Assembly: GCA_035452965.1 (NCBI GenBank)
Contig: DAOTCE010000004.1
Location: 192,666 to 256,665 of the forward strand
Source of the DNA: Minisyncoccota bacterium
GTDB taxonomy: Bacteria; Verrucomicrobiota; Verrucomicrobiia; Limisphaerales; UBA8199
Length of the DNA: 64,000 bases
Reading direction: 5' to 3'
Part shown: piece by piece, positions 1-64,000 of the stretch
Numbering within the stretch: position 1 is the first letter of the stretch
Layout: each line of letters starts with the position of its first letter
Translations under genes and position numbers: made by a program
Notes under the pieces: model-generated
Databases searched by the model: none
What the model saw: only the letters and a program-made list of their open reading frames with translations
Told to the model about the DNA's origin: nothing

Positions 1-2113
1 CCTGCACCTGGTAAGTCGTGCCGACCTGGGTGTCAAAGGTCACCTCTGCCGCCGTGTAGATTTGGACCGTGTTGGTGGGGGTGGAGCCGCCCAGTTTGGT
101 GCCATTGGCCCACACCACGCCGCCGGGGACGGAAACGCCCGGAATCAGCGGATTGAGGCCCAGCGAGTACTTCAGCCAGTTGGGGATGCCGTCGCCGGCT
201 GGAGTGGCATCGGCGCCGGCGTTCGGGGCGGTCGCCGAACCAAAATACTGTACCTGCCAGGTGTAAAACTGGAGGTCCGACGGGCTCAGGTAACTGACGT
301 TCGGTTTGCCCGTCAGGTCGGCGATCGAGGTCTTGAGCACGCCCACCGCGTAAGACAGGTTGTGGATTCCGTAGCTGCCGTCTTCCACCACGAACAGGTA
401 GTTGTACGCTGCCCGCAATTGAGGCTTGGTCCAGCTCGACGTGATGGCGAGATTCGAAGGCGAGTGATTGGTCTTCGCCACGCCGACGGGCGGCAGCATC
501 GCCGCCAGCGTGCTTAACAGGCCTTTCACTTCGGTCTGCACGCCTTCCACGACGCCGTTTCCGTCATAGTCCTGACGCTTGAAGTCGAAGCCCCCAATGG
601 CCCCATGGCAGGCCACACAAGCGCCCGTAAGCTCGACCGTCTGGGTGCCGTTATGCCAACTGGGAGAGAAGGTATGACCGCCTGCATGGCTGATAACATT
701 GGTGTCGGTGACCGTCTGCATGTGGCAGGTGACACAGGAATCTGCGACCACCTCGCGGTGAGCTGAACTGGGGATCACCTTGCCGTAGTTCACAGCGTTG
801 GCGCCCGCCAGCATATCAGCTTGCGGTCCATGGTGCGGCCCGTAGCGGTTGCTGCCCGCGGTGATTTCCACATAGTTCGTGGCGTCGCGGCGGCTCATGT
901 GGCAGTTCATGCACAGGAGGCCCTTTCCGGCGGTGTTGGTCGTGATCGTGGTTTTCTTGTCCATGAGCGTCACCGGCGCGGAGGTGCGGAGCTGATGCGG
1001 GTTGGCGGCATCATGCGGCTCGTGGCAGGCGGTGCAAGTGATCACCTCGTAAGGCACTTCCACCGCGGGCGCCCCGGCCGTATAATTGATGAAGCCTTGG
1101 GCCGTGTGACATCGCGAGCAGGCCGCCTCGGTTTCCTCTACCGCCACCGCATGACGGGAGTTATACCATTCGGCGCCCTTGATGTGGTGGGTCGGGGCAT
1201 CATGGCACTGGTTGCAATCACCGGAAGCAAGAGTCTTGCTGATCATGCTGGGATCTCCCAGCGAGAAAGCATGCTGGCTGCCGGGGCCGTGGCAGTTCTC
1301 GCATTGGATATTGGCCAGATTCTGCAACTTCGCCGGCATCGCCGCCCAGTTGGTGGGAGCGAGCACCGCGGGGAAAGCCCAGCCAACCTCGTCGGCAACA
1401 TCGTCAAACCCGCCATTGACAGGGTTGACAATTGCGTTGGTGTTGGGGTCGAAGCCGACGGTGTGGCATGAGATGCAGGAGGATCGGTAGAAGCCCAGTT
1501 CGCCATTGATGCCTTTAGTGAAGATGTGCGCGTGGGCCGTGTTGGTCCAAGGTGTGTATTTGTCTGGCGCCCCGCTGCCGCCGCTGTGGCAGAGGATGCA
1601 GGTCTCAAGGCCCATGTATCTGCCCGCGGTGATAGTCGTGCTCAAAGTGGCCGAGCCGCTGCCGGTCGTGACAACCGTGGCAAAGACCTTGTACTGCCCC
1701 ACAACGTCCGGGCGCAATAACCTGCGGCCGGCCACCTGATAGCTGGAGCGGTCCGCCGGGGCATACACGGGGACATTGGCCCCGAGGGGGCTGTTGGTCA
1801 GCACAGCCTTGGAGCCCGGCGCATTGGTCAGAACCAGCGCCCAGGTCACGCTGACGATCTCGGCGGGGGCGATGGCGCTGTTGATCTCGACCTGCAGGAA
1901 AGCAGGCATGCCGAGGCCAATCGTGTTCAAGCCGGGGGAAGTCTCGGTATTGGAGGCAAGCGCGTAGCTGGGATTGGAGATGTCCCCAGGCGTCAGCGGG
2001 CGCAAGACGAGCCGGCCGTTGAGGGCCGCGGCGGCTCCAGCCGTCATCGCGGCGACCATCGTCATCAGCACAACCGCCAGCAGGCAGGTCGTGGCTTCAT
2101 TGGTGTGTTTCAT
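1..2113 (-). CDS. multihaem c-type cytochrome (9 CXXCH), signal peptide; C-terminus lies beyond the window start
   Basis: Absent from the ORF track because there is no stop inside the window. Reverse ATG at 2113-2111 gives MKHTNEATTCLLAVVLMTMVAAMTAGAAAA, which looks like a signal peptide. Nine CXXCH motifs read on the reverse strand, with His codons at 1586, 1463, 1289, 1202, 1106, 1022, 899, 722 and 605. All nine are in phase with that ATG. My hand translation of 607 down to 2 is stop-free (..ACVACHGAIGGFDFKRQDYDGNGVVEG..AYNYLFVVEDGSYGIHN..TAAEVTFDTQVGTTYQVQ). Confidence 0.8.
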   Translation of the reverse strand, partial: MKHTNEATTCLLAVVLMTMVAAMTAGAAAALNGRLVLRPLTPGDISNPSYALASNTETSPGLNTIGLGMPAFLQVEINSAIAPAEIVSVTWALVLTNAPGSKAVLTNSPLGANVPVYAPADRSSYQVAGRRLLRPDVVGQYKVFATVVTTGSGSATLSTTITAGRYMGLETCILCHSGGSGAPDKYTPWTNTAHAHIFTKGINGELGFYRSSCISCHTVGFDPNTNAIVNPVNGGFDDVADEVGWAFPAVLAPTNWAAMPAKLQNLANIQCENCHGPGSQHAFSLGDPSMISKTLASGDCNQCHDAPTHHIKGAEWYNSRHAVAVEETEAACSRCHTAQGFINYTAGAPAVEVPYEVITCTACHEPHDAANPHQLRTSAPVTLMDKKTTITTNTAGKGLLCMNCHMSRRDATNYVEITAGSNRYGPHHGPQADMLAGANAVNYGKVIPSSAHREVVADSCVTCHMQTVTDTNVISHAGGHTFSPSWHNGTQTVELTGACVACHGAIGGFDFKRQDYDGNGVVEGVQTEVKGLLSTLAAMLPPVGVAKTNHSPSNLAITSSWTKPQLRAAYNYLFVVEDGSYGIHNLSYAVGVLKTSIADLTGKPNVSYLSPSDLQFYTWQVQYFGSATAPNAGADATPAGDGIPNWLKYSLGLNPLIPGVSVPGGVVWANGTKLGGSTPTNTVQIYTAAEVTFDTQVGTTYQVQ

Positions 2114-2264
2114 ACTTAGCACGTGCTTTCTTCTGCTTAATTGGGTTTTACGAACTAGCGACAGCACTGGTTTCCGACGGGAGTTTGGCCGGCCAGCGAG
2201 CTTACTGCCTGGCGCTCTCGTCAAAAGTTTTTCGTTGTTCATGCAAACGGCGTCTTGCCGGGAT

Positions 2265-3350
2265 CTAACCGGCGCAGACTGCTACCCCATTGAACGCCCA
2301 GTCGGGCGGCGACTGCTGGCGCGCGGCCCCGTCCTTCGCTGGCGCGGGTGTCAAGCGGGCCATCAATGCCGCCGTTCGCTCGCTGATGATCGCCCGGCAG
2401 CGGGCCAATTCCTGTTCGCGCTGGCGCACATTCTCGCGCACAATTGCTTCGAGGTGGTCCACGTTGTAAAGGTAAACGCTGTCGAGCTGCTCCACGTCCG
2501 GGGCGATGTCCCGCGGCACGGCGATGTCTATGAGAAACAGGGGGCGGTCCCGGCGCCGGGCCATGACCCGGGCCACTTCCTCGCGGTGCAGAATGGTCTG
2601 TGGAGAGCCGGTCGAGCTGACCACAATGTCCGCTGCGGCCATCGCCGGCAGGCAATCGTCGAAGCGAACCGCGCGGCCGCCGAATTCGGCGGCCAGGTTC
2701 AGCGCCCGGTCGTAAGAGCGGTTCGAGACAAGGATCGAGCGCGCGCCTTTCTTGGCGAGGTGCCGCACGCAGGCTTCGCCCATCTTGCCCGCGCCAAGGA
2801 TCATGACCGTCCTGGTGGCCAGGTCCCGGTCGAAAATCCGTTCCGCGAGTTCGACGGCGACGCTGCCAACGGAGGTCGCGCCGCGGCCGATGCCCGTCTG
2901 GGTCCGTATCTCTTTCGCTGCCTGCAGTGCCGTCTGAAAGAGCCGGTTCGTCACACGGCCGGTCAGCTTGGCGGCCTGTGCGGCCAGGTAGGCTTGCTTG
3001 ACCTGGCCGGTGATCTCGGTCTCGCCAAGCACCATCGAATCCAGGCCGCTGGCCACCGAGAAGAGATGCTCTATAGCCTCGGCCCCTTCCTTGACGTAAA
3101 GGTGCGCCGCCAGGTCGGCTTCGCCCGTGGAGAACTGCTCGAAGAGCCGCTGAATGTTGCCGTTGACCTTCTCCGCGACGCCGTAGATTTCCACCCGGTT
3201 GCAGGTGGACAGGAGCACCAGTTCGTCCAGGTTGCCGCCCACTTTCAGGCGGCAGCCGCTGCAGCGCAAGCGGGAGGGATGGACTGCCAGTTTCTCGCGC
3301 AGCTCCACTGGCGCGGTCCGATAACTCAATCCGGCAAGGAAGAGTTTCAT
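2265..3350 (-). CDS. hemA: glutamyl-tRNA reductase
   Basis: The track ORF is 2265..3431. MKLFLAGLSYRTAPVELREKLA is the canonical HemA N-terminus, so I moved the start to the ATG at 3350. Also present are LSTCNRVE (catalytic Cys) and ILGAGKMGE (Rossmann motif). Confidence 0.92.
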   Translation of the reverse strand: MKLFLAGLSYRTAPVELREKLAVHPSRLRCSGCRLKVGGNLDELVLLSTCNRVEIYGVAEKVNGNIQRLFEQFSTGEADLAAHLYVKEGAEAIEHLFSVASGLDSMVLGETEITGQVKQAYLAAQAAKLTGRVTNRLFQTALQAAKEIRTQTGIGRGATSVGSVAVELAERIFDRDLATRTVMILGAGKMGEACVRHLAKKGARSILVSNRSYDRALNLAAEFGGRAVRFDDCLPAMAAADIVVSSTGSPQTILHREEVARVMARRRDRPLFLIDIAVPRDIAPDVEQLDSVYLYNVDHLEAIVRENVRQREQELARCRAIISERTAALMARLTPAPAKDGAARQQSPPDWAFNGVAVCAG

Positions 3351-3830
3351 GCAGCGGCGGCGGCAACGAGCAGAAAACCCGCCAGCAGCCTGTCTGGCAG
3401 GGGCCTCTGGCCATATTTTGGGATTGGACAAGCTAATTCAGGTCGCCTGTTAAGCATCGGCCAACAAGATTAGCCAGAAGCCGACATTCTGCTCGCCATC
3501 CCTTGCCTTTGTATTTGCATTTATTGCTATCCAAAAGCAAAATACGGAGCACTATTACTAATCTTACATTGCACATAAGAATGGTGTGCTTTATCGTGAG
3601 CCGGAAAAGGCGGCGAGTGGAAAGCCGCTAACAAACCAGGTGTGGCTGATGATTGTGGAAAGCTGTGGTTTTACGCGGGTTTCCGGGGAATACCGTTGGC
3701 GATCCGCCTTCTCGGCCTCCCCTTCTTGCCGCCTGCACCACCGCCGGACGGGCGAGGGCACCGTTCCGTTAGCCGCACGCCAGTGTTGGCTTGCGGATGG
3801 CTGGAGGATGGCTTGTCAGTGCGGTCAGAT

Positions 3831-3878
3831 CCCGGTGTGTATCCCATGGGGAGCGATCCCCATGGGATACACACCGGG
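3831..3878. repeat. perfect 22-bp inverted repeat with GCGA loop (palindromic element, copy 1)
   Basis: cccggtgtgtatcccatgggga-gcga-tccccatgggatacacaccggg. Intergenic, between the CBM48 gene and hemA. Related copies lie at 24311 and 50332. Confidence 0.9.
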
Positions 3879-3915
3879 GTCGCACCGTGGTCAAGGCGGG
3901 GTCACCCGGTCCAGG

Positions 3916-3952
3916 CTCCCCAAACTGTCCATTTTTGAGACAGTTGGGGGAG
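3916..3952. other. second strong hairpin (13 of 14 bp, 9-nt loop) in the hemA upstream spacer
   Basis: ctccccaaactgtc-catttttga-gacagttgggggag. No flanking U-tract on either strand, so it is not a canonical terminator. Confidence 0.6.
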
Positions 3953-4177
3953 TGGGAAGGGCTAAGTCGTTTACTTCACACTCCAAGGCCGGAGCCTTGG
4001 GTTCCAGCCAGCTTCACGCGGATGGGTGTGCAATTTCGAGGGCTAATCAGCGCACTTGTTCGAGGGGATTTCGTGCTTGGTGTGAGATGAATCAGGGCCA
4101 GCTATGGATGATGCGCTCCACTCCGCGCGGCCTCCGGCCAGAGCGCCTTCCGGCACGGGTTACGGTTGCGGGCGACT

Positions 4178-4456
4178 TCAGCCCACCTCGCGAACCATGT
4201 CGAAGCCGCCAAAGGGATTAGGCACGCGATTGGTGCAGTCGGGATCCTCGCACCACTGGCCGTCCACAATGAACAGGTAGCTGTGCTTGCCCTGCGGCAG
4301 CTTAAGGCTGGTCGTCCAGACGCCATCCTTGCCCTTTTCCATCACGAGCGCCTGTTGCTGCCACTCAGTGAAATCTCCTACCAGCAGCACGCTGGTCGCT
4401 GCCGGAGCGACGTAGCGAAACATCTGCATCTTTGGTTTCTTCGATCTTCGACTCAC
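4178..4456 (-). CDS. stand-alone glycogen/starch-binding CBM48 (AMPK-beta GBD-like) protein, 92 aa
   Basis: VLLVGDFTEWQ..GVWTTSLKLPQGKHSYLFIVDGQWCEDP matches the AMPK1_CBM/CBM48 signature. Confidence 0.75.
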   Translation of the reverse strand: MSRRSKKPKMQMFRYVAPAATSVLLVGDFTEWQQQALVMEKGKDGVWTTSLKLPQGKHSYLFIVDGQWCEDPDCTNRVPNPFGGFDMVREVG

Positions 4457-4792
4457 AAGACACTTTCCTTTCCTGATTACGGAGGCCCGACCCTCTGTAT
4501 CTCCGTCCGTTCGAAGACGCCCGCCGTTTGGTATTTTCTGATACCATACTTAACCGGCGTGATGGGAGGCTCCATTCTCTCTAACCAAAAGCACTTTCAC
4601 CCCTTCGCGCCCACGGGTCAACTAAGAATTCCTGATAGCGGCAAGGAATGGGCGGACGGCTCAGCGCATTTGGCGGGTTTATAAAGGTCCCGGGAAATTA
4701 TAAGTGCAGAAGCGGGGCGAATGGTGTTTGCTTGAGGCGAGTTCATGAAACGCAGCCTAACACACAAACCACCGGGCGACGAGGTTTCCCAC

Positions 4793-4821
4793 TTGCATGG
4801 CAGGTGGGTTGCGCCTTTAAT
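4793..4821 (+). promoter_or_regulatory. candidate sigma70-type promoter of the NfeD-flotillin operon
   Basis: TTGCAT-N17-TTTAAT sits 25 nt upstream of the ATG at 4847, with a GAGG 5 nt before the ATG. Consensus matching only. Confidence 0.3.
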
Positions 4822-4846
4822 GCCAGCGACAACCTAGCGAGGCCCT

Positions 4847-5407
4847 ATGGACTTTCTTGTGTATTCGATCTGTTTCGGAGTCGGTTTGCTGTTCGCCATC
4901 GTCAGCGCGTTCCTGGGGCATCTGTTTGGCGGACACGATCTGGACACGGATGTGGGGACGGGGGGCCATGCCGAAGCCGGGTTCTCGGATACGGGCATGC
5001 CAGGCCTGTCGCCTTTCAGCCCTACCACCATTACGTCGTTTATCACAGCGTTCGGCGGCCTGGGTATGATCTTCACGAAGATCGAGACCACCAGCAGCCC
5101 CTGGGTCAGCGCGCCGCTCGCGTTGTTGGGCGCGCTGGTCATCGCCGCCGGGGTGGTGTGGCTGTTCGGGACGATCTTTCACAAGGTGGACGCCTCCAGC
5201 GAGTCGCGCGTGGCGACGCTGGTGGGCATGAGCGCGACGGTCATCACGCCTATCCCGGCGGATGGCGTGGGGGAAATCGCTTATGTACAGTCCGGCTCGC
5301 GCTACACCGCGCCGGCGCGCAATGAGCGCAACACCCCGGTGGCCGGCGGTCAGACCGTGAAGATCGTCCGCATCGTCGGCACCCAGTTCTACGTCACGGC
5401 CATCTGA
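4847..5407 (+). CDS. NfeD-family membrane protein
   Basis: Membrane helices followed by a C-terminal OB-like segment (GMSATVITPIPADGVGEIAYV..GGQTVKIVRIVGTQFYV). It lies immediately upstream of flotillin, which is the classical pairing. Confidence 0.8.
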   Translation: MDFLVYSICFGVGLLFAIVSAFLGHLFGGHDLDTDVGTGGHAEAGFSDTGMPGLSPFSPTTITSFITAFGGLGMIFTKIETTSSPWVSAPLALLGALVIAAGVVWLFGTIFHKVDASSESRVATLVGMSATVITPIPADGVGEIAYVQSGSRYTAPARNERNTPVAGGQTVKIVRIVGTQFYVTAI

Positions 5408-5446
5408 TGTGATTGACCCCGATAACCCTTAACTCCCGTTCAAACT

Positions 5447-6985
5447 ATGCCAAATCATACCTTCTTCCTCGCTGAAGCCTTCCTCGGTGGCACCGTCGCC
5501 TCAGTGGTCGTCGGCCTTGTCGTCGTCATTGTGATCTTTGCGGCTATCTGGGCCAGCCGCTACGTCAAGGTCGGCCCGAACGAAGTGCTGGTGGTCTCCG
5601 GCCGCCGGCACCGCTACACCGATCCGGATGGGACGGCGCAGGTTCGCGGGTTCCGGGTGCGGAAAGGCGGCGGCACGTTCGTGATCCCCGTAATCGAGAA
5701 GGTGGACCGGCTCTCGCTGGAGTTGCTGACCATTGACGTGAAGCAGGAGCAGGATGTCTATACCAGCAAAGGCGTGCCGGTTCGCGTGGACGGCGTCGCT
5801 CAAATCAAAGTGAAGGGCGACGACATCTCCATTGCGACCGCCGCCGAGCAGTTCCTGAGCAAGAGCAACGAGGACATCAAGGAAATTGCCAACCAAACCC
5901 TGGAGGGGCACCTGCGCGCCATCCTGGGCACGATGACGGTAGAGGACATCTACCAGAATCGCGATGCCTTCGCCCAAAAGGTGCAGGAGGTAGCGGCTGG
6001 CGACATGGCGAACATGGGCCTGGGCATCGTGAGCTTCACCATCAGAGACATTCGCGACAGCCAGGGCTACCTGGACGCGCTGGGCAAACCGCGCATCGCG
6101 CAGGTCAAACGCGACGCCATTATCGCCCAGGCCGAGGCGGACCGCGACGCCACCATCCGTTCCGCCCAGGCCAACCAGGCCGGGCAGGAAGCCAAATTCC
6201 AGGCCGACACGAAGGTGGCCGAGGCGCAGCGGGATTACCAATCCAACGTCGCCCAGTACCAGGCGGCGGTGAACCAGAAGAAGGCCGAGGCCGACCTGGC
6301 GTATGACCTGCAGAAGTACAAGACCGGCCAGTTGGTCAAGGCGGAGGAAGTGCAGGTCAACATCGTCGAGAAGCAGAAGCAGATCGAGCTGCAGCAGCAG
6401 GAAATCCTGCGCAAGCAGCGCGAGCTGGAGGCCAACGTGCAGAAGCCGGCCGACGCCGAGCGCTACAAGGTCGAGACTCTGGCCAACGCCCGCAAGTTCC
6501 AGTTGGAGACCGAGGCCGCGGGCGCGGCGTCGGCGACCAAGGCGACCGGGTTTGCCAACGCCGACGTGGTCAAGGCCACCGGTGTCGCCGAAGCCGACGC
6601 CAATAAAGCTCGCGGTTTGGCCGAAGCTTCGGTCATCGAAGCGCAGGGCAAGGCGACCGCCGAAGCGATGCGCGTCAAGGCCGAGTCCTTCAAGCAATAC
6701 AACGAAGCGGCGGTGGTGGAGATGATCATCCGCGTGCTGCCCGAGGTGGCCGGCAAGATCAGCGAACCGCTGGCCAAGACCGAGAAGATGGTCATCATCA
6801 ACTCGGGCGCCGGCGTGGGCGGCGGCGCCAGCAAGCTTACCGGTGATGTGACGCAGATAGTCGCCCAGCTCCCGCCGGTGATAGAGAGCCTGACGGGCAT
6901 CAAGTTCGAGAAGTTGCTCGAACAGGTGCCTGCGCTCCGGCAGTCGTTAGAGAAGGGCGATGAAAAGACGAAAGGAACCCCATGA
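5447..6985 (+). CDS. flotillin (SPFH/Band 7 family)
   Basis: N-terminal TM helix, an SPFH core (VVSGRR..FVIPVIEKVDRLSLELLTIDV..) and a long A/E/Q/K-rich coiled-coil tail typical of FloT/YuaG-like flotillins. Confidence 0.9.
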   Translation: MPNHTFFLAEAFLGGTVASVVVGLVVVIVIFAAIWASRYVKVGPNEVLVVSGRRHRYTDPDGTAQVRGFRVRKGGGTFVIPVIEKVDRLSLELLTIDVKQEQDVYTSKGVPVRVDGVAQIKVKGDDISIATAAEQFLSKSNEDIKEIANQTLEGHLRAILGTMTVEDIYQNRDAFAQKVQEVAAGDMANMGLGIVSFTIRDIRDSQGYLDALGKPRIAQVKRDAIIAQAEADRDATIRSAQANQAGQEAKFQADTKVAEAQRDYQSNVAQYQAAVNQKKAEADLAYDLQKYKTGQLVKAEEVQVNIVEKQKQIELQQQEILRKQRELEANVQKPADAERYKVETLANARKFQLETEAAGAASATKATGFANADVVKATGVAEADANKARGLAEASVIEAQGKATAEAMRVKAESFKQYNEAAVVEMIIRVLPEVAGKISEPLAKTEKMVIINSGAGVGGGASKLTGDVTQIVAQLPPVIESLTGIKFEKLLEQVPALRQSLEKGDEKTKGTP

Positions 6986-7203
6986 GTAATGTTGACGCCT
7001 ATTACCGAATAGCTTTCTTTCTGGTTGGAGGGCTGTTCTTCCTCGCCTGCTTCGTGTTCTGGGTGTGGATGCTCATTCACGCCATCAAGAACAAGGGGCT
7101 GAGCGACACCGAGAAGATCGTTTGGGTCCTGGTGATCCTGTTTGTGCATGTCATCGGGGCCCTGATCTACTTCTTTGTGGGCCGGCCCAAAGCGAGCGGC
7201 TAG
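6982..7203 (+). CDS. PLDc_N-type small membrane protein (73 aa)
   Basis: WVWMLIHAIKNKGLSDTEKIVWVLVILFVHVIGALIYFFVGR. The ATG overlaps the flotillin stop (ATGA). Confidence 0.75.
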   Translation: MSNVDAYYRIAFFLVGGLFFLACFVFWVWMLIHAIKNKGLSDTEKIVWVLVILFVHVIGALIYFFVGRPKASG

Positions 7204-7224
7204 CGGCCGCTACTGGCAGCGGCT

Positions 7225-8118
7225 ATGCGGCTCTTTGAGGCCATCATAGACGCCAATCACCGCGCGATCGCGGGTGACCAGGCGGCGGGCCTGCGCCCGG
7301 CGGAGTTCCAGAGCGAGCTGCCCGTAGTGGCGCTGACCTGCATAGACGTGCGGCTCAACCCGCTGCTGCCGGAGGTGCTGGGCCTGCCGGAGGAGCAGTT
7401 CATCTGGCTGCGCAACGCGGGCAACGTCATCACCGGCCCGCTCAGCAGCACCATGCGGTCGCTGGCGCTGGCCTGCGTGGTCAAGGGCGGGAAGGAGATC
7501 GCCATCATCGGCCACACCGATTGCCAGGTCAGCAAGACGACGACCATGGAGCTGCTGGACCGGTTTCGGGCGTTGGGGATCGAGCGGAACCTGCTGCCCG
7601 CCAACGTGAACGAGTTCTTTGGCATGTTTGCCAGCCCGAGGGCCAACGTCATCAAGGCGGCGGACATCGTGCGCCAGAGCCCGCTGATCGGACCCAGGAT
7701 TCCCGTCCACGGCCTGCTGGTGGACATCGAGACGGGCAAGCTGGAATGGCTCGTGAACGGCTATCAATCGCTCGACACGATGGCCACGCGCATGAACAGG
7801 GCCCTCGCCTCCGCCGGGCAGACCGTGGACGCCTTGAAGGCGCTGACCGACTTTGAGATCGGCGGGATCAAGTTCTCCGAGACGAAGATCGGCGACACGG
7901 TCACCAAGGCGGAGGACTGGCTTTCGGGAAAGCTCCGCGAACTGGAGATCCAACCTCCGCCGGTTGTGCCAGCCGCGCAGCCAGAGACTCCCTTGCTGCA
8001 GGCTTCGGCCAAAGCGTGGCTCCGGGAGAAGGAGCAGCAGAAGGCCGGTGTGCCGCCTAAAATTTCGCCTCCGACCCCCGCCAAGCCACGACTCCGTTTT
8101 CAAAAGAAGCCCCGGTGA
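7225..8118 (+). CDS. beta-class carbonic anhydrase-like protein with a Pro/Lys-rich C-terminal extension
   Basis: CxDxR (LTCIDVRL) and HxxC (GHTDCQ) zinc-site motifs, with an N-terminal IIDANHRAIAG. About 110 extra C-terminal residues. Confidence 0.75.
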   Translation: MRLFEAIIDANHRAIAGDQAAGLRPAEFQSELPVVALTCIDVRLNPLLPEVLGLPEEQFIWLRNAGNVITGPLSSTMRSLALACVVKGGKEIAIIGHTDCQVSKTTTMELLDRFRALGIERNLLPANVNEFFGMFASPRANVIKAADIVRQSPLIGPRIPVHGLLVDIETGKLEWLVNGYQSLDTMATRMNRALASAGQTVDALKALTDFEIGGIKFSETKIGDTVTKAEDWLSGKLRELEIQPPPVVPAAQPETPLLQASAKAWLREKEQQKAGVPPKISPPTPAKPRLRFQKKPR

Positions 8119-8810
8119 CCGAACAAGCCGTCAAACCCCGCCGAGGCTGCTTCTTTTATGGGTGCATCACCAGCCTGGTGCTGCTGGTGTTGCTGCTGGC
8201 CGCCGGGCTGATTGGCCTGCACTACATGAAAAAGCTGGTCAATCGCTACACCGACACCCAGCCGATGAAGTTGCCGGCGGTGCAGATGCCGCCGGGCGAA
8301 GTCCGCAAGCTGAAACAGCGGTTCGGGGCCTTCGAGCAGGCGGTCGGCGAGCACCGACCCGCCCCCACGCTGGCGTTGACCGCGGACGACATCAACGCGC
8401 TGGTCTCCAGTGTCCTGGAGCAGCAGCCCACGCAAGGCAATATTCATGTCACCCTCGAAGGCGATCGGATGCGGGGCCAAGTGAGTGTGCCGATGCAAGA
8501 AATCGGCTTGAGCATGTTCAAGGGCAGATACCTGAACGGCAGCGCGACGTTCAACCTAGCCTTCCGCGACGGCGCGCTGTTTGTGACGGCGCAGACCGTC
8601 ACCGTCAAAGGCAAACCGCTGCCGGAAGCGCTCATGCAGGCAGTCCGGAGAGAACCTGGCGGCTCGCCTGGCCGGGGAACCGCGGGCGGTGGCCGTGCTG
8701 CAAGGGCTGGAGGATATCCGAATTCAGGAAGGGAGGCTCGTGATAGTGCCGAAGGAGAGGCAATGATGGTTCGCCTTGAAAACAGCGGAGTACTGTTCCC
8801 GGCCGCCTGA
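8115..8810 (+). CDS. membrane-anchored hypothetical protein; 3' end possibly frameshifted (alternative stop at 8766)
   Basis: The GTG start overlaps the carbonic anhydrase stop (GTGA). One TM helix (CITSLVLLVLLLAAGLIGL). After about 8647 the called frame becomes G/R/A-rich with poor GC3, while the +1 frame reads ENLAARLAGEPRAVAVLQGLEDIRIQEGRLVIVPKERQ*. Confidence 0.6.
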   Translation: MTEQAVKPRRGCFFYGCITSLVLLVLLLAAGLIGLHYMKKLVNRYTDTQPMKLPAVQMPPGEVRKLKQRFGAFEQAVGEHRPAPTLALTADDINALVSSVLEQQPTQGNIHVTLEGDRMRGQVSVPMQEIGLSMFKGRYLNGSATFNLAFRDGALFVTAQTVTVKGKPLPEALMQAVRREPGGSPGRGTAGGGRAARAGGYPNSGREARDSAEGEAMMVRLENSGVLFPAA

Positions 8811-8846
8811 CGCGCCATGACGCGCACTCCTCCGGCCCGCCCCGGA

Positions 8847-10070
8847 TTAAGTGCCCAACAGTTGCTGCACGGAAATCCCCCGCAGTTCGAACAACCGGCG
8901 GATGGCGTCTTCGATAAGGTTGTTCGGACACGAGGCGCCGGCGGTGATGCCGACAGTGACCGGGCCCTTGGGAAGCCAGTCGCGGGTCTCGACCTCCTCG
9001 TGGCGCTGCTGGTTGTAATGGACGATCAGCTTGTCTGACTTCATCTTGGCGGCGTTCTTGACGAAATAGGTGGGGAGCTTGGCTTCGCCCATCTCCGCCA
9101 GGTGTGAAGTGTTCGAGGAGTTGTAGCCGCCGATCACGAGCAGCAGGTCGAGAGGCTCCTGCAAGAGGTTCTCCAGCGCGTCCTGCCGATCCTGCGTGGC
9201 GCCGCAGATCGTATCGAAGAAACGGAAGTGGCGGTCAATCTCCGCCTCGCCATACCTCTGCACCATGGCACGGCGCAGACGGCGCTGCACTTCCTCAGTC
9301 TCGCCGCGGAGCATGGTCGTCTGATTGGCGACCCCGATCGCGTTAAGATGGAGCTCGGGGTCAAAGCCGTCCGAGTAGGCCCCCTTGAACTTCTCCAGGA
9401 AGGCGGCTTTGTCGCCCCCGTTCACGATGTAGTCACAAACGCAATCGGTCTCGGCCAGAGTGAACACGACCAGGTAATGCCCGCCGCCGCTGGCCATCGC
9501 CTGAGAGCTGGTCGCCTTGGTTTCCTCGTGCCACGCCTTGCCGTGGATAATGCTGGTGACTTTGTCCTGGGAGTACTGCCGGACCCGCTTCCAGACACTC
9601 ATCACGTCCCCGCATGTCGTATCCACAAACCGGCAGCCTTTGGCCTCGAGCTGGCGGCGCATTGAGACTTCGGTGCCGAAGGCCGGGATGATGACAATAT
9701 CGTCCTTCTTCAGGTCCCCGATGTCGGCATCCTTCTCCTTGCCGGAGAGGGACTTGATGCCCATGGCGCGGATCTGGTCGTTGACCTCGGGGTTGTGGAT
9801 GATCTCGCCGAGGATGTAAATGGGCTGGTCCGGGAAGACCTTGCGCGCCGCGTACGCCAGGTCAATGGCCCGCTCGACGCCGTAGCAAAAGCCGAATTCC
9901 TTGGCCAGTTTGACGGTCAGGTCGCCCGCCGAAAGCATACGCCCACCCCTGCGAATGCGCTCGACCAGGTCGCTGCGATAATGCGACAGGACCTGCGCCT
10001 GCACTTCGGCCATGACATCAGGACGGCGAAGGTTGATCTTTTGCGCCGCCAGGAGCGCTTGGGTTGACAT
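8847..10070 (-). CDS. ispH: 4-hydroxy-3-methylbut-2-enyl diphosphate reductase, long (cyanobacterial/plant-like) form
   Basis: The three cluster cysteines are in context: GFCYGVERAI, DTTCGDV and DTICGATQDRQ. HNPEVN is present. 407 aa with an N-terminal extension. Confidence 0.92.
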   Translation of the reverse strand: MSTQALLAAQKINLRRPDVMAEVQAQVLSHYRSDLVERIRRGGRMLSAGDLTVKLAKEFGFCYGVERAIDLAYAARKVFPDQPIYILGEIIHNPEVNDQIRAMGIKSLSGKEKDADIGDLKKDDIVIIPAFGTEVSMRRQLEAKGCRFVDTTCGDVMSVWKRVRQYSQDKVTSIIHGKAWHEETKATSSQAMASGGGHYLVVFTLAETDCVCDYIVNGGDKAAFLEKFKGAYSDGFDPELHLNAIGVANQTTMLRGETEEVQRRLRRAMVQRYGEAEIDRHFRFFDTICGATQDRQDALENLLQEPLDLLLVIGGYNSSNTSHLAEMGEAKLPTYFVKNAAKMKSDKLIVHYNQQRHEEVETRDWLPKGPVTVGITAGASCPNNLIEDAIRRLFELRGISVQQLLGT

Positions 10071-10211
10071 GCTACAACCAGTGTACCACCAACCCGCGCG
10101 CCGTCCAGCCCAATCCCGGCGGCGGCCCGTTTGTCCTCTCGGTCGTGGGTTCCAGCAAATCGTTGTGTCCTTGGCGGCGGTTTGCGACTAGATTCACCAC
10201 ACAAAGAAACT

Positions 10212-10505
10212 ATGCGCCCACAAACTGTGCTCTGGATTTACATCGTGCTGCTCGTCATTGGCGGACTTATTGGCTTTCTCAAAGCCAGGAGCAAAGTCTC
10301 TTTGATCATGTCGGTCGCCTTTGCGGCCGCGCTCAGCCTCTGTGCGGCGGACGTCATCTTCCAACCCTATGTCGCCGACATACTGCTGGCTGCGCTGCTG
10401 GTGGTGTTCGGCCTGCGACTGGTGAAGATGCGGAAGTTTATGCCGGCAGGGCTGATGCTGGTGGTAACAGTCCTCGCGCTGGTGTTGCGCCATCTCCGCT
10501 ACTGA
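10212..10505 (+). CDS. TMEM14/UPF0136-family small membrane protein (97 aa)
   Basis: GGLIGFLKARSKVSLIMS matches the GGxxGYxKxGSxxSL signature. I moved the start to the ATG at 10212, inside the track ORF 10131..10505. Confidence 0.7.
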   Translation: MRPQTVLWIYIVLLVIGGLIGFLKARSKVSLIMSVAFAAALSLCAADVIFQPYVADILLAALLVVFGLRLVKMRKFMPAGLMLVVTVLALVLRHLRY

Positions 10506-10525
10506 CTGCATTTCGCCTGCGAAAT

Positions 10526-13222
10526 GTGAATCCGGCGTCGCTCCCCATTTGGCAGATCCATTCGGCCGTTGTCGAGACCCTGCGGCTGGGCAATCGGCTG
10601 GTGTTGGTGGCGCCGACTGGCTCCGGCAAGACCACCCAGGTCCCGCAGATGCTGCTCGATGCCGGGCTGGCCGGGCAGCGGAAGATTGTTGTGCTCCAGC
10701 CCCGCCGCGTGGCGGCGCGTACGGTGGCCGCCCGCGTCGCCTGGGAGCGTGGCGCCAGGCTCGGTGGGGAAGTCGGCTACCAGATTCGCTTTGACGACCA
10801 GACCAGCCTCGGCACCCGCATCAGCTACGTGACCGAAGGAATCCTGCTGCGATGGCTGCAGGACGACCGCGTATTGTCCGAAGTCGGGGTAGTGATCTTC
10901 GACGAGTTCCATGAGCGCAACCTGCTGAGCGATGTTGCGCTCGCGCTGGTGAAGCAGTTGCAGCGAACTGCGCGTCCCGATTTGAAGGTGGCGGTTATGT
11001 CCGCCACGCTCGAAGCGGAGCCGGTGGCGGAGTATCTGAGCGGGGGCATGGAGGAAACGCCTGTCCTGTATTCCGAGGGGCAGAGCTTCCCGGTAGAGGT
11101 GCGCTATTTGAACCAGCACGACGAACGGCCCGCCTCGGAGCAAGCCGCCGATGTGGTAGAGCAGATTGTCAACGCCGGCGAGCCGGGCGACATCCTGGTC
11201 TTCATGCCGGGCATGGGCGAAATCAACGCTACCATCGCGGCAGCCCGAGCCAGCCGCACCCGGGAGCGCCTTGCGCTGATTCCCCTGCATGGCGACTTGC
11301 CGCCGGAACAGCAGGACCTTGCCTTCGCGCCCAACGCATTGCGCAAAGTGGTGGTGGCCACGAACGTCGCGGAGACGTCAGTCACCATCGAAGGCATTCG
11401 CCACGTGGTGGACAGCGGGCTGGCCCGCGTCGCGCGTTATGACGCCGAACGCGGCATTGGCACACTGTTCATCGAGCCTATCAGCCGGGCATCCGCCGAG
11501 CAGCGCAAAGGGCGCGCCGGACGCACCGCTCCGGGCACCTGCCACCGGCTCTGGACCGAAAGCGGGCAGTTAAACCGGGCGGAGCGAAACACGCCGGAAA
11601 TCCAGCGGAGCGACCTGGCCGAGGTAGTCTTGCTGTTGCATTCCCTGGGCATCAAGCGCGCCGCGGAGTTCGATTGGCTGGACAAACCGGACGCCCAGGC
11701 AGTGGAGCGGGCGGAGCAGTTGTTGGTGACACTGGGGGCGCTACGGGATGACCAAGGCACGACAGACGATTCTCGCAACAGACCGCAGACGGGGGCGTTA
11801 ACCATCAACCACCGGCCGCCAATTGCCGCCGACCTGACGCCGGTTGGAAGGCAGATGCTCAAGCTGCCGATGCACCCGCGCTACTCGCGCATGCTGGTGG
11901 AGGCCGCCAAATTCGGCTGCGTGCCCTCGGCAGCGTTGTGCGCGGCGCTGGTCAGCGGGCGCGACATGCTGGTGCGGCCCGGCCGCAACGACAAGCACAT
12001 CCAGGAGGCACGCGAACTGTTCGAGGCAAGCCGGGAATCGGATTTCCACACCCTGCTGCGCGCCTACCACTTCGCGAAGAAGAACAACTTCAGCATCGAG
12101 ACCTGCCGCCGCTACGGCATCCACGCTCAGACGGCGCGGCAGGTGGAGCAGGCCTTCGAGCAGATTCTGCAGATCGCAAACCAGCAGGGTCTGTTGCGCA
12201 GCGAGGGCGAAAGCCCCCTGAAGGAGGATGACGCCGGGGCGCGACACGCAGGACGTGACGCGGCGCCGGCAGATCCCCTGCCGCGCTGCATCATGGCGGG
12301 GTTCATTGACCAGATCTGCCTCCGGCATGACCAGGGAACACTGGACTGCGACCTGACCGAGGGACGGCATGGCACGTTGATGCGGGAAAGCGTGGTGCAA
12401 AACGCGCCGCTGTTTGTGGCAGCGACCATTCGCGAGGTGACCGGGCGCGGTTCGGAGAACCTGACGCTGCTGGGACTGGCTACCGCCGTGAAACGCGAGT
12501 GGATTGAGGAGACCTTCCCGGAGCAAATCACAGTTAAGGTGGAGCACCTCTATGACCGCACCCACAAGCGCGTTGCCGCCGTCAAACTGGTGCGCTTTCG
12601 CGATCTGGTCATCCACCACGAGCACCAGCGGGACGTGGACCCGAGGGCTTCCGGCCGATGCCTGGCCGAGGCATCGCGAAAGGGCTGGTTCGAGCTGCCG
12701 ATGTTCAATCACGAAACCAAGCAGCTCATCGGCAGGGTCAACCTCGTGACGGCCGCCATGCCGGAGTTGGAGTTTCCGCCCTTCGACGAGGCGGCCATTA
12801 CAAACTGTCTGGCGCGCGCGTTTGAAGGTCTGACCCTGGCCAAAGAGGCGCAAGCCACGGCGCTGCGCGACGCCTTTCGCCAGGCCCTGGCCAATGAACA
12901 GCTCGGTTGGCTTGATGAACTCACCCCAACGAGCCTCGCCTGGCCGGATGGCCGGAAGATGAAGCTGCTGTATTCCGAGCGCGCGCGGGATGAGGATGCT
13001 CAGCCGAATGCTCCGGAACTGCAGGTGAAACTACACGAATGTTTCGCGCTCAAGGCCCATCCGCATGTCTGCGAAGGCCGCTTGCCGGTGAAGCTGTGGC
13101 TCTGTGCGCCCGACGGCAAACGGCTGGAAGCAACGTTCAACTGGACGGCGTTCCGGTTAAACACCTACCCGAAGCTCAAGCCCGCTCTCCAGAAGAAGTA
13201 CCCCGGCGTGCCCTGGCCCTGA
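10526..13222 (+). CDS. hrpB: ATP-dependent DEAH-box RNA helicase HrpB
   Basis: APTGSGKTTQVPQ, DEFHER, SATL and QRKGRAGR motifs. The track ORF begins at 10064 but overlaps the TMEM14 gene. The first plausible in-frame start after 10505 is the GTG at 10526, just before ..PASLPIWQI. Confidence 0.88.
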   Translation: MNPASLPIWQIHSAVVETLRLGNRLVLVAPTGSGKTTQVPQMLLDAGLAGQRKIVVLQPRRVAARTVAARVAWERGARLGGEVGYQIRFDDQTSLGTRISYVTEGILLRWLQDDRVLSEVGVVIFDEFHERNLLSDVALALVKQLQRTARPDLKVAVMSATLEAEPVAEYLSGGMEETPVLYSEGQSFPVEVRYLNQHDERPASEQAADVVEQIVNAGEPGDILVFMPGMGEINATIAAARASRTRERLALIPLHGDLPPEQQDLAFAPNALRKVVVATNVAETSVTIEGIRHVVDSGLARVARYDAERGIGTLFIEPISRASAEQRKGRAGRTAPGTCHRLWTESGQLNRAERNTPEIQRSDLAEVVLLLHSLGIKRAAEFDWLDKPDAQAVERAEQLLVTLGALRDDQGTTDDSRNRPQTGALTINHRPPIAADLTPVGRQMLKLPMHPRYSRMLVEAAKFGCVPSAALCAALVSGRDMLVRPGRNDKHIQEARELFEASRESDFHTLLRAYHFAKKNNFSIETCRRYGIHAQTARQVEQAFEQILQIANQQGLLRSEGESPLKEDDAGARHAGRDAAPADPLPRCIMAGFIDQICLRHDQGTLDCDLTEGRHGTLMRESVVQNAPLFVAATIREVTGRGSENLTLLGLATAVKREWIEETFPEQITVKVEHLYDRTHKRVAAVKLVRFRDLVIHHEHQRDVDPRASGRCLAEASRKGWFELPMFNHETKQLIGRVNLVTAAMPELEFPPFDEAAITNCLARAFEGLTLAKEAQATALRDAFRQALANEQLGWLDELTPTSLAWPDGRKMKLLYSERARDEDAQPNAPELQVKLHECFALKAHPHVCEGRLPVKLWLCAPDGKRLEATFNWTAFRLNTYPKLKPALQKKYPGVPWP

Positions 13223-14146
13223 CTATTCCTGCCTTGACCGCGAATTGCCGCGGGCCATCAAGTCATCCACCAACCTGGATAGCTCAACCAAGTACTCGTC
13301 CCCGCGCGGATGATGGGTGAGCGCCACAAGGATGTAGTGTCGGCCGGGGCCGGTAATTACCGCCGAGTCGTGAAACCAGTCTTTCCACGTGCCCCACTTC
13401 CGGATGATTTGCACGTCACGCCCGGCCAGGCCCTTCACAAACTTGATGTCGTCGTGCGGGATGTCCGGGGAGGCGAAGATATCGCGCATGGCTTGTGAGG
13501 CTTCGGGGGAGACAAGCTTGCCCTGTTCGAGCAGCAGGTAGTACCGCAACAACTGGCGCACAGTGGCCGCGTGCGAATGATCGCCGAGCGGATCGCCAAT
13601 GCGTTCGCCGCCGCCGCCGTAGTGCCGGCCCACCCAAATTCCCCCGCCGTGGTTGGTGTCATAGAAGTGGTACGAGTTGAGCACTTCCTGAATCTGCCGC
13701 AGCCCCAGTTCGCGCGAGAACTTCGCCGCCATTTCATTGCTGGAGGCCTTGGCCATCAGCCCCAGATCATGCCGTGTTTGCGGATCGAGGCGAGCCGCCG
13801 CCTCCGGACGCAGTTGGAAGTACGCCAGCAGAATACCCACTTTCGCCACACTGGCCGCGTAGTCAATCCGGTCGGGATGAACCATCGCCAGCCGCAGACG
13901 CTTCAAATCCAGCACTCCCACTGCCGCCTGCTCCGTCGTCATTTCCAATTGGCCGCGCAACCGGGCGTCAATCGCTTCAAGCTCGCCCTGCAACGTCGGG
14001 TCTGTCGGGGTGTCGTAGTCCAGCGTGTAGGTCTTGAGCGAAGGCGTCTCCCGCACGCTGGCCGATTCGCAAGCCGGCAAGCACAGCACGATCGTTAACA
14101 ACAGCCAATTACGAATTGGAGTCCTGCTCATGGTTGCGCGACACAT
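13223..14146 (-). CDS. class A beta-lactamase-related serine hydrolase, lipoprotein
   Basis: SxxK (SVAK), SxN (SSN) and a KxG variant (KWG). Lipobox LCLPAC. An alternative start (MSRTP) lies at 14131. Confidence 0.75.
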   Translation of the reverse strand: MCRATMSRTPIRNWLLLTIVLCLPACESASVRETPSLKTYTLDYDTPTDPTLQGELEAIDARLRGQLEMTTEQAAVGVLDLKRLRLAMVHPDRIDYAASVAKVGILLAYFQLRPEAAARLDPQTRHDLGLMAKASSNEMAAKFSRELGLRQIQEVLNSYHFYDTNHGGGIWVGRHYGGGGERIGDPLGDHSHAATVRQLLRYYLLLEQGKLVSPEASQAMRDIFASPDIPHDDIKFVKGLAGRDVQIIRKWGTWKDWFHDSAVITGPGRHYILVALTHHPRGDEYLVELSRLVDDLMARGNSRSRQE

Positions 14147-14196
14147 AGCGGCCCGGCGGCTGGGGCCGGATTTGGGGGCTCGAACTTCGGACGGCG

Positions 14197-14817
14197 CTAG
14201 CGCACATCCTCGCCCAGCTCGACGTTCCAGTACGCCAGGTCAATGAAGTGCTTCCAGCTATCGTGCTGGTGGAGCGTGAAGTTAATCTGAACGAAGGGCC
14301 GCCATTTCGGCCGCTTGGGCTTGCGAATGAGGCGCATGCCGGCCTCCTGCGGCGAACGGTTCGCCTTGAGCGTATTGCACTCGATACACGAACATACGAT
14401 GTTCTCCCACGACGTCGGGCCGCCGCGGTCACGCGGAATCACGTGGTCCAGGTTCAAGTCCTTGCGGTCGCAGGTCTTGCCGCAGTACTGGCACGTGTTC
14501 TGATCCCGCTCGAAAATATTGTGCCGGGTGAATTTGACCTCCTTCTTGGGCAGGCGGTCATAGACGATCAGCAGAATCACGCGCGGCACCCGGATGCGGA
14601 AGGAAATTGTGCAGACCGATTCCGGGTGCGGCTCCTGCACAGAGAGGTGGTGCCACTCGGTAAAATTGAAGGTCTGGAAGGAACCGTCGCTGCGGTTGAG
14701 CACAGCCTGTGCGTGGCCCTGAAACAGGAGTGTCAGCGCCCGGCGCGCCGTGCAGATATTCACCGCCTGCCAGAGTCGGTTAAGCACCAGCACATGTTGG
14801 TTGAGCACAGAACCCAT
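14197..14817 (-). CDS. HNH endonuclease-domain protein
   Basis: CQYCG..DHVIPRDRGGPTSWENIVCSCIECNTLKANR (HNH plus zinc-finger cysteines). Confidence 0.85.
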   Translation of the reverse strand: MGSVLNQHVLVLNRLWQAVNICTARRALTLLFQGHAQAVLNRSDGSFQTFNFTEWHHLSVQEPHPESVCTISFRIRVPRVILLIVYDRLPKKEVKFTRHNIFERDQNTCQYCGKTCDRKDLNLDHVIPRDRGGPTSWENIVCSCIECNTLKANRSPQEAGMRLIRKPKRPKWRPFVQINFTLHQHDSWKHFIDLAYWNVELGEDVR

Positions 14818-14835
14818 AACTGATCCAACTCGGCC

Positions 14836-14864
14836 AAACTACACAAACCGCTAATTCATGTCAA
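14836..14864 (-). promoter_or_regulatory. candidate sigma70-type promoter of the HNH gene
   Basis: The reverse strand reads TTGACA-N17-TAGTTT, ending 18 nt upstream of the ATG at 14817. Consensus matching only. Confidence 0.35.
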
Positions 14865-15027
14865 CGCAGGCTCTGGCCCGGCCCAATGCGGCCTAGAAAC
14901 AGGGTCTTGATTGGGACCTGAAGGGACCTTGGTCCAAGGCTCAACTCCGGGAGCACAAGCGTCCCCCTGGAGTCTGACTTGGGGAATGTCCCGAGAAGTC
15001 CGGGATTGTGATGATGTGGACTCTTAA

Positions 15028-16245
15028 CTACCCCAGGAAGGCGGCGTGCACTGCCTTCATCGCGTGCTCCGCTTTGGCGAGGTCAACCACCACGGAGATC
15101 TTTATTTCGCTGGTGGAAATCATGTCAATGTTAACCCCTTCGCGTGCCAGCGTATCGAACATCCTGCCGGCAACACCGGTGTGGCTCTTCATGCCCACAC
15201 CGACAATAGACAGCTTGCCGATCTTGTCCGTGGCGATGACCTTGCCGAAGCCAATCTCCGCCTGGAGCCCGTCAATGACCTTCTGGGCCTTGAGCAGATC
15301 GGGCTTGTCCACAGTGAATGAAAGGTCGGTGGCCAGGGCACCGCTGCCGTGGCTGATGTTCTGCACGATCATGTCCACGTTCACATTTGCGTCGCCGATG
15401 GCCTTGAAAATGCGGGCGGCCACGCCGGGTTTGTCGGGCACGGCCACCAGCGTGACCTTGGCCTGGTTCTTGTCGAGCGAGACGCCGCGCACGACGACGT
15501 CTTCCATGTTCCTGGTTTCCTCTTTCACAATGGTTCCTGGATTTTCGTTAAGGCTGGATCGGACTTCGAAGATAACGCCGAACTTCTTGGCGAATTCGAC
15601 TGAGCGGGACTGCATGACTTTCGCCCCGAGGCTGGCCAGTTCGAGCATCTCGTCGTAGGAGATCTCTTCCATCTTCCGGGCGGCGGGCACGATGCGCGGA
15701 TCGGCGGTATAGACCCCATCCACGTCCGTGTAAATCTGGCACAGATTGGCCTTGAGCGCCGCGGCCAGGGCGATGGCCGTCAGGTCTGAACCGCCGCGGC
15801 CCAGGGTGGTGACCTGACCCTCGGTGGTTTGGCCCTGGAAGCCCGCGACAATGACCACATTGCCCTGGTTCAGCAGATCGTGGATTTTCTTCGGCGTGAT
15901 GTTCTGGATGCGGGCTTTGGTATGCACGCCGTCGGTGACAATGCCCGCCTGCGCGCCCGTGAGCGACACGGCAGGGAGCCCAAGCCCGTGCAGCGCAATG
16001 GCCGTCAAGGCAATGGTCGTCTGCTCACCCGTCGCGAGGAGCACGTCCATTTCGCGGTCGTTGGGCAAGGGCATGATTTCCCTGGCCAGCTTGATCAAAT
16101 TATCCGTGACGCCGCTCATCGCGGAGACCACGACCACGACCTGGTCGCCTTTGGCGCGGTACTTGGCCACGCGGGCGGCGACGTTCTTGATCCGATCGGT
16201 GGTGCCGACCGAGCTGCCACCGTACTTTTGGACGATCAGCGCCAT
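15028..16245 (-). CDS. lysC: aspartate kinase (two ACT domains)
   Basis: MALIVQKYGGSSV.., GGSDLTA and a C-terminal ACT pair. Starts 4 nt after the hom stop. Confidence 0.93.
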   Translation of the reverse strand: MALIVQKYGGSSVGTTDRIKNVAARVAKYRAKGDQVVVVVSAMSGVTDNLIKLAREIMPLPNDREMDVLLATGEQTTIALTAIALHGLGLPAVSLTGAQAGIVTDGVHTKARIQNITPKKIHDLLNQGNVVIVAGFQGQTTEGQVTTLGRGGSDLTAIALAAALKANLCQIYTDVDGVYTADPRIVPAARKMEEISYDEMLELASLGAKVMQSRSVEFAKKFGVIFEVRSSLNENPGTIVKEETRNMEDVVVRGVSLDKNQAKVTLVAVPDKPGVAARIFKAIGDANVNVDMIVQNISHGSGALATDLSFTVDKPDLLKAQKVIDGLQAEIGFGKVIATDKIGKLSIVGVGMKSHTGVAGRMFDTLAREGVNIDMISTSEIKISVVVDLAKAEHAMKAVHAAFLG

Positions 16246-16249
16246 AGGC

Positions 16250-17578
16250 TCAGAAGTCTTCCACCCGGATCATCACGGGCGGGTTCCTGACCACGGCCAG
16301 CCTGCCGATCTTCTTCAGCGCGCGGGTCACCGCCCCATTGGGCGCGTCGTGCAGCATAAGGATCAGCGGCACGCTCGCCCCCTCACGGCTTTCGGGCTGG
16401 ATCACGGACGAGATGCCGATGTGGGCCCGGCCAAAGATGGCCGAGATTTGGGCCAGCACGCCGGGCCTGTCCACGACGGCAAGCCGCACGAAGTAGCGGG
16501 AGACGACTTCGGCAATCGGCACCACCGCGCCGTCGCGCTCGTGCGGGACGAACGGCGGGACGCGGTGCTGGGTGCCAAACTTCAAATCCAGCGCGGCGTC
16601 CGCCACATCGCTGAGCACGGCGCTGGCGGTGGCGTCTTTGCCCGCGCCGCGGCCATAGAACAGCGTGTCACCGACCACGTCCCCGCGCACGAATACCGCG
16701 TTGAAGACATGGTTCACCCCCGCCAACACGTGCGTGTTGGGCACCAGCGTCGGATACACCGATACCTGGACGCGTGCCGAACCGGCCCGCCCGCTGCTTT
16801 GCGATCGACCCTCGACCTTCTTGATAATCCCCAGCAGTTTGATGGTGTAGCCGAGTTGGTTGGCAAACTGGATATCCGCGCGCGTAATCGCACGGATGCC
16901 CTCGACGCAAATCCTGTTGGGCTTCACCCAGAATCCGTGCGCCAATGAGGCCAGGATGCCGATCTTGTGTTGGGCGTCGTAGCCGTCAATGTCGAGCGAC
17001 GGCTCTGCCTCGGCGTAGCCCTGCGCCTGCGCGTCCTTGAGCACGGCGTCGAAGTCGGCGCCTTCGAGCTTCATGCGGGTCAGGATGTAATTGCAGGTGC
17101 CGTTGACGATGCCATAGAGGTGAGTGATGCGGTTGCCGACAAAGCCTTCGCGCAGCGCCTTAATGATCGGAATGCCTCCACAGACGCTGGCTTCGTAGTA
17201 AAGATTGGCGCCGTATCGCCGCGCCGCGGCGAACAACTCCTCCCCATGCTCGGAGAGAAGGGCCTTGTTGGCGGTGACCACCGGCTTGCCGAGCTTCAAG
17301 GCTGTCAGGATCATCGTGCGGGCGATGGTGGTGCCCCCGACCAGCTCCGCCACGAGATTGACCTGCGGGTCGTTGACGACGCTCTGCCAGTCCGTGCTCA
17401 TGGCGGACTTTGGAATCCGGTATGGGCGCGGTTCGTCAAAGGCTTTGACGGCAACTTTGCGGACATTGACCTTCACGCCAATGCGCGAAGCCATGAGGTC
17501 TCCATTGAGCTGGAGGGCGTGAAAAACGCCGCTGCCCACGGTGCCGCCGCCGATCATTCCCAAGTTTACGTGCTGCAT
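16250..17578 (-). CDS. hom: homoserine dehydrogenase
   Basis: NLGMIGGGTVGSGV Rossmann motif, a homoserine dehydrogenase catalytic core and a C-terminal ACT domain. Confidence 0.92.
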   Translation of the reverse strand: MQHVNLGMIGGGTVGSGVFHALQLNGDLMASRIGVKVNVRKVAVKAFDEPRPYRIPKSAMSTDWQSVVNDPQVNLVAELVGGTTIARTMILTALKLGKPVVTANKALLSEHGEELFAAARRYGANLYYEASVCGGIPIIKALREGFVGNRITHLYGIVNGTCNYILTRMKLEGADFDAVLKDAQAQGYAEAEPSLDIDGYDAQHKIGILASLAHGFWVKPNRICVEGIRAITRADIQFANQLGYTIKLLGIIKKVEGRSQSSGRAGSARVQVSVYPTLVPNTHVLAGVNHVFNAVFVRGDVVGDTLFYGRGAGKDATASAVLSDVADAALDLKFGTQHRVPPFVPHERDGAVVPIAEVVSRYFVRLAVVDRPGVLAQISAIFGRAHIGISSVIQPESREGASVPLILMLHDAPNGAVTRALKKIGRLAVVRNPPVMIRVEDF

Positions 17579-17834
17579 AAATTACCCGAACGAGCAGCTT
17601 GCCGGTATTTCGGCCCGCGGACAATGAATTTCTGGGGATGGCTAAGTCAGCAACAGGAAGCGCGGACCGCTCCCCTCGGGCTGTGACAGTTGCCTGACCA
17701 CCGTTGTCCAAGGTTCACAGGGAATCCGATTGCGAGTACCTGGCGGGATGCCTGGTCGCGCCTGCACCCGGCGCACTCTTTTAAGGGCAGCTGTCTTCTT
17801 GGCAGAAGGGCGCCCAGAGTCGGCAGAGGACCTT

Positions 17835-18152
17835 TTACGCTCCCGGAAGCAGCCCCACGTTTTTCAGATAATCGAAGGCGTAGATCCCCGTGGCGTGTCC
17901 ATCTGCCCAGACCGGTTGCACCGCGTAGGTTCCCACCCGTTCGAGCCGCACGAGTTTGAAGGATGCCGGCGACAGCGGATGATCCGGGCCTTTGTAAACA
18001 TTGCCCATCACATCCATCTCCCCCTTGCATCCGGCGCAAGGGCAGGCCCGGCGGAGTTTCTCCAAAGCGATAAAGCTCTCGCTGCCATCCTCCCATCTGA
18101 TAGCCAGTTCCTCGCCGATCTGTTCCACGTTCAACGGCCGCATACGCGTCAC
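17835..18152 (-). CDS. DUF971 (gamma-butyrobetaine hydroxylase N-terminal-like) protein
   Basis: LAIRWEDGSESFIALEKLRRACPCAGCKGE..Y is the typical DUF971 pattern. Confidence 0.8.
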   Translation of the reverse strand: MTRMRPLNVEQIGEELAIRWEDGSESFIALEKLRRACPCAGCKGEMDVMGNVYKGPDHPLSPASFKLVRLERVGTYAVQPVWADGHATGIYAFDYLKNVGLLPGA

Positions 18153-19300
18153 ACTAACTCGACCAGTCGCGCCAACTCCGCGTCCGTATTATAGCAGTGC
18201 GGCGACACGCGGATATACTGACGCCCCTTCCGATCTCCCCGCAGGGATGTCACCACACCGGCATCGCTGAGTCGCTGGTGCAGGGCTGCCAGGTCCGGCC
18301 CCGACCGGTGGAATGAGATGATGCCGCTCCCGTTCTCAGCCGGGGCCTCGGGCTGCAAGACCTCATAGCCTTTTGCCTGCAAAGCGGGCACCAGCCACGC
18401 CCGTTTCCGCAACAGCTCCCGCGCGATGTTCGCCACGCCCAGCTCCAGGATCAGCTCCATTGCAGTCACGAGCCCCACGATGCCCAGCAGGTTTTGCGTG
18501 CCCGCCTCATACTTGTGCGAGCCGGTCCGCATGACAATTTGCTCCTGCGCAACGAAGTTGGGGCACCGCACATTGTTCCAGCCGTAGATGGGCGGGTTGA
18601 TGCGCTCCTGCACGGACCCGCGCACATACATCACCCCCGCCCCGCACGGCCCGAGGAGCCATTTGTGCGCATCCGCCGCCAGCAGGTCCACCTGTTCGAC
18701 CGTGGTCGGGAACGCTCCCAGCGTTTGAATCGCGTCCAGACAGAACAGGATATGTCGCTCGCGCAGGTACTTGCCGATGGCCTGGAAATCAATGCGGTAA
18801 CCGCTGATGAAGTGGCACGACGCCAGCGCCACCAGCCGGGTATTCTCATCCACCTGCCCTGTGACGTCCTTGGTCCGGATCACGCCCAGCCCCCGCGTGT
18901 TCATCAGCCGCACCTCCACCCCCTGGTCCGCCAGCGCCATCCAGGGATAGACGTTGGATGGATAATCCTCAAAGTAGATAAGAATATTGTCGCCACGCCG
19001 CAGCTTCAGGCCGCTGGCCAGGAAACTCAGCGCCAGCGAAGTTGGCCCCACGAACGCCACTTCATCGCTCCGGCAATTCAGAAGTTGCGCCGCGGCCTTG
19101 CGTCCCCGCTCCAAAATGGCCGGATAGACAAACTTCTCCTGGTCGCCGGTCGTGGCCTGCCGGGCGTAGTCCGCAACCGCTTCCGCCACCCGCCGCGGCA
19201 AGGGACAATCGCCCGCATGCGCGAGGAAAATCTTATCACGAGTCACGGGAAACTCATGGTGGCGCAGCTCTTCGTTGCTTAGAATTTCGGCCAAAGTCAT
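18149..19300 (-). CDS. class V aminotransferase-fold PLP enzyme (cysteine desulfurase-like)
   Basis: AADAHKWLLGPCGAG (PLP lysine context). The stop overlaps the DUF971 start by 4 nt. Confidence 0.8.
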   Translation of the reverse strand: MTLAEILSNEELRHHEFPVTRDKIFLAHAGDCPLPRRVAEAVADYARQATTGDQEKFVYPAILERGRKAAAQLLNCRSDEVAFVGPTSLALSFLASGLKLRRGDNILIYFEDYPSNVYPWMALADQGVEVRLMNTRGLGVIRTKDVTGQVDENTRLVALASCHFISGYRIDFQAIGKYLRERHILFCLDAIQTLGAFPTTVEQVDLLAADAHKWLLGPCGAGVMYVRGSVQERINPPIYGWNNVRCPNFVAQEQIVMRTGSHKYEAGTQNLLGIVGLVTAMELILELGVANIARELLRKRAWLVPALQAKGYEVLQPEAPAENGSGIISFHRSGPDLAALHQRLSDAGVVTSLRGDRKGRQYIRVSPHCYNTDAELARLVELV

Positions 19301-19415
19301 AGCCTGAAGCTATGGATTTAACTCCTCCTCGCAAGGTCTGAATGCGCAAGTGTTCGACCCGGAGGTCCATTTGAAACCCATTTCCCCGAACGGCCCCATC
19401 TGCTACGCTCCGGCC

Positions 19416-20801
19416 ATGAGACGACCAGCAACTGTGTTGTTTGCCGCGGGACTTGCCCTGCAGGTCTGCGTCGGCGCTCCCCACCCCAAGGATGACGGCT
19501 ATCGCGGCATCTGGTATTACAATCAGGGCACCAAGGACGAGTATAAGTTCAAGTACAGCGGCGGGATGGCCACCTACCCCCAGCAGCATGAGCCCATCGC
19601 CATCTACAGTTCGCCGGCGAACAAGACCTTCTTCTGCTACGGCGGAACCACCGCCCGCGACGGCAACGGCAAACAAGAGCTGCTGCACATGGTCTCGTAT
19701 TACGACCATGCCACAGGCCAGGTTCCTCGCCCGACCATTCTGCTGAACAAGCACACCAGCGACGCGCACGACAATCCGACGATCTCCCTCGACGCCAAGG
19801 GCTATGTCTGGATTTTCTCCTCCTCCCACGGCACCTCGCGGCCATCTTACATACACCGCAGCAAGCAGCCCTACTCCGTGGATGAATTCGAGCAGGTGCT
19901 GGAGACGAACTTCTCCTACACGCAGCCCTGGTTCATTCCGAAGCGGGGTTTCCTGTTCTTGCATACGCGCTATGACAGCGGGCGCAACCTCTACTGGATG
20001 ACCAGCCCCGACGGCCGCGACTGGAGCGAACCGCACAAGCTGGCCAGAATCGAGATGGGCGATTATCAGGTTAGCTGGTGCGCGGGCTCGCGGGTGGGCA
20101 CCGCTTTCGACTACCATCCGTCGCCCACCGGCCTGAATACCCGCGCCAACCTATACTACCTTGAGACCACCGACTTCGGCCGCACCTGGCGCAATAGCGC
20201 GGGCAAGCGAATCGTCACACCGGTCACGAACGCCGCCAACGCCGCTCTCGTCTATGACTCCCGCAAGGAGGGCCTGCTGGTTTACCTCAAAGACGTGAAC
20301 TTCGACGCCCGGGGCCGTCCCGTCATACTCTTCCTCACGAGCAAAGGCTTCGAGCCCGGCCCAGCCAATGGCCCGCGGGAATGGAAGACTGCGCGCTGGA
20401 CGGGCAGGAAATGGGTCATCCACCACTTGACGACCTCTGGCAACAACTACGACCACGGCTCGCTTTACCTCGAGCGGGACGGGACCTGGCGCGTCATCGC
20501 CCCGACCGAACTCGGCCCGCAACCCTATAATCCCGGTGGCGAAATGGTCATGTGGACCAGCACGGACCAGGGCGCGAGTTGGAAGCGCCAAAAGCAGCTT
20601 ACCGTCAGCAGCCCCCGCAACCATTCTTACGCGCGCCGTCCGGTCAACGCCCACCCGGACTTCTATGCGCTTTGGGCTGATGGCCACGGCCGCCAGCGTT
20701 CCGAATCCTTCCTCTACTTCACCAATCAACGCGGCGACCATGTCTGGCGTCTGCCGCAATCAATGACCGCAGATTCCGCCATACCCGAGATGGCCTGGTA
20801 G
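19416..20801 (+). CDS. secreted BNR_4-like (sialidase-fold) protein
   Basis: I moved the start to MRRPATVLFAAGLALQVCVGA (signal peptide). Repeated S/T-x-D-x-G-x-x-W-type segments (TSPDGRDWS, TTDFGRTWR, STDQGASWK). Confidence 0.65.
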   Translation: MRRPATVLFAAGLALQVCVGAPHPKDDGYRGIWYYNQGTKDEYKFKYSGGMATYPQQHEPIAIYSSPANKTFFCYGGTTARDGNGKQELLHMVSYYDHATGQVPRPTILLNKHTSDAHDNPTISLDAKGYVWIFSSSHGTSRPSYIHRSKQPYSVDEFEQVLETNFSYTQPWFIPKRGFLFLHTRYDSGRNLYWMTSPDGRDWSEPHKLARIEMGDYQVSWCAGSRVGTAFDYHPSPTGLNTRANLYYLETTDFGRTWRNSAGKRIVTPVTNAANAALVYDSRKEGLLVYLKDVNFDARGRPVILFLTSKGFEPGPANGPREWKTARWTGRKWVIHHLTTSGNNYDHGSLYLERDGTWRVIAPTELGPQPYNPGGEMVMWTSTDQGASWKRQKQLTVSSPRNHSYARRPVNAHPDFYALWADGHGRQRSESFLYFTNQRGDHVWRLPQSMTADSAIPEMAW

Positions 20802-20857
20802 CCGGACGCAAGCCATTTCCGGCAAAGCCTGACAACCGGCGCAAGCGCATCAATGGC

Positions 20858-22045
20858 TCAGGCCCTTCCGCCCAAGAGACCTTCGTGGAAGAACACCGGA
20901 TGATAGCCATGCTCGGTGACCCAGCGGATGGCCGTATCCAGCCTTTGGCCGTGGTCGGGGACATAATGGGCATAGAACGGCCAGAAATACTGTTCGTGCG
21001 TGAACAGATCCATGATCTCCGCCTGGTTGGGGTCGGCTGCCAGTTTCTCCAGGGCCGGAACGATGTCTGCCACCGGGGTGTTGTTGCAGATGAGGTCCAC
21101 TTTGGAGAAGACGATTCCGCTGTCGAAATCCATGAGGGCGTCGTGGCGCGACAGATATTCTGAGCGCTCATCATCCACGCGGTAGTTGATGTCCCAGCGT
21201 CCGTTTGCGAGCCGAAAATACCCGCTGAGCACGCGGACGCCGCGTTCATGGAGCGGTTTCAGGGCGGTCGGATCCACCATTGCCCAATGGATGACCGTCG
21301 GCGGCGAGTAGGTTGCCTTGCCCGCAAAACGAACAATCTGCTCGGCCACTCTGTCCAGGTCAGCAATCAGCTTGTTGGCGGGAGCGTTCTGATAAGGGCG
21401 GTCGGGATCGTTCGCATGCGCGTGGAAGGCCAGCTTGAGCCAATCCGCGTTTTCATTCCACTCTCCCCGGTATCGGTCCGGAAACTGCGTCAGGTCAAAT
21501 CCGTCCCCCGTCGTGTAATAGATGTTCAGGACAAACCGCGTCCCATAGCGGGCATGCAGATCGCGCAGAAGTTTGAGATAGAAGCAATCGAACAGAGAGG
21601 CGTACTGCTTCTGGAAGACGTCGCGCAGGAAGAAGCTGTTGTCGTCAATGGAGAAACGATAGCGGGGCTGGGAATGCCGGTCCCACAGAACTCGCACCTG
21701 GTGCTGGCGACGCCCAAAGTTCCCGTCAGTCACAGCGGTAATGGTGTTCTCCTTTTGGCGGAGAATAAGCTCGGCAGTGAATTGCCGGCCTTCGCGCCGA
21801 GCCGGGGCTCCATTCACCGTCACCCGGTCGAGCACGGGCGCCTCGCCGGTGACCCGGATCTTGAGCCCTCCGGGCACCGCCTCGCCCAGCCTCTTGTTCA
21901 GCACCGCGCCATGATAGGGCTCGATGATTCTCAGTGGTTCAGCGGCGCCCCCAAAGGCTTGGTACGCGCCCCCCAAAACCAGGCCCGAACCGGCCGCCGA
22001 GACCGTCTGCGCAAACCGCCTTCTACTCATCAATCGGTTGTTCAT
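20858..22045 (-). CDS. TAT-exported protein of unknown function (395 aa)
   Basis: I moved the start to MNNRLMSRRRFAQTVSAAGSGL (twin-arginine motif). I recognise no catalytic family. Confidence 0.7.
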   Translation of the reverse strand: MNNRLMSRRRFAQTVSAAGSGLVLGGAYQAFGGAAEPLRIIEPYHGAVLNKRLGEAVPGGLKIRVTGEAPVLDRVTVNGAPARREGRQFTAELILRQKENTITAVTDGNFGRRQHQVRVLWDRHSQPRYRFSIDDNSFFLRDVFQKQYASLFDCFYLKLLRDLHARYGTRFVLNIYYTTGDGFDLTQFPDRYRGEWNENADWLKLAFHAHANDPDRPYQNAPANKLIADLDRVAEQIVRFAGKATYSPPTVIHWAMVDPTALKPLHERGVRVLSGYFRLANGRWDINYRVDDERSEYLSRHDALMDFDSGIVFSKVDLICNNTPVADIVPALEKLAADPNQAEIMDLFTHEQYFWPFYAHYVPDHGQRLDTAIRWVTEHGYHPVFFHEGLLGGRA

Positions 22046-22089
22046 GTGAAGTTTGGGGTGACTCTGATTTTTCTCCGTATTTACCAGGT

Positions 22090-22767
22090 TCACTTGCCGG
22101 TCGGTCCACCCGCCGAGGACATTGCGGTGCTCAGGGCCAATAGATCGCTGCGGGCCTGAGCAAGAGCGGTTTGGACATTGCCTGCGTTGGAGGTGGCGGT
22201 GCTGACCAGCGGCTTCACCGATTCGAGCCCGCCCGCGGTGAGATCCGTGACCAGCGCCTTGCGAATTTCCCGCAGGTAGTCCAGGTGCGACCACAAGGCG
22301 CCCTGAGCCTGGGCGTATTGGTTATGCACGGTGGTAAACTGGTTGTTAACCTCCGTTCTGCGAGCCTGGCTGGAGCTGCGAACGTCCGTATTGGTGATGG
22401 TGGTAAGTTGCTGGTCCCAGGCGTTGAAGAAGGTGGCATTGTCGCGCACAAGATGGCCGCCCGTGGTTCCACCTTGATTGGCGGCTTCCACCAACCGGTC
22501 CAACGCGGAACTGAAAGATTGGAACTGCGGCTTAAGGTCGGCGGCGGGGTTGCTCACCAGGTTGTTGAGCGCCGCCATGGTACTCTCCAGCATCTGGCTC
22601 TGCTTTTGAACGTGCACGGCGGCCGCGCGCGCCGTCCCCGCAGCCTGGTCTCCGGGCTGGTACACAGTGGTTCGGCAGCCCGCCACCAGGGCCCCGGCCA
22701 GCGCCAGGGTCGCCGCCAGCAGGATTTGCCTGGATGCCCGCGATTTCCTCGATTGGTTTGTGTTCAT
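22090..22767 (-). CDS. lipoprotein, Q/N/T/A-rich helical, unknown function
   Basis: I moved the start to MNTNQSRKS..LAGALVAGC (lipobox). Confidence 0.65.
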   Translation of the reverse strand: MNTNQSRKSRASRQILLAATLALAGALVAGCRTTVYQPGDQAAGTARAAAVHVQKQSQMLESTMAALNNLVSNPAADLKPQFQSFSSALDRLVEAANQGGTTGGHLVRDNATFFNAWDQQLTTITNTDVRSSSQARRTEVNNQFTTVHNQYAQAQGALWSHLDYLREIRKALVTDLTAGGLESVKPLVSTATSNAGNVQTALAQARSDLLALSTAMSSAGGPTGK

Positions 22768-22819
22768 GGCCTGCACAGTAGTTCCGTTGTCTGGTTCCCG
22801 CAATTCAACACCTGACTGG

Positions 22820-24160
22820 TCACCCGCCCGGGCACTCGAATAGTCTCTTTAGCTGGCGGATGGCGGACTCGGCGAGCTTCTCGGCGCAGCCTGGCGCGTA
22901 AGCCGTTGCGCCGGGAGTTACCTCATAGCCGCCCTGTACGTAGGCTTCGCGCGTCGGCAGATAACCCACCGCATCGTTCGCCAGTTCAATCACGATGGTG
23001 TGCTCCGCAGGACTGGCTTGTTGGATGGCCAGGCCCGTTTCGCAAAAGACCTCCCCGGGCATGCCCACAATCCCCACCGGCCCGATCCGCAGGGCCATGA
23101 CCTCAACCCGGTCGGGCGTCGCCTGCTGCTCGCGCATCCGCACCCAAAGCGGCGCTCCGCTCTTGAAATCCAGCCCGTCCATGCCCGCCGGCTTACTCTG
23201 CCGACCCGTTTCCAGGAAGCGCTTCGCTTCGGCAAAAAGGTTGTCGGGTATCTTGAATCGCTCCAGTTCGACCGACTCCCGCGACGCCAGGATGGCATCC
23301 CCCGCCACCGGCACGCGCGCCCGCAGAGCTTGAGCGACCGCCGCCGCCAGCACGTAGCCCACACGTTGGGCTGTAGGGTAGCCCCGCCGGGGACTGGCAG
23401 GGTCGGCGTAGTTGATGTGATTGACATTGGCGCAGCAGCCGTTGAAGAACAGCGTCGTGAAGTCCTCTCGCACGATCCTGCGCAGCGCCTCATCCAGATA
23501 CCCGATGTAGTCCGCCGAATAGAGCCAGTTCTCGTAGTCCAGAATGGCCGGGTGCAGCCCGAAATTCACCAGTCCCGCCGTTGGCAGGCCGCCGTCTTCC
23601 ACCGTGAGCACGAGGACCCTGGGATCAATCGGCCCCAGGCAATCCAGCACGAAACCGGGCGCCAGTTCCTCCCAATTCATGTGTGTCTTGCCGTCACGGC
23701 ATCGCAGCCGCCGGTTGAAGGAAAGGGAAGACTCGCTGGCATAGCCAGCCTTCACCATCGCAGTCCTCAAGTTCTTATCCGCGCGGATAGCCGCTTCCGC
23801 GGCGTGCTTCAGGAATACCTCGATCTCCGCATCGGTGGCCGCGGGAGTCTGGTACAACGAAACGGCAGCCGGCCCGCCGTGCGTGTGCGACGCGGCGATA
23901 AGGATGTTCTCCGGCGAGAGGGCGGTGTGCGCCGCGATGTGCTCGCGCATCATCCGGGCTTGCGCGCGGTTGAGCATGCACAGATCCAGCGTCAGCAGGG
24001 CCACGCGCGGCCCCGCCTGATTCGCCACCACCATGGCCCGCGCGCGCAAGGGATCATGCGTGCCCCGCGCCGCGTAATCATCCCGGATGTGACCCAGCAG
24101 AGGCAGCCCCGGTGGGGGCGTGAAATCCACCTCAGCCACGCCAACTTTGAGCTCCGACAT
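22820..24160 (-). CDS. neutral/alkaline ceramidase-like N-terminal-domain hydrolase
   Basis: VGVAEVDFTPPPGLPLLGH..HDPLRARAMVV and AASHTHGGP resemble the ceramidase_alk family. Confidence 0.65.
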   Translation of the reverse strand: MSELKVGVAEVDFTPPPGLPLLGHIRDDYAARGTHDPLRARAMVVANQAGPRVALLTLDLCMLNRAQARMMREHIAAHTALSPENILIAASHTHGGPAAVSLYQTPAATDAEIEVFLKHAAEAAIRADKNLRTAMVKAGYASESSLSFNRRLRCRDGKTHMNWEELAPGFVLDCLGPIDPRVLVLTVEDGGLPTAGLVNFGLHPAILDYENWLYSADYIGYLDEALRRIVREDFTTLFFNGCCANVNHINYADPASPRRGYPTAQRVGYVLAAAVAQALRARVPVAGDAILASRESVELERFKIPDNLFAEAKRFLETGRQSKPAGMDGLDFKSGAPLWVRMREQQATPDRVEVMALRIGPVGIVGMPGEVFCETGLAIQQASPAEHTIVIELANDAVGYLPTREAYVQGGYEVTPGATAYAPGCAEKLAESAIRQLKRLFECPGG

Positions 24161-24310
24161 GGCCTTTAGTTACCAATAACCGCGCGGCGGTGCAAAGGGG
24201 ATTACTCAGCCGCCGAACAAGCCAGCTGACGTTGGCAGTTACGCTTCCCTGGATCCCACAATCCACCCTGATAGCCGCCCCGGTGAGACCACGCTGTCAT
24301 ACCTGCGATT

Positions 24311-24360
24311 CCCCGGTGTGGTTCCCATGGGGGCCGACCCCCATGGGAACCACACCGGGG
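24311..24360. repeat. perfect 23-bp inverted repeat with CCGA loop (palindromic element, copy 2)
   Basis: ccccggtgtggttcccatggggg-ccga-cccccatgggaaccacaccgggg, in the divergent spacer between the ceramidase-like gene and the RCC1 gene. Confidence 0.9.
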
Positions 24361-24719
24361 TCCCGCCGGATTGGCACCGTCTAAACGCCGCGCTGGCTTG
24401 GGCACGGGGTGCCTCTGGCTTGGGGGGCGGACAGAGCCGTCAGTTGAGGCGGCATTAGGCAGCCTTCTCAAACCTACCCCGTTAGACCTTTTACCGGATG
24501 GTGTCTTGCCAGAGGGGGGCCGGAAATGGCCAGGAACGGCCATTTTGGCAAGGGAATGGCAATTTCCAGTCACGCATTGAGTGGCACATTTCCTCGATAT
24601 TCCTGACATCTGAATGACCTAAAGGTCGTATTCCGACCGGAAACCAGCCCATTGGCGCGAAAGAGGGGAACGAACCGCCATGGCACTCGCGCCGACCCGC
24701 CACAAATATCATCTCCCTC

Positions 24720-24748
24720 TTGACAAACATGGCCAACAGACGCCTAAT
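24720..24748 (+). promoter_or_regulatory. candidate sigma70-type promoter of the RCC1 giant gene
   Basis: TTGACA-N17-CCTAAT ends 11 nt before the ATG at 24760, with no SD. Consensus matching only. Confidence 0.3.
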
Positions 24749-24759
24749 CGTCACAATCT

Positions 24760-27700
24760 ATGAAGGCCCGTCTGAAGATTTCTGGCAGGGCTTGGAGAGG
24801 CACGGGGATTGCCATAATGCTGCTGCTCTCCGCGGCGGCAGGTCACGCTCAAAATGTCATCGCCTGGGGCGCCAGTTCGGAGGGCCAAACCAACGCGCCG
24901 CTCTCAGCGACAAATGTAATCGCCATTGCCGCCGGGGCGTCCCATGCCCTGGCATTGGATCCCGAAGGCGGAGTGATCGCGTGGGGCAAGAATTGGGACG
25001 GGCAGACCGACGTGCCGCCGGAAGCCACGAACGTGGTGGCGGTCGCCGCCGGCTCCGCGCACAGCCTGGCCGTGCGCGACGACGGCTCGGTCGTTGCCTG
25101 GGGACGCAACTGGGACGGGCAAGCAGACGTGCCCGCGACGGCAACCAATGTGGTGGCGGTGTCCGCGGGCTGGGCGCACAGTCTGGCTTTGCGGGCGGAC
25201 GGGACGGTGGTGGCCTGGGGCAACAACGATTTTGGCCAGACTGACTTTTCGTTCCTCGCTCTGGACGTCGTCGCCATTGCTGCCGGGTACTACCACAACA
25301 TGGCTCTGCGGTCGGATGGGACCGTAGTCACCTGGGCGTTTGACTACCCGACTCCGGCGAGCGCGACCAACGTCGTGGCGGTCGCGGCGGGTTGGGAACA
25401 CTGCCTGGCGCTGCGGGCCGACGGCTCGGTGGTCGCCTGGGGTGACAACTCTTACGGTCAGTCATCGGTTCCGGCATCGGCGGCCAATGTGATCGCGATC
25501 TCCGCCGGCTACTACCATAACCTGGCGTTGCGGGCGGACGGCACCGTCATCGCCTGGGGAGCATCCTATTTGGGAGTCACGAATGTGCCGACGGGTCTGG
25601 ACAGCGTCGCGAGCATTTCGGCGGGAGAGGACTTCAGCGTGGCTCTGGTCGCGTCGGGTCCTCCACGATTCGGCCTCTCGCTGGCGTCAGCAGTTGCTCA
25701 CCTGGGCAGCCAGACAATTCTCAATCCGACGGTCGCGGGAACGCTTCCGCTAAGCTTTCAATGGTTTCATGACGGGGTGGCGGTTTCCGGCGCGACCAAT
25801 CAAAACTTGCTCCTGACCGCCACGCAGGACGCCGACGGGGGAGATTACGTATTGGTCGCCACGAACACCGAAGGCCAGGCTACCAATCAACCGGTGAATC
25901 TGGTTGTGCGGCAGGGGCCCGCCGTCGCGGCCATCGGTGCGTGGGGGGACAACACCAGCGGGCAATGCAACGTGCCCCATGCGTCTGCGACCCCGCGCGC
26001 GATCGCCGCCGGGGCGTCTCACTGCCTTGCTTTGAGCGCGGACGGGACCGTGGCTGCCTGGGGGAAGAACTGGGATGGGCAGACGGATGTGCCGCCATCC
26101 GCCACAAACGTGGCGGCCATCGCTGCCGGCAAAGCCCACAGTCTCGCGTTAAGGGATGACGGTTCCGTTATCGCCTGGGGCCGCAATTGGGACGGGCAGA
26201 CGGATGTGCCCCCGACCGCTACCAATATCGTCGCGATTGCCGCGGGGTGGGCGCATAGTCTGGCCTTGAGAGCGGACGGCACAACCGTCGCATGGGGAAA
26301 TAACGATTACGGCCAGGTCTCCGGCTCCTTCCTCGCCCTGGATATCATCGCCATTGCCGCCGGGTACTACCACAATATGGCTCTGCGGTCGGATGGGACA
26401 GTGGTGACCTGGGCATTTGACTACCCGACACCACCGGCGGCGAGCAACGTGGTAGCGGTTGCGGCGGGCTGGGAACACTGCCTGGCGTTGCGTGCGGATG
26501 GGGCGGTTGTCGCCTGGGGCGATGATTCTTATGGCCAATCCTCGGTCCCGGCATCGGCGACGAACGTAGTCGCGATCTCCGCCGGCTACTACCATAACCT
26601 GGCGTTGCGGGCGGACGGCACCGTCGTTGCGTGGGGCGCGTCACGGTTCGGAGTGACGAACGTCCCCGGGGGTCTTCGCAACGTTGCGGGCATTTCGGCG
26701 GGAGAGGACTACAACGTGGTGCTGGCCGCATCCGGTCCACCGGAATTCGGCCGCCAGCTTGGATCGGTCCTCGCCTATGCCGGCAGCTGCACAACTCTCA
26801 ACCCGACGGTTATGGGGGCCTGGCCGCTGAGCTTCCAATGGTATCACGACGGCATAGCGATTGTCGGTGCGACCAATCGTTCTCTGCTCCTGACCAACGC
26901 GCAGATGGCCGCCGCGGGGGACTATGTTTTGGTGGCGGCAAACATCATGGGCCAGGTGAGCAGTCCACCCGTAAATCTCGCAGTCCAGCCGGATCCGGTA
27001 ACAGTCGCACTCGTCGGCGCCTGGGGCGGCAACAATAACGGACAATGCAATGTCTCACCGGCAACCTCGAATCCGCGGGCAATTGCCGCCGGACCGTTTC
27101 ACAGCCTGGCGGTAAACGCGGATGGCAGTGTAGCGGCCTGGGGGAGGAACAATTATGGCGAGACAGACGTGCCCGCAGCGGCTACCAACGTGGTGGCTGT
27201 CGCCGCCGGCGGGGGTCACAGCGTGGCGCTGAGGACTGATGGCTCAGTGATCGCCTGGGGAAACAACTCGGATGGGCAGACGAATGTGCCGGCAGCAGCA
27301 ACCAACGTGGTTGTCATCGCCGCCGGCGAGACGCACAGCCTGGCTTTGCGGGCGGACGGAACGCTGTTGGCTTGGGGAAACAACGAATTCGGGCAAACGA
27401 ATGTTCCGCCACGGGCCAGGGAGCTAATCGCCATCGCGGCAGGGTACAACCACAATCTGGGACTGCGTCCGGACCACACCGTCGTTGCCTGGGGGCTGGA
27501 GAACACCGTGCCGGCTTCGGCTACGAATGTCGTGGCGATTGCCGGCGGTTGGTGGCACAGCCTGGCCCTGCGCGCGGATGGCACGGTCGTTGCCTGGGGC
27601 GACAACTCCTTCGGACAGTCCGTGGTTCCAGCATCGGTTACCAACGTGGCGGGGATCGCAGCAGGCTACTATCACAACGTAGCTTTGCGGTCGGATGGCA

Positions 27701-29886
27701 CCGTTGTTGCCTGGGGAGGAGGGGATATTGCAGGGAGCCTTTGGGGGGTGACGAATGTGCCTGCCGGTTTACGCGACGTGGCGAGCATCGCCGTCGGAGA
27801 AGACTACAGCCTGGCGCTGGTCGAGCTTGGGCCACCGCGATTCAGCCAGCAACTTGGGCCGGTCGCAGTGCATGTTGGCGGCCAGGCAATTCTGGGCGCC
27901 GAGGTGAGCGGGACCCGTCCCTTGACCGTGCAGTGGTTTCACGACGGTGCGGCCATTGAGGGCGCGACCAGCCCGTATCTCCCGCTGAGCAACGCGCAGT
28001 TGGCCGATGCGGGGACTTACACGTTGATGGCCACGAATGCGGCGGGCCAGGTCAACAGCCAAACGGCGATCCTGACGGTAAAGGCCGAGCCGGCCGTCAC
28101 GGAAGTGCTCACACACCGGAACGTGCTGCTTGGGACAAGCGTCTGCTTGCCTGCAAGTGTTTTCGGCGCAGAACCGCTGAGCTGCCAATGGCGCTTAAAT
28201 GGCAGAGACTTGGCGGAGGGCGGCCGGATCAGCGGCGTGACCTCAAGGGTTCTAAGCCTGAGCGCGACGACCGGCGAAGACAGTGGCAGCTACAGCCTGG
28301 TTGTGAGCAATGCGCACGGCTGCGTGACCGGGTTGGTGGCGCAGATTTCCGTGAGTCCTATCGTGGCGTGGGGGGACAACTCTTTTGGCCAGCTTGAAGT
28401 GCCAATCGGGACAGCGGACGTGGTGGCCATAGCCGGCGGCGGCGATCACAGTCTGGCTCTGCTGGCTGATGGCAGGGTTGCCGCCTGGGGAGCCAATTCT
28501 TTGGGCCAGTGCGATGTGCCGCAATCCGCGGGCCACAGCGTGGCCATTGCCGCGGGAGGATCTCACAGTCTGGCTTTGCGGGCGGATGGCAGTGTGGTGG
28601 CCTGGGGGGACAACTCTAGCGGTCAAACCAGCGTGCCGGCGTCCGCGACCAACGTGGTGTCCATCGCGGCCGGCGGGTCCCACAGCCTGGCGCTATGCCT
28701 CGACGGCGCCGTGGTGGCGTGGGGCTCCAACTCCTTTGGGCGGGTAACCGTGCCGTCCTCAGTAACGAATGTCAGTGCGATTGCGGCTGGTGGCGACCGC
28801 AGCCTCGCGTTGCGGGCCGACGGCACTTTCCTGGCGTGGGAAAGAACCAGTGTGTCCACGTTAGCCACAAACGTTGTCTCTATCGCCGCAGGGGGCAATC
28901 ACACGCTGGCGTTACGAGCCGACGGGACCTTGTATGCCTCGGGAGGTAATTACTACGGGCAAGCAACCTTGCCAACTAACATCTACAACGTGGTTGGCCT
29001 GGCCGCAGGGGGCGACCATAGTATGGCCCTGCTCGCCGACGGCACGGTGGTCTGCTGGGGCGCCGATTACTTTGGCCAGGCCTCAGCGCCACCTTCGGCG
29101 ACCAACGTGCTGGTCCTAAGCGCGGGCAGCGCCCATAGCCTTGCGCTGGCGGGCAACGGGGCGCAGCGCCCCGCCTTCCAGCCGTTCAAAATGACGGCCA
29201 CGATAGGCCAATCAACCTTGCTCAGCGCCGGCTCGCTCGGCGGCGCCATGGCCAGTTATCAATGGCAACTGAACGGCGTGGCCTTGCCGGGGGCAACCAG
29301 CCCGGCCCTTGCCATAGGGTTCGTCAACTGGTCCAACGCCGGCACCTACCGGCTGGTTATGAGCAACGCATTCGGAGGTGCAACGGGGCCGTCAATAATC
29401 CTGACTGTGCTCCGCACCCCGCTGCGGTTCGACGGCTACCCGCCGGGCATACTGGTGACCAACGGCGAGGCTCAGCTCCGTTTGTCAGGCGCCTCCGGAG
29501 TCGGCCCGGTGGTGCTTCTCGCCAGCAGCGACCTGGCGGGCTGGGAGCCGATCCTTACCAATCCGCCGGTCATCGGGCCAGTGCAGTTCACTGATCCGGG
29601 GGCGGGTGCTCCTGACGCGAGGTTCTACCGCGCCGTTGAGGGTTCCATGGTTGGGCCGCCGCGCATCGAGATTGCGCCGCTCCTTTCGTCGGCGAGCGAT
29701 GGGCCGTTCCTTCTGCGCCTGACAGACCTGGCGGCGGAGGGTCCCGTGGTCATCTACGCTTCCTCGAACCTGACGGATTGGCAGGCTGTATTCACCAACC
29801 CGCCGACGATCGGCCCGCTCCGGTACCTGGAGGAGATTCCATCCGTTCAGCCCCAACGATTCTATCGGGCGTCAGAGAACCGCTGA
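24760..29886 (+). CDS. secreted RCC1-repeat protein: 4 seven-bladed propellers, Ig (I-set-like) domains, 2 C-terminal RFYR modules (1708 aa)
   Basis: Signal peptide, then 28 copies of the ..V[VI]AWG.N..GQ..VP..A.NVVAIAAG..HSLALR.DGT.. repeat. Ig-like segments of the form [18 protein letters not shown] sit between the propellers. Confidence 0.9.
24982..27138 (+). repeat. in-gene tandem duplication, period 1077-1080 nt (propeller plus Ig unit)
   Basis: The [16 protein letters not shown] landmark recurs at 24982, 26059 and 27139. Units 1 and 2 are about 85% identical, with perfect runs of more than 50 nt. Confidence 0.85.
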
Positions 29887-29896
29887 CCCCACACCT

Positions 29897-30709
29897 ATGA
29901 AAAACATGCGTAAAGAGAACACGGCTTTCACTCTTGTCGAGCTGATAGTCGTCATCGCCGTCGTCGCGGTCCTCGCCGCCTCCTTGTTGCCCGCGCTGGC
30001 CCGAACCCGACCGCAAGCGCAGCGCATTGCTTGCAGCAACAACCTCAAGCAGGTCGGTCTCGCTTTCCGGACCTGGGCGGCCGCCAACGGCGGCTACATG
30101 CCGATGCAGGTGCCCGGCGCCCAAGGCGGGGCCTCCGGTGAGTTAACCATCTCCAGAACCTTGAGCGCCAGCCAGGTTACGAGCCACGGCGCGTGCAAGA
30201 TCTTCCTGTGCCTCTCCAATGAGTTAACCACCCCGAGATTCCTCATCTGCCCGGCGGAGTACGAGAGCATATATCGCCAGGCGGCCACCACCTTCAGCGG
30301 AGTGGGTGCACCCGGCACGGTTCCTTACACCAACGATCTGAACGTCAGCTACCTCGTCGCTGCCGACGCCATGGAAACCATGCCTCGCATGTTGTTGACA
30401 GGAGACCATAACTTGGGCGGGAACGCCAATCCGCCGACCATTCCCTACCTGGCAGCCCCGAACACAGGAATCTCCAAGGCCTCGCTGGGCACCAACTTCA
30501 ACGCCAATCTAGGCCCTGCTTTCATGAACAATATGCACTCCAAGCAAGGCAATGTCGGGTTGGCAGACGGCAGTGTGGAGTGGTTCGGCCGCACCAACCT
30601 GCAAAACGCCCTCAAGCAATCGGGCGATACAGGCCGCGCGCAGGGGCTCTTCACCCTCGTCGCCGGCGCCGCCGCCGGCGCAGGGTGCAACCGTATCTTG
30701 CTCCCGTAA
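29897..30709 (+). CDS. prepilin-type N-terminal cleavage/methylation protein with H-X9-DG motif
   Basis: [26 protein letters not shown] at the N-terminus and [16 protein letters not shown] near the C-terminus. Starts 10 nt after the RCC1 stop. Confidence 0.88.
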
Positions 30710-30745
30710 CTCGATCCCGAGCGTTCATTCCTTGCTGTCTGGGGA

Positions 30746-31546
30746 TCAAGGGGACGAGCGGTTCGAGTCCTGGCTGATGTTCCAGACCTCCATGAATTCA
30801 TTCTGCCGCACCCATTGGGCGTGGCCGTCGCAGAAGGAGAAGTTCGCCCCCGCGGCGCCGTGGTTGTCGGCCGGGTTGTCCGGCCAGTCATTGGCGTCAG
30901 TCCCAACCCCCGGCAAGGTGTCGTCCGCGTCCATGATCAAGAAAACCCGGGATGGCCCCGGCTTCATGCCGAGCGCGCGGACGTAAGCGCCGATAGTGAA
31001 CGCGTTCACGGTGTCTTCCTTCTTCTTGGTGGTAATCGCCATGCCGGTCATGCGGAGGGTGAAGTTGCCGGAGACTTCGTAGCTGGTGCCGGCGGACTGG
31101 AGCGTGGCACCGTTTTTACACAGATCAACGAGGGCGACTCCCCCGGTGGGCTTGGTGACGAGATTGGTGCGGATGTAGTTCTGGGTGCTGGGACAGACAA
31201 AACTCCTGGTGGACTTTACGTAGCGCGGGTAAAGCCAGTTTAAGTCATCATCCGACCCGGAGCGATCTGTGGCTCCCCCCGGGGGAACATTGCCGAGTTC
31301 TCCGGGAAGCCAAGTGTGGCCGGAGTAATGGCCCTGGGAGTCGTTGGCATACATCATACTTCCCAAACCGAGCTGTTTGAGATTGTTGAGGCAGCCGAGC
31401 CGGTGGGCCTTCACTTCCGCCGGCGCCAGCGCGGACAACCGCAGGGTCGCCAGCAAGGCGATGGCTGCAATGATGACCAATAGTTCGACGAGTGAAAAAG
31501 CGGACTTCTCCGAATTCCTGGGCGGCTGAGCAAGCATAACAGTCAA
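30746..31546 (-). CDS. prepilin-type N-terminal cleavage/methylation protein, H-X9-DG-like
   Basis: SAFSLVELLVIIAAIALLA and NHGAAGANFSFCDGHAQWV (spacing X10). Confidence 0.85.
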   Translation of the reverse strand: MTVMLAQPPRNSEKSAFSLVELLVIIAAIALLATLRLSALAPAEVKAHRLGCLNNLKQLGLGSMMYANDSQGHYSGHTWLPGELGNVPPGGATDRSGSDDDLNWLYPRYVKSTRSFVCPSTQNYIRTNLVTKPTGGVALVDLCKNGATLQSAGTSYEVSGNFTLRMTGMAITTKKKEDTVNAFTIGAYVRALGMKPGPSRVFLIMDADDTLPGVGTDANDWPDNPADNHGAAGANFSFCDGHAQWVRQNEFMEVWNISQDSNRSSP

Positions 31547-32012
31547 CGAATTGTTGCAGATGCAACCAACTGTCTGAGCCTGGAACCGCGCCGGACCCGT
31601 GTCAATGACAATAGGTCGAATGACTGGCGCGCCGGCGCGTCATGTCCCCGCCGTCAAGTAGCGGCAGGCATCTTGCCCGCCGGGTGTATGCGAACGTGAC
31701 ATTCCGCAGGTCCTCCGAATCCGCGGGGCGGTCTTCCGTGTCCGGCGACTCCACATTTGCACGGGACTGATGTCTGGGCCATCTTGTCTCTCGGTATGAG
31801 AGGAATTACAGCCATGTTCACACATTGGGGACATTCGCCCCGCCAGTTCAAGCCCATGTCGGGCGCACACTTTTCGCTCAAACGGACAGCCGCCGGCCCT
31901 CGTGTCTGCGGTTGCGATGGCGGATTCGCCGCTGCCGGGTTTCGGCGGGCTGCAGTCTTCGGCGGCCATGGCGCCGCTGCGCGTTGATCTCGCCCCACAC
32001 ACAAACAAAACT

Positions 32013-32498
32013 ATGGGCAGAATACACAGAACCAAGCAGAAGGCGCGCGCGGGCGGGCGATCCATCGCCACCAGGCGCAAGGGGTCCCTGGGAGACACGA
32101 AACCGGTCCTCCTCACCGGTGGCAACCCTCAGATTGCGAAGGCCGACGGCGACGCCCCCGTGCAGGCCTACATCGCGGCCATGCCGGGCTGGAAGAGCGA
32201 AATCGGGCGCCGCCTCGACAAGCTCATCGAGCGCACGGTTCCCGGTGTGCGCAAGGCGGTCAAATGGAACTCACCCTTCTATGGCGTCGAGGGCCGGGGG
32301 TGGTTCCTGGGATATCACGTCTTCACGCGCTACGTCAAAGTGGCCTTCTTCCAGGGCACCTTGCTGCATCCCGTTCCCCCCGGAGGCAAGGCAAAGGACG
32401 CGCGCTGGATAGACATCCACGAGGATGATCTCGACGAGGCGCAGATGGCGGCGTGGATTCGGCAGGCGGCCGCCCTGCCCGGCTGGGGCAAGACGTAG
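32013..32498 (+). CDS. DUF1801 (YdhG-like) domain protein
   Basis: KPVLLTGGNPQIAKADGDAPVQAYIAAMPGW..VKWNSPFYG. I moved the start to the ATG at 32013, inside the track ORF 31902..32498. Confidence 0.75.
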   Translation: MGRIHRTKQKARAGGRSIATRRKGSLGDTKPVLLTGGNPQIAKADGDAPVQAYIAAMPGWKSEIGRRLDKLIERTVPGVRKAVKWNSPFYGVEGRGWFLGYHVFTRYVKVAFFQGTLLHPVPPGGKAKDARWIDIHEDDLDEAQMAAWIRQAAALPGWGKT

Positions 32499-32733
32499 GC
32501 GGCGTGTCCCCGTTGAGGCATCCGCGTCGATCGGTTGTGCAACCGGGTGAGCAGATTCGGCCCCAAGGCGCTCGACGAGAAGCTGAGCGCTGCCTGGACT
32601 TTCGCCCTGACGAAGACCAGCGCCCTCGCGGCTTCGCAGGGAGGCCATCCAAGGCAGCCTTTTCCAGCCCGGTCTAACTAATCCTGCCACTGCAAACGTG
32701 GGTGCAGGCGGCGACACAGTTCCCGCAAACGAT

Positions 32734-34131
32734 TTAGACTGCCGGCCGCCGCCACGGCTGGCGATAGGGACGGCGCAGCAACTTCGTGGCGGTGGAGTCC
32801 GCGGTGACCTCGCGTTTGCGCGGATCGTAGGCCAGCGACCGGCCCAGCTGCATCGCCACGTTGGCCAGAATACAACTGGCGGTGGAGATGTGACCCTCTT
32901 CGATGTCGGCAACCGGTCGCCCGCGCTTTTCGATGGCTGCCAGGAAGTCAAGCATGTGGCGGCGGGTGGCGGGCGCGGCGTTGAGCTCGATCTTCTTCTC
33001 GGTCACGTCCTCGGGATACTGTTCCTTCTCGTAGCGACAATCGAAATGGATGGGCTTGGCGTTCTTGTCCAGCGGGAAGAAGTCCGCGCGCATGGTGCTG
33101 GCTTTGAGCGTGCCCTTATCGCCGTAGATGAAGAGCGCCCAGGGATAGTCCGGATCGGTCGGCGCGCCCCAGGTGCGGTGCTGCCACACGCAATTGAACT
33201 GATCGTATTCGAAGGTCGCGGTCTGGGTGTCGGAGATGTTCGACTTGCCTTCCCTTTGGACGTAAATGCCGCCGGCGGAGGTGATTCGCTTGGGCCAGCC
33301 AAGGCCCAGCATCCAGCGCACGGTATCGAACATGTGCACGCACATGTCGCCGACGATGCCGTTGCCGTACTCCATGAAGGTGCGCCACCAGCGCACGTGC
33401 GGCAAACCGTCGTAGGGCCGCAGCGGGGCGGGGCCGGTCCACATTTCGTAGTCGAGGAAATCCGGCACCGGCTCGACCGGCGGATTGCCGTTGGCGCGCA
33501 TGTGGAAGTAGCAGCACATGTCCACGTGGCCGATCTTCCCGAGCAGGCCGGCGTCCACCACCTGCTTCTTCGCGTCAATCAGGTGCGGCGTGCTCTTGCG
33601 CTGCGTGCCGACCTGCACCACGCGCTTGTGCTTGCGGGCCGCGGCGACCATCGCTTCGCCTTCCAGCACGTCCACGCTGATGGGCTTTTGCACGTAAACA
33701 TCCGCGCCCGCTTCGACCGCCGCGATCATGTGCAAGGCGTGCCAATGGTCCGGGCTGCCGACGAGGACGATGTCGAGGTCCTTCTCCTTGAGCATTTGGC
33801 GGTGATCGCCATAAGTGCGCGGCCGCCGCTTCGATTTCTGGCGCTGGCTGGCCATCTCCGCCGCCTCCGCGAGCAGATTCCTGTCGGGGTCGCAGATGGA
33901 GATGATCTCGACCGGCGCCACCTGGACGAGGCGCCACAGGTCGCTCTTCCCATACCAGCCGGCGCCAATCAGGCCGACGCGCCTGGGTTTGCCGTTGACC
34001 AGGTCAAGCGCATCGGCGCCGAGCGACGGGAACGCGGCCATAGCGGCGAGCGCGGAGGCAGATTGGAGAAACCGGCGGCGGCTGATGTTGAAGTTCGCGC
34101 CGGGTGTCGGGGCGGGGGCCGAATTATTCAT
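32734..34131 (-). CDS. TAT-signal Gfo/Idh/MocA-family oxidoreductase
   Basis: I moved the start to MNNSAPAPTPGANFNISRRRFLQSASALAA. Rossmann motif VGLIGAGWYG. Confidence 0.88.
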   Translation of the reverse strand: MNNSAPAPTPGANFNISRRRFLQSASALAAMAAFPSLGADALDLVNGKPRRVGLIGAGWYGKSDLWRLVQVAPVEIISICDPDRNLLAEAAEMASQRQKSKRRPRTYGDHRQMLKEKDLDIVLVGSPDHWHALHMIAAVEAGADVYVQKPISVDVLEGEAMVAAARKHKRVVQVGTQRKSTPHLIDAKKQVVDAGLLGKIGHVDMCCYFHMRANGNPPVEPVPDFLDYEMWTGPAPLRPYDGLPHVRWWRTFMEYGNGIVGDMCVHMFDTVRWMLGLGWPKRITSAGGIYVQREGKSNISDTQTATFEYDQFNCVWQHRTWGAPTDPDYPWALFIYGDKGTLKASTMRADFFPLDKNAKPIHFDCRYEKEQYPEDVTEKKIELNAAPATRRHMLDFLAAIEKRGRPVADIEEGHISTASCILANVAMQLGRSLAYDPRKREVTADSTATKLLRRPYRQPWRRPAV

Positions 34132-34297
34132 GCCGGGAGTATTAGACCGGCCGCGAGGTTGGCGCAACCACGACGTGCGCGAAGCAAGGGGCCAAAAGTC
34201 TGCGAAATCCTGGCAACTCTTTCCGTACTTTCCCGCACCGGAAGTAAGTATTAGTTCTCGTTGAAGGCTTCCAGGGCGGTCATTAGGCTCGTCGAGT

Positions 34298-37200
34298 ATG
34301 AAGAGAACTTTCTGTTCCATTGGGTTAACGATTGCGTTTGTCGTTGCATCTGTTGCGACCGGCCTTGCTGCTGCAACCATCGGCAACACCACCGACGGCA
34401 CTTCGACCGACACACTCTGGTATGAGGGCGCCTATATCAATGCCTGCCGATTTCGGGCTGCGTCGAACATGACCGTGGTCACGATGCACGCCAAAGTCTC
34501 CGCCATAACCGGCCGCTACAAATGCGCGATCTACTCTGACAGCAGCAGTCAGCCCAACCGCCTTTTGCGGGCCACGAGCGAGGTAACCAACCCGACCACC
34601 GATGGCTGGAAGACTTTCACGCTCACCGCCCCGCAGGCGCTGACCAACGGCAGCTATTACTGGCTGGCCATCTGGTCGGACAGCAGCAGCGCCAAGGCCT
34701 ACTACTCGAGCAGCACCAGCGGCACGCTCCGCTGGGCACAGCGCAATTACGGCACCTGGCCCGATCCCATCGTCACGACCGGCGGGAGCACCTCCTCGTA
34801 TTGCATCTATGCCATGGGCTCGGTGGCACCCGTGGCGCCGACGGTCGCCATCCTGAGTCCCGCGAACAACGGGACCGTAGGCACCAATTTCACGATCACC
34901 GCCACCGCCACGGATAGCGACGGCACCGTCACCAACGTGTCCTTCTACGACGGCGTTACCTTGCTTGGCAGCGACACCAGCAGCCCCTACAGCTACGTCT
35001 GGAACAACGCGCCACTGGGCGCGCATGCGCTCAGGGCCGTGGCTCGGGACAACAGCGGCCTGGCGACCACGTCCGCCGTGGTCAACGTCACTATCACCGC
35101 GCTGAACGTGGTGTCCTTTGCGGAAACCTTTGACAGTTACGCCAACGGGACGGTGATCACCAATATCGGCGGGGGCGGCTTCTGGACCTCCGGCGCGAAC
35201 ACCGTGGTCAGCGGCGGCGGCGTGAACGGCTCGGGTGGGCTTGGCACCAGCAGTCTGATTTTCAATTGGAAGGCCCAGACGTTCCAGTGGAGCGCGCTGG
35301 ACATTGGCACAAGGGTGGCAATTTCCCTGGACTTGCAGACCAGCGGCACCGGCAAGTTTGACGACGATCGCGTCGGGTGGACCATCACCCCGGACGCCAG
35401 CACCAGCACGGGCAGCCAATTGGCCCTCCAACTGGACAACACGACGGAGGGAGGCATGGTGTTGTATCACAACCTCACGCGAACTCCCGTTCTCAACGCC
35501 CTGAGCGGCATCAAGAACAGCACCTGGTATCGTTTCAAAGTCGAGTTCACCAAGCTGTCCGCCACCAGCGCGAAGATCGTGGGCACGCTCACCGAACTGG
35601 ATGCCTCAGGCAACCCGGACGGCACCCCGTATGTTGGCACCGTTGCCGACACCAGCATGTTTGCCAATCCCCCCAGCACGGCGCTCTTCACCTCCGCGCA
35701 GCAGTGCCCGACCTTCAAGAACCACAACCCCGCGACCGGCAATGCGGACAATGCGACTTTCACCATCACCCAGCCTGGCCCGCAGCCGCCGATTGTGACC
35801 ATCACCAGCCCGACCGCCAATGAAACCGTGTTCACCAGTTTCACAATCAACGCCACCGCCACGGATGACGGGTCGGTGACCAACGTGGGCTTCTACGCGG
35901 ACGGCATCCTGCTGGGCAATGACACCACCTCCTCGTATAGCTGGACGTGGAACGGCGCTCCGGTGGGCAATCATACGCTGACGGCAGTCGCCGTGGACGA
36001 CACGGGGCTCTCGGCCACCTCGGCAGTGGTGAACGTCATCGTCAGCACCAACCTGGCGCCCAACGCGCCAGTCGTAGTCACGCCGGCCGACGGCGCCATG
36101 GGCGTGGCGACCAACGCCACGCTGACCGTGTCGGTCTCGGACCCCAATGGCGACCCCATGTCGGTCCTGTTCTACGCCCGCTCGCTGAACGGCACCGCCC
36201 CGGCGCCGGACTTCACGATCGTGGCGCTGCCGGATACGCAGTTCTACTCGGAGAGCTACCCGGCGATCTTCCAATCCGAGATTGACTGGATCGTCAACAA
36301 CCACCAGGAGCGCAACATTGTGTATGTGACGGGCCTTGGGGATGTGGTGAACGTCGGCACGTCCGACACGCAGTTTCGGAACGCCACCAATGCCCTGTAC
36401 CGCCTGGAGAATCCAGTCACGACGGGTCTGCCGGAAGGCATTCCCTACGGCGTTCCGGTGGGCAATCACGACTCGCCCTATACCCTGTTCAACAACTACT
36501 TCGGGGTCAGTCATTTCAGCGGCCGCAGCTATTACGGCGGCAGCTACACCACCGGCTACCAGAATCATTACGACCTCTTCAGCGCGGGCGGGATGGATTT
36601 CATCGTGCTGTCACTCGAGTATAACGCCGGCGCCAACTCGGCGATCATGAGCTGGGCCAATGGCGTTCTGCAGGCCAACGCCGACCGCCGCGCTATCGTG
36701 GTGACTCACTCGCTGCTCCAGGCGGGCTATAACTGGCCAACACCTGCCGCCTGGTCCACGGATGGCGGCACCACGATCTTCCCGGCGCTGGCCAACAACC
36801 CCAACGTCTTCCTGATGCTGTGCGGCCATAACCATGGCCAGGGGCGGCGGCACGAGGCGGTGGGCGACCGCTTCATTGATGTCCTCCTGTCCGATTACCA
36901 GAGCGACGTCAACGGCGGCAACGGCTTCGTTCGCCTGATGGAGTTTTCGCCCAGCAACAACGTCATCCGCGTCACGACCTACTCGCCCTACACCCTCGGC
37001 TCCAAGACGGACGGCGACAACCAGTTTACCCTCGAGTACGCCATGGCCTCCGCACCGGCGCCGTTCGTGTGCATCGGAACCAATATGGCGGTGGCCTCGG
37101 GCACGCAGACCAGCCTGGCGTGGCCAAACCTCGCCCCGGGCACCATCTATGAGTGGTATGCCGTGGCCAGCGATGCCACCACGTCCGCGACGAGCGCAAC

Positions 37201-40200
37201 CAGCCAGTTCCTCACCGCAGGGGGGCCGCCGGCGGTCGCCCTCAGTCTGAGTGGCAGCCCGATGGCGGAAGCGGCCGGCGTGGCGACCGTGACTGCGACG
37301 CTGTCAGAGATCAGCACGGATATGGTGACCGTGAACCTGGAGTTCTCGGGAACCGCAACCCTGACGGACGACTATACGCGCTCCGGCGCCAGCATCTCGA
37401 TACCCGCGGGGAGCCTAACCGGCTCCATCACGCTCACCGCGGTGCAGGACAGCATTTATGAGAACCCGGACGAGACCATTGTGGTGGACATCAGCACGGT
37501 GGTGAACGCAAAGGAGAACGGCACCCAGCAGGTGACGGCCACCATCGCCGGCGATGATCCGGTCCCGCCAGTAATCACCCTGTTGGACCAGAATTTCGAC
37601 TCCCTGGGTTCTGCCGGCACAACCATGCCGACCGGCTGGACCGCGGGCTATCTGGGCACCGCGAGCAGCCAGAACCGCTTGACCATGTCGCCCTACGCCG
37701 GAAACGGCCTGAACATAACCGCCTTGCCCCTGGTGGTGAGCGACGGCAGCGCCCTGCCCAGTCCCAACGTAGGGACGATCTTCAACATCGGCTCGGCGGG
37801 CAGTTCCGAGCGCGCCCTGGGCAGCTACCCCAGAACGACCCCCTCTGGCGACCATGTCCTGCAGGTTGCCATTGTGAACACCACGGGCGGTTCCCTGACC
37901 GCGATCAACGTGAGCTACGTGGGCGAGCAATGGCGCCAGTCCGAGGGCGCCTCAGAAAGCGGCCTCGAAATGCTGAGGTTCCTGGCCAGCACAACCTCTC
38001 CCACTGCCGGGTTTAGCTATTTCCCCGATCTCGATTTCACGGCCCCGAAGCAACTGGTGGCGGATTGGCCGGTTGGCGTTTTGGACGGCAATCTTGCGGC
38101 CAATCGCGCCGTCATCACCGGCACCATTACATTTGCGAGCCCGGTTCCGGCCGGTGGCACGTTCTATCTGCGCTGGCACGATTGGAATGACGACAGCACC
38201 TCCGACCACTTCCTGGCCATTGACGACCTCGTCGTCACCAGCATCTACATGGTGGGGCCCGCGGTGACGCTCAGTCTGTCGGGCAGCCCGATGGCGGAAG
38301 CCGGCGGCGTGGCGACAGTGACCGCGACGCTGTCGCAGGCGAGCACAAATGTTGTGAAGGTGAACCTGGCCTTTGCGGGGACCGCGACGCTGACGGATGA
38401 CTACACGCGCTCCGGCACCAGCATTTCGATACCGGCGGGAAGCTTAACGGGCTCAATCACGCTCACCGCGGTGCAGGACGGCGTTCACGAGACCCCGGAC
38501 GAGACCATTGTGGTGGACATCAGTTCGGTGGACAACGGAACGGAGATCGGCACCCAGCAGGTGACCGCCACTATCGCGGACGATGATGCGGCAGCGGCCG
38601 GTTTCACGGCCTACAACGATTGCTCGAAGGGGGACGGCACCAATCCCGCCAACACCACCGAGTACCCGGGCAACGGATCCTACTCGGGCCTGCTCAAGGA
38701 CTTCGACACGGGCGCGACGCTGCCGGTCACCCTCACCCTCGTCACCAACCGGATCACCTACGATGGCACCGGCGGTCCGATGCCCAACGCGGGCACCGAC
38801 GCCCACACCACGTTCAATGGCAAAGTCGTCTTCGACAATGTCATCTGGTACACCGCCACCAGCAACGGCTTCTGGATGGATGCGGTCTTTACCGGCCTGG
38901 ACCCGGCCAAGGAATACGAGTTCGCCACCTCGGCCAACCGGGGTGGATCCGGCTCGGACTACGCCAGCCGATACAGCAAGTTCACGATTACCGACATGGA
39001 CTCGGCCGAGAACGGCAGCACGCCGGGCGTCACGGTCAACTCGGACACGTCGGTGACCTTCTGCACCGGGATGAACACGGTCAACGGGTATGTGGCGCGC
39101 TGGACCAAGATCAAGTGCGGCAGCGACGGCGACTTCACCGTGCGGGTGGAAGACGGCGGGGGCGTGGGCAAGGGCTACGCGTTTGACGGCATCATGCTGC
39201 GGGAGACCGGCACAGCGGGTCCCCAGCAGCCGACGGTCGCCATCACGAGTCCCGTGAACAACGCAACCCTGAGCACCAACTTCACGATCACCGCCAGCGC
39301 CGCCGACAGCGACGGCACGGTCACCAATGTATACTTCTACAATGGCAGCACCTTGCTGGGCAGCGACAGCAGCAGTCCCTACACCTTCACCTGGAGCGCC
39401 GCGCCGCTGGGCGCCCATGCGCTGAAGGCCGTGGCTTGGGATAACACCGGCCTGGCGGGCACGTCCGCCGTGGTGAACATCACCGTCACGGCGCCCGGCA
39501 CGGTGGCCGCCGTGGAGACCTTCGACAGTTACGCCAACGGGTTAATCATCACCAATATCGGCGGGGGCGGCGTCTGGACCAGCGGCACGAACATCATCCT
39601 CAGCACTGGCGGCGTGAATGGGTCGGCCGGTATCAGCTTCGGCACCCGGGTGTTCAACTGGAAGGCGCAAACCTTCCAGTGGAGCGCGCTGCCGGATGGC
39701 ACCAAGGTGGCGGTCTCCCTGGACTTGCAGACCAGCGCCACCGGCAAGTTTGACGATGATCGCGCCGGGTGGACCATCACCCCGGACACCACCGGCAGCA
39801 CCGGCAGCCAGTTGGCGCTCCAACTGGATAACACCACCGAAGGGGGCATGGTGTTCTATCATAACAGCACCAGAACCCCCGTGCTCAATGCCCTGAGCGG
39901 CATCAAGAACAGCACCTGGTATCGCTTCAACGTCGAGTTCACCAAGCTGGGCCTTACCAATGCGAGCATCGTGGGCACGCTCACCGAACTCGACAGTTCA
40001 GGCAACCCGACCGGCACGCCGTACGTCGGCACGATTACCAACACCGGGACGTTTGCCAATCGTCCCAGCAGCGCGCTTTTCACGGCCACCCAGCAATGTC
40101 CGTCCTTCAAAAACCACAGCCCCGCCGCCGGCAATGCGGACAATGCTACCTTTACTATCACCCCGCCGGAGCCCGAGCCGCCGGCAACGCCGGAGTATGT

Positions 40201-42136
40201 CATCGTGATCAGCGTGGATGGCATGGGCTCGGCCTACGTCACGCCGCTCCTGACGCCGGGCCTGGCCAATGAATTGACGACCTTCAAGCGGTTCCAGACC
40301 GAAGGGTCCGGCACGCTTAATGCCCGGACGGATTACAACTACGCCATCACGCTTCCGAATCATGTGTGCATGATGACGTGCCGCGGCGTCAGCGGCGCTT
40401 CCGGGCATAACTGGACCGGCAACAGCGATCCGGCGCCCACCGCCACGCTGGCGAACAACAAGGGATCCTACGTTGCCAGCGGCTGGGACGTCGCCCACGA
40501 CAATGCACTGCGCACGGGCATTTGGTCAGGCAAATCGAAGTTCAGCCTGTTCCAGCAGTCGTACAGCGCCACCAGCGGCGCTCCGGACATCACGGGAGAT
40601 GACAACGGCCGGGACAAGATTGATTACGACAAGGTCGGCAACCTTTCGGCCGCGGCTTTGACGGACGATCTGATCAGCCAAATGACTGCCAACCCGTTCC
40701 ATTTCCTGTTGCTCCATTTCCACGAGCCGGATACGGCCGGCCACAGTTCGGGCTGGTCAACCAACCCCACGAGCGCCTACGCCGCGTCGTTGAAGGCTGT
40801 GGACACGCAAATCGCCAGGGTCATCGAAATGGTGGAAAACAGCCCCACGCTGCAAGGCAAGACCGCGATCATCGTGACCGCCGACCACGGTGGCCATGGC
40901 ACGACCCACGGCGATATGTCGAATCCTCTGGATTACACCATTCCGTTCTACGTCTGGGGCCCGGGCGTAACTGCGGGAGGCGACCTGTATGCCATGAATC
41001 CGGCCAGCCGCACTTCTCCGGGAACGTCCAATCCTCCCTACACGGGCGGCCAGCCAATTCGTAACGGCGATGCGGCCAATCTTGCGCTGAGCCTGCTGGG
41101 CTTGGAAGCGATTCCGGGGTCAACGATCAACAGCTCCCAGGACCTACTGGTCAACAGCACGCCGGTCATTATCACTGTCACTGCCAACAGTGGCCAGTCC
41201 AAGGTCTTCGGCGCGGCGGACCCGACGCTCACTTATATCTGCTCCGATCCGGAAGTCAGCTTCACCGGCGCCTTGGGCCGGGCGGCAGGCGAGAACGTCG
41301 GGAGCTATGCCATCAACCAGGGCAACCTGTCCCCCGTGGGTGGCTATGTGGTCAATTTTGTCTCCGCCGACTTCGCCATCACGGCCAAGCCGGTCACCGT
41401 CACCGCCAACAGCGGGCAGAGCAAAGTATTCGGGGCGCCTGACCCGGTGTTGACCTACACTTCCTCGGAACTTGGGGTCAGCTTTGCCGGCGCCCTGGGC
41501 CGTGCGGCGGGTGAGAACGCCGGCAGCTATGCCATCAATCAGGGCAGCCTGTCCGCTGGGGCCAACTATGCGATCACCTTTGTCCCCGCCAACTTCGCCA
41601 TCACGACCGCCTACTCGACCACGGCGATCAGTTCGTCGCTCAATCCGTCCCGCGTCGGATCGAACGTGACCTTCACCGTCACCGTCGGCCCGGTGGCCCC
41701 GGCCACCTCGACTCCCACTGGCACCGTGCAGTTCTTTGCCAACTCCGTCGCCTTGGGCAGCCCAGTCGCTCTCACGGGTGGCACGGCCACTCTTGACACG
41801 GCGCTGTTGCCGACGGGTGACAACGACATCATCGCCTTCTATCTGGGCGACGGGAACTACCTGGGCAGCACCGACGGCCTGGTGCAGGTGGTCACCGCCG
41901 CGGTGGAAACGCCAGTAGTGGTGAGCATCGTGCCCAACAGCGATGGCTCGGTAACCGTGACGTGTGCCGGCACGCCCGGGGCGGAATATCTCGTCCTGAG
42001 CTCGACCAACATCACCTCGCCCGCTTCGTGGGTGAATGTCTCCACCAATACCGCCGGCGTAGACGGCCAGTGGACTTACACGGACAACACCAAGTTGAAT
42101 TACACGCAGCGGTTCTTCCGAGCCGCCAAACCGTAA
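34298..42136 (+). CDS. giant secreted mosaic protein A (2612 aa): metallophosphoesterase + NPP-type phosphodiesterase + Calx-beta x2 + MBG x2 + Ig-like domains + unassigned modules U(x2), V, W
   Basis: Signal peptide. Metallophosphoesterase motifs LPDTQ, GLGDVV, GNHD and CGHNHG at about 36209-37042. Alkaline-phosphatase-superfamily motifs ISVDGMG, TLPNH, HFHEPDTAGHSSG and TADHGGHG at about 40190-41122. Calx-beta segments of the form TATLTDDYTR..ITLTAVQD. MBG segments of the form TVTANSGQSKVFG..GSYAINQG. Confidence 0.9.
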   Translation: MKRTFCSIGLTIAFVVASVATGLAAATIGNTTDGTSTDTLWYEGAYINACRFRAASNMTVVTMHAKVSAITGRYKCAIYSDSSSQPNRLLRATSEVTNPTTDGWKTFTLTAPQALTNGSYYWLAIWSDSSSAKAYYSSSTSGTLRWAQRNYGTWPDPIVTTGGSTSSYCIYAMGSVAPVAPTVAILSPANNGTVGTNFTITATATDSDGTVTNVSFYDGVTLLGSDTSSPYSYVWNNAPLGAHALRAVARDNSGLATTSAVVNVTITALNVVSFAETFDSYANGTVITNIGGGGFWTSGANTVVSGGGVNGSGGLGTSSLIFNWKAQTFQWSALDIGTRVAISLDLQTSGTGKFDDDRVGWTITPDASTSTGSQLALQLDNTTEGGMVLYHNLTRTPVLNALSGIKNSTWYRFKVEFTKLSATSAKIVGTLTELDASGNPDGTPYVGTVADTSMFANPPSTALFTSAQQCPTFKNHNPATGNADNATFTITQPGPQPPIVTITSPTANETVFTSFTINATATDDGSVTNVGFYADGILLGNDTTSSYSWTWNGAPVGNHTLTAVAVDDTGLSATSAVVNVIVSTNLAPNAPVVVTPADGAMGVATNATLTVSVSDPNGDPMSVLFYARSLNGTAPAPDFTIVALPDTQFYSESYPAIFQSEIDWIVNNHQERNIVYVTGLGDVVNVGTSDTQFRNATNALYRLENPVTTGLPEGIPYGVPVGNHDSPYTLFNNYFGVSHFSGRSYYGGSYTTGYQNHYDLFSAGGMDFIVLSLEYNAGANSAIMSWANGVLQANADRRAIVVTHSLLQAGYNWPTPAAWSTDGGTTIFPALANNPNVFLMLCGHNHGQGRRHEAVGDRFIDVLLSDYQSDVNGGNGFVRLMEFSPSNNVIRVTTYSPYTLGSKTDGDNQFTLEYAMASAPAPFVCIGTNMAVASGTQTSLAWPNLAPGTIYEWYAVASDATTSATSATSQFLTAGGPPAVALSLSGSPMAEAAGVATVTATLSEISTDMVTVNLEFSGTATLTDDYTRSGASISIPAGSLTGSITLTAVQDSIYENPDETIVVDISTVVNAKENGTQQVTATIAGDDPVPPVITLLDQNFDSLGSAGTTMPTGWTAGYLGTASSQNRLTMSPYAGNGLNITALPLVVSDGSALPSPNVGTIFNIGSAGSSERALGSYPRTTPSGDHVLQVAIVNTTGGSLTAINVSYVGEQWRQSEGASESGLEMLRFLASTTSPTAGFSYFPDLDFTAPKQLVADWPVGVLDGNLAANRAVITGTITFASPVPAGGTFYLRWHDWNDDSTSDHFLAIDDLVVTSIYMVGPAVTLSLSGSPMAEAGGVATVTATLSQASTNVVKVNLAFAGTATLTDDYTRSGTSISIPAGSLTGSITLTAVQDGVHETPDETIVVDISSVDNGTEIGTQQVTATIADDDAAAAGFTAYNDCSKGDGTNPANTTEYPGNGSYSGLLKDFDTGATLPVTLTLVTNRITYDGTGGPMPNAGTDAHTTFNGKVVFDNVIWYTATSNGFWMDAVFTGLDPAKEYEFATSANRGGSGSDYASRYSKFTITDMDSAENGSTPGVTVNSDTSVTFCTGMNTVNGYVARWTKIKCGSDGDFTVRVEDGGGVGKGYAFDGIMLRETGTAGPQQPTVAITSPVNNATLSTNFTITASAADSDGTVTNVYFYNGSTLLGSDSSSPYTFTWSAAPLGAHALKAVAWDNTGLAGTSAVVNITVTAPGTVAAVETFDSYANGLIITNIGGGGVWTSGTNIILSTGGVNGSAGISFGTRVFNWKAQTFQWSALPDGTKVAVSLDLQTSATGKFDDDRAGWTITPDTTGSTGSQLALQLDNTTEGGMVFYHNSTRTPVLNALSGIKNSTWYRFNVEFTKLGLTNASIVGTLTELDSSGNPTGTPYVGTITNTGTFANRPSSALFTATQQCPSFKNHSPAAGNADNATFTITPPEPEPPATPEYVIVISVDGMGSAYVTPLLTPGLANELTTFKRFQTEGSGTLNARTDYNYAITLPNHVCMMTCRGVSGASGHNWTGNSDPAPTATLANNKGSYVASGWDVAHDNALRTGIWSGKSKFSLFQQSYSATSGAPDITGDDNGRDKIDYDKVGNLSAAALTDDLISQMTANPFHFLLLHFHEPDTAGHSSGWSTNPTSAYAASLKAVDTQIARVIEMVENSPTLQGKTAIIVTADHGGHGTTHGDMSNPLDYTIPFYVWGPGVTAGGDLYAMNPASRTSPGTSNPPYTGGQPIRNGDAANLALSLLGLEAIPGSTINSSQDLLVNSTPVIITVTANSGQSKVFGAADPTLTYICSDPEVSFTGALGRAAGENVGSYAINQGNLSPVGGYVVNFVSADFAITAKPVTVTANSGQSKVFGAPDPVLTYTSSELGVSFAGALGRAAGENAGSYAINQGSLSAGANYAITFVPANFAITTAYSTTAISSSLNPSRVGSNVTFTVTVGPVAPATSTPTGTVQFFANSVALGSPVALTGGTATLDTALLPTGDNDIIAFYLGDGNYLGSTDGLVQVVTAAVETPVVVSIVPNSDGSVTVTCAGTPGAEYLVLSSTNITSPASWVNVSTNTAGVDGQWTYTDNTKLNYTQRFFRAAKP
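38600..39205 (+). repeat. 606-bp tract >99% identical to 48307-48912 (module W)
   Basis: Aligned by eye at offset 9707. I find 4 mismatches (38641, 38644, 39151, 39181), all synonymous. 38645-39150 is a perfect 506-nt run. Confidence 0.85.
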
Positions 42137-42151
42137 ACCGTTTGCCAAGCA

Positions 42152-42181
42152 CAGGGCAGGCCGGCAACCCGGCCTGCCCTG
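42152..42181 (+). terminator. 13-bp perfect GC-rich hairpin after gene A (no U-tract)
   Basis: cagggcaggccgg-caac-ccggcctgccctg, 16 nt after the stop. Confidence 0.35.
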
Positions 42182-42360
42182 CTGCCGCAATACAGAATAG
42201 CAATAGGGAAGAGGCTAGTGAAGATACGCTCATCGAGCGATACAATGCCTTGTGGAACGCCGGACGCGTGTCCACGGCCTTATTGGCACGCCACCACACT
42301 TCCCCCCCCGGCTATGCCGGGCGCAGTCAAACGTCGGTAGAACTCCTGGAACATAAATCT

Positions 42361-45300
42361 ATGAAAAGAACAACTCCTCTGTGCCTGATCACATTACTCT
42401 TCGTGCTGAGTGGCGCGCCTGGCGGCCTGGCGGCGACTGTCACGGAGACATTCGACAGCTACGCCAACGGGACGCTGATCACCGCGGTCGGCGGCAGCGG
42501 TGTCTGGACCATCGGCGCGAATACCGTGGTCAACCCTGGCGGCGTGAACGGAACGGCAGGTCTTGGCTATGGCAGTGCGATCTTCAATTGGAAAGGCCAG
42601 TCCTTCCAGTGGAGCGCGCTGGCGGTCGGCACCAAGGTGGCGATCTCCCTGGACTTCCAGTCGAGCACGACCGGCAAGTTTGACGACGATCGCGTCGGGT
42701 GGACCATCACCCCGGACGCCAGCACCAGCACGGGCAGCCAATTGGCCCTCCAACTGGACAACACGTCGGAGGGAGGCATGGTGTTTTATCACAACTCCAC
42801 GCGAACCCCTGTGCTCAACGCCCTGAGCGGCATCAAGAACAGCACCTGGTATCGCTTCAGCGTCGAATACACCAAACTCACCGCCACCAGCGCGACCATC
42901 GTGGGAACGCTGACCGAGCTGGATGCCTCCGGGAACCCGACCGGCACCCCGTATGTTGGCACCATTGCCGACACCAGCACCTTTGCCAATCCCCCCAGCA
43001 CGTCGCTCTTCACCTCCGCGCAGCAGTGCCCGTCCTACAAGAACCACAATGTCACGGCCGGCCGCGGCAATGTTGACAATGCCTCGATCACGATCACACC
43101 CCCTGGTCCGCAACCGGCAACAATCAGCATCACCAGCCCCGCCAATGACAGCACGATGACGGGTGAATGGCTGGCCATTGCGGCGACGGCCACGCCCTCC
43201 ACCGGCGCCTCCATCACAAACGTGGAATTCTATTCGGGCACCACCAAGATCGGCGAGGATGCCACAGAACCGTTCACGATGAACTGGTGCGGGGTTGCCC
43301 CGGCCGCGTATTCGTTGACGGCGGTCGTGCTGGACAACTCCGGCGCGAGCGTCACGTCCTCGGCGGTCAACGTAACGGTGAGCGCACCGGCCACCGCCGG
43401 GTCATTGCAGTTCGACGGAAGCAACGATTACGTCACGTTCGGCACCGCACCGGAGCTGGGCCTCTCCACGTTCACGATTGAGTGCTGGTTTAAACGCCAG
43501 GGCACCGGCCAGATCACCACCACCGGATCGGGCGGCGTCACCAACGCCGTGCCGTTGGTCACCAAAGGCCGCGGTGAAGCCGAGAACAGTAATGCGGACA
43601 TGAATTGGTTCCTCGGGATTTCGACCAGCGGCAATGTGATCGCGGCCGACTTTGAAGAGGGCGTCGGCGGGACCACGCCGGGGCTGAACCATCCCGTTTG
43701 GGGAAACACCCCGGTCATAAACAATGTCTGGTACCATGCCGCCGCCACCTACGACGGCGCAAGCTGGACGCTCTACCTGAACGGGAACGTGGAAACCAAC
43801 GTTGCGGTCAACCAGCCGCCCCGCTCGGACAGCATTCAGCATGCGGCGCTGGCCAGCGCCATGAACTCGACCGGAGCGGCGGCGGGCTACTTCCAAGGCC
43901 TGCTGGACGAGGTGCGCGTCTGGAACTATGCGCGCAGCGCCGCGGAGATTGGCGACAACTACCGCCTGCAAATCACCAATCAGAACGGGCTGGTCGCGCG
44001 CTGGGCGCTGAACGAGGCGGATGGCACCGTCGCCCGCGACGCAAATTGCGGCGGGCTCAACGGCGACCTCCGGAACGGCCCCGTGTGGTCCACCGACAGT
44101 TTCGACGCCAATAACCCGCCGATGGTCCTTCTCACCACTCCCGCCGCCGGAAGCGTGTTTGCCGTCGGTTCGAGCGTGACGCTGGACGCCACGGCGATGG
44201 ACGAAGGGTCGGTCGCCGAAGTGGCTTTCTACGTGGATGACGAGTTGGTCGGCAGCGACGACACCAGCCCTTATAGCGCGACCTGGCCCAGCGCGGAACT
44301 CGGGTTCCACGCCCTGACGGCGGTGGCACGGGATAATACCGGGTTGTGGGCCACGTCGGCCGTGGTGAACGTGAGCGTGGTGGCCGAACCGGGGTTTGGC
44401 GCGGTGTCCTTCGACGGGGCAAATGACCACATCGCCATGGGTGCGGCACCGGAGCTGGGCGCGAGCACCTTCACGCTGGAATGCTGGATGCGGATTGACG
44501 GCACGGGCGTTACGGCCAGCAGCGGCAATGGCGGAGTGAACGTCGCCCCGCTGATTGCCAAGGGGCGCGGCGAGGGCGATGCCAGCAATCTTGACTGCAA
44601 CTACATCTTCGGCGTGCAGTCGAACAACCGGCTGGCGGCGGACTTCGAGGACATGCAGAGCGGCCTCAACCACCCGATCGTTGGAACAGCGGCCCTGAGC
44701 GCCGGTGTCTGGCATCATTGTGCCGTCACCTATGACGGCAGTTGGTGGCGCATCTATGTTGACGGCGCGGCCGATGCGAGTCTGCAGGTCACAGGCGGCG
44801 GGAACGTCCAGGTGCCCCGTTACGACAGCATCCAGCACTTTGCCCTGGGCACGGCCATGACCTCCACCGGCGCGGCGGCGGGGTACTTCAAGGGGGTCAT
44901 GGACGAGGTGCGCGTCTGGAATTACGCGCGCACGCAGGCGGAGATCAGCAGCAGCATGTATAGTGAGATCGCGGAGGCAGCGGGGCTGATCGGACGTTGG
45001 AGCCTGAATGAGACGAACGGCACCACGGCCAGCAATACAGGATCGAGCGGGGTGAACGGCACGCTGGTCAACGGGGCGGTCTGGGCGACGGGCTATCCGC
45101 TGCAGCCGGCGGCGAACACGCCGCCGACGGTCGCGATCACCAGCCCGACCAACGGGGCGACGGTCTTCACCAGCTTCTCGATCAGCGCCACCGCCACGGA
45201 TTTCGGCGCGGTTAGCCAGGTGGACTTTTATGCCGACGACATCACCCTGCTGGGCAGTGATGCCAGCAGCCCTTACACCTTCGATTGGAGCGGCGCGCCG

Positions 45301-48300
45301 GAGGGCGCTCACACGCTGACGGCTGTTGCGTGGGACGACGAAGGGCTGTCCGCCACCTCGGCCGTGGTGAACATCACGGTCAGCACCAACCTGCCGCCCA
45401 GCGCGCCGGTCGTGGTGGCGCCGATCAACGGCGCTGTGGGTGTGGCGGCCGACGCCACGCTGACCGTCGCGGTCTCGGATCCCAACAACGACCCGATGAC
45501 GGTGGTGTTCTACGGCCGCCCGCTGGACGGCCCGGCTCCGGGCGCGGACTTCACGTTCGTGGCGCTGCCGGACACGCAGTTCTACATGTCGAGCCTGAAT
45601 GGCGGTTCGCCCGCGATTGCCACCAACCAGGTGGCCTGGGTGATCGCCAACCGCGTCAGCCGCAACATTCAATACCTGGCGCAGTTGGGCGATTGTGTGC
45701 AGAACGGCGAAAACGGCGGGAACGATGCCGAATGGCGCAACGCGACCAACGCGTTTTACCGGCTGGAAGATCCGCTGACCACGTTCCTCCCGGAGGGAGT
45801 TCCCTACGGTGTGGCGGTGGGCAATCACGATCAGACGCCCGCCTACGACCCCAACGGCACGACCACGTTCTATAACCAGTACTTCGGCATCAACCACTTC
45901 CAGGGGTACAGCTACTACGGCGGCCATTACGGCACGAACAACGACAATCACTACGACCTGTTTAGCGCCAGCGGCATGGACTTCATCGTCATTTACCTGG
46001 AGTATGATGCGGCCATGACGACGGCCTCGCCCGTGCTCGCCTGGGCCAACGGCGTGTTGGAGACTCACAGCAACCGCCGCGCAATCGTGGTCAGTCACTA
46101 TATCGTCAACCCCGGTTTCAACGCCACTTTCAGCGCGCAGGGGCAGGCGATATACAATGGGCTGAAAGGCAACACCAACTTGTTCCTTATGCTCTGCGGC
46201 CATGAAAGCCCCGAGGAAGGTCAACGCACGGACGTCTACCAGGGCCGCGCGGTGTGGTCCATCATGAGCGATTACCAAAGCCTCACTGCCGGCGGCAACG
46301 GCTGGATGCGGCTCTACGAGTTTTCGCCGTCCAACAACGTGATCCACGCAAAGACCTATTCGCCGTGGCTGGACCAGTATAAGACCGCTTCGAGCAATCA
46401 GTTCGACATTCCTTATGTGATGTCGGCCACGAACCCGTTTGTGGTCATTGGCACCAGCACAGGCGTGCCTTCGGGTGGTAACGCTTCGATCGTCTGGACC
46501 AACCTCGACCTGGAAACGGTTTATGAGTGGTATGCCGTGGCCAGCGATGCCAGCCTGTCCGTGTCGGGCGCGACCAGCCAGTTTACCACGCGCCCGCCCT
46601 TAAGGGTCACGCTCAGTCTGGCGGGCAGCCCGATGGCGGAAGCCGCCGGCGAGGCGACGGTGACCGCGACGCTGTCAGAGATCAGCGCAAATGAAGTAAC
46701 GGTGAACCTGGAGTTTTCGGGGACCGCGACGCTGACGGATGACTATACGCGCTCCGGGGCCAGCATCTCGATACCCGCGGGGAACTTAACCGGCTCGATC
46801 ACGCTCAAGGCGGTGCAGGACACTCTTTACGAGGTTCCGGCCGAGACCATAGTGGTGGATATCGGCACGGTGGACAACGCACTCGAGAACGGCACCCAGC
46901 AGGTGACGGCCACCATTACCGATGATGACCCGGTCCCACCGGACGTCACGCTCAGTCTGGCGGGCAGCCCGATGGCGGAAGCGGCCGGCGAGGCGACGGT
47001 GACCGCGACGCTGTCAGGGACCAGCCTGAATGCGGTGACGGTGAACCTGGAGTTTTCGGGGACCGCAACACTGACGGATGACTATACGCGCTCCGGCGCC
47101 AGCATCTCGATACCCGCGGGGAGCCTAACCGGCTCCATCACGCTCACCGCGGTGCAAGACGCCATTTACGAGAACCCGGACGAGACTATTGTGGTGGACA
47201 TCAGCACGGTGTTGAACGCCACCGAGAGTGGCGCCCAGCAGGTGACGGCCACCATTTCCGATGACGATCCGATCCCGCCAGTCATGACCCTGTTGGACCA
47301 AAATTTTGATGTCCTGGGTTCTGCCGGCACCACTATGCCGAACGATTGGACGGCCGGCTATCTGGGCGTCGTGAGCACCCAAAACCGTTTGACCATGTCA
47401 CCCTACGCCGGAAACGGCCTGAACCTAACCGCCTTGCCCTTGGTGGTGAGCGACGGCAGCGCTTTTCCCAATCCCAACGTAGGAACGATCTTCAACATCG
47501 GCTCGGCGGGCAGTTCCGAACGCGCCCTGGGCAGCTACCCCAGAACGACCCCCTCCGGCGACCATGTCCTGCAGGTTGCCATTGTGAATACCACGGGCGG
47601 TTCCCTGAGCTCGATCAACGTGAGCTACGTGGGCGAGCAATGGCGCCAGTCCGAGGGCGCCTCAGATAGCGGCCCTGAAATGCTGAGGTTCCTGGTCAGC
47701 ACAACCTCTCCCACGGACGGGTTTGCTTATTACTCCGATCTCAATTTCACGGCCCCGAAGCAACTGGTGGCGGATTGGCCGGTCGGCGGTTTGGACGGCA
47801 ATTTGGCGGCCAATCGCGCGGCCGTCGCCGGCACCATTACGTTTGCGAGCCCGGTTCCGCCGGGCGGCACCTTCTACCTGCGCTGGCACGATTGGAATGA
47901 CGACAGCACCTCCGACCACTACCTGGCCATTGACGACCTCATCGTGCGCAGCACTTACCTGTCGGGGCCCACGGTGACGCTTGATTTGGCGGGCAGCCCG
48001 ATGGCGGAAGACGGCGGCGTGGCGACAGTGACCGCGACGCTGTCGAAGACCAGCGCCTATGAGGTAGTGGTAAACCTGGCCTTTGCGGGGACCGCAACGC
48101 TGACGGATGACTACACGCGCTCCGGCGCCAGCATCTCGATACCGGCGGGGAGCTTAACGGGCTCGATCACGCTCACGGCTGTGGCGGACGCCGTCTACGA
48201 GAGCACGGCCGAGACCATTGTGGTGGACATCACTACGGTGGACAACGCAATCGAGAGCGGCACCCAGCAGGTGACGGCCACTATCACCGATGATCCGGCC

Positions 48301-49899
48301 GCCGCCGGTTTCACGGCCTACAACGATTGCTCGAAGGGGGACGGCACGAACCCCGCCAACACCACCGAGTACCCGGGCAACGGATCCTACTCGGGCCTGC
48401 TCAAGGACTTCGACACGGGCGCGACGCTGCCGGTCACCCTCACCCTCGTCACCAACCGGATCACCTACGATGGCACCGGCGGTCCGATGCCCAACGCGGG
48501 CACCGACGCCCACACCACGTTCAATGGCAAAGTCGTCTTCGACAATGTCATCTGGTACACCGCCACCAGCAACGGCTTCTGGATGGATGCGGTCTTTACC
48601 GGCCTGGACCCGGCCAAGGAATACGAGTTCGCCACCTCGGCCAACCGGGGTGGATCCGGCTCGGACTACGCCAGCCGATACAGCAAGTTCACGATTACCG
48701 ACATGGACTCGGCCGAGAACGGCAGCACGCCGGGCGTCACGGTCAACTCGGACACGTCGGTGACCTTCTGCACCGGGATGAACACGGTCAACGGGTATGT
48801 GGCGCGCTGGACCAAGATCAAGTGCGGCAGCGACGGCGACTTCACCGTGCGGGTGGAGGACGGCGGGGGCGTGGGCAAGGGCTACGCCTTTGACGGCATC
48901 ATGCTGCGGGAGTCGGTTCCCCAGACGCAAACGGTGATCGTCACCGCAGACAGCGGCCAGTCTAAGGTCTTCGGCGAGGCTGACCCAGTGCTGACTTATG
49001 TCTCCTCGATTCCGGGCGTAACCTTCACCGGCGCCTTGAGCCGCGCGGCGGGCGAGAATGTCGGCAGTTATGCGATCAACCAGGGCGACCTGTCGGCCGG
49101 GGAAAACTACGTGATCACTTTCGTCCCCGCCGACTTCACCATCACGGCCAAGCCGATCACTGTCACCGCCGACAGCGGCCAGAGCAAAGTCTTTGGGGCG
49201 TCTGATCCGGTGTTGACCTACGTTTCCTCGGACCTCGGGGCGAGCTTTACCGGCGCCTTGGGCCGCGCGGCGGGCGAGGATGTCGGCAGCTATGCGATCA
49301 ACCAGGGCGACCTGTCCGCCGGGGCCAATTACGCGATCACGTTTGTCCCCGCTGACTTCGCGATCACGGCCGCCTCCTCGACCACGGCGATCAGTTCGTC
49401 GCTCAATCCGTCCGACGCCGGCTCAAACGTGACCTTCACCGTCACGGTTGGCCCGGTTGCGCCGGCCAGCACCACGCCCACCGGCAACGTGCAATTCCTG
49501 ACCAATGACGTGGCTATGGGAAGCCCGGTTGCTCTGGCCGGTGGCACCGTTACATTCGACACGGCGCTGTTGCCCACGGGCACCAACACCGTCACCGCCA
49601 ATTACCTGGGTGATGCCAACTACCTCGGCAGCACCGACAACCTGTTGCAGGTGGTCAAGGTCGTTGCCGAACCGCCCTCGGTGGTGAGCATCCTGCCGAA
49701 CGGCGATGGCTCGGTGACCGTGACGTTTGCCGGCACGCCGGGTGCCGCTTACCTGGTCCTGGATTCGACGAGCATCGTCTCGCCGGTTTCGTGGGTGAAG
49801 GTGTCCACCAATACGGCCGGTCCGGACGGCCGGTGGACGTACACGGATAACACCGTGCCGAATTACACACAGCGATTCTTCCGCGCCGCTAAACCGTAA
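42361..49899 (+). CDS. giant secreted mosaic protein B (2512 aa): U + LamG x2 + metallophosphoesterase + Calx-beta x3 + V + W + MBG x2 + Ig-like domains
   Basis: I moved the start to MKRTTPLCLITLLFVLSGAPGGLAA (ATG at 42361, in frame with the track ORF at 41962). LamG_3-type segments (LQFDGSNDYVTF..LDEVRVWNYARS) occur twice. Metallophosphoesterase motifs LPDTQ, QLGDCV, GNHD and CGHES. Confidence 0.9.
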   Translation: MKRTTPLCLITLLFVLSGAPGGLAATVTETFDSYANGTLITAVGGSGVWTIGANTVVNPGGVNGTAGLGYGSAIFNWKGQSFQWSALAVGTKVAISLDFQSSTTGKFDDDRVGWTITPDASTSTGSQLALQLDNTSEGGMVFYHNSTRTPVLNALSGIKNSTWYRFSVEYTKLTATSATIVGTLTELDASGNPTGTPYVGTIADTSTFANPPSTSLFTSAQQCPSYKNHNVTAGRGNVDNASITITPPGPQPATISITSPANDSTMTGEWLAIAATATPSTGASITNVEFYSGTTKIGEDATEPFTMNWCGVAPAAYSLTAVVLDNSGASVTSSAVNVTVSAPATAGSLQFDGSNDYVTFGTAPELGLSTFTIECWFKRQGTGQITTTGSGGVTNAVPLVTKGRGEAENSNADMNWFLGISTSGNVIAADFEEGVGGTTPGLNHPVWGNTPVINNVWYHAAATYDGASWTLYLNGNVETNVAVNQPPRSDSIQHAALASAMNSTGAAAGYFQGLLDEVRVWNYARSAAEIGDNYRLQITNQNGLVARWALNEADGTVARDANCGGLNGDLRNGPVWSTDSFDANNPPMVLLTTPAAGSVFAVGSSVTLDATAMDEGSVAEVAFYVDDELVGSDDTSPYSATWPSAELGFHALTAVARDNTGLWATSAVVNVSVVAEPGFGAVSFDGANDHIAMGAAPELGASTFTLECWMRIDGTGVTASSGNGGVNVAPLIAKGRGEGDASNLDCNYIFGVQSNNRLAADFEDMQSGLNHPIVGTAALSAGVWHHCAVTYDGSWWRIYVDGAADASLQVTGGGNVQVPRYDSIQHFALGTAMTSTGAAAGYFKGVMDEVRVWNYARTQAEISSSMYSEIAEAAGLIGRWSLNETNGTTASNTGSSGVNGTLVNGAVWATGYPLQPAANTPPTVAITSPTNGATVFTSFSISATATDFGAVSQVDFYADDITLLGSDASSPYTFDWSGAPEGAHTLTAVAWDDEGLSATSAVVNITVSTNLPPSAPVVVAPINGAVGVAADATLTVAVSDPNNDPMTVVFYGRPLDGPAPGADFTFVALPDTQFYMSSLNGGSPAIATNQVAWVIANRVSRNIQYLAQLGDCVQNGENGGNDAEWRNATNAFYRLEDPLTTFLPEGVPYGVAVGNHDQTPAYDPNGTTTFYNQYFGINHFQGYSYYGGHYGTNNDNHYDLFSASGMDFIVIYLEYDAAMTTASPVLAWANGVLETHSNRRAIVVSHYIVNPGFNATFSAQGQAIYNGLKGNTNLFLMLCGHESPEEGQRTDVYQGRAVWSIMSDYQSLTAGGNGWMRLYEFSPSNNVIHAKTYSPWLDQYKTASSNQFDIPYVMSATNPFVVIGTSTGVPSGGNASIVWTNLDLETVYEWYAVASDASLSVSGATSQFTTRPPLRVTLSLAGSPMAEAAGEATVTATLSEISANEVTVNLEFSGTATLTDDYTRSGASISIPAGNLTGSITLKAVQDTLYEVPAETIVVDIGTVDNALENGTQQVTATITDDDPVPPDVTLSLAGSPMAEAAGEATVTATLSGTSLNAVTVNLEFSGTATLTDDYTRSGASISIPAGSLTGSITLTAVQDAIYENPDETIVVDISTVLNATESGAQQVTATISDDDPIPPVMTLLDQNFDVLGSAGTTMPNDWTAGYLGVVSTQNRLTMSPYAGNGLNLTALPLVVSDGSAFPNPNVGTIFNIGSAGSSERALGSYPRTTPSGDHVLQVAIVNTTGGSLSSINVSYVGEQWRQSEGASDSGPEMLRFLVSTTSPTDGFAYYSDLNFTAPKQLVADWPVGGLDGNLAANRAAVAGTITFASPVPPGGTFYLRWHDWNDDSTSDHYLAIDDLIVRSTYLSGPTVTLDLAGSPMAEDGGVATVTATLSKTSAYEVVVNLAFAGTATLTDDYTRSGASISIPAGSLTGSITLTAVADAVYESTAETIVVDITTVDNAIESGTQQVTATITDDPAAAGFTAYNDCSKGDGTNPANTTEYPGNGSYSGLLKDFDTGATLPVTLTLVTNRITYDGTGGPMPNAGTDAHTTFNGKVVFDNVIWYTATSNGFWMDAVFTGLDPAKEYEFATSANRGGSGSDYASRYSKFTITDMDSAENGSTPGVTVNSDTSVTFCTGMNTVNGYVARWTKIKCGSDGDFTVRVEDGGGVGKGYAFDGIMLRESVPQTQTVIVTADSGQSKVFGEADPVLTYVSSIPGVTFTGALSRAAGENVGSYAINQGDLSAGENYVITFVPADFTITAKPITVTADSGQSKVFGASDPVLTYVSSDLGASFTGALGRAAGEDVGSYAINQGDLSAGANYAITFVPADFAITAASSTTAISSSLNPSDAGSNVTFTVTVGPVAPASTTPTGNVQFLTNDVAMGSPVALAGGTVTFDTALLPTGTNTVTANYLGDANYLGSTDNLLQVVKVVAEPPSVVSILPNGDGSVTVTFAGTPGAAYLVLDSTSIVSPVSWVKVSTNTAGPDGRWTYTDNTVPNYTQRFFRAAKP
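48307..48912 (+). repeat. 606-bp tract >99% identical to 38600-39205 (module W)
   Basis: See the partner feature. The identical out-of-frame ORFs in the track (38583/48290 and 38620/48327) show the same thing. Confidence 0.85.
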
Positions 49900-49919
49900 T
49901 CAGTCTGGCAATCACACAG

Positions 49920-49960
49920 CAGGCCGGGAGACGCCTCTGGCATCCCGGCCTGTCCTGTTT
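49920..49960 (+). terminator. hairpin plus T-rich tail after gene B
   Basis: caggccggga-13 nt-tcccggcctg followed by tcctgttt. Confidence 0.5.
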
Positions 49961-50331
49961 AATGCGCAGGGGCGCATCGCGGCGACCATGGCGGGCGGGG
50001 GGCATGGTTCCGCCTGCCGATGCGACGGGGCGCCAGTTTATCCGAAGCAGGCCTTCAGCACCCAGGGAGATGCGTTGGCTTTCTGTCCCATTTGCTGCTC
50101 TCGGGCAGGGCACAGTCCAACAACTAGACAGGCACCGTGGCGCCGGTTACGCTCTCGCTCTCGCATTCTTAGGCGCGGATTTGGGCCGCCTGCTCCTGGC
50201 ACTTGTTGCACAACCTATTGCCCTTGCGGCACTTGCGGCGAATACACCCCCCGGCAACACCTGCGTCTCAGCGGTAAGTCCCGTCAATACAGTAGGTTGC
50301 GACGAAAGCCTCCCGGATGTCAAGGCTGTAT

Positions 50332-50398
50332 CCACGGTGTGGATACGGTGAGGATACGGCGCGTATACGGTGAGACTCCCATGGGAACCGCCACCGGG
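50332..50398. repeat. degenerate copy 3 of the palindromic element
   Basis: ccacggtgtgg...ctcccatgggaaccgccaccggg. The right arm and both flanks (gctgtat.. / ..tttcccgcc) resemble copy 2. The left inner arm is replaced by three ~11-nt direct repeats (gatacggtgag, gatacggcgcg, tatacggtgag). Confidence 0.55.
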
Positions 50399-50532
50399 TT
50401 TCCCGCCAACAACTCCTTCGCGAGCGGACGCTCGTCTTGCCGAACTCAGGGCAAGCGCTATTCAGAATTACGCATGGCACAACATCTGCAATCATTGAAT
50501 TTGTAGGTTCCCTGCCTACATCCTCCTGAGTG

Positions 50533-50571
50533 GGGCGGTGCCGGGACCAACAGGCGCCGCCCTCCTCTTTT
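50533..50571 (+). terminator. terminator-like hairpin (10 bp including one G-U) plus tcctctttt
   Basis: gggcggtgcc-10 nt-ggcgccgccc then tcctcttttc. No credible upstream CDS. Confidence 0.45.
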
Positions 50572-50587
50572 CATGGTTGGGTTGGGG

Positions 50588-50622
50588 GCGGCCCGGTGTA
50601 AGAACCGGGCCGCTCTTTTTTT
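50588..50622 (+). terminator. canonical Rho-independent terminator
   Basis: gcggcccgg-tgtaagaa-ccgggccgc followed by tcttttttt. Confidence 0.7.
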
Positions 50623-50743
50623 GTTGCCCGAGGGCGGGGTTCATGTGGTCTGAGAGCGCGGGTGCCGGGCGATGACCGCCAAGGCACTCGACGCCGCCCG
50701 CCGCAGCGGCTACCTTGGCACGACACGTCACCAGAGGTTTATT

Positions 50744-51223
50744 ATGGACGAACTGCTAAGAATCCTGCAGCGCAACGCGCTTGAATCACATGAGAACATC
50801 GCCCGCATGCTGGAGCTTCCGGCGGCTGAGGTCCGCCAGCGGATAGCGGACTATGAGAAACGCGGCGTCATCCGCGGCTACCAGGCCATCCTGAACGAGG
50901 ACCAGCTCGACCTGGACAAGGTCACCGCCGTGATCGAGGTGAAGGTCACGCCGCAGCGTGAGGGGGGATTCGACACGATTGCCGAGCGGATTGGCCGGTT
51001 CCCGGAGGTGCGTTCGGCCTACCTGACGAGCGGCACCTATGACTTGCTGCTCTTTGTGGAAGGGCGCACGCTGCGCGAGGTGGCGGGGTTTGTCAGCGAG
51101 CGGCTGTCTCCCCTGGAAGGTGTGCTCTCCACCTCCACCCATTTCATGCTCAAGACCTACAAACGTTTCGGCGTGTTCATGCACCAGCCCAGCCCCGATG
51201 AACGGCTCAGCGTCACTCCGTAG
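50744..51223 (+). CDS. Lrp/AsnC-family transcriptional regulator
   Basis: I moved the start to MDELLRILQRNALESHENIARMLELPAAEVRQRI (HTH). C-terminal RAM/AsnC_trans_reg-like domain. Confidence 0.88.
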   Translation: MDELLRILQRNALESHENIARMLELPAAEVRQRIADYEKRGVIRGYQAILNEDQLDLDKVTAVIEVKVTPQREGGFDTIAERIGRFPEVRSAYLTSGTYDLLLFVEGRTLREVAGFVSERLSPLEGVLSTSTHFMLKTYKRFGVFMHQPSPDERLSVTP

Positions 51224-52373
51224 CCGCCTCAACGCGACCGTGCGCGACATCCCGCGCTCGGGTATCCGCGATTTCTTCGACCTGGTCACGACCATGAAGG
51301 ACGTGATCAGCCTGGGAATTGGGGAGCCGGATTTCGACACGCCCTGGCATGTCCGCGAATCCACCGTCTTCGCGCTCGAACGCGGCGCCACCCATTACAC
51401 CAGCAACCTCGGCTACCTTGAACTGCGCCGCGCGCTGGCCGGTTATGTGCGCAAGACGTTTGGCGCCGAGTACGACGCGGACGGCGAGGTGCTCGTGACG
51501 GTGGGCGTCAGCGAAGCGCTGGACCTGGCCTTGCGCGCATTGCTCAACCCGGGCGATGAAGTCTTGTACCACGAGCCATGCTATGTTTCCTACCGGGCCA
51601 CCATTCTCTTCGCGCACGGCGTGCCGGTCGCCGTCGAGACGCAGGCCGGGAACGGCTTCCGCCTCACCCGCGCCATGCTCGAGGCCAAGGCCACGCCCCG
51701 CACCAAGGTCCTGATGCTCAACTTTCCGAACAACCCGACCGGCGCCGTGATGAACCGGGCGGACCTGGAGGACATCGCCGCCTTCGCCCGCGAGCGCGAC
51801 CTCATTGTCATTGCGGATGAGATCTACGCCGAGCTGACCTATGACGCGCCGCACACCAGCATCGTCAGCCTGCCCGGGCTGCGTGACCGCACCCTCTTCC
51901 TGCATGGCTTTTCGAAGGCGTGGGCGATGACCGGCTTCCGGCTCGGCTATGCCTGCGGCCCCGCCGAGCTGATTGACGCGATGATGAGGATTCACCAATA
52001 CACGATGCTGTGCGCCTCCTCCCTGAGCCAGAAGGCGGCCCTCGAAGCCCTGGCCCGCCCCGAAGCCGATGTGGCCGAAATGGTGAACGAATACCGGCGC
52101 CGCCGTAACTTCATCGCCGCGGCGCTCGCCGAAATGGGCCTGGAATGCCACCGTCCGCTCGGGGCGTTCTACGCGTTTCCCAGCGTGGCGAAGTTCGGAA
52201 TGTCGGCCAGGGATTTTTCCCTCGCGTTACTGCGCGAGGAAAAGGTGGCGGTAGTCCCGGGCACTGCCTTTGGCGCATGCGGCGAAGGCTTTGTCCGCTG
52301 CGCCTACGCCACCAGCCTGGATAACATCAAAGAGGCGCTCGTGCGTCTCCGCCGTTTCCTCGCCCGGCGCTGA
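51198..52373 (+). CDS. class I/II (aspartate-family) PLP aminotransferase
   Basis: IPRSGIRDFFDL at the N-terminus and the PLP motif GFSKAWAMTGFRLGY. The ATG at 51198 overlaps the lrp 3' end by 26 nt. An alternative GTG lies at 51240. Confidence 0.88.
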   Translation: MNGSASLRSRLNATVRDIPRSGIRDFFDLVTTMKDVISLGIGEPDFDTPWHVRESTVFALERGATHYTSNLGYLELRRALAGYVRKTFGAEYDADGEVLVTVGVSEALDLALRALLNPGDEVLYHEPCYVSYRATILFAHGVPVAVETQAGNGFRLTRAMLEAKATPRTKVLMLNFPNNPTGAVMNRADLEDIAAFARERDLIVIADEIYAELTYDAPHTSIVSLPGLRDRTLFLHGFSKAWAMTGFRLGYACGPAELIDAMMRIHQYTMLCASSLSQKAALEALARPEADVAEMVNEYRRRRNFIAAALAEMGLECHRPLGAFYAFPSVAKFGMSARDFSLALLREEKVAVVPGTAFGACGEGFVRCAYATSLDNIKEALVRLRRFLARR

Positions 52374-52504
52374 GGCGGCTTTTCTGCATCTGGTTTAGAT
52401 TGCGCTTGCGGGAACCCTGGCAAGTAGCGTTAAAGGCTTCACTTTTCCCAGGTTCGATCTCCGTCCGCCTTTACATCCCGGGAATCCTGGTGAATGCTTT
52501 TCCG

Positions 52505-55075
52505 ATGCGATTAGTTGCCGGGCTGTATTGGTTCTGCGCTGTGCTGTTCACTGCCGGCACGGTCTGGGCGGGCGGGAGCGGCTTCAACGTCATTGTGGTC
52601 GTCAACCAGCACAGCACCAACTCGGTTCAACTCGGCAACGCCTACTGTGAACAGCGGGGTGTCCCGCCGCAAAACGTTTTGCGCATGACCGACTGGACGG
52701 GCGGCGCGATCGAGTGGAGCCGGACCAGCTTCGAGACTTGTCTCCTTAACCCGCTCCTGACCCTGCTGGCCGGCCGGGGTTTGACCAACCAGGCGGAGTT
52801 GGTGCTGCTGTCCATGGATATTCCCTACACGGTGGCGGAAGGCGGCAGCTACAACAGCACTACCTCGGCCCTCTTTTATGGCTTCAAGACCAACACCGCC
52901 CCGCCGCTGCCTCCCCCATGTTTGCCAGCGACCTGCTCCTTGCCCGATGCCTCTTTCAGTAGTTACGCCTTCAGCGAGTTGCCTTTCCGCGACGCCCCGC
53001 CCGACACTGCGCCCACAAGCGCGTTCCTGGCGATGATGCTGACGCACAACACTCTCGCCGCCGCGGAAGCAGTGCTGGCCCGGGGTGTGGCGAGCGACAG
53101 CACCTGGCCAACGCAGAGGGTGTATCTCGCCCAGACCGCGGATGCGGCCCGCAATGTTCGCTATATTGAGTTCGACAATGCCCTCATTGACACCCGCATT
53201 CGGGGTCAGGATTCCCTGGTCTGGACCAACACCAGCTCCACCGCCTTTACCAACCTGCTGGGCTTGCAGACAGGTTTGGCAAATCTCACTTTGCCTGTAA
53301 ACGCCTTTGTCCCTGGCGCCATGGGGGACAGCCTTACCTCCTACGCAGGCGGCATTCTGGGCTTTAGCGGCGGACAGACGGACCTGCTGGCTTTTCTCAC
53401 GGCGGGTGCTGCGGGCAGCTATGGCACCGTGAAGGAACCCTGCAACTGGTTGCAGAAGTTTCCCAATCCTCTCAATTATTTCTACCAGCACCGCGGCTTC
53501 TGCCTGGCCGAGGCCTACTACCAGAGCCTCCTGAATCCTTACCAGGGCCTTTTGGTAGGCGAACCGCTCTCGGCACCGTTTGCCCGCCGGGGTATCGCGG
53601 ACTGGAGCTCGCTCACCAATAATGCCGTCCTGAGCGGCCAGGCCGGGCTCAACCTCACTTTCTCTGCCGCAGCGACCAACCTCCCGCTGAGTCGAGCGGA
53701 TCTCTTCCTGGACGGCACCTTTCTGCAGACTGTGACCAATCTCCTGCCGACCGAAGGCAACGTAGCTTCGGTCACGCTCAATGGCGTCACAGTCAACTAC
53801 GCCGTGCCCGTCAACGCAACCGTTGCGTCTGTTGTCACCGGCCTGGCCGCGGAGTTGAACGCGCAGACCAACGCCACCCGGGTATGGGCATACCCGACAG
53901 GCGACCGGCTGGAACTCCAATCGCTCGATGTGACCGTTCCGGGAAGCAATGTAACCTTGAGCGCCAGCGCCTCCCTCGGGTCTGCGGCGCAGTTAACTAC
54001 GCAGCTCGCCCCGGCCAGACCGACTTTCCTCGACACTCCTGCTACCGGTTACCTCGGCATTCTGGCCAGCAATACGCTGGTCGTGGGCGACTGGCTTCAA
54101 CTTGACTTCACCAAGACCAATGGCGCGCAGGTGACCGTCAGTATAACCAACACCACCGAGGGCACCACCATCGCCACGCTGCTGCAGAACCTCCAGGCTT
54201 TGGTCAACGCCAACCCGGCTCTGCAGTCCGCAGACGGCGTCCTGGCGTCGGACTTCGGGGATGCGACCTATTGCGGCGTCGTGGCGGCGCAATTGACCCT
54301 CTACGCCCGTTCGCCCGGCTGGCCGGCGTCCCAGGTTCAGGTCGCGTTTACCGCTTCAACAAATCTGCTCGCCCTGCCGATGGGAACGAACCAGCTCCAG
54401 GACAACCTGTATGATTTGCGGCCGCGCAATCATCTTTATGTCAGCTCGGGCGCAACTTCGCTGCCAGTTAGCTTCCTCCTCGACACCACCCAGATCCCGG
54501 ATGGGTTTCACGAACTGACCGCTGTGGCTTACGAGGGAACCAGCGTCCGAACGCAATCCCGCATTTCGCGGTCTGTGCGGGTTCAAAACACCGCCCTCAC
54601 GGCCGACTTCACGCCGCTGCTCGTCGGCACGAACGCCACGCTTGATATGCCGCTGCAATTCCAGGTGACCGCCAGCGCCCAAAACTTCTCGCGAATTGAG
54701 CTGTTCAGCACGGGCGGCACAGTGGGGGTGCTCACCAATCAGGCTTCGGGCGTTTTCACGGCCCCTTCGGCTCTCCTGGGCCTGGGGGTGCATCCGTTTT
54801 ATGCGCTGGTGACTGACACAACCGGCAATCGTTACCGGACCCAGACCGCCTGGATTCGCCTGCTCCCCTCTTTCAAACTCAACCTTTCCGGGACGCCGCC
54901 TAAGCTTTCGTGGCCCGCACTCACTGGCTTGCGCTATGACATTCTCACCGCGACTAATTTCGCCAGTCCATTTCAGTGGGTGACTTCCGTCGTCGCTTCA
55001 GGTTCGCTGGTGCAGTGGCCCACTCCCGCCCCGGCTGGCGCGGTAAGCTTCTACCGCGTGAGCTTGAGCCCGTGA
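52505..55075 (+). CDS. secreted TIGR03790-like protein with Ig-like repeats and a C-terminal SFYR module
   Basis: I moved the start to MRLVAGLYWFCAVLFTAGTVWA. NVIVVVNQHSTNSVQLGNAYCEQRGVPPQNVLRM resembles the TIGR03790 N-terminus as I remember it; this is not verified. Confidence 0.7.
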   Translation: MRLVAGLYWFCAVLFTAGTVWAGGSGFNVIVVVNQHSTNSVQLGNAYCEQRGVPPQNVLRMTDWTGGAIEWSRTSFETCLLNPLLTLLAGRGLTNQAELVLLSMDIPYTVAEGGSYNSTTSALFYGFKTNTAPPLPPPCLPATCSLPDASFSSYAFSELPFRDAPPDTAPTSAFLAMMLTHNTLAAAEAVLARGVASDSTWPTQRVYLAQTADAARNVRYIEFDNALIDTRIRGQDSLVWTNTSSTAFTNLLGLQTGLANLTLPVNAFVPGAMGDSLTSYAGGILGFSGGQTDLLAFLTAGAAGSYGTVKEPCNWLQKFPNPLNYFYQHRGFCLAEAYYQSLLNPYQGLLVGEPLSAPFARRGIADWSSLTNNAVLSGQAGLNLTFSAAATNLPLSRADLFLDGTFLQTVTNLLPTEGNVASVTLNGVTVNYAVPVNATVASVVTGLAAELNAQTNATRVWAYPTGDRLELQSLDVTVPGSNVTLSASASLGSAAQLTTQLAPARPTFLDTPATGYLGILASNTLVVGDWLQLDFTKTNGAQVTVSITNTTEGTTIATLLQNLQALVNANPALQSADGVLASDFGDATYCGVVAAQLTLYARSPGWPASQVQVAFTASTNLLALPMGTNQLQDNLYDLRPRNHLYVSSGATSLPVSFLLDTTQIPDGFHELTAVAYEGTSVRTQSRISRSVRVQNTALTADFTPLLVGTNATLDMPLQFQVTASAQNFSRIELFSTGGTVGVLTNQASGVFTAPSALLGLGVHPFYALVTDTTGNRYRTQTAWIRLLPSFKLNLSGTPPKLSWPALTGLRYDILTATNFASPFQWVTSVVASGSLVQWPTPAPAGAVSFYRVSLSP

Positions 55076-55546
55076 TTCGACGCGGCCCCGCGCCGCGAGG
55101 ACTCGGCCGCAGCCCTGCCTCGGCTAAGGTTCTTGCTGATAAAGAATCAGCCACACGGCCGATGTCATCATCTTGTCGGCTCATGGCCGGGGTGCCTTGC
55201 CGGTTGAAGCGCGGGCATGGCTGAACTGCTGGCTGCAGCACAAACAAGCAAAACCGTGTGCGCTGGGTGTCCTGCTGGATGCCGGAGTAGCCGGCCAGAG
55301 GGGTGAGAATCCGGTCCTGGGTTTCATGCAGGAGATCGCCGTCGCGGCTGGAGCAGATTTATTCTACGGCTTCTCCGAAGCGCCCGCGAGCGAACTAGAT
55401 GCGGTGATGGACGAGATCAACCGGCGCGTGCACCAGTCTTCCACGGTGCTTGATGACATGTTCAAGCGGGCCGAACCTCACCGCTGGTGGGGGGATCAAC
55501 GAGTAACTGCCCCAAGGTGCCAAGTCGTGGGCATGCAGAAGTGCGG

Positions 55547-57613
55547 CTATTGCCGGGGGAGTGATCGCTGATCTGGATCGGACGCGAGGCTTGTGCCTTT
55601 CATAAGCCGCCACCAACCCAGGGCGCGCAAGGCTTCTCCCTGCCGGAGAGTCGTCCTCTCCTCCGGCTTCAGCGGCCGTGGTTGCAGGTCCCAGAGCTTT
55701 AGCGCCTCGTTCGCAGCGCCGTGATACACGACAAAATCCGGTCCAATGGTGGCATGGATGCCCCAGCCGAGCTGCAGCCGGTTGGGGTCAAACAGATTGC
55801 TTCCAAACGCGTGATACTTGAAGCCGGCAGGCGCGGCGAGTTCCACCAGGGTCGGCAGGATGTCCAGGTGCGCGCCGGCCAAACGCTCGGGGTGCGCGAC
55901 CGGCGGCAGGGTTCCATTCCCGTGCCAGAGCATCAACACGGCGCTGTGCTCATAGGCATTGGGGCGTTCGTTGAGGAAATCGCGCGACCAATGGTCGCCT
56001 GTCGCGGCGATGACCGAATCCGGCAGTTGCGTTTCGGCTCGCCTGATGAAATTGCTCAGGCACTGGTCGGCAAACCACAAGTGGCCCAGCGCCGCAAGAC
56101 TCACCGCCCCCTCCCACATCGGCTGGATGTCCTCGGGCACCGCGCGCAACGGAAAGCCTTTGCCATAAACGTCCGTCGTGAACGGCCGATGATAGCCTGC
56201 ACTCAGAATCAAATTGAAGCTCGGCGTGTCGGCGGGGAGCTTGCTCAGGACGAAATCAAACAACTGATCGTCCTCGACACCCCACTCGCGCGAGAGGCGG
56301 CCCTTGGCCATCACGTCGCCGCCATAGATTTCCTCGAAGCCCTGGTCGGCGCAGAAGTCCCCGATCCGCTGCCAGCTTAGGTAGCCCGCGTAGAACATTC
56401 GCGTCCGGTAGCCCAACTGCTTGAAGATGGCGGTTACTGAGGTTGGGAACGGCTTGCGGCTGGCACGTTGGTAATTCACCATGGCACCGGCCTCCGGCAA
56501 CCCGGTAACCAACGCGCCCAGCGAAGTCATCGTGCCCGTGCCGGCGGAGACAAAGGCCCGGATCAACACGCCCTCCCGGCCCAGGGCCCGCGCACCCTCC
56601 ACCAGACCGAGCGATTGGTAGCGTTCCAGAAACGGCCAGGCATCATAACTCTCCATGACAATGAGGAAGATGTGCCTGGGCCGCGCGGCCGGCGGCCCCT
56701 TGGCCACGCGCTCGGTCAAGACGTCCACATCCTCGTAGGCCGCTTGTCCGGGAAAAGCAACCCGGGCCGCCTCACGAATGTCACGACCAGGCCAGACCGC
56801 GCGCAGGTCGCTGCCGCCCATGAGCCGGAATTGCTGGTTCACGGCGTAACGCAACGCCGAGTAGGGATTCACCACCATCTTGTTCAGCACCGAATCGCCT
56901 GTAACCGCGGCATCCTTCAGTTGGATTGGTCGCGTGGCCACCGAACCGCGCGCTCCGGCAACAATGAGCAACAACAACATTCCAAGCGCCAACCCCCGCC
57001 GCGGCCACGTAGCCAGGCGGCTCGACAGCCAATCTCCCGTTGCAAATGGCTTGCTCACAAACCACCGCAACAGGAACCAGGTCGCAGCCACCCCCACCAC
57101 CAGGGCCAGCAAGGCAGGAATGACAGGATACGCCGCCCAGATGGTTTTGAGCACCGCCTTGAAGTCGTCGAAGATGACACCGAAGATCCAATGGTTAAAA
57201 TGGTCCTTGTATTCACTAAAGAAGCCAATGGCCACGACCCCCAGAAGCGTGCTGAAAACCGCGAATAGCCCCCCGGTCACCTGGCGAATCCGCTGCGCGA
57301 CCCGGGGGGACAGCCCACACAGGATGGCGAGACTGGCCAGTGCCACCGGCAGTGCCCAATAGGTGGCGATGCTCATATCGAAACGTGCGCCTGTGAGGAC
57401 GCATTTCAGCACCGCCCGGGCCGTGGCTCCCGGGCCAAGGTGCTTGGCGAAGACGGTCAGCATGACCCCTCGGAACACCGCCAGCCAAAGAAACGCGAAA
57501 AGCCAGAACTTGAAATCCCGCTGAATGTGGGTTAGAAACTGCGGCCAACGACCAGTGGACGGAACCGAATCCGGCGGTGCGCAGCCCTCCGCTTGTGCAT
57601 TGTCACGGGTCAT
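55547..57613 (-). CDS. LTA-synthase/sulfatase-family membrane protein (alkaline phosphatase superfamily)
   Basis: I moved the start to MTRDNAQ. Five or so N-terminal TM helices, then HIFLIVMESYDAW..SAGTGTMTS..ATGDHW. Confidence 0.82.
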   Translation of the reverse strand: MTRDNAQAEGCAPPDSVPSTGRWPQFLTHIQRDFKFWLFAFLWLAVFRGVMLTVFAKHLGPGATARAVLKCVLTGARFDMSIATYWALPVALASLAILCGLSPRVAQRIRQVTGGLFAVFSTLLGVVAIGFFSEYKDHFNHWIFGVIFDDFKAVLKTIWAAYPVIPALLALVVGVAATWFLLRWFVSKPFATGDWLSSRLATWPRRGLALGMLLLLIVAGARGSVATRPIQLKDAAVTGDSVLNKMVVNPYSALRYAVNQQFRLMGGSDLRAVWPGRDIREAARVAFPGQAAYEDVDVLTERVAKGPPAARPRHIFLIVMESYDAWPFLERYQSLGLVEGARALGREGVLIRAFVSAGTGTMTSLGALVTGLPEAGAMVNYQRASRKPFPTSVTAIFKQLGYRTRMFYAGYLSWQRIGDFCADQGFEEIYGGDVMAKGRLSREWGVEDDQLFDFVLSKLPADTPSFNLILSAGYHRPFTTDVYGKGFPLRAVPEDIQPMWEGAVSLAALGHLWFADQCLSNFIRRAETQLPDSVIAATGDHWSRDFLNERPNAYEHSAVLMLWHGNGTLPPVAHPERLAGAHLDILPTLVELAAPAGFKYHAFGSNLFDPNRLQLGWGIHATIGPDFVVYHGAANEALKLWDLQPRPLKPEERTTLRQGEALRALGWWRLMKGTSLASDPDQRSLPRQ

Positions 57614-57668
57614 TTGAGAATTTGTGAAGCCTAATAGCCGACCCTCAGTGAGGGCAAGTTGATTTGAT

Positions 57669-59624
57669 TTGAGAGTGGAATCCCTCAAACAAGAACCGCC
57701 CGGCAGCGAGGTGGCGAGCGACCAAACCCAGCCAGGGTCGGCGCTCGGACGCACGGTGGACTGGTATGCCCCGTACCTGAAACGTCTCGCCCTGGCCCTG
57801 CTATGCCTGACGGGCGGGCGCGTGGCTTTCGCGCTGGCGAACCGGAATCTGTTTGAAGGCGTTGCTTTGACGCCGTTCTTGCTCGGCCTGCATTTTGATT
57901 TGGCGACGCTGACTTATTGGTATCTCCCGTTCCACATCTTGAGCCTGCCGCCGTTGACCCTTCTGCGGACGCGCATTTGGCAGAGCCTGGCCGCTGTTGC
58001 CTTTCACATCAGCAACGTCTCAGGCCTGTTGCTCAACCTGATCGACGCCGGCTTCTATCCCTTCAGCAAACAGCGCTCGACGTTCGACGGCGTGTTGTTT
58101 CTGGCCGGGGACGGCGACGTGCGCCACATCCTCCCCCAGTACCTGCTCGACTGGTGGTATCTGGCGCTCGCGCTGGTGGTGGTTATTGCTCTCACTATTT
58201 GGCTTTACCGGAGGGCCGGGCGGACTGAGCCGGCCTTTCCGCCCCCGCTACTGTTGCGCGGCGCCGGCTTCGCCCTCATTGTCGGCCTGCTGTTCCTCGG
58301 CACGCGCAGCAGCCGGATCAAACATCCGCTCGGGATACTGCACGCCTGCGAGCATGTGCCCGCCCGCCTCGCGCCGGTGGTGCTGAACACGCCGTTTGTG
58401 GTGATCAAGAGCTACGGCAAGTCCGTCCCCTCGCGGCGTTACTTCTCTGAGCAGGAGCTGGCACGGCGGTTTGACCCGGTGCGCCAGTTCACCGCGCGCC
58501 CCGGGAGCCGGATACGCAACATCATCTTCGTCGTGCTCGAAAGCCTCTCCAGCGAGTTCGTCGGCGCCTACAACGGGGGCCGCGGTTACACGCCCTTCCT
58601 GGACCGGCTCGCGCAACGCAGCACCGTCTGTGTGGATTCATTCGCCAGCGTGCGGCGCTCCATTGATGTCGGGCCGGCGCTGGTGGCCGGGCTGCCCATG
58701 CTGATGAACGCGACCTTGTTGCGCTCACCGTTTGGGGCCAACCAACTGGACGCGCTGCCGCAACTGCTCAAGCCGTTGGGCTACGAATCCTGGTTCTTCC
58801 ACGGTGCGCGCCCCGGCAGCATGAGCTACGACGTCTTCGCGGGCAAAGCGGGGTTCGACCACGCTTTCCTTAAGAACGATTATCCCGGACCCGCCTCAGA
58901 CTACGACGGCACGTGGGGAATCCTGGATGAACCAATGCTTCAGTTCATGGCCAGGACCCTGGAAACGGCCCGGCAACCGTTCTTGGGTTACATGCATACC
59001 CTCACCTCGCATCATCCGTTCCCCATCCCGACCGGTTTTGAAGGTCGTTTTCCCAAAGGCCACCACCCCATTTGTGAGACCATCGGCTACACCGACTTCG
59101 CCTTGCAGAGATTCTTCGAAACGGCCGAGACTATGCCCTGGTTTACGAACACCGTCTTCATCATCACCGCCGACCACACCGCGCAATTCACTCACGCACA
59201 GGCCGCCTCTCCGCTGGCGGTGTTTCGCGTGCCTATAATGATCTTTGATCCGGAGAACCCCGTGCGCCATGAAATCACCGAACCAGTGTCGCATGTGGAC
59301 CTGTATTCCACAGTTCTAGGGCTGGTTGGCTGGGAGGGGCGGGTAGTAACGTTTGGCCGAGATATTCTTGGCGGAGGGACAGGCTATGCGGTGCAATACC
59401 TGAACAACAACTTCCAATCCGTGGATCGCGACTGGTGCCATTTTTTCGACGGCCAGAGATCCATTGGTCTGTTTCGCCGCGCGGAAGACCCGTTATGCCG
59501 CACGAACTTGCTTGCCGATCCCGGACTGGCCGAGGTCCTGCGCGAACGGGAAGATCGGGTCGCAGCTTACGTGCAGGCTTACACCACCCGGATGATCCGC
59601 AACGAACTTGGCTTGCGGCGCTGA
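57669..59624 (+). CDS. LTA-synthase/sulfatase-family membrane protein (paralog, divergent orientation)
   Basis: TM region, then NIIFVVLESLSSEF.. and ITADHT. The start is uncertain: TTG at 57669, or GTG at 57675, 57711 or 57756. Confidence 0.8.
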   Translation: MRVESLKQEPPGSEVASDQTQPGSALGRTVDWYAPYLKRLALALLCLTGGRVAFALANRNLFEGVALTPFLLGLHFDLATLTYWYLPFHILSLPPLTLLRTRIWQSLAAVAFHISNVSGLLLNLIDAGFYPFSKQRSTFDGVLFLAGDGDVRHILPQYLLDWWYLALALVVVIALTIWLYRRAGRTEPAFPPPLLLRGAGFALIVGLLFLGTRSSRIKHPLGILHACEHVPARLAPVVLNTPFVVIKSYGKSVPSRRYFSEQELARRFDPVRQFTARPGSRIRNIIFVVLESLSSEFVGAYNGGRGYTPFLDRLAQRSTVCVDSFASVRRSIDVGPALVAGLPMLMNATLLRSPFGANQLDALPQLLKPLGYESWFFHGARPGSMSYDVFAGKAGFDHAFLKNDYPGPASDYDGTWGILDEPMLQFMARTLETARQPFLGYMHTLTSHHPFPIPTGFEGRFPKGHHPICETIGYTDFALQRFFETAETMPWFTNTVFIITADHTAQFTHAQAASPLAVFRVPIMIFDPENPVRHEITEPVSHVDLYSTVLGLVGWEGRVVTFGRDILGGGTGYAVQYLNNNFQSVDRDWCHFFDGQRSIGLFRRAEDPLCRTNLLADPGLAEVLREREDRVAAYVQAYTTRMIRNELGLRR

Positions 59625-59657
59625 AGGTGGGGAGCCAGGGCATGCGTCCCGAGGCTT

Positions 59658-61289
59658 CTATCTCGGGAGGCGCTTTTCAATCGTCCGCCACCACCAACGC
59701 CAGTCGGGCAGTCGGCGCGCGCGGCAATAGGCGATAAGGAAGCGGGCGCGGTCAGTGCGGGAAGGTCTCCGATGCCAGTGCTGCAAATCCCGGGCAAGGC
59801 GTCCCAGGTCGGCAGCGGCTCGAGAATCCGAAACGCGACGGACGAAGCGCAGCCCATCCAGATCAATCAGGTATGGCCGGCCCTCGCCGTTAAAGAGGAT
59901 GTTCCCCGGCTTAAGATCCCGATGGGTGAAGCCTGCGCCGTGCATCCCGCCCAGCAGTTCTCCCAGCGCCTTGGCTGCCTGGGGTTTGCTTCCGCCCCAG
60001 GACTGCAGCGGCACAGCCCCTGGGATTTCCTCCATTAGGAGATAACTGCGCCGGGGCAGGAAGAATCGCCTCTCGTCCGCGGTGGCGACGGCCCGGGCCG
60101 TCGGTAAGCCCGCCAACTCCAGACGAAGGGCCTTCTGGAAAGCCCTTCGCGCCGTGGAGCCGCGCAACAGGTCCAGGAACGGATTGCCCCACTTGCGGAA
60201 GTTGTATCGCTTGAGCACCAAGCCGTCCCGAGCGCTAACGGCCGAGCTTCGGCTGGGCTTGAGGACTCGCGCCTGTTCGAGGAAGCGGTCAGGCGCGTTC
60301 AAAATGGTCTCCACCTGCAACGTGAAGTGCGAGGAGCGAACTACCCACTGTAACCTGCCCGTCCGGCGAAGCTGCATAGGTGGGCGTTCCTTAAGGACCA
60401 CTTGCGCCGGCAGCGATGGCGCTGCTTTTGGGAGGCCTTCCTCGTTCAGTGCGCAAAACGGAAACGAGAACTGAGCCGGCAACGGCCCAATGCACTGGAG
60501 CAACTGCCGCGCATTCATCGACTCCTTGCGCGACCGCGCATAAACCGCAAGAAACAACACCCGTTCGCGCCGCGGCACCTGGCAGCGTAGCAACAACCGG
60601 CGCAGGTCTTTGCCAGCCTCTGCAAGCGCCACTTGGCCTCGCCGCCGGAGGCCGTCCAGGTCAATGAGCAGAAGCTCTTCCTGATCTCTGGCCTGCCGCA
60701 CGGTGAGGAAATTGGTCTGGCTGGGATCGCAGTGGCAGAAGCCGGCGTCGTGCATTGTAGCGTAAGCCAGTGCCAATTGGCGAACGATGTGGCTCCGCCG
60801 CCGCCGGTCGGTGCAATGGGCATTGGTCTCGTAGAGCGGCGTGGCACCGGAAATGTGGCGTGTGATCAGGTAGGACTCACGCAGCCACCCGCAACAGCGC
60901 CTCTCTCCGGCAGCAACAGGCGTGGCTGTTCCTATGCCAAGAACCTGAAGCTGCCACGCAAGGTGAAAAGCGCGGTAAGCGGGCGACCCGCGCCAGCCCC
61001 ACTTGATCATTTCGGTGAGGCCGCGCGGGGAAAAATGCTTCACCACCAAATCGCCCCCACCGGGTTCCGTTCCCCGCACTCGCACGACTTCACGGCCAGA
61101 CACTACGACTCGCTTCAAGGGTTCGGCCGGAGGACGCAGAAGCCAGGCAGGATCGATCAGGTCGGCCAGCAAGGGCTGCGAATCTGATTGGGCGGCAATC
61201 AGCCAATCGAAGCTGCCCACCCGCTGTCGCAGCACGCTCGCGCCGGACATGTTTTGCGCCTGAGGGGTGAGCCGCCGGTTGGGGTTCAT
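59658..61289 (-). CDS. tandem-domain lipopolysaccharide (Kdo/WaaP-type) kinase
   Basis: Two kinase cores. Domain 1 has VVKHF..FCHCDPSQTNFL..LIDLDG. Domain 2 has LVLKRY..FTHRDLKPGNILF..LIDLDG. The ATG at 61289 overlaps the methyltransferase stop (ATGA). Confidence 0.8.
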   Translation of the reverse strand: MNPNRRLTPQAQNMSGASVLRQRVGSFDWLIAAQSDSQPLLADLIDPAWLLRPPAEPLKRVVVSGREVVRVRGTEPGGGDLVVKHFSPRGLTEMIKWGWRGSPAYRAFHLAWQLQVLGIGTATPVAAGERRCCGWLRESYLITRHISGATPLYETNAHCTDRRRRSHIVRQLALAYATMHDAGFCHCDPSQTNFLTVRQARDQEELLLIDLDGLRRRGQVALAEAGKDLRRLLLRCQVPRRERVLFLAVYARSRKESMNARQLLQCIGPLPAQFSFPFCALNEEGLPKAAPSLPAQVVLKERPPMQLRRTGRLQWVVRSSHFTLQVETILNAPDRFLEQARVLKPSRSSAVSARDGLVLKRYNFRKWGNPFLDLLRGSTARRAFQKALRLELAGLPTARAVATADERRFFLPRRSYLLMEEIPGAVPLQSWGGSKPQAAKALGELLGGMHGAGFTHRDLKPGNILFNGEGRPYLIDLDGLRFVRRVSDSRAAADLGRLARDLQHWHRRPSRTDRARFLIAYCRARRLPDWRWWWRTIEKRLPR

Positions 61290-61915
61290 GGACGAGCCGG
61301 CGACCGGGCGACAACATAGACGTCTTCGTCCAGCCAATATGGGCCGAGGAACAGGTTTCTGAGCTTGTAGCTCACCTTGCGCGACATCGATGCAGGCCGT
61401 TTGGAGGTGGTCCCGGAGGCGACTACTTCCCAGCCGTTGCGGTTGGGGATCTGTGCCAGGGCAGAGACAGGATACGGGCGGACGTGTGTTGGGTCGCGCC
61501 AGAAGTCGCCGGCTGCGTTTCTCAGGTGGGCGATGTTTGGGGTAATTACCAGCACCCCGGATTTGGGCTTTAGCGCTTTTTCGAGGAGGCGGAAAAGCTC
61601 TTCCACTTGTGCCGGCAGGAAGTGCTCAACGATATGGGACGCGACGGCGCCGTCGTGCGAGCCCGGTGCGGCCTGGCGCAGGAATTGGAAAAAATCACCC
61701 CTGACAAGCTCTAACCCTTTCGAGAGCGCCTCGTTGCATAGGTTCTGATCCAGTTCCACGCCGGTGGCGCCGATGCCTGCTTCCTTGAACAACTGCAGCA
61801 GGAAACCGTGACCACAGGCGATATCAAGCACCGCCCGGCAATTGTGGAAACAGTGAACGAACGGCAGGAAGCAGCGGCGCGCTGTTTCTCGAGCTCGTGC
61901 GTCAGGTATATGCAT
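61286..61915 (-). CDS. class I SAM-dependent methyltransferase
   Basis: Motif I: VLDIACGHGFLLQLF. Confidence 0.82.
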   Translation of the reverse strand: MHIPDARARETARRCFLPFVHCFHNCRAVLDIACGHGFLLQLFKEAGIGATGVELDQNLCNEALSKGLELVRGDFFQFLRQAAPGSHDGAVASHIVEHFLPAQVEELFRLLEKALKPKSGVLVITPNIAHLRNAAGDFWRDPTHVRPYPVSALAQIPNRNGWEVVASGTTSKRPASMSRKVSYKLRNLFLGPYWLDEDVYVVARSPARP

Positions 61916-61973
61916 GCTGAATGGCCGGAGGCTAGAGGCTGGAGGCTGAAAGCTAAAGGCAGGAATTTCAGCC

Positions 61974-63101
61974 TCAGCCTTTAGCCCTTTTCCCAGCTCC
62001 CACTAATTCGGAATACAACCCGCAGACGCGCGCGGCGTATTGGGCGGGGTCGAATAGCGTCTGGGCGCGCTGCCGGCCTCGCGAGCCGTGCTCCAGCCGT
62101 TGTGGCTCGTGTTCCAGATAGAAAACAATGGCCTCGGCCAGCGGATCGGCTTGGCCCGGCGCCACCAGGCGGCCGGTTTCTCCGTCCTCCACAATCTCGG
62201 CCAGCCCGCCGACGCGGCTGGCGACCACGGGCAGCCCTGCGTACATCGCTTCCACCGCTGCGCGCCCTATGCCCTCAGTGAACGACGGTGCTACCAGGAG
62301 ATCAAAGGCTTGAAGGCAGGATGCGCCGTTTTCGATAGGCCCCGCGAAAAAGAGGCTTCGCGCAATCCCGAACCGGCCCGCCTGCGCCTGTAACTGTCTC
62401 TTGAACTGCGCCTCGCCGTCGCCGATGAAAACAAACACGCAGCCTGGCACGCGCTGCAGCACGAGCGCTGCGGCCTCCACCAACACCTGCGGGCCTTTCC
62501 GCGCCGACAGGGTTCCAAGGAAGCCAACTTTTAGGCCAGCCTGGGGAGGAATGCGCAAAGTTGTCCAAGCATCGGCCTTGGACGGCAGAAACTGAGGGCA
62601 GGCGATGCCGTCATAGATCTGCCGCACCTTCGGCGACGCCGGAGCCTCAGCCTGCACGGCGCGTGAGATGGCAATGACTGCATCATTCTCAAGCACCCGA
62701 TACTTTTCAACATGCGCGGCAGCGCTGACTTCCCGAAGCGTTACGCAAGAAGCAAGGCCCAGAGCTCGCCCCAGTCGGACCGACCAGGGCGCAACTCGGG
62801 AGGTATTCGCATGAATGAGGTCTACCTGTCGCTGCTGGCAAAGGTGGGTCAATCGACGCAGAAAACGGGGGCGCCAAAAGAAGTCCCTGGCTTTGCGATA
62901 TTCCGGAAACCGGATCACTGCCGTGCTCAGGCCGCGTCGGATAAGTTGCGCGGTGAGGAACCCGTCACTACCAACAACGGTTTGCGGCGTCACACCCGGA
63001 CGGCTGATGCGCAGCCCGTCGAAGAAGTCCAGGAGACTCAGTTGGGCGCCACCGATGCCCGCATGATCTTGTAAGTAAAGCACGTTCATGGCAGCGGGCA
63101 T
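61974..63101 (-). CDS. GT4-family glycosyltransferase
   Basis: C-terminal Glycos_transf_1 signature (PSFTEGIGRAAVEAMYAGLPVVASRVGGLAEIVEDGETG). Start at 63101 (MPAAM) or 63089 (MNVLYL). Confidence 0.85.
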   Translation of the reverse strand: MPAAMNVLYLQDHAGIGGAQLSLLDFFDGLRISRPGVTPQTVVGSDGFLTAQLIRRGLSTAVIRFPEYRKARDFFWRPRFLRRLTHLCQQRQVDLIHANTSRVAPWSVRLGRALGLASCVTLREVSAAAHVEKYRVLENDAVIAISRAVQAEAPASPKVRQIYDGIACPQFLPSKADAWTTLRIPPQAGLKVGFLGTLSARKGPQVLVEAAALVLQRVPGCVFVFIGDGEAQFKRQLQAQAGRFGIARSLFFAGPIENGASCLQAFDLLVAPSFTEGIGRAAVEAMYAGLPVVASRVGGLAEIVEDGETGRLVAPGQADPLAEAIVFYLEHEPQRLEHGSRGRQRAQTLFDPAQYAARVCGLYSELVGAGKRAKG

Positions 63102-63111
63102 TACGCAGCCG

Positions 63112-64000
63112 TCAGGTTCTCGACAATACCGAAAGGAGCTGCGAGCTGTGGAACCGCATGGAGACACGCCGACCGGTAATTTCTTGGATGCGTCTGAGCT
63201 TGTGCTCGAGCTCCTCGCGCCGCAACGGCGGGAATTTCTGATAGCCGCGGTCCCGTTTGCCCAGGCGGCGTTGCCAGGCAACAGGATCGAGCGGCTGAAG
63301 CAAACGCCACAGGGCGTCTTTGAAGCGTTGTCTTCCAAGGACGGGTAGGACTCCCGTTACCTGCGTCGGTGCAATCTCATCAAGCACTCCATGGATAATA
63401 CCTGCCAGCGTCTCAAACGAATCCTGCTGCGAACCGAAATTGTGGATCAGTGATTTGATGCGGCCGGCGTTTTCAGGCGCGACCGATGACCCGCTCGCGC
63501 CATCGGCAAGCAACTGACGCAGGGTTTGTTCGACCTGCGCTTCCGTTTCGCACCTGATTCCCACCAGGTTGGGCAGCACGATGTCAAACCGATCGTCCTT
63601 CACTGGCCGAAAATTGATAACGGGAGCCCCTGCCTGGTAAGCTTCAATGGCCGTGGTGCATCCATCATGAATCACGACTGCGCTGGCCAGCAGCCAAGGC
63701 TGAACGCCGCCTTCCCTCGTCACCGTTACCCGCGGGACGTACCGGAGCAGGGGCGTATAGAGATGGATGTTCTCCGCCGGGTGAGGACGCACGACGATTT
63801 GGAATTCGGCAAACCGGTCACTGAGGTGGTTGACCATCTGGAGGAAGCGGGTCCACTTGCTCATCGAGACGCAGACCTGGTCCAGGTAGTATGTGCGACG
63901 CTCGCGCTCTTCGGGCTTTACGCCGTAGAAGTGGAGAATGGAATCAATGCCCTTGGCGTTTGCCCAGTAGAAGTTGCAGTTAATGAGGATGAACTTGCCA
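63112..64000 (-). CDS. polysaccharide-biosynthesis-associated protein, unknown family; N-terminus beyond the window end
   Basis: The reading frame stays open from 63864 to 64000 in my hand translation (..GKFILINCNFYWANAKGIDSILHFYGVKPEERERRTYYLDQVCVSMSKW..). The function is guessed from context only. Confidence 0.6.
   Translation of the reverse strand, partial: GKFILINCNFYWANAKGIDSILHFYGVKPEERERRTYYLDQVCVSMSKWTRFLQMVNHLSDRFAEFQIVVRPHPAENIHLYTPLLRYVPRVTVTREGGVQPWLLASAVVIHDGCTTAIEAYQAGAPVINFRPVKDDRFDIVLPNLVGIRCETEAQVEQTLRQLLADGASGSSVAPENAGRIKSLIHNFGSQQDSFETLAGIIHGVLDEIAPTQVTGVLPVLGRQRFKDALWRLLQPLDPVAWQRRLGKRDRGYQKFPPLRREELEHKLRRIQEITGRRVSMRFHSSQLLSVLSRT

Follow-up and report, generated by a model that had tools for sequence, protein, structure and literature searches.

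The gene pair and its modules

The window, that is the whole stretch of 64,000 nucleotides that was analysed, comes from a probable member of the Verrucomicrobiota and carries two co-oriented genes, here called A and B, each followed by a GC-rich hairpin:

34298..42136, + strand: gene A, 2612 aa (ORF list and translation)
34298-34372, + strand: signal peptide of A, MKRTFCSIGLTIAFVVASVATGLAA (translation)
42149..42186, + strand: GC-rich hairpin right 3' of the A stop codon (fold energy -38 kcal/mol, z -6.1)
42361..49899, + strand: gene B, 2512 aa, with signal peptide MKRTTPLCLITLLFVLSGAPGGLAA (translation)
49919..49955, + strand: GC-rich hairpin right 3' of the B stop codon (fold energy -41 kcal/mol, z -2.7)

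The ORF list starts B at a GTG at position 41962, but its signal peptide (MKRTTPLCLITLLF...) begins with the ATG at 42361, and counting B from this ATG gives a gap of 224 nt between the two genes. Both proteins have a signal peptide of the cleavable type. Intact ORFs, translations and the ATG at 42361 agree with the first-pass annotation of this DNA, which had described a co-oriented pair of signal-peptide proteins 224 nt apart. The hairpin behind A is without a U-tract and is possibly a terminator or attenuator between A and B; the hairpin behind B resembles it in sequence. An Rfam scan of positions 30000-52000 gave no match, and a scan for sigma-70 promoters and terminators gave signal no higher than the shuffled expectation. 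Genomic neighbours showed no phosphate-regulon or uptake connection.

The modules of both proteins, including a metallophosphoesterase (MPE) domain in each and three module types designated U, V and W, are placed below, with nucleotide coordinates taken from local HMMs.

34373..34837, + strand: A, beta-rich N-terminal domain, weakly DUF4082-like (PF13313, E 3.6e-4, under the gathering score)
34838..35038, 35789-35983 and 39230-39430, + strand: A, three Big_7 Ig domains (PF17957, E 3e-47, three stretches)
35069..35806, + strand: A, U copy 1 (local HMM, E 1e-104)
36062..36205, + strand: A, small Ig-like domain N-terminal to the MPE (weak Big_7/Big_5 matches)
36197..37087, + strand: A, MPE, LPDTQ subfamily (homologues, invariant ligand columns)
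37043..37252, + strand: A, fn3/Ig_7-like domain C-terminal to the MPE (Pfam Ig_7, E 4.5e-4; kept after the MPE in homologues)
37265..37546 and 38294-38575, + strand: A, two Calx-beta domains (PF03160)
37571..38263, + strand: A, module V (homologues, AF2 model, Foldseek)
38591..39205, + strand: A, module W (homologues, AF2 model, Foldseek)
39464..40180, + strand: A, U copy 2, directly N-terminal to the NPP-type domain (local HMM, E 1e-98)
40166..41161, + strand: A, NPP/alkaline-phosphatase-superfamily domain (PF01663, E 7e-19)
41171..41596, + strand: A, two MBG_2 domains (PF18676, E 3e-22)
41630..41890, + strand: A, Big_3_5 Ig-like domain (PF16640)
41894..42133, + strand: A, C-terminal module of ~80 aa ending in QRFFRAAKP, a candidate sorting/anchor domain (no Pfam match)
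42400..43137, + strand: B, U at the mature N-terminus (local HMM, E 3e-105)
43414..44949, + strand: B, two Laminin_G_3 domains (43414-43950 and 44413-44949; PF13385, E 1.4e-41)
45403..46620, + strand: B, Ig-MPE-fn3 cassette, with the MPE at 45538-46461 (motifs, local HMM)
46636..48285, + strand: B, two Calx-beta domains, V (47281-47970) and a further Calx-beta (Pfam, local HMM)
48298..48912, + strand: B, module W (local HMM)
48934..49896, + strand: B, two MBG_2 domains, Big_3_5 and the C-terminal module ending in QRFFRAAKP (Pfam, local HMM)

Pfam finds three Big_7, Calx-beta, two MBG_2 and Big_3_5 in A and B alike, Phosphodiest (PF01663) in A only and two Laminin_G_3 domains, with a Big_7/BiPBP_C Ig domain between them, in B only. 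The module order proposed from the letters alone, with two LamG_3 domains peculiar to B, was thus borne out by Pfam and the local HMMs. NCBIfam offered no family for any part of A or B except weak phosphoglycerate-mutase and TafC matches. The Ig-MPE-fn3 unit is a conserved cassette that also occurs in standalone homologues (P0001, P0002, P0041, P0060, P0103). Within the locus, the second U of A is 76-77% identical to the first, the V of B is 86-87% identical to that of A, and the tails of the two proteins are 77-81% identical.

With five Calx-beta, three U, two V and two W copies, the locus is dense in internal repeats, and a perfect match of 506 nt between A and B lies inside W (38645-39150 = 48352-48857). 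These repeats, and disagreement between assemblies precisely inside W, are what would be expected if the genes or their mosaic structure were repeat-driven assembly chimeras, a possibility that the first-pass annotation had itself raised. An exact-sequence look-up of A and B returned nothing; a look-up via the flanking genes recovered both in other assemblies, with differences confined to W. The same pair, of the same lengths and in the same order, is present in at least 14 independent metagenome assemblies, which argues that it is not a chimera, and in independent assemblies stretches of 21.4 kb and 20.5 kb are identical to the window everywhere but in W. Moreover, both frames are uninterrupted across 7.5-7.8 kb, and the closest relative found, at about 80-85% identity, has the same kind of tandem pair. 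We therefore regard a chimeric origin as extremely improbable; what doubt there is concerns the fine sequence of W. In two JGI assemblies the W copies differ at 24 of 609 nt (about 96% identical), and the 506-nt identity in the window is probably an assembly collapse.

Phosphoesterase domains of A and B

The MPE of A presents D646 and Q648 (LPDTQ), D682 (GD), N723-H724-D725 (GNHD), H804 and H844 (GH); that of B presents LPDTQ at 1069, GD at 1109, GNHD at 1154, a His at 1245 and GH(ES) at 1279. In an alignment of 27 sequences including A and B, LPDTQ, GD and GNHD are invariant, as are H174 and G213-H214 (alignment numbering), which align with the structure 2nxf. The full set of metal-ligand motifs claimed for both proteins is hence present, and in invariant columns. 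The second His of GHxH is found in A (H846), is absent from B (GHES) and varies across the family. The subfamily is widespread, with 714 homologues, many of which carry PF00149.

The MPE segment of A taken alone gave no PF00149 match even at E<=1, and its superfamily membership rests on homologues at 50-60% identity that carry precomputed PF00149. When its profile was compared with that of a canonical MPE family, the match was weak but in register (E 7e-4, probability 26%), and the GD and GNHD motifs line up with those of SbcD. The sole PDB profile match was 2nxf (ADPRibase-Mn; E 0.0045), over the motif IV-V region. In ADPRibase-Mn, an active family, the Gln of motif I is a ligand of metal 1 (PMC4334965). 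Taken together, these comparisons indicate that A and B each hold one predicted dinuclear-metal MPE domain of the LPDTQ subfamily. The genomic context of standalone MPE homologues (P0026, P0068) consists of housekeeping genes and was uninformative. A paper on an Akkermansia MPE was set aside as a precedent, as it concerns a different, Tyr-containing enzyme.

The second catalytic domain of A matches PF01663 at 62.7-69.1 bits against a cut-off of 23 (E 7e-19), over profile positions 1-224 of 342, and the C-terminal third of the domain falls outside the match. Searches returned 647 representative homologues at E<1e-30; the domain sits in multidomain proteins of 350-4068 aa. The key residues in A, which fall in invariant alignment columns, are D1974 (VDG), the nucleophile T2018 (TLPNH), H2022, D2145 and H2149 (PDTAGH), D2196 and H2197 (DHG), and H2204. 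In an alignment of 27 sequences D20, T64, D191, H195, D242 and H243 are invariant, and the family profile matches Xanthomonas NPP (2gsn) at E 1e-15 with ligand and nucleophile columns in correspondence. An NPP/alkaline-phosphatase-type domain with a nucleophilic Thr, as first annotated, is well supported by the Pfam match and by the conservation of the Thr and the metal ligands; enzymes of this superfamily work through a phospho-threonine intermediate.

Two features set this family apart. The DH pair is followed at a distance of 7 residues by an invariant His (alignment H250; H2204 of A), in a region that aligns with neither NPP structures nor the Pfam model, and this His may be the sixth metal ligand; in canonical NPPs the last conserved His comes ~100 residues after the pair. 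In the A family Leu follows the nucleophile (T-L-P-N-H), where 2gsn and ENPP5 show T-F-P-N-H and T-Y-P-N-H. From the Xanthomonas NPP structure, the Phe or Tyr right after the nucleophile of NPPs presumably stacks the nucleotide base, and an aromatic clamp at this position is absent from the consensus of the 27-sequence alignment.

Modules U, V and W and their relatives

U, V and W matched nothing in Pfam or NCBIfam, in keeping with the initial remark that they resemble nothing nameable. Profile-profile comparison of U with V, U with W and V with W revealed no relationship apart from common PEP-CTERM tails. Judged by their sequences, U, V and W are genuine independent families without a name. 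We collected 29 homologues of U, mostly 270-aa proteins consisting of signal peptide, U and PEP-CTERM, 45 of V, mostly PEP-CTERM proteins, and 75 of W. The small homologues of all three share the layout of signal peptide, module and PEP-CTERM, with PF07589 in 6 of 19 (U), 30 of 37 (V) and 31 of 45 (W).

Single-sequence searches of solved structures gave nothing for U, one sialidase for V (E 0.024) and only compositional nanobody matches for W. V has the invariant motifs YPRTTPSGD and RWHDWND..T.DH..IDD, and its AF2 model is a confident beta-sandwich jelly roll (pLDDT 89). The best Foldseek match is the cleaved-adhesin domain K3 of Kgp (E 3e-7, probability 1.0), followed by the Eph ligand-binding domain, CBM4, CBM27 and meprin MAM, at TM-scores of 0.46-0.56; none of 37 V members has a Pfam match. 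We had considered V as a new enzyme on account of its invariant His/Asp-rich motif and dropped this, as the structural neighbours favour a jelly-roll binding module. V is probably such a module, with a putative Ca-binding loop.

The motifs of W are F(T/V)AYNDC, GTDA, T.ANR and GYVARW, and its AF2 model is likewise a confident beta-sandwich (pLDDT 91). Foldseek gave weak CBM6/35/61-like matches (best E 5.6e-3, none <=1e-3, TM-scores <=0.55), and assignment as a CBM6/CBM35-type module found neither a CBM Pfam match nor a significant solved-structure relative. Membership of Pur_ac_phosph_N was rejected (15-20 bits against a cut-off of 30, over half of the model), and fn3 matches were likewise sub-threshold.

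Relatives of the whole architecture were sought as well. A first scan of a genome collection with the whole of A as query gave no relative, the source-database names of cluster members were uninformative, and a literature search gave no description of such proteins. The survey for the A/B pair that the first-pass annotation had proposed yielded the tandem pair A'/B' in locus L001, the closest relative mentioned above, in which NPP and MPE lie on separate proteins and the DUF4082-like N-terminal domain is present in two copies. Giant mosaics built from the same module set occur in other Verrucomicrobiota MAGs, with the orders U-V-V-W-W-V-NPP (L002), MPE..V-NPP (L003) and MPE-V-NPP-U-V-W-V-W (L010). 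Related giant proteins can be as long as about 3,700 aa and contain as many as five copies of W. The combination of two phosphoesterase folds on one chain therefore holds for A and for two MAGs (L003, L010), but not as a fixed requirement, as L001 shows. Since module content varies between close relatives, no fixed machine is implied.

A and B share their kind of C-terminal ending with two further large secreted proteins encoded in the window and with the mosaics of L002, L003, L005 and L010. In P0197 this module follows W, where other homologues have PEP-CTERM. The ...RF(F/Y)R... module may be an unrecognised Verrucomicrobiota sorting signal, and the surface display that had been proposed for A and B is suggested by its place in PEP-CTERM's position.

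Among 78 metagenome loci selected solely for their W content, W is fused to a phosphoesterase domain in 33 and adjoins one in 8 more, giving 41 of 78. The partners include NPP (P0196, P0201) and a second MPE family (P0218, P0226, P0236, P0246). V is fused or adjacent to NPP in five of nine genome loci, and U is found with NPP or MPE. In other bacteria, therefore, U, V and W are recurrently fused or adjacent to three different phosphoesterase families, which strengthens the proposed theme of extracellular phosphoester hydrolysis. The V/NPP loci L005 and L008 have a sulfatase, a peptidase and a GH36-like gene in their surroundings and no phosphate-uptake genes.

These data bear on whether A and B might mainly be giant adhesins or a surface coat for attachment to particles, algae or cells, their enzyme-like domains being binding or accessory. 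Ig, Calx-beta, MBG, LamG and jelly-roll modules make up about 75-85% of each chain, the best structural match of V is a gingipain adhesin domain, and the small homologues of U, V and W are surface proteins of the PEP-CTERM type that have no enzyme domain. However, neither enzyme family varies at its catalytic and metal-ligand positions, and the domains of A and B are no exception; lost catalysis would relax such residues. In addition, W, V and U turn up repeatedly with three unrelated phosphoesterase families, and so specific a pairing speaks for catalysis as the purpose of the fusions. We consider a mainly adhesive role unlikely.

Function and comparison with known systems

The first-pass annotation had suggested a surface system that binds and degrades extracellular nucleic acid or organophosphate polymers. 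Secretion, catalytic residues and adhesin or lectin modules agree with the general proposal; nucleic acid in particular finds no direct support. If DNA or RNA were the target, MPE and NPP would supply nuclease or phosphodiesterase and nucleotidase activity; cleavage of nucleotide phosphodiesters is typical of NPP-family enzymes, and the nearest relatives of known structure are the ENPPs and Xanthomonas NPP. OB-fold and lamin-tail domains are features of some extracellular nucleases, and two W proteins combine MPE with a weak OB-fold (tRNA_anti; P0218, P0226), while P0248 combines W with a lamin-tail domain. Those OB matches are nevertheless sub-threshold (26.6 and 22.5 bits against a Pfam cut-off of 27), and in A and B Pfam finds no nuclease (SNase, EEP, ExeM/NucH type), OB, HhH or LTD domain, nor does NCBIfam find a nuclease. 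Moreover, V and W as modelled resemble carbohydrate- or protein-binding sandwiches, B carries lectin-type LamG_3 domains, and the nucleophile of A is followed by Leu and not by the aromatic residue to which we ascribe base stacking. A dedicated nucleic-acid-degrading system thus seems improbable. For the substrate as such, phosphorylated or phosphodiester-linked glycans with general dissolved organic phosphorus, on the one hand, and nucleotides or nucleic acid, on the other, are about equally likely.

We favour, with moderate confidence, the reading that A and B are Sec-exported, probably surface-retained modular phosphoesterases whose target is extracellular organophosphate. W, V, U and LamG would tether the enzymes to a phosphate-ester substrate outside the cell, probably a polymer rich in glycans, or to the cell's own surface, with the Ig, Calx and MBG modules serving as spacers, while the C-terminal ...RFFRAAKP module would keep each protein attached to the envelope. 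Phosphate or dephosphorylated products freed by the catalytic domains would be taken up. With MPE and NPP-type domains on one scaffold, A might combine a diester step with a monoester (or anhydride) step, and B would contribute LamG lectin-type targeting.

How bacteria recover phosphorus, as well as nitrogen and carbon, from organic matter, whether dissolved or particulate, is governed by extracellular phosphoesterases. To our knowledge, those described (PhoA, PhoD, PhoX, PafA, NPPs, 5'-nucleotidases) are mostly single-domain. The present locus and roughly 40 related loci follow a different design, in which two or three unrelated phosphoesterase folds occur in very large predicted surface proteins with U, V and W. 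A more speculative proposal, which we advance tentatively, is that W, and less so V and U, are undescribed targeting modules dedicated to phosphoesterases, the counterpart of CBMs, and that A and B represent a class of giant surface enzymes, widespread yet so far unstudied and present in Verrucomicrobiota and other environmental bacteria, that mineralise polymeric organic phosphorus; the invariant Arg, Tyr, Trp and Asp of W would be a putative site for phosphate esters or anionic polymers. If so, W, V and U would reveal what these enzymes act on, and three new domain families could be annotated in thousands of metagenomic proteins.

Several known systems offer partial parallels. ADPRibase-Mn (zebrafish 2nxf; human and rat ADP-ribose/CDP-alcohol diphosphatase) belongs, like the A/B MPE, to the metallophosphoesterase superfamily and shares D-x-Q instead of D-x-H in motif I, with a likeness that is marginal and covers part of the domain only. 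It is a small cytosolic enzyme found in vertebrates and plants; the A/B family consists of secreted bacterial proteins, does not conserve the second His of GHxH and has invariant residues of its own (R221, D236, Q238 and R249 in alignment A1); the substrate preference of ADPRibase-Mn is not transferable. The NPPs (Xanthomonas NPP 2gsn; ENPP1-7) and NPP-like alkaline phosphatases such as PhoK share with A the PF01663 domain, the Thr nucleophile in T-x-P-N-H and the Asp and Asp/His ligand pairs; A differs from the NPPs in matching the first two thirds of the Pfam model only, in its last His 7 residues after DH and in the Leu after the nucleophile.

For the binding modules, the same logic of a catalytic domain with targeting sandwiches is seen in CBMs on glycoside hydrolases and in the gingipain cleaved-adhesin, MAM and Eph jelly rolls. 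The V model matches the Kgp K1-K3 cleaved-adhesin domains, CBM4, CBM27 and meprin MAM at E 3e-7 to 1e-4, but V and W stand apart from the CBM, cleaved-adhesin, MAM and Eph folds with TM-scores of 0.4-0.6, 8-18% identity and no Pfam match, and their partner enzymes are phosphoesterases where those of CBMs and cleaved-adhesin domains are glycosidases or proteases. From the PEP-CTERM/exosortase proteins, to which the small PF07589-bearing homologues of U, V and W belong, A and B differ in that Pfam finds no PF07589 in either; both end instead in the ~80-aa module (...QRFFRAAKP), which has no family assignment.

Multidomain bacterial surface nucleotidases and nucleases are known in the wall-anchored UshA/CpdB-type enzymes and in Bacillus subtilis YhcR (in part PMC10454023). 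They are secreted and surface-retained and combine an MPE-type domain, accessory binding domains and a C-terminal sorting element, as in our reading of A and B. The two proteins described here, in contrast, have no nuclease or 5'-nucleotidase C-terminal domain, OB fold or LPXTG, belong to a different MPE subfamily, carry other accessory modules (U, V, W, LamG, Calx, MBG) and another C-terminal module, and are 3-5 times larger.

Module order and assembly of the tandem genes

The first-pass annotation had described A and B as two co-oriented giant genes with a common module layout, and open reading frames, Pfam matches and a local HMM map showed this description to be accurate. The open reading frame of B is listed from a GTG at 41962, and in translation its signal peptide, MKRTTPLCLITLLFVLSGAPGGLAA, starts at the ATG at 42361, which leaves a spacer of 224 nt behind A. 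GC content is about 62% and uniform throughout the window. Each gene is followed directly by a GC-rich hairpin; the two hairpins are alike in sequence, and neither has a clear U-tract.

34298-42136, +, ORF A, 2612 aa
42149-42186, GC-rich hairpin directly 3' of A, CAGGGCAGGCCGG...CCGGCCTGCCCTG
42361-49899, +, gene B, 2512 aa from the ATG at 42361
49919-49955, GC-rich hairpin directly 3' of B, CAGCAGGCCGGGA...TCCCGGCCTGTCCTG

The per-module Pfam search that the annotation had proposed returned the named domains. Both proteins contain three Big_7, Calx-beta, two MBG_2 and Big_3_5; Phosphodiest/Metalloenzyme was found in A only and two Laminin_G_3 in B only. An NCBIfam search of A and B gave nothing useful beyond Pfam, and the complete module map was obtained with local HMMs and seed searches. 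From the N-terminus, A consists of a signal peptide, DUF4082-like, Big_7, U, Big_7, Ig, metallophosphoesterase (MPE), fn3, Calx, V, Calx, W, Big_7, U, the NPP-type domain, two MBG, Big_3_5 and a C-terminal module. B consists of a signal peptide, U, Big_7, LamG_3, Big_7, LamG_3, Big_7, Ig, MPE, fn3, two Calx, V, Calx, W, two MBG, Big_3_5 and the C-terminal module.

The annotation had also considered that the pair might be an assembly chimera. Whole genes A and B are not chimeras, since genes of 2612 and 2512 aa recur in at least 14 independent assemblies, looked up via flanking genes. Across 21.4 kb or 20.5 kb, seven loci that we fetched match the window everywhere except at 6-12 positions within the W modules and, in locus L021 alone, at position 49294 in B, outside W. 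When the W copies at 38597-39205 and 48304-48912 were compared, those of the window shared a perfect run of 506 nt (38645-39150 = 48352-48857) between flanks that are 85-90% identical. Because the W copies of two JGI assemblies from this organism diverge (24 of 609 nt) and those of ENA NODE_152 are nearly identical to each other, homogenised to an allele unlike the window's, the perfect identity is probably a consensus collapse or a strain-level gene conversion. The similarity of the W copies, at least 96% and above that of their flanks, suggests gene conversion. At about 20834-20888, other assemblies of this organism pass from the end of a 374-kb contig to the start of one of 108-110 kb, the two sharing 55 nt; the window's assembly bridges this junction in the assembly graph.

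Catalytic domains

The MPE segment of A alone did not match PF00149 in Pfam and gave only marginal matches in the PDB, to SbcD and 2nxf. Of its 714 homologues, many have a precomputed PF00149 match and go by the name metallophosphoesterase in the source databases; the best 120 of the 714 are 48-69% identical, most are 300-500 aa long, and many have signal-peptide-like N-termini. The three-part Ig-MPE-fn3 cassette of A and B recurs in several homologues. In a family alignment of 27 members, A and B included, the metal-ligand motifs claimed for both proteins (LPDTQ, GD, GNHD and GH) proved invariant, at alignment columns D16 and Q18 (LPDTQ), G51-D52, G92-N93-H94-D95, H174 and G213-H214, as were R221, D236, Q238 and R249. 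The second His of GHxH is variable, A having GHNH and B GHES. Among solved structures the family profile matched zebrafish ADPRibase-Mn alone (2nxf, E 0.0045), and motifs IV and V were in register in this alignment. LPDTQ is compatible with catalysis, because motif I of the ADPRibase-Mn family, D[V/I]Q, also has a Gln: in the docking model of that study metal 1 is coordinated by Gln27, and the Q27H variant is still active, with an efficiency about 11-13-fold lower (PMC4334965).

The NPP-type domain of A, for which a nucleophile Thr had been proposed, was upheld by a 69-bit match to PF01663, confined to profile positions 1-224 of 342, and by conservation of T2018 and the ligand residues. An exhaustive search (E<1e-30) returned 647 representative homologues of 350 to 4068 aa. 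The invariant columns of the family alignment, D20, T64, H68, D191, H195, D242, H243 and H250, correspond in A to D1974, T2018, H2022, D2145, H2149, D2196, H2197 and H2204. The family profile matches Xanthomonas NPP (2gsn) at E 1e-15; since the 2gsn motifs iSiDGLR, TFPNH, DeaGH and sDHG line up with the family columns, nucleophile and metal ligands are conserved. Judged by its sequence, the domain is nevertheless a divergent branch, set apart by three features: its C-terminal third differs, the last conserved His lies 7 residues after the DH pair, and the nucleophile Thr is followed by Leu, whereas NPPs have an aromatic residue there (TFPNH in 2gsn).

Enzymes of the MPE family use a dinuclear metal centre, and NPP-type enzymes a phospho-Thr intermediate. 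The conserved residues support the view that the respective domains of A and B could carry out these chemistries. The combination of two phosphodiester-cleaving folds on one exoprotein, which had been singled out as unusual, held for A and for two further loci, L003 and L010, but did not extend to L001, the closest relative.

Unnamed modules and their phosphoesterase partners

Modules U, V and W had been said to match nothing that could be named, and this was borne out: none matched a Pfam or NCBIfam family, and searches of the PDB with their sequences gave nothing usable. Profile-profile comparison detected no relationship between U and V, U and W or V and W. Only 29 homologues of U were detectable; of the 120 matches that a combined V+W query listed, V accounted for 45 and W for 75. 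A typical member of any of the three families has 250-300 aa and consists of a signal peptide, the module and a PEP-CTERM tail.

Structure prediction, with family alignments as input, yielded confident all-beta AlphaFold2 models for W (pLDDT 91, pTM 0.90) and V (pLDDT 89, pTM 0.90). Foldseek neighbours of V include the Kgp gingipain cleaved-adhesin domain (E 3e-7), Eph ligand-binding, CBM4, CBM27 and meprin MAM domains, and the model thus points to a jelly-roll binding module; the highly conserved stretch RWHDWND..T.DH..IDD would most simply be the Ca-binding type loop of such folds. W had no significant solved relative (best Foldseek E 5.6e-3, weak CBM6/35/61-like topology); N9, D10, T69, D70, R117, R127 and W171 are invariant in its family. 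Fifteen of the 45 W members in its family alignment had sub-threshold matches to PF16656, the purple acid phosphatase N-terminal domain. These span the second half of the model only, with an fn3-like G-L-x-P-x-x-x-Y motif, and may be taken as a lead, not as membership.

A metagenome collection was scanned for W alone, and module HMMs were then run on the 78 loci returned: W and a phosphoesterase domain share one ORF in 33, and a neighbouring ORF encodes a phosphoesterase in 8 more. In the 33 fusions the partner is mostly the LPDTQ-type MPE, at times a second MPE family or NPP; many of these proteins have 1,200-3,760 aa and up to 5 W copies. Among the W matches, homologues P0201 and P0196 read W-Big_7-NPP and NPP-Big_7-W, and four others (P0218, P0226, P0236 and P0246) carry a second, canonical MPE family with a C-terminal W. 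V is fused or adjacent to an NPP-type domain in five of nine genome loci found by its profile (L002, L003, L007, L008 and L010), and U lies beside NPP or MPE in A, in P0135, P0149 and P0152, and at L024, L025 and L088. Giant mosaics at L002 (U-V-V-W-W-V-NPP), L003 (MPE...V-NPP) and L010 (MPE-V-NPP-U-V-W-V-W) are built from the same module set as A and B. These loci are a non-random sample; even so, chance seems an unlikely explanation for so frequent a pairing of the modules with three unrelated catalytic folds.

Two further arrangements were observed. L084 and L085 (Ga0180432_10009657 and Ga0180431_10007092) contain tandem genes, MPE2-W-W-W-...-W (1533 aa) and an LPDTQ-type MPE-W-W-W-W (1392 aa), a different two-gene phosphoesterase pairing that shares W repeats and parallels A/B. 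The unfused counterpart of the V-NPP fusions occurs at L008 (Pirellula MAG PNKX01000016, 5863-8098), where a standalone NPP-type gene comes immediately after a small PEP-CTERM gene of the V type on the same strand.

The survey of related genomes recovered a counterpart of the A/B pair: in L001, whose nucleotide identity is about 80-85%, genes A' and B' stand in tandem and are interrupted by frameshifts. Its A' lacks the MPE-Calx-V-Calx block and its B' lacks V; module content is therefore fluid. Genomes bearing V are nearly all Verrucomicrobiota MAGs, with one Pirellula MAG. The window probably comes from a member of the PVC superphylum, with Verrucomicrobiota as the likeliest phylum.

Surface context and function

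Both proteins have Sec-type signal peptides, as read off the sequence, and end in a module of about 80 aa (...QRFFRAAKP) for which neither Pfam nor NCBIfam has a family. A similar ending, ...(R/S)F(F/Y)R(A/V)xxxx-stop, is shared by four large secreted proteins in the window, A and B being joined by an RCC1/Ig giant and the protein at 52400-55075; a like ending occurs in the mosaics L002, L003, L005 and L010, in homologue P0041, and in P0197, where it comes after W at the place that PEP-CTERM takes in other homologues. The module may have a role in sorting or anchoring and is a candidate for such a domain in the Verrucomicrobiota.

41894-42133, C-terminal module of A
49666-49896, C-terminal module of B
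~29640-29883, C-terminal module of the RCC1/Ig giant
~54830-55072, C-terminal module of the protein at 52400-55075

The neighbours of A and B include pseudopilin-like genes, the RCC1/Ig giant, sulfatases and housekeeping genes; no phosphate-regulon genes were found among them.

22820-24160, -, neutral/alkaline ceramidase-like gene
24760-29886, RCC1/Ig giant, 1708 aa, secreted, 23 RCC1 repeats and several Ig I-set domains
29897-30709, +, DUF1559/N-methyl (pseudopilin-like) gene 1, directly 3' of the giant
30746-31546, -, DUF1559/N-methyl (pseudopilin-like) gene 2, 3' of the giant
55547-57754, -, sulfatase-family gene 1, a few kb downstream of B
57669-59624, +, sulfatase-family gene 2, a few kb downstream of B

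The sulfatases and the ceramidase-like gene fit a polymer-degrading lifestyle. The ORF at 49988-50506 (172 aa), which public assemblies annotate as a gene, had no family match; its translation is rich in Arg, Cys and Gly and looks of low complexity, and a spurious call is likely.

The evidence best supports a reading of A and B as surface-associated modular phosphoesterases, in which the beta-sandwich modules may direct the catalytic domains to a target or act as spacers. The first-pass annotation had suggested binding and degradation of extracellular nucleic acid or organophosphate polymers. A nucleic-acid substrate is possible given the NPP ancestry of the domain in A and the weak links that W shows elsewhere to OB and LTD domains, but it is not favoured, as A and B carry lectin-like modules and neither a nuclease nor an OB domain, and the aromatic residue after the nucleophile Thr is replaced by Leu. 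Multidomain secreted phosphoesterases are already known; our literature search found no published description of proteins such as these, and what is new is the architecture of A and B, the unnamed families U, V and W, the strong linkage of W to phosphoesterases and the shared C-terminal module.
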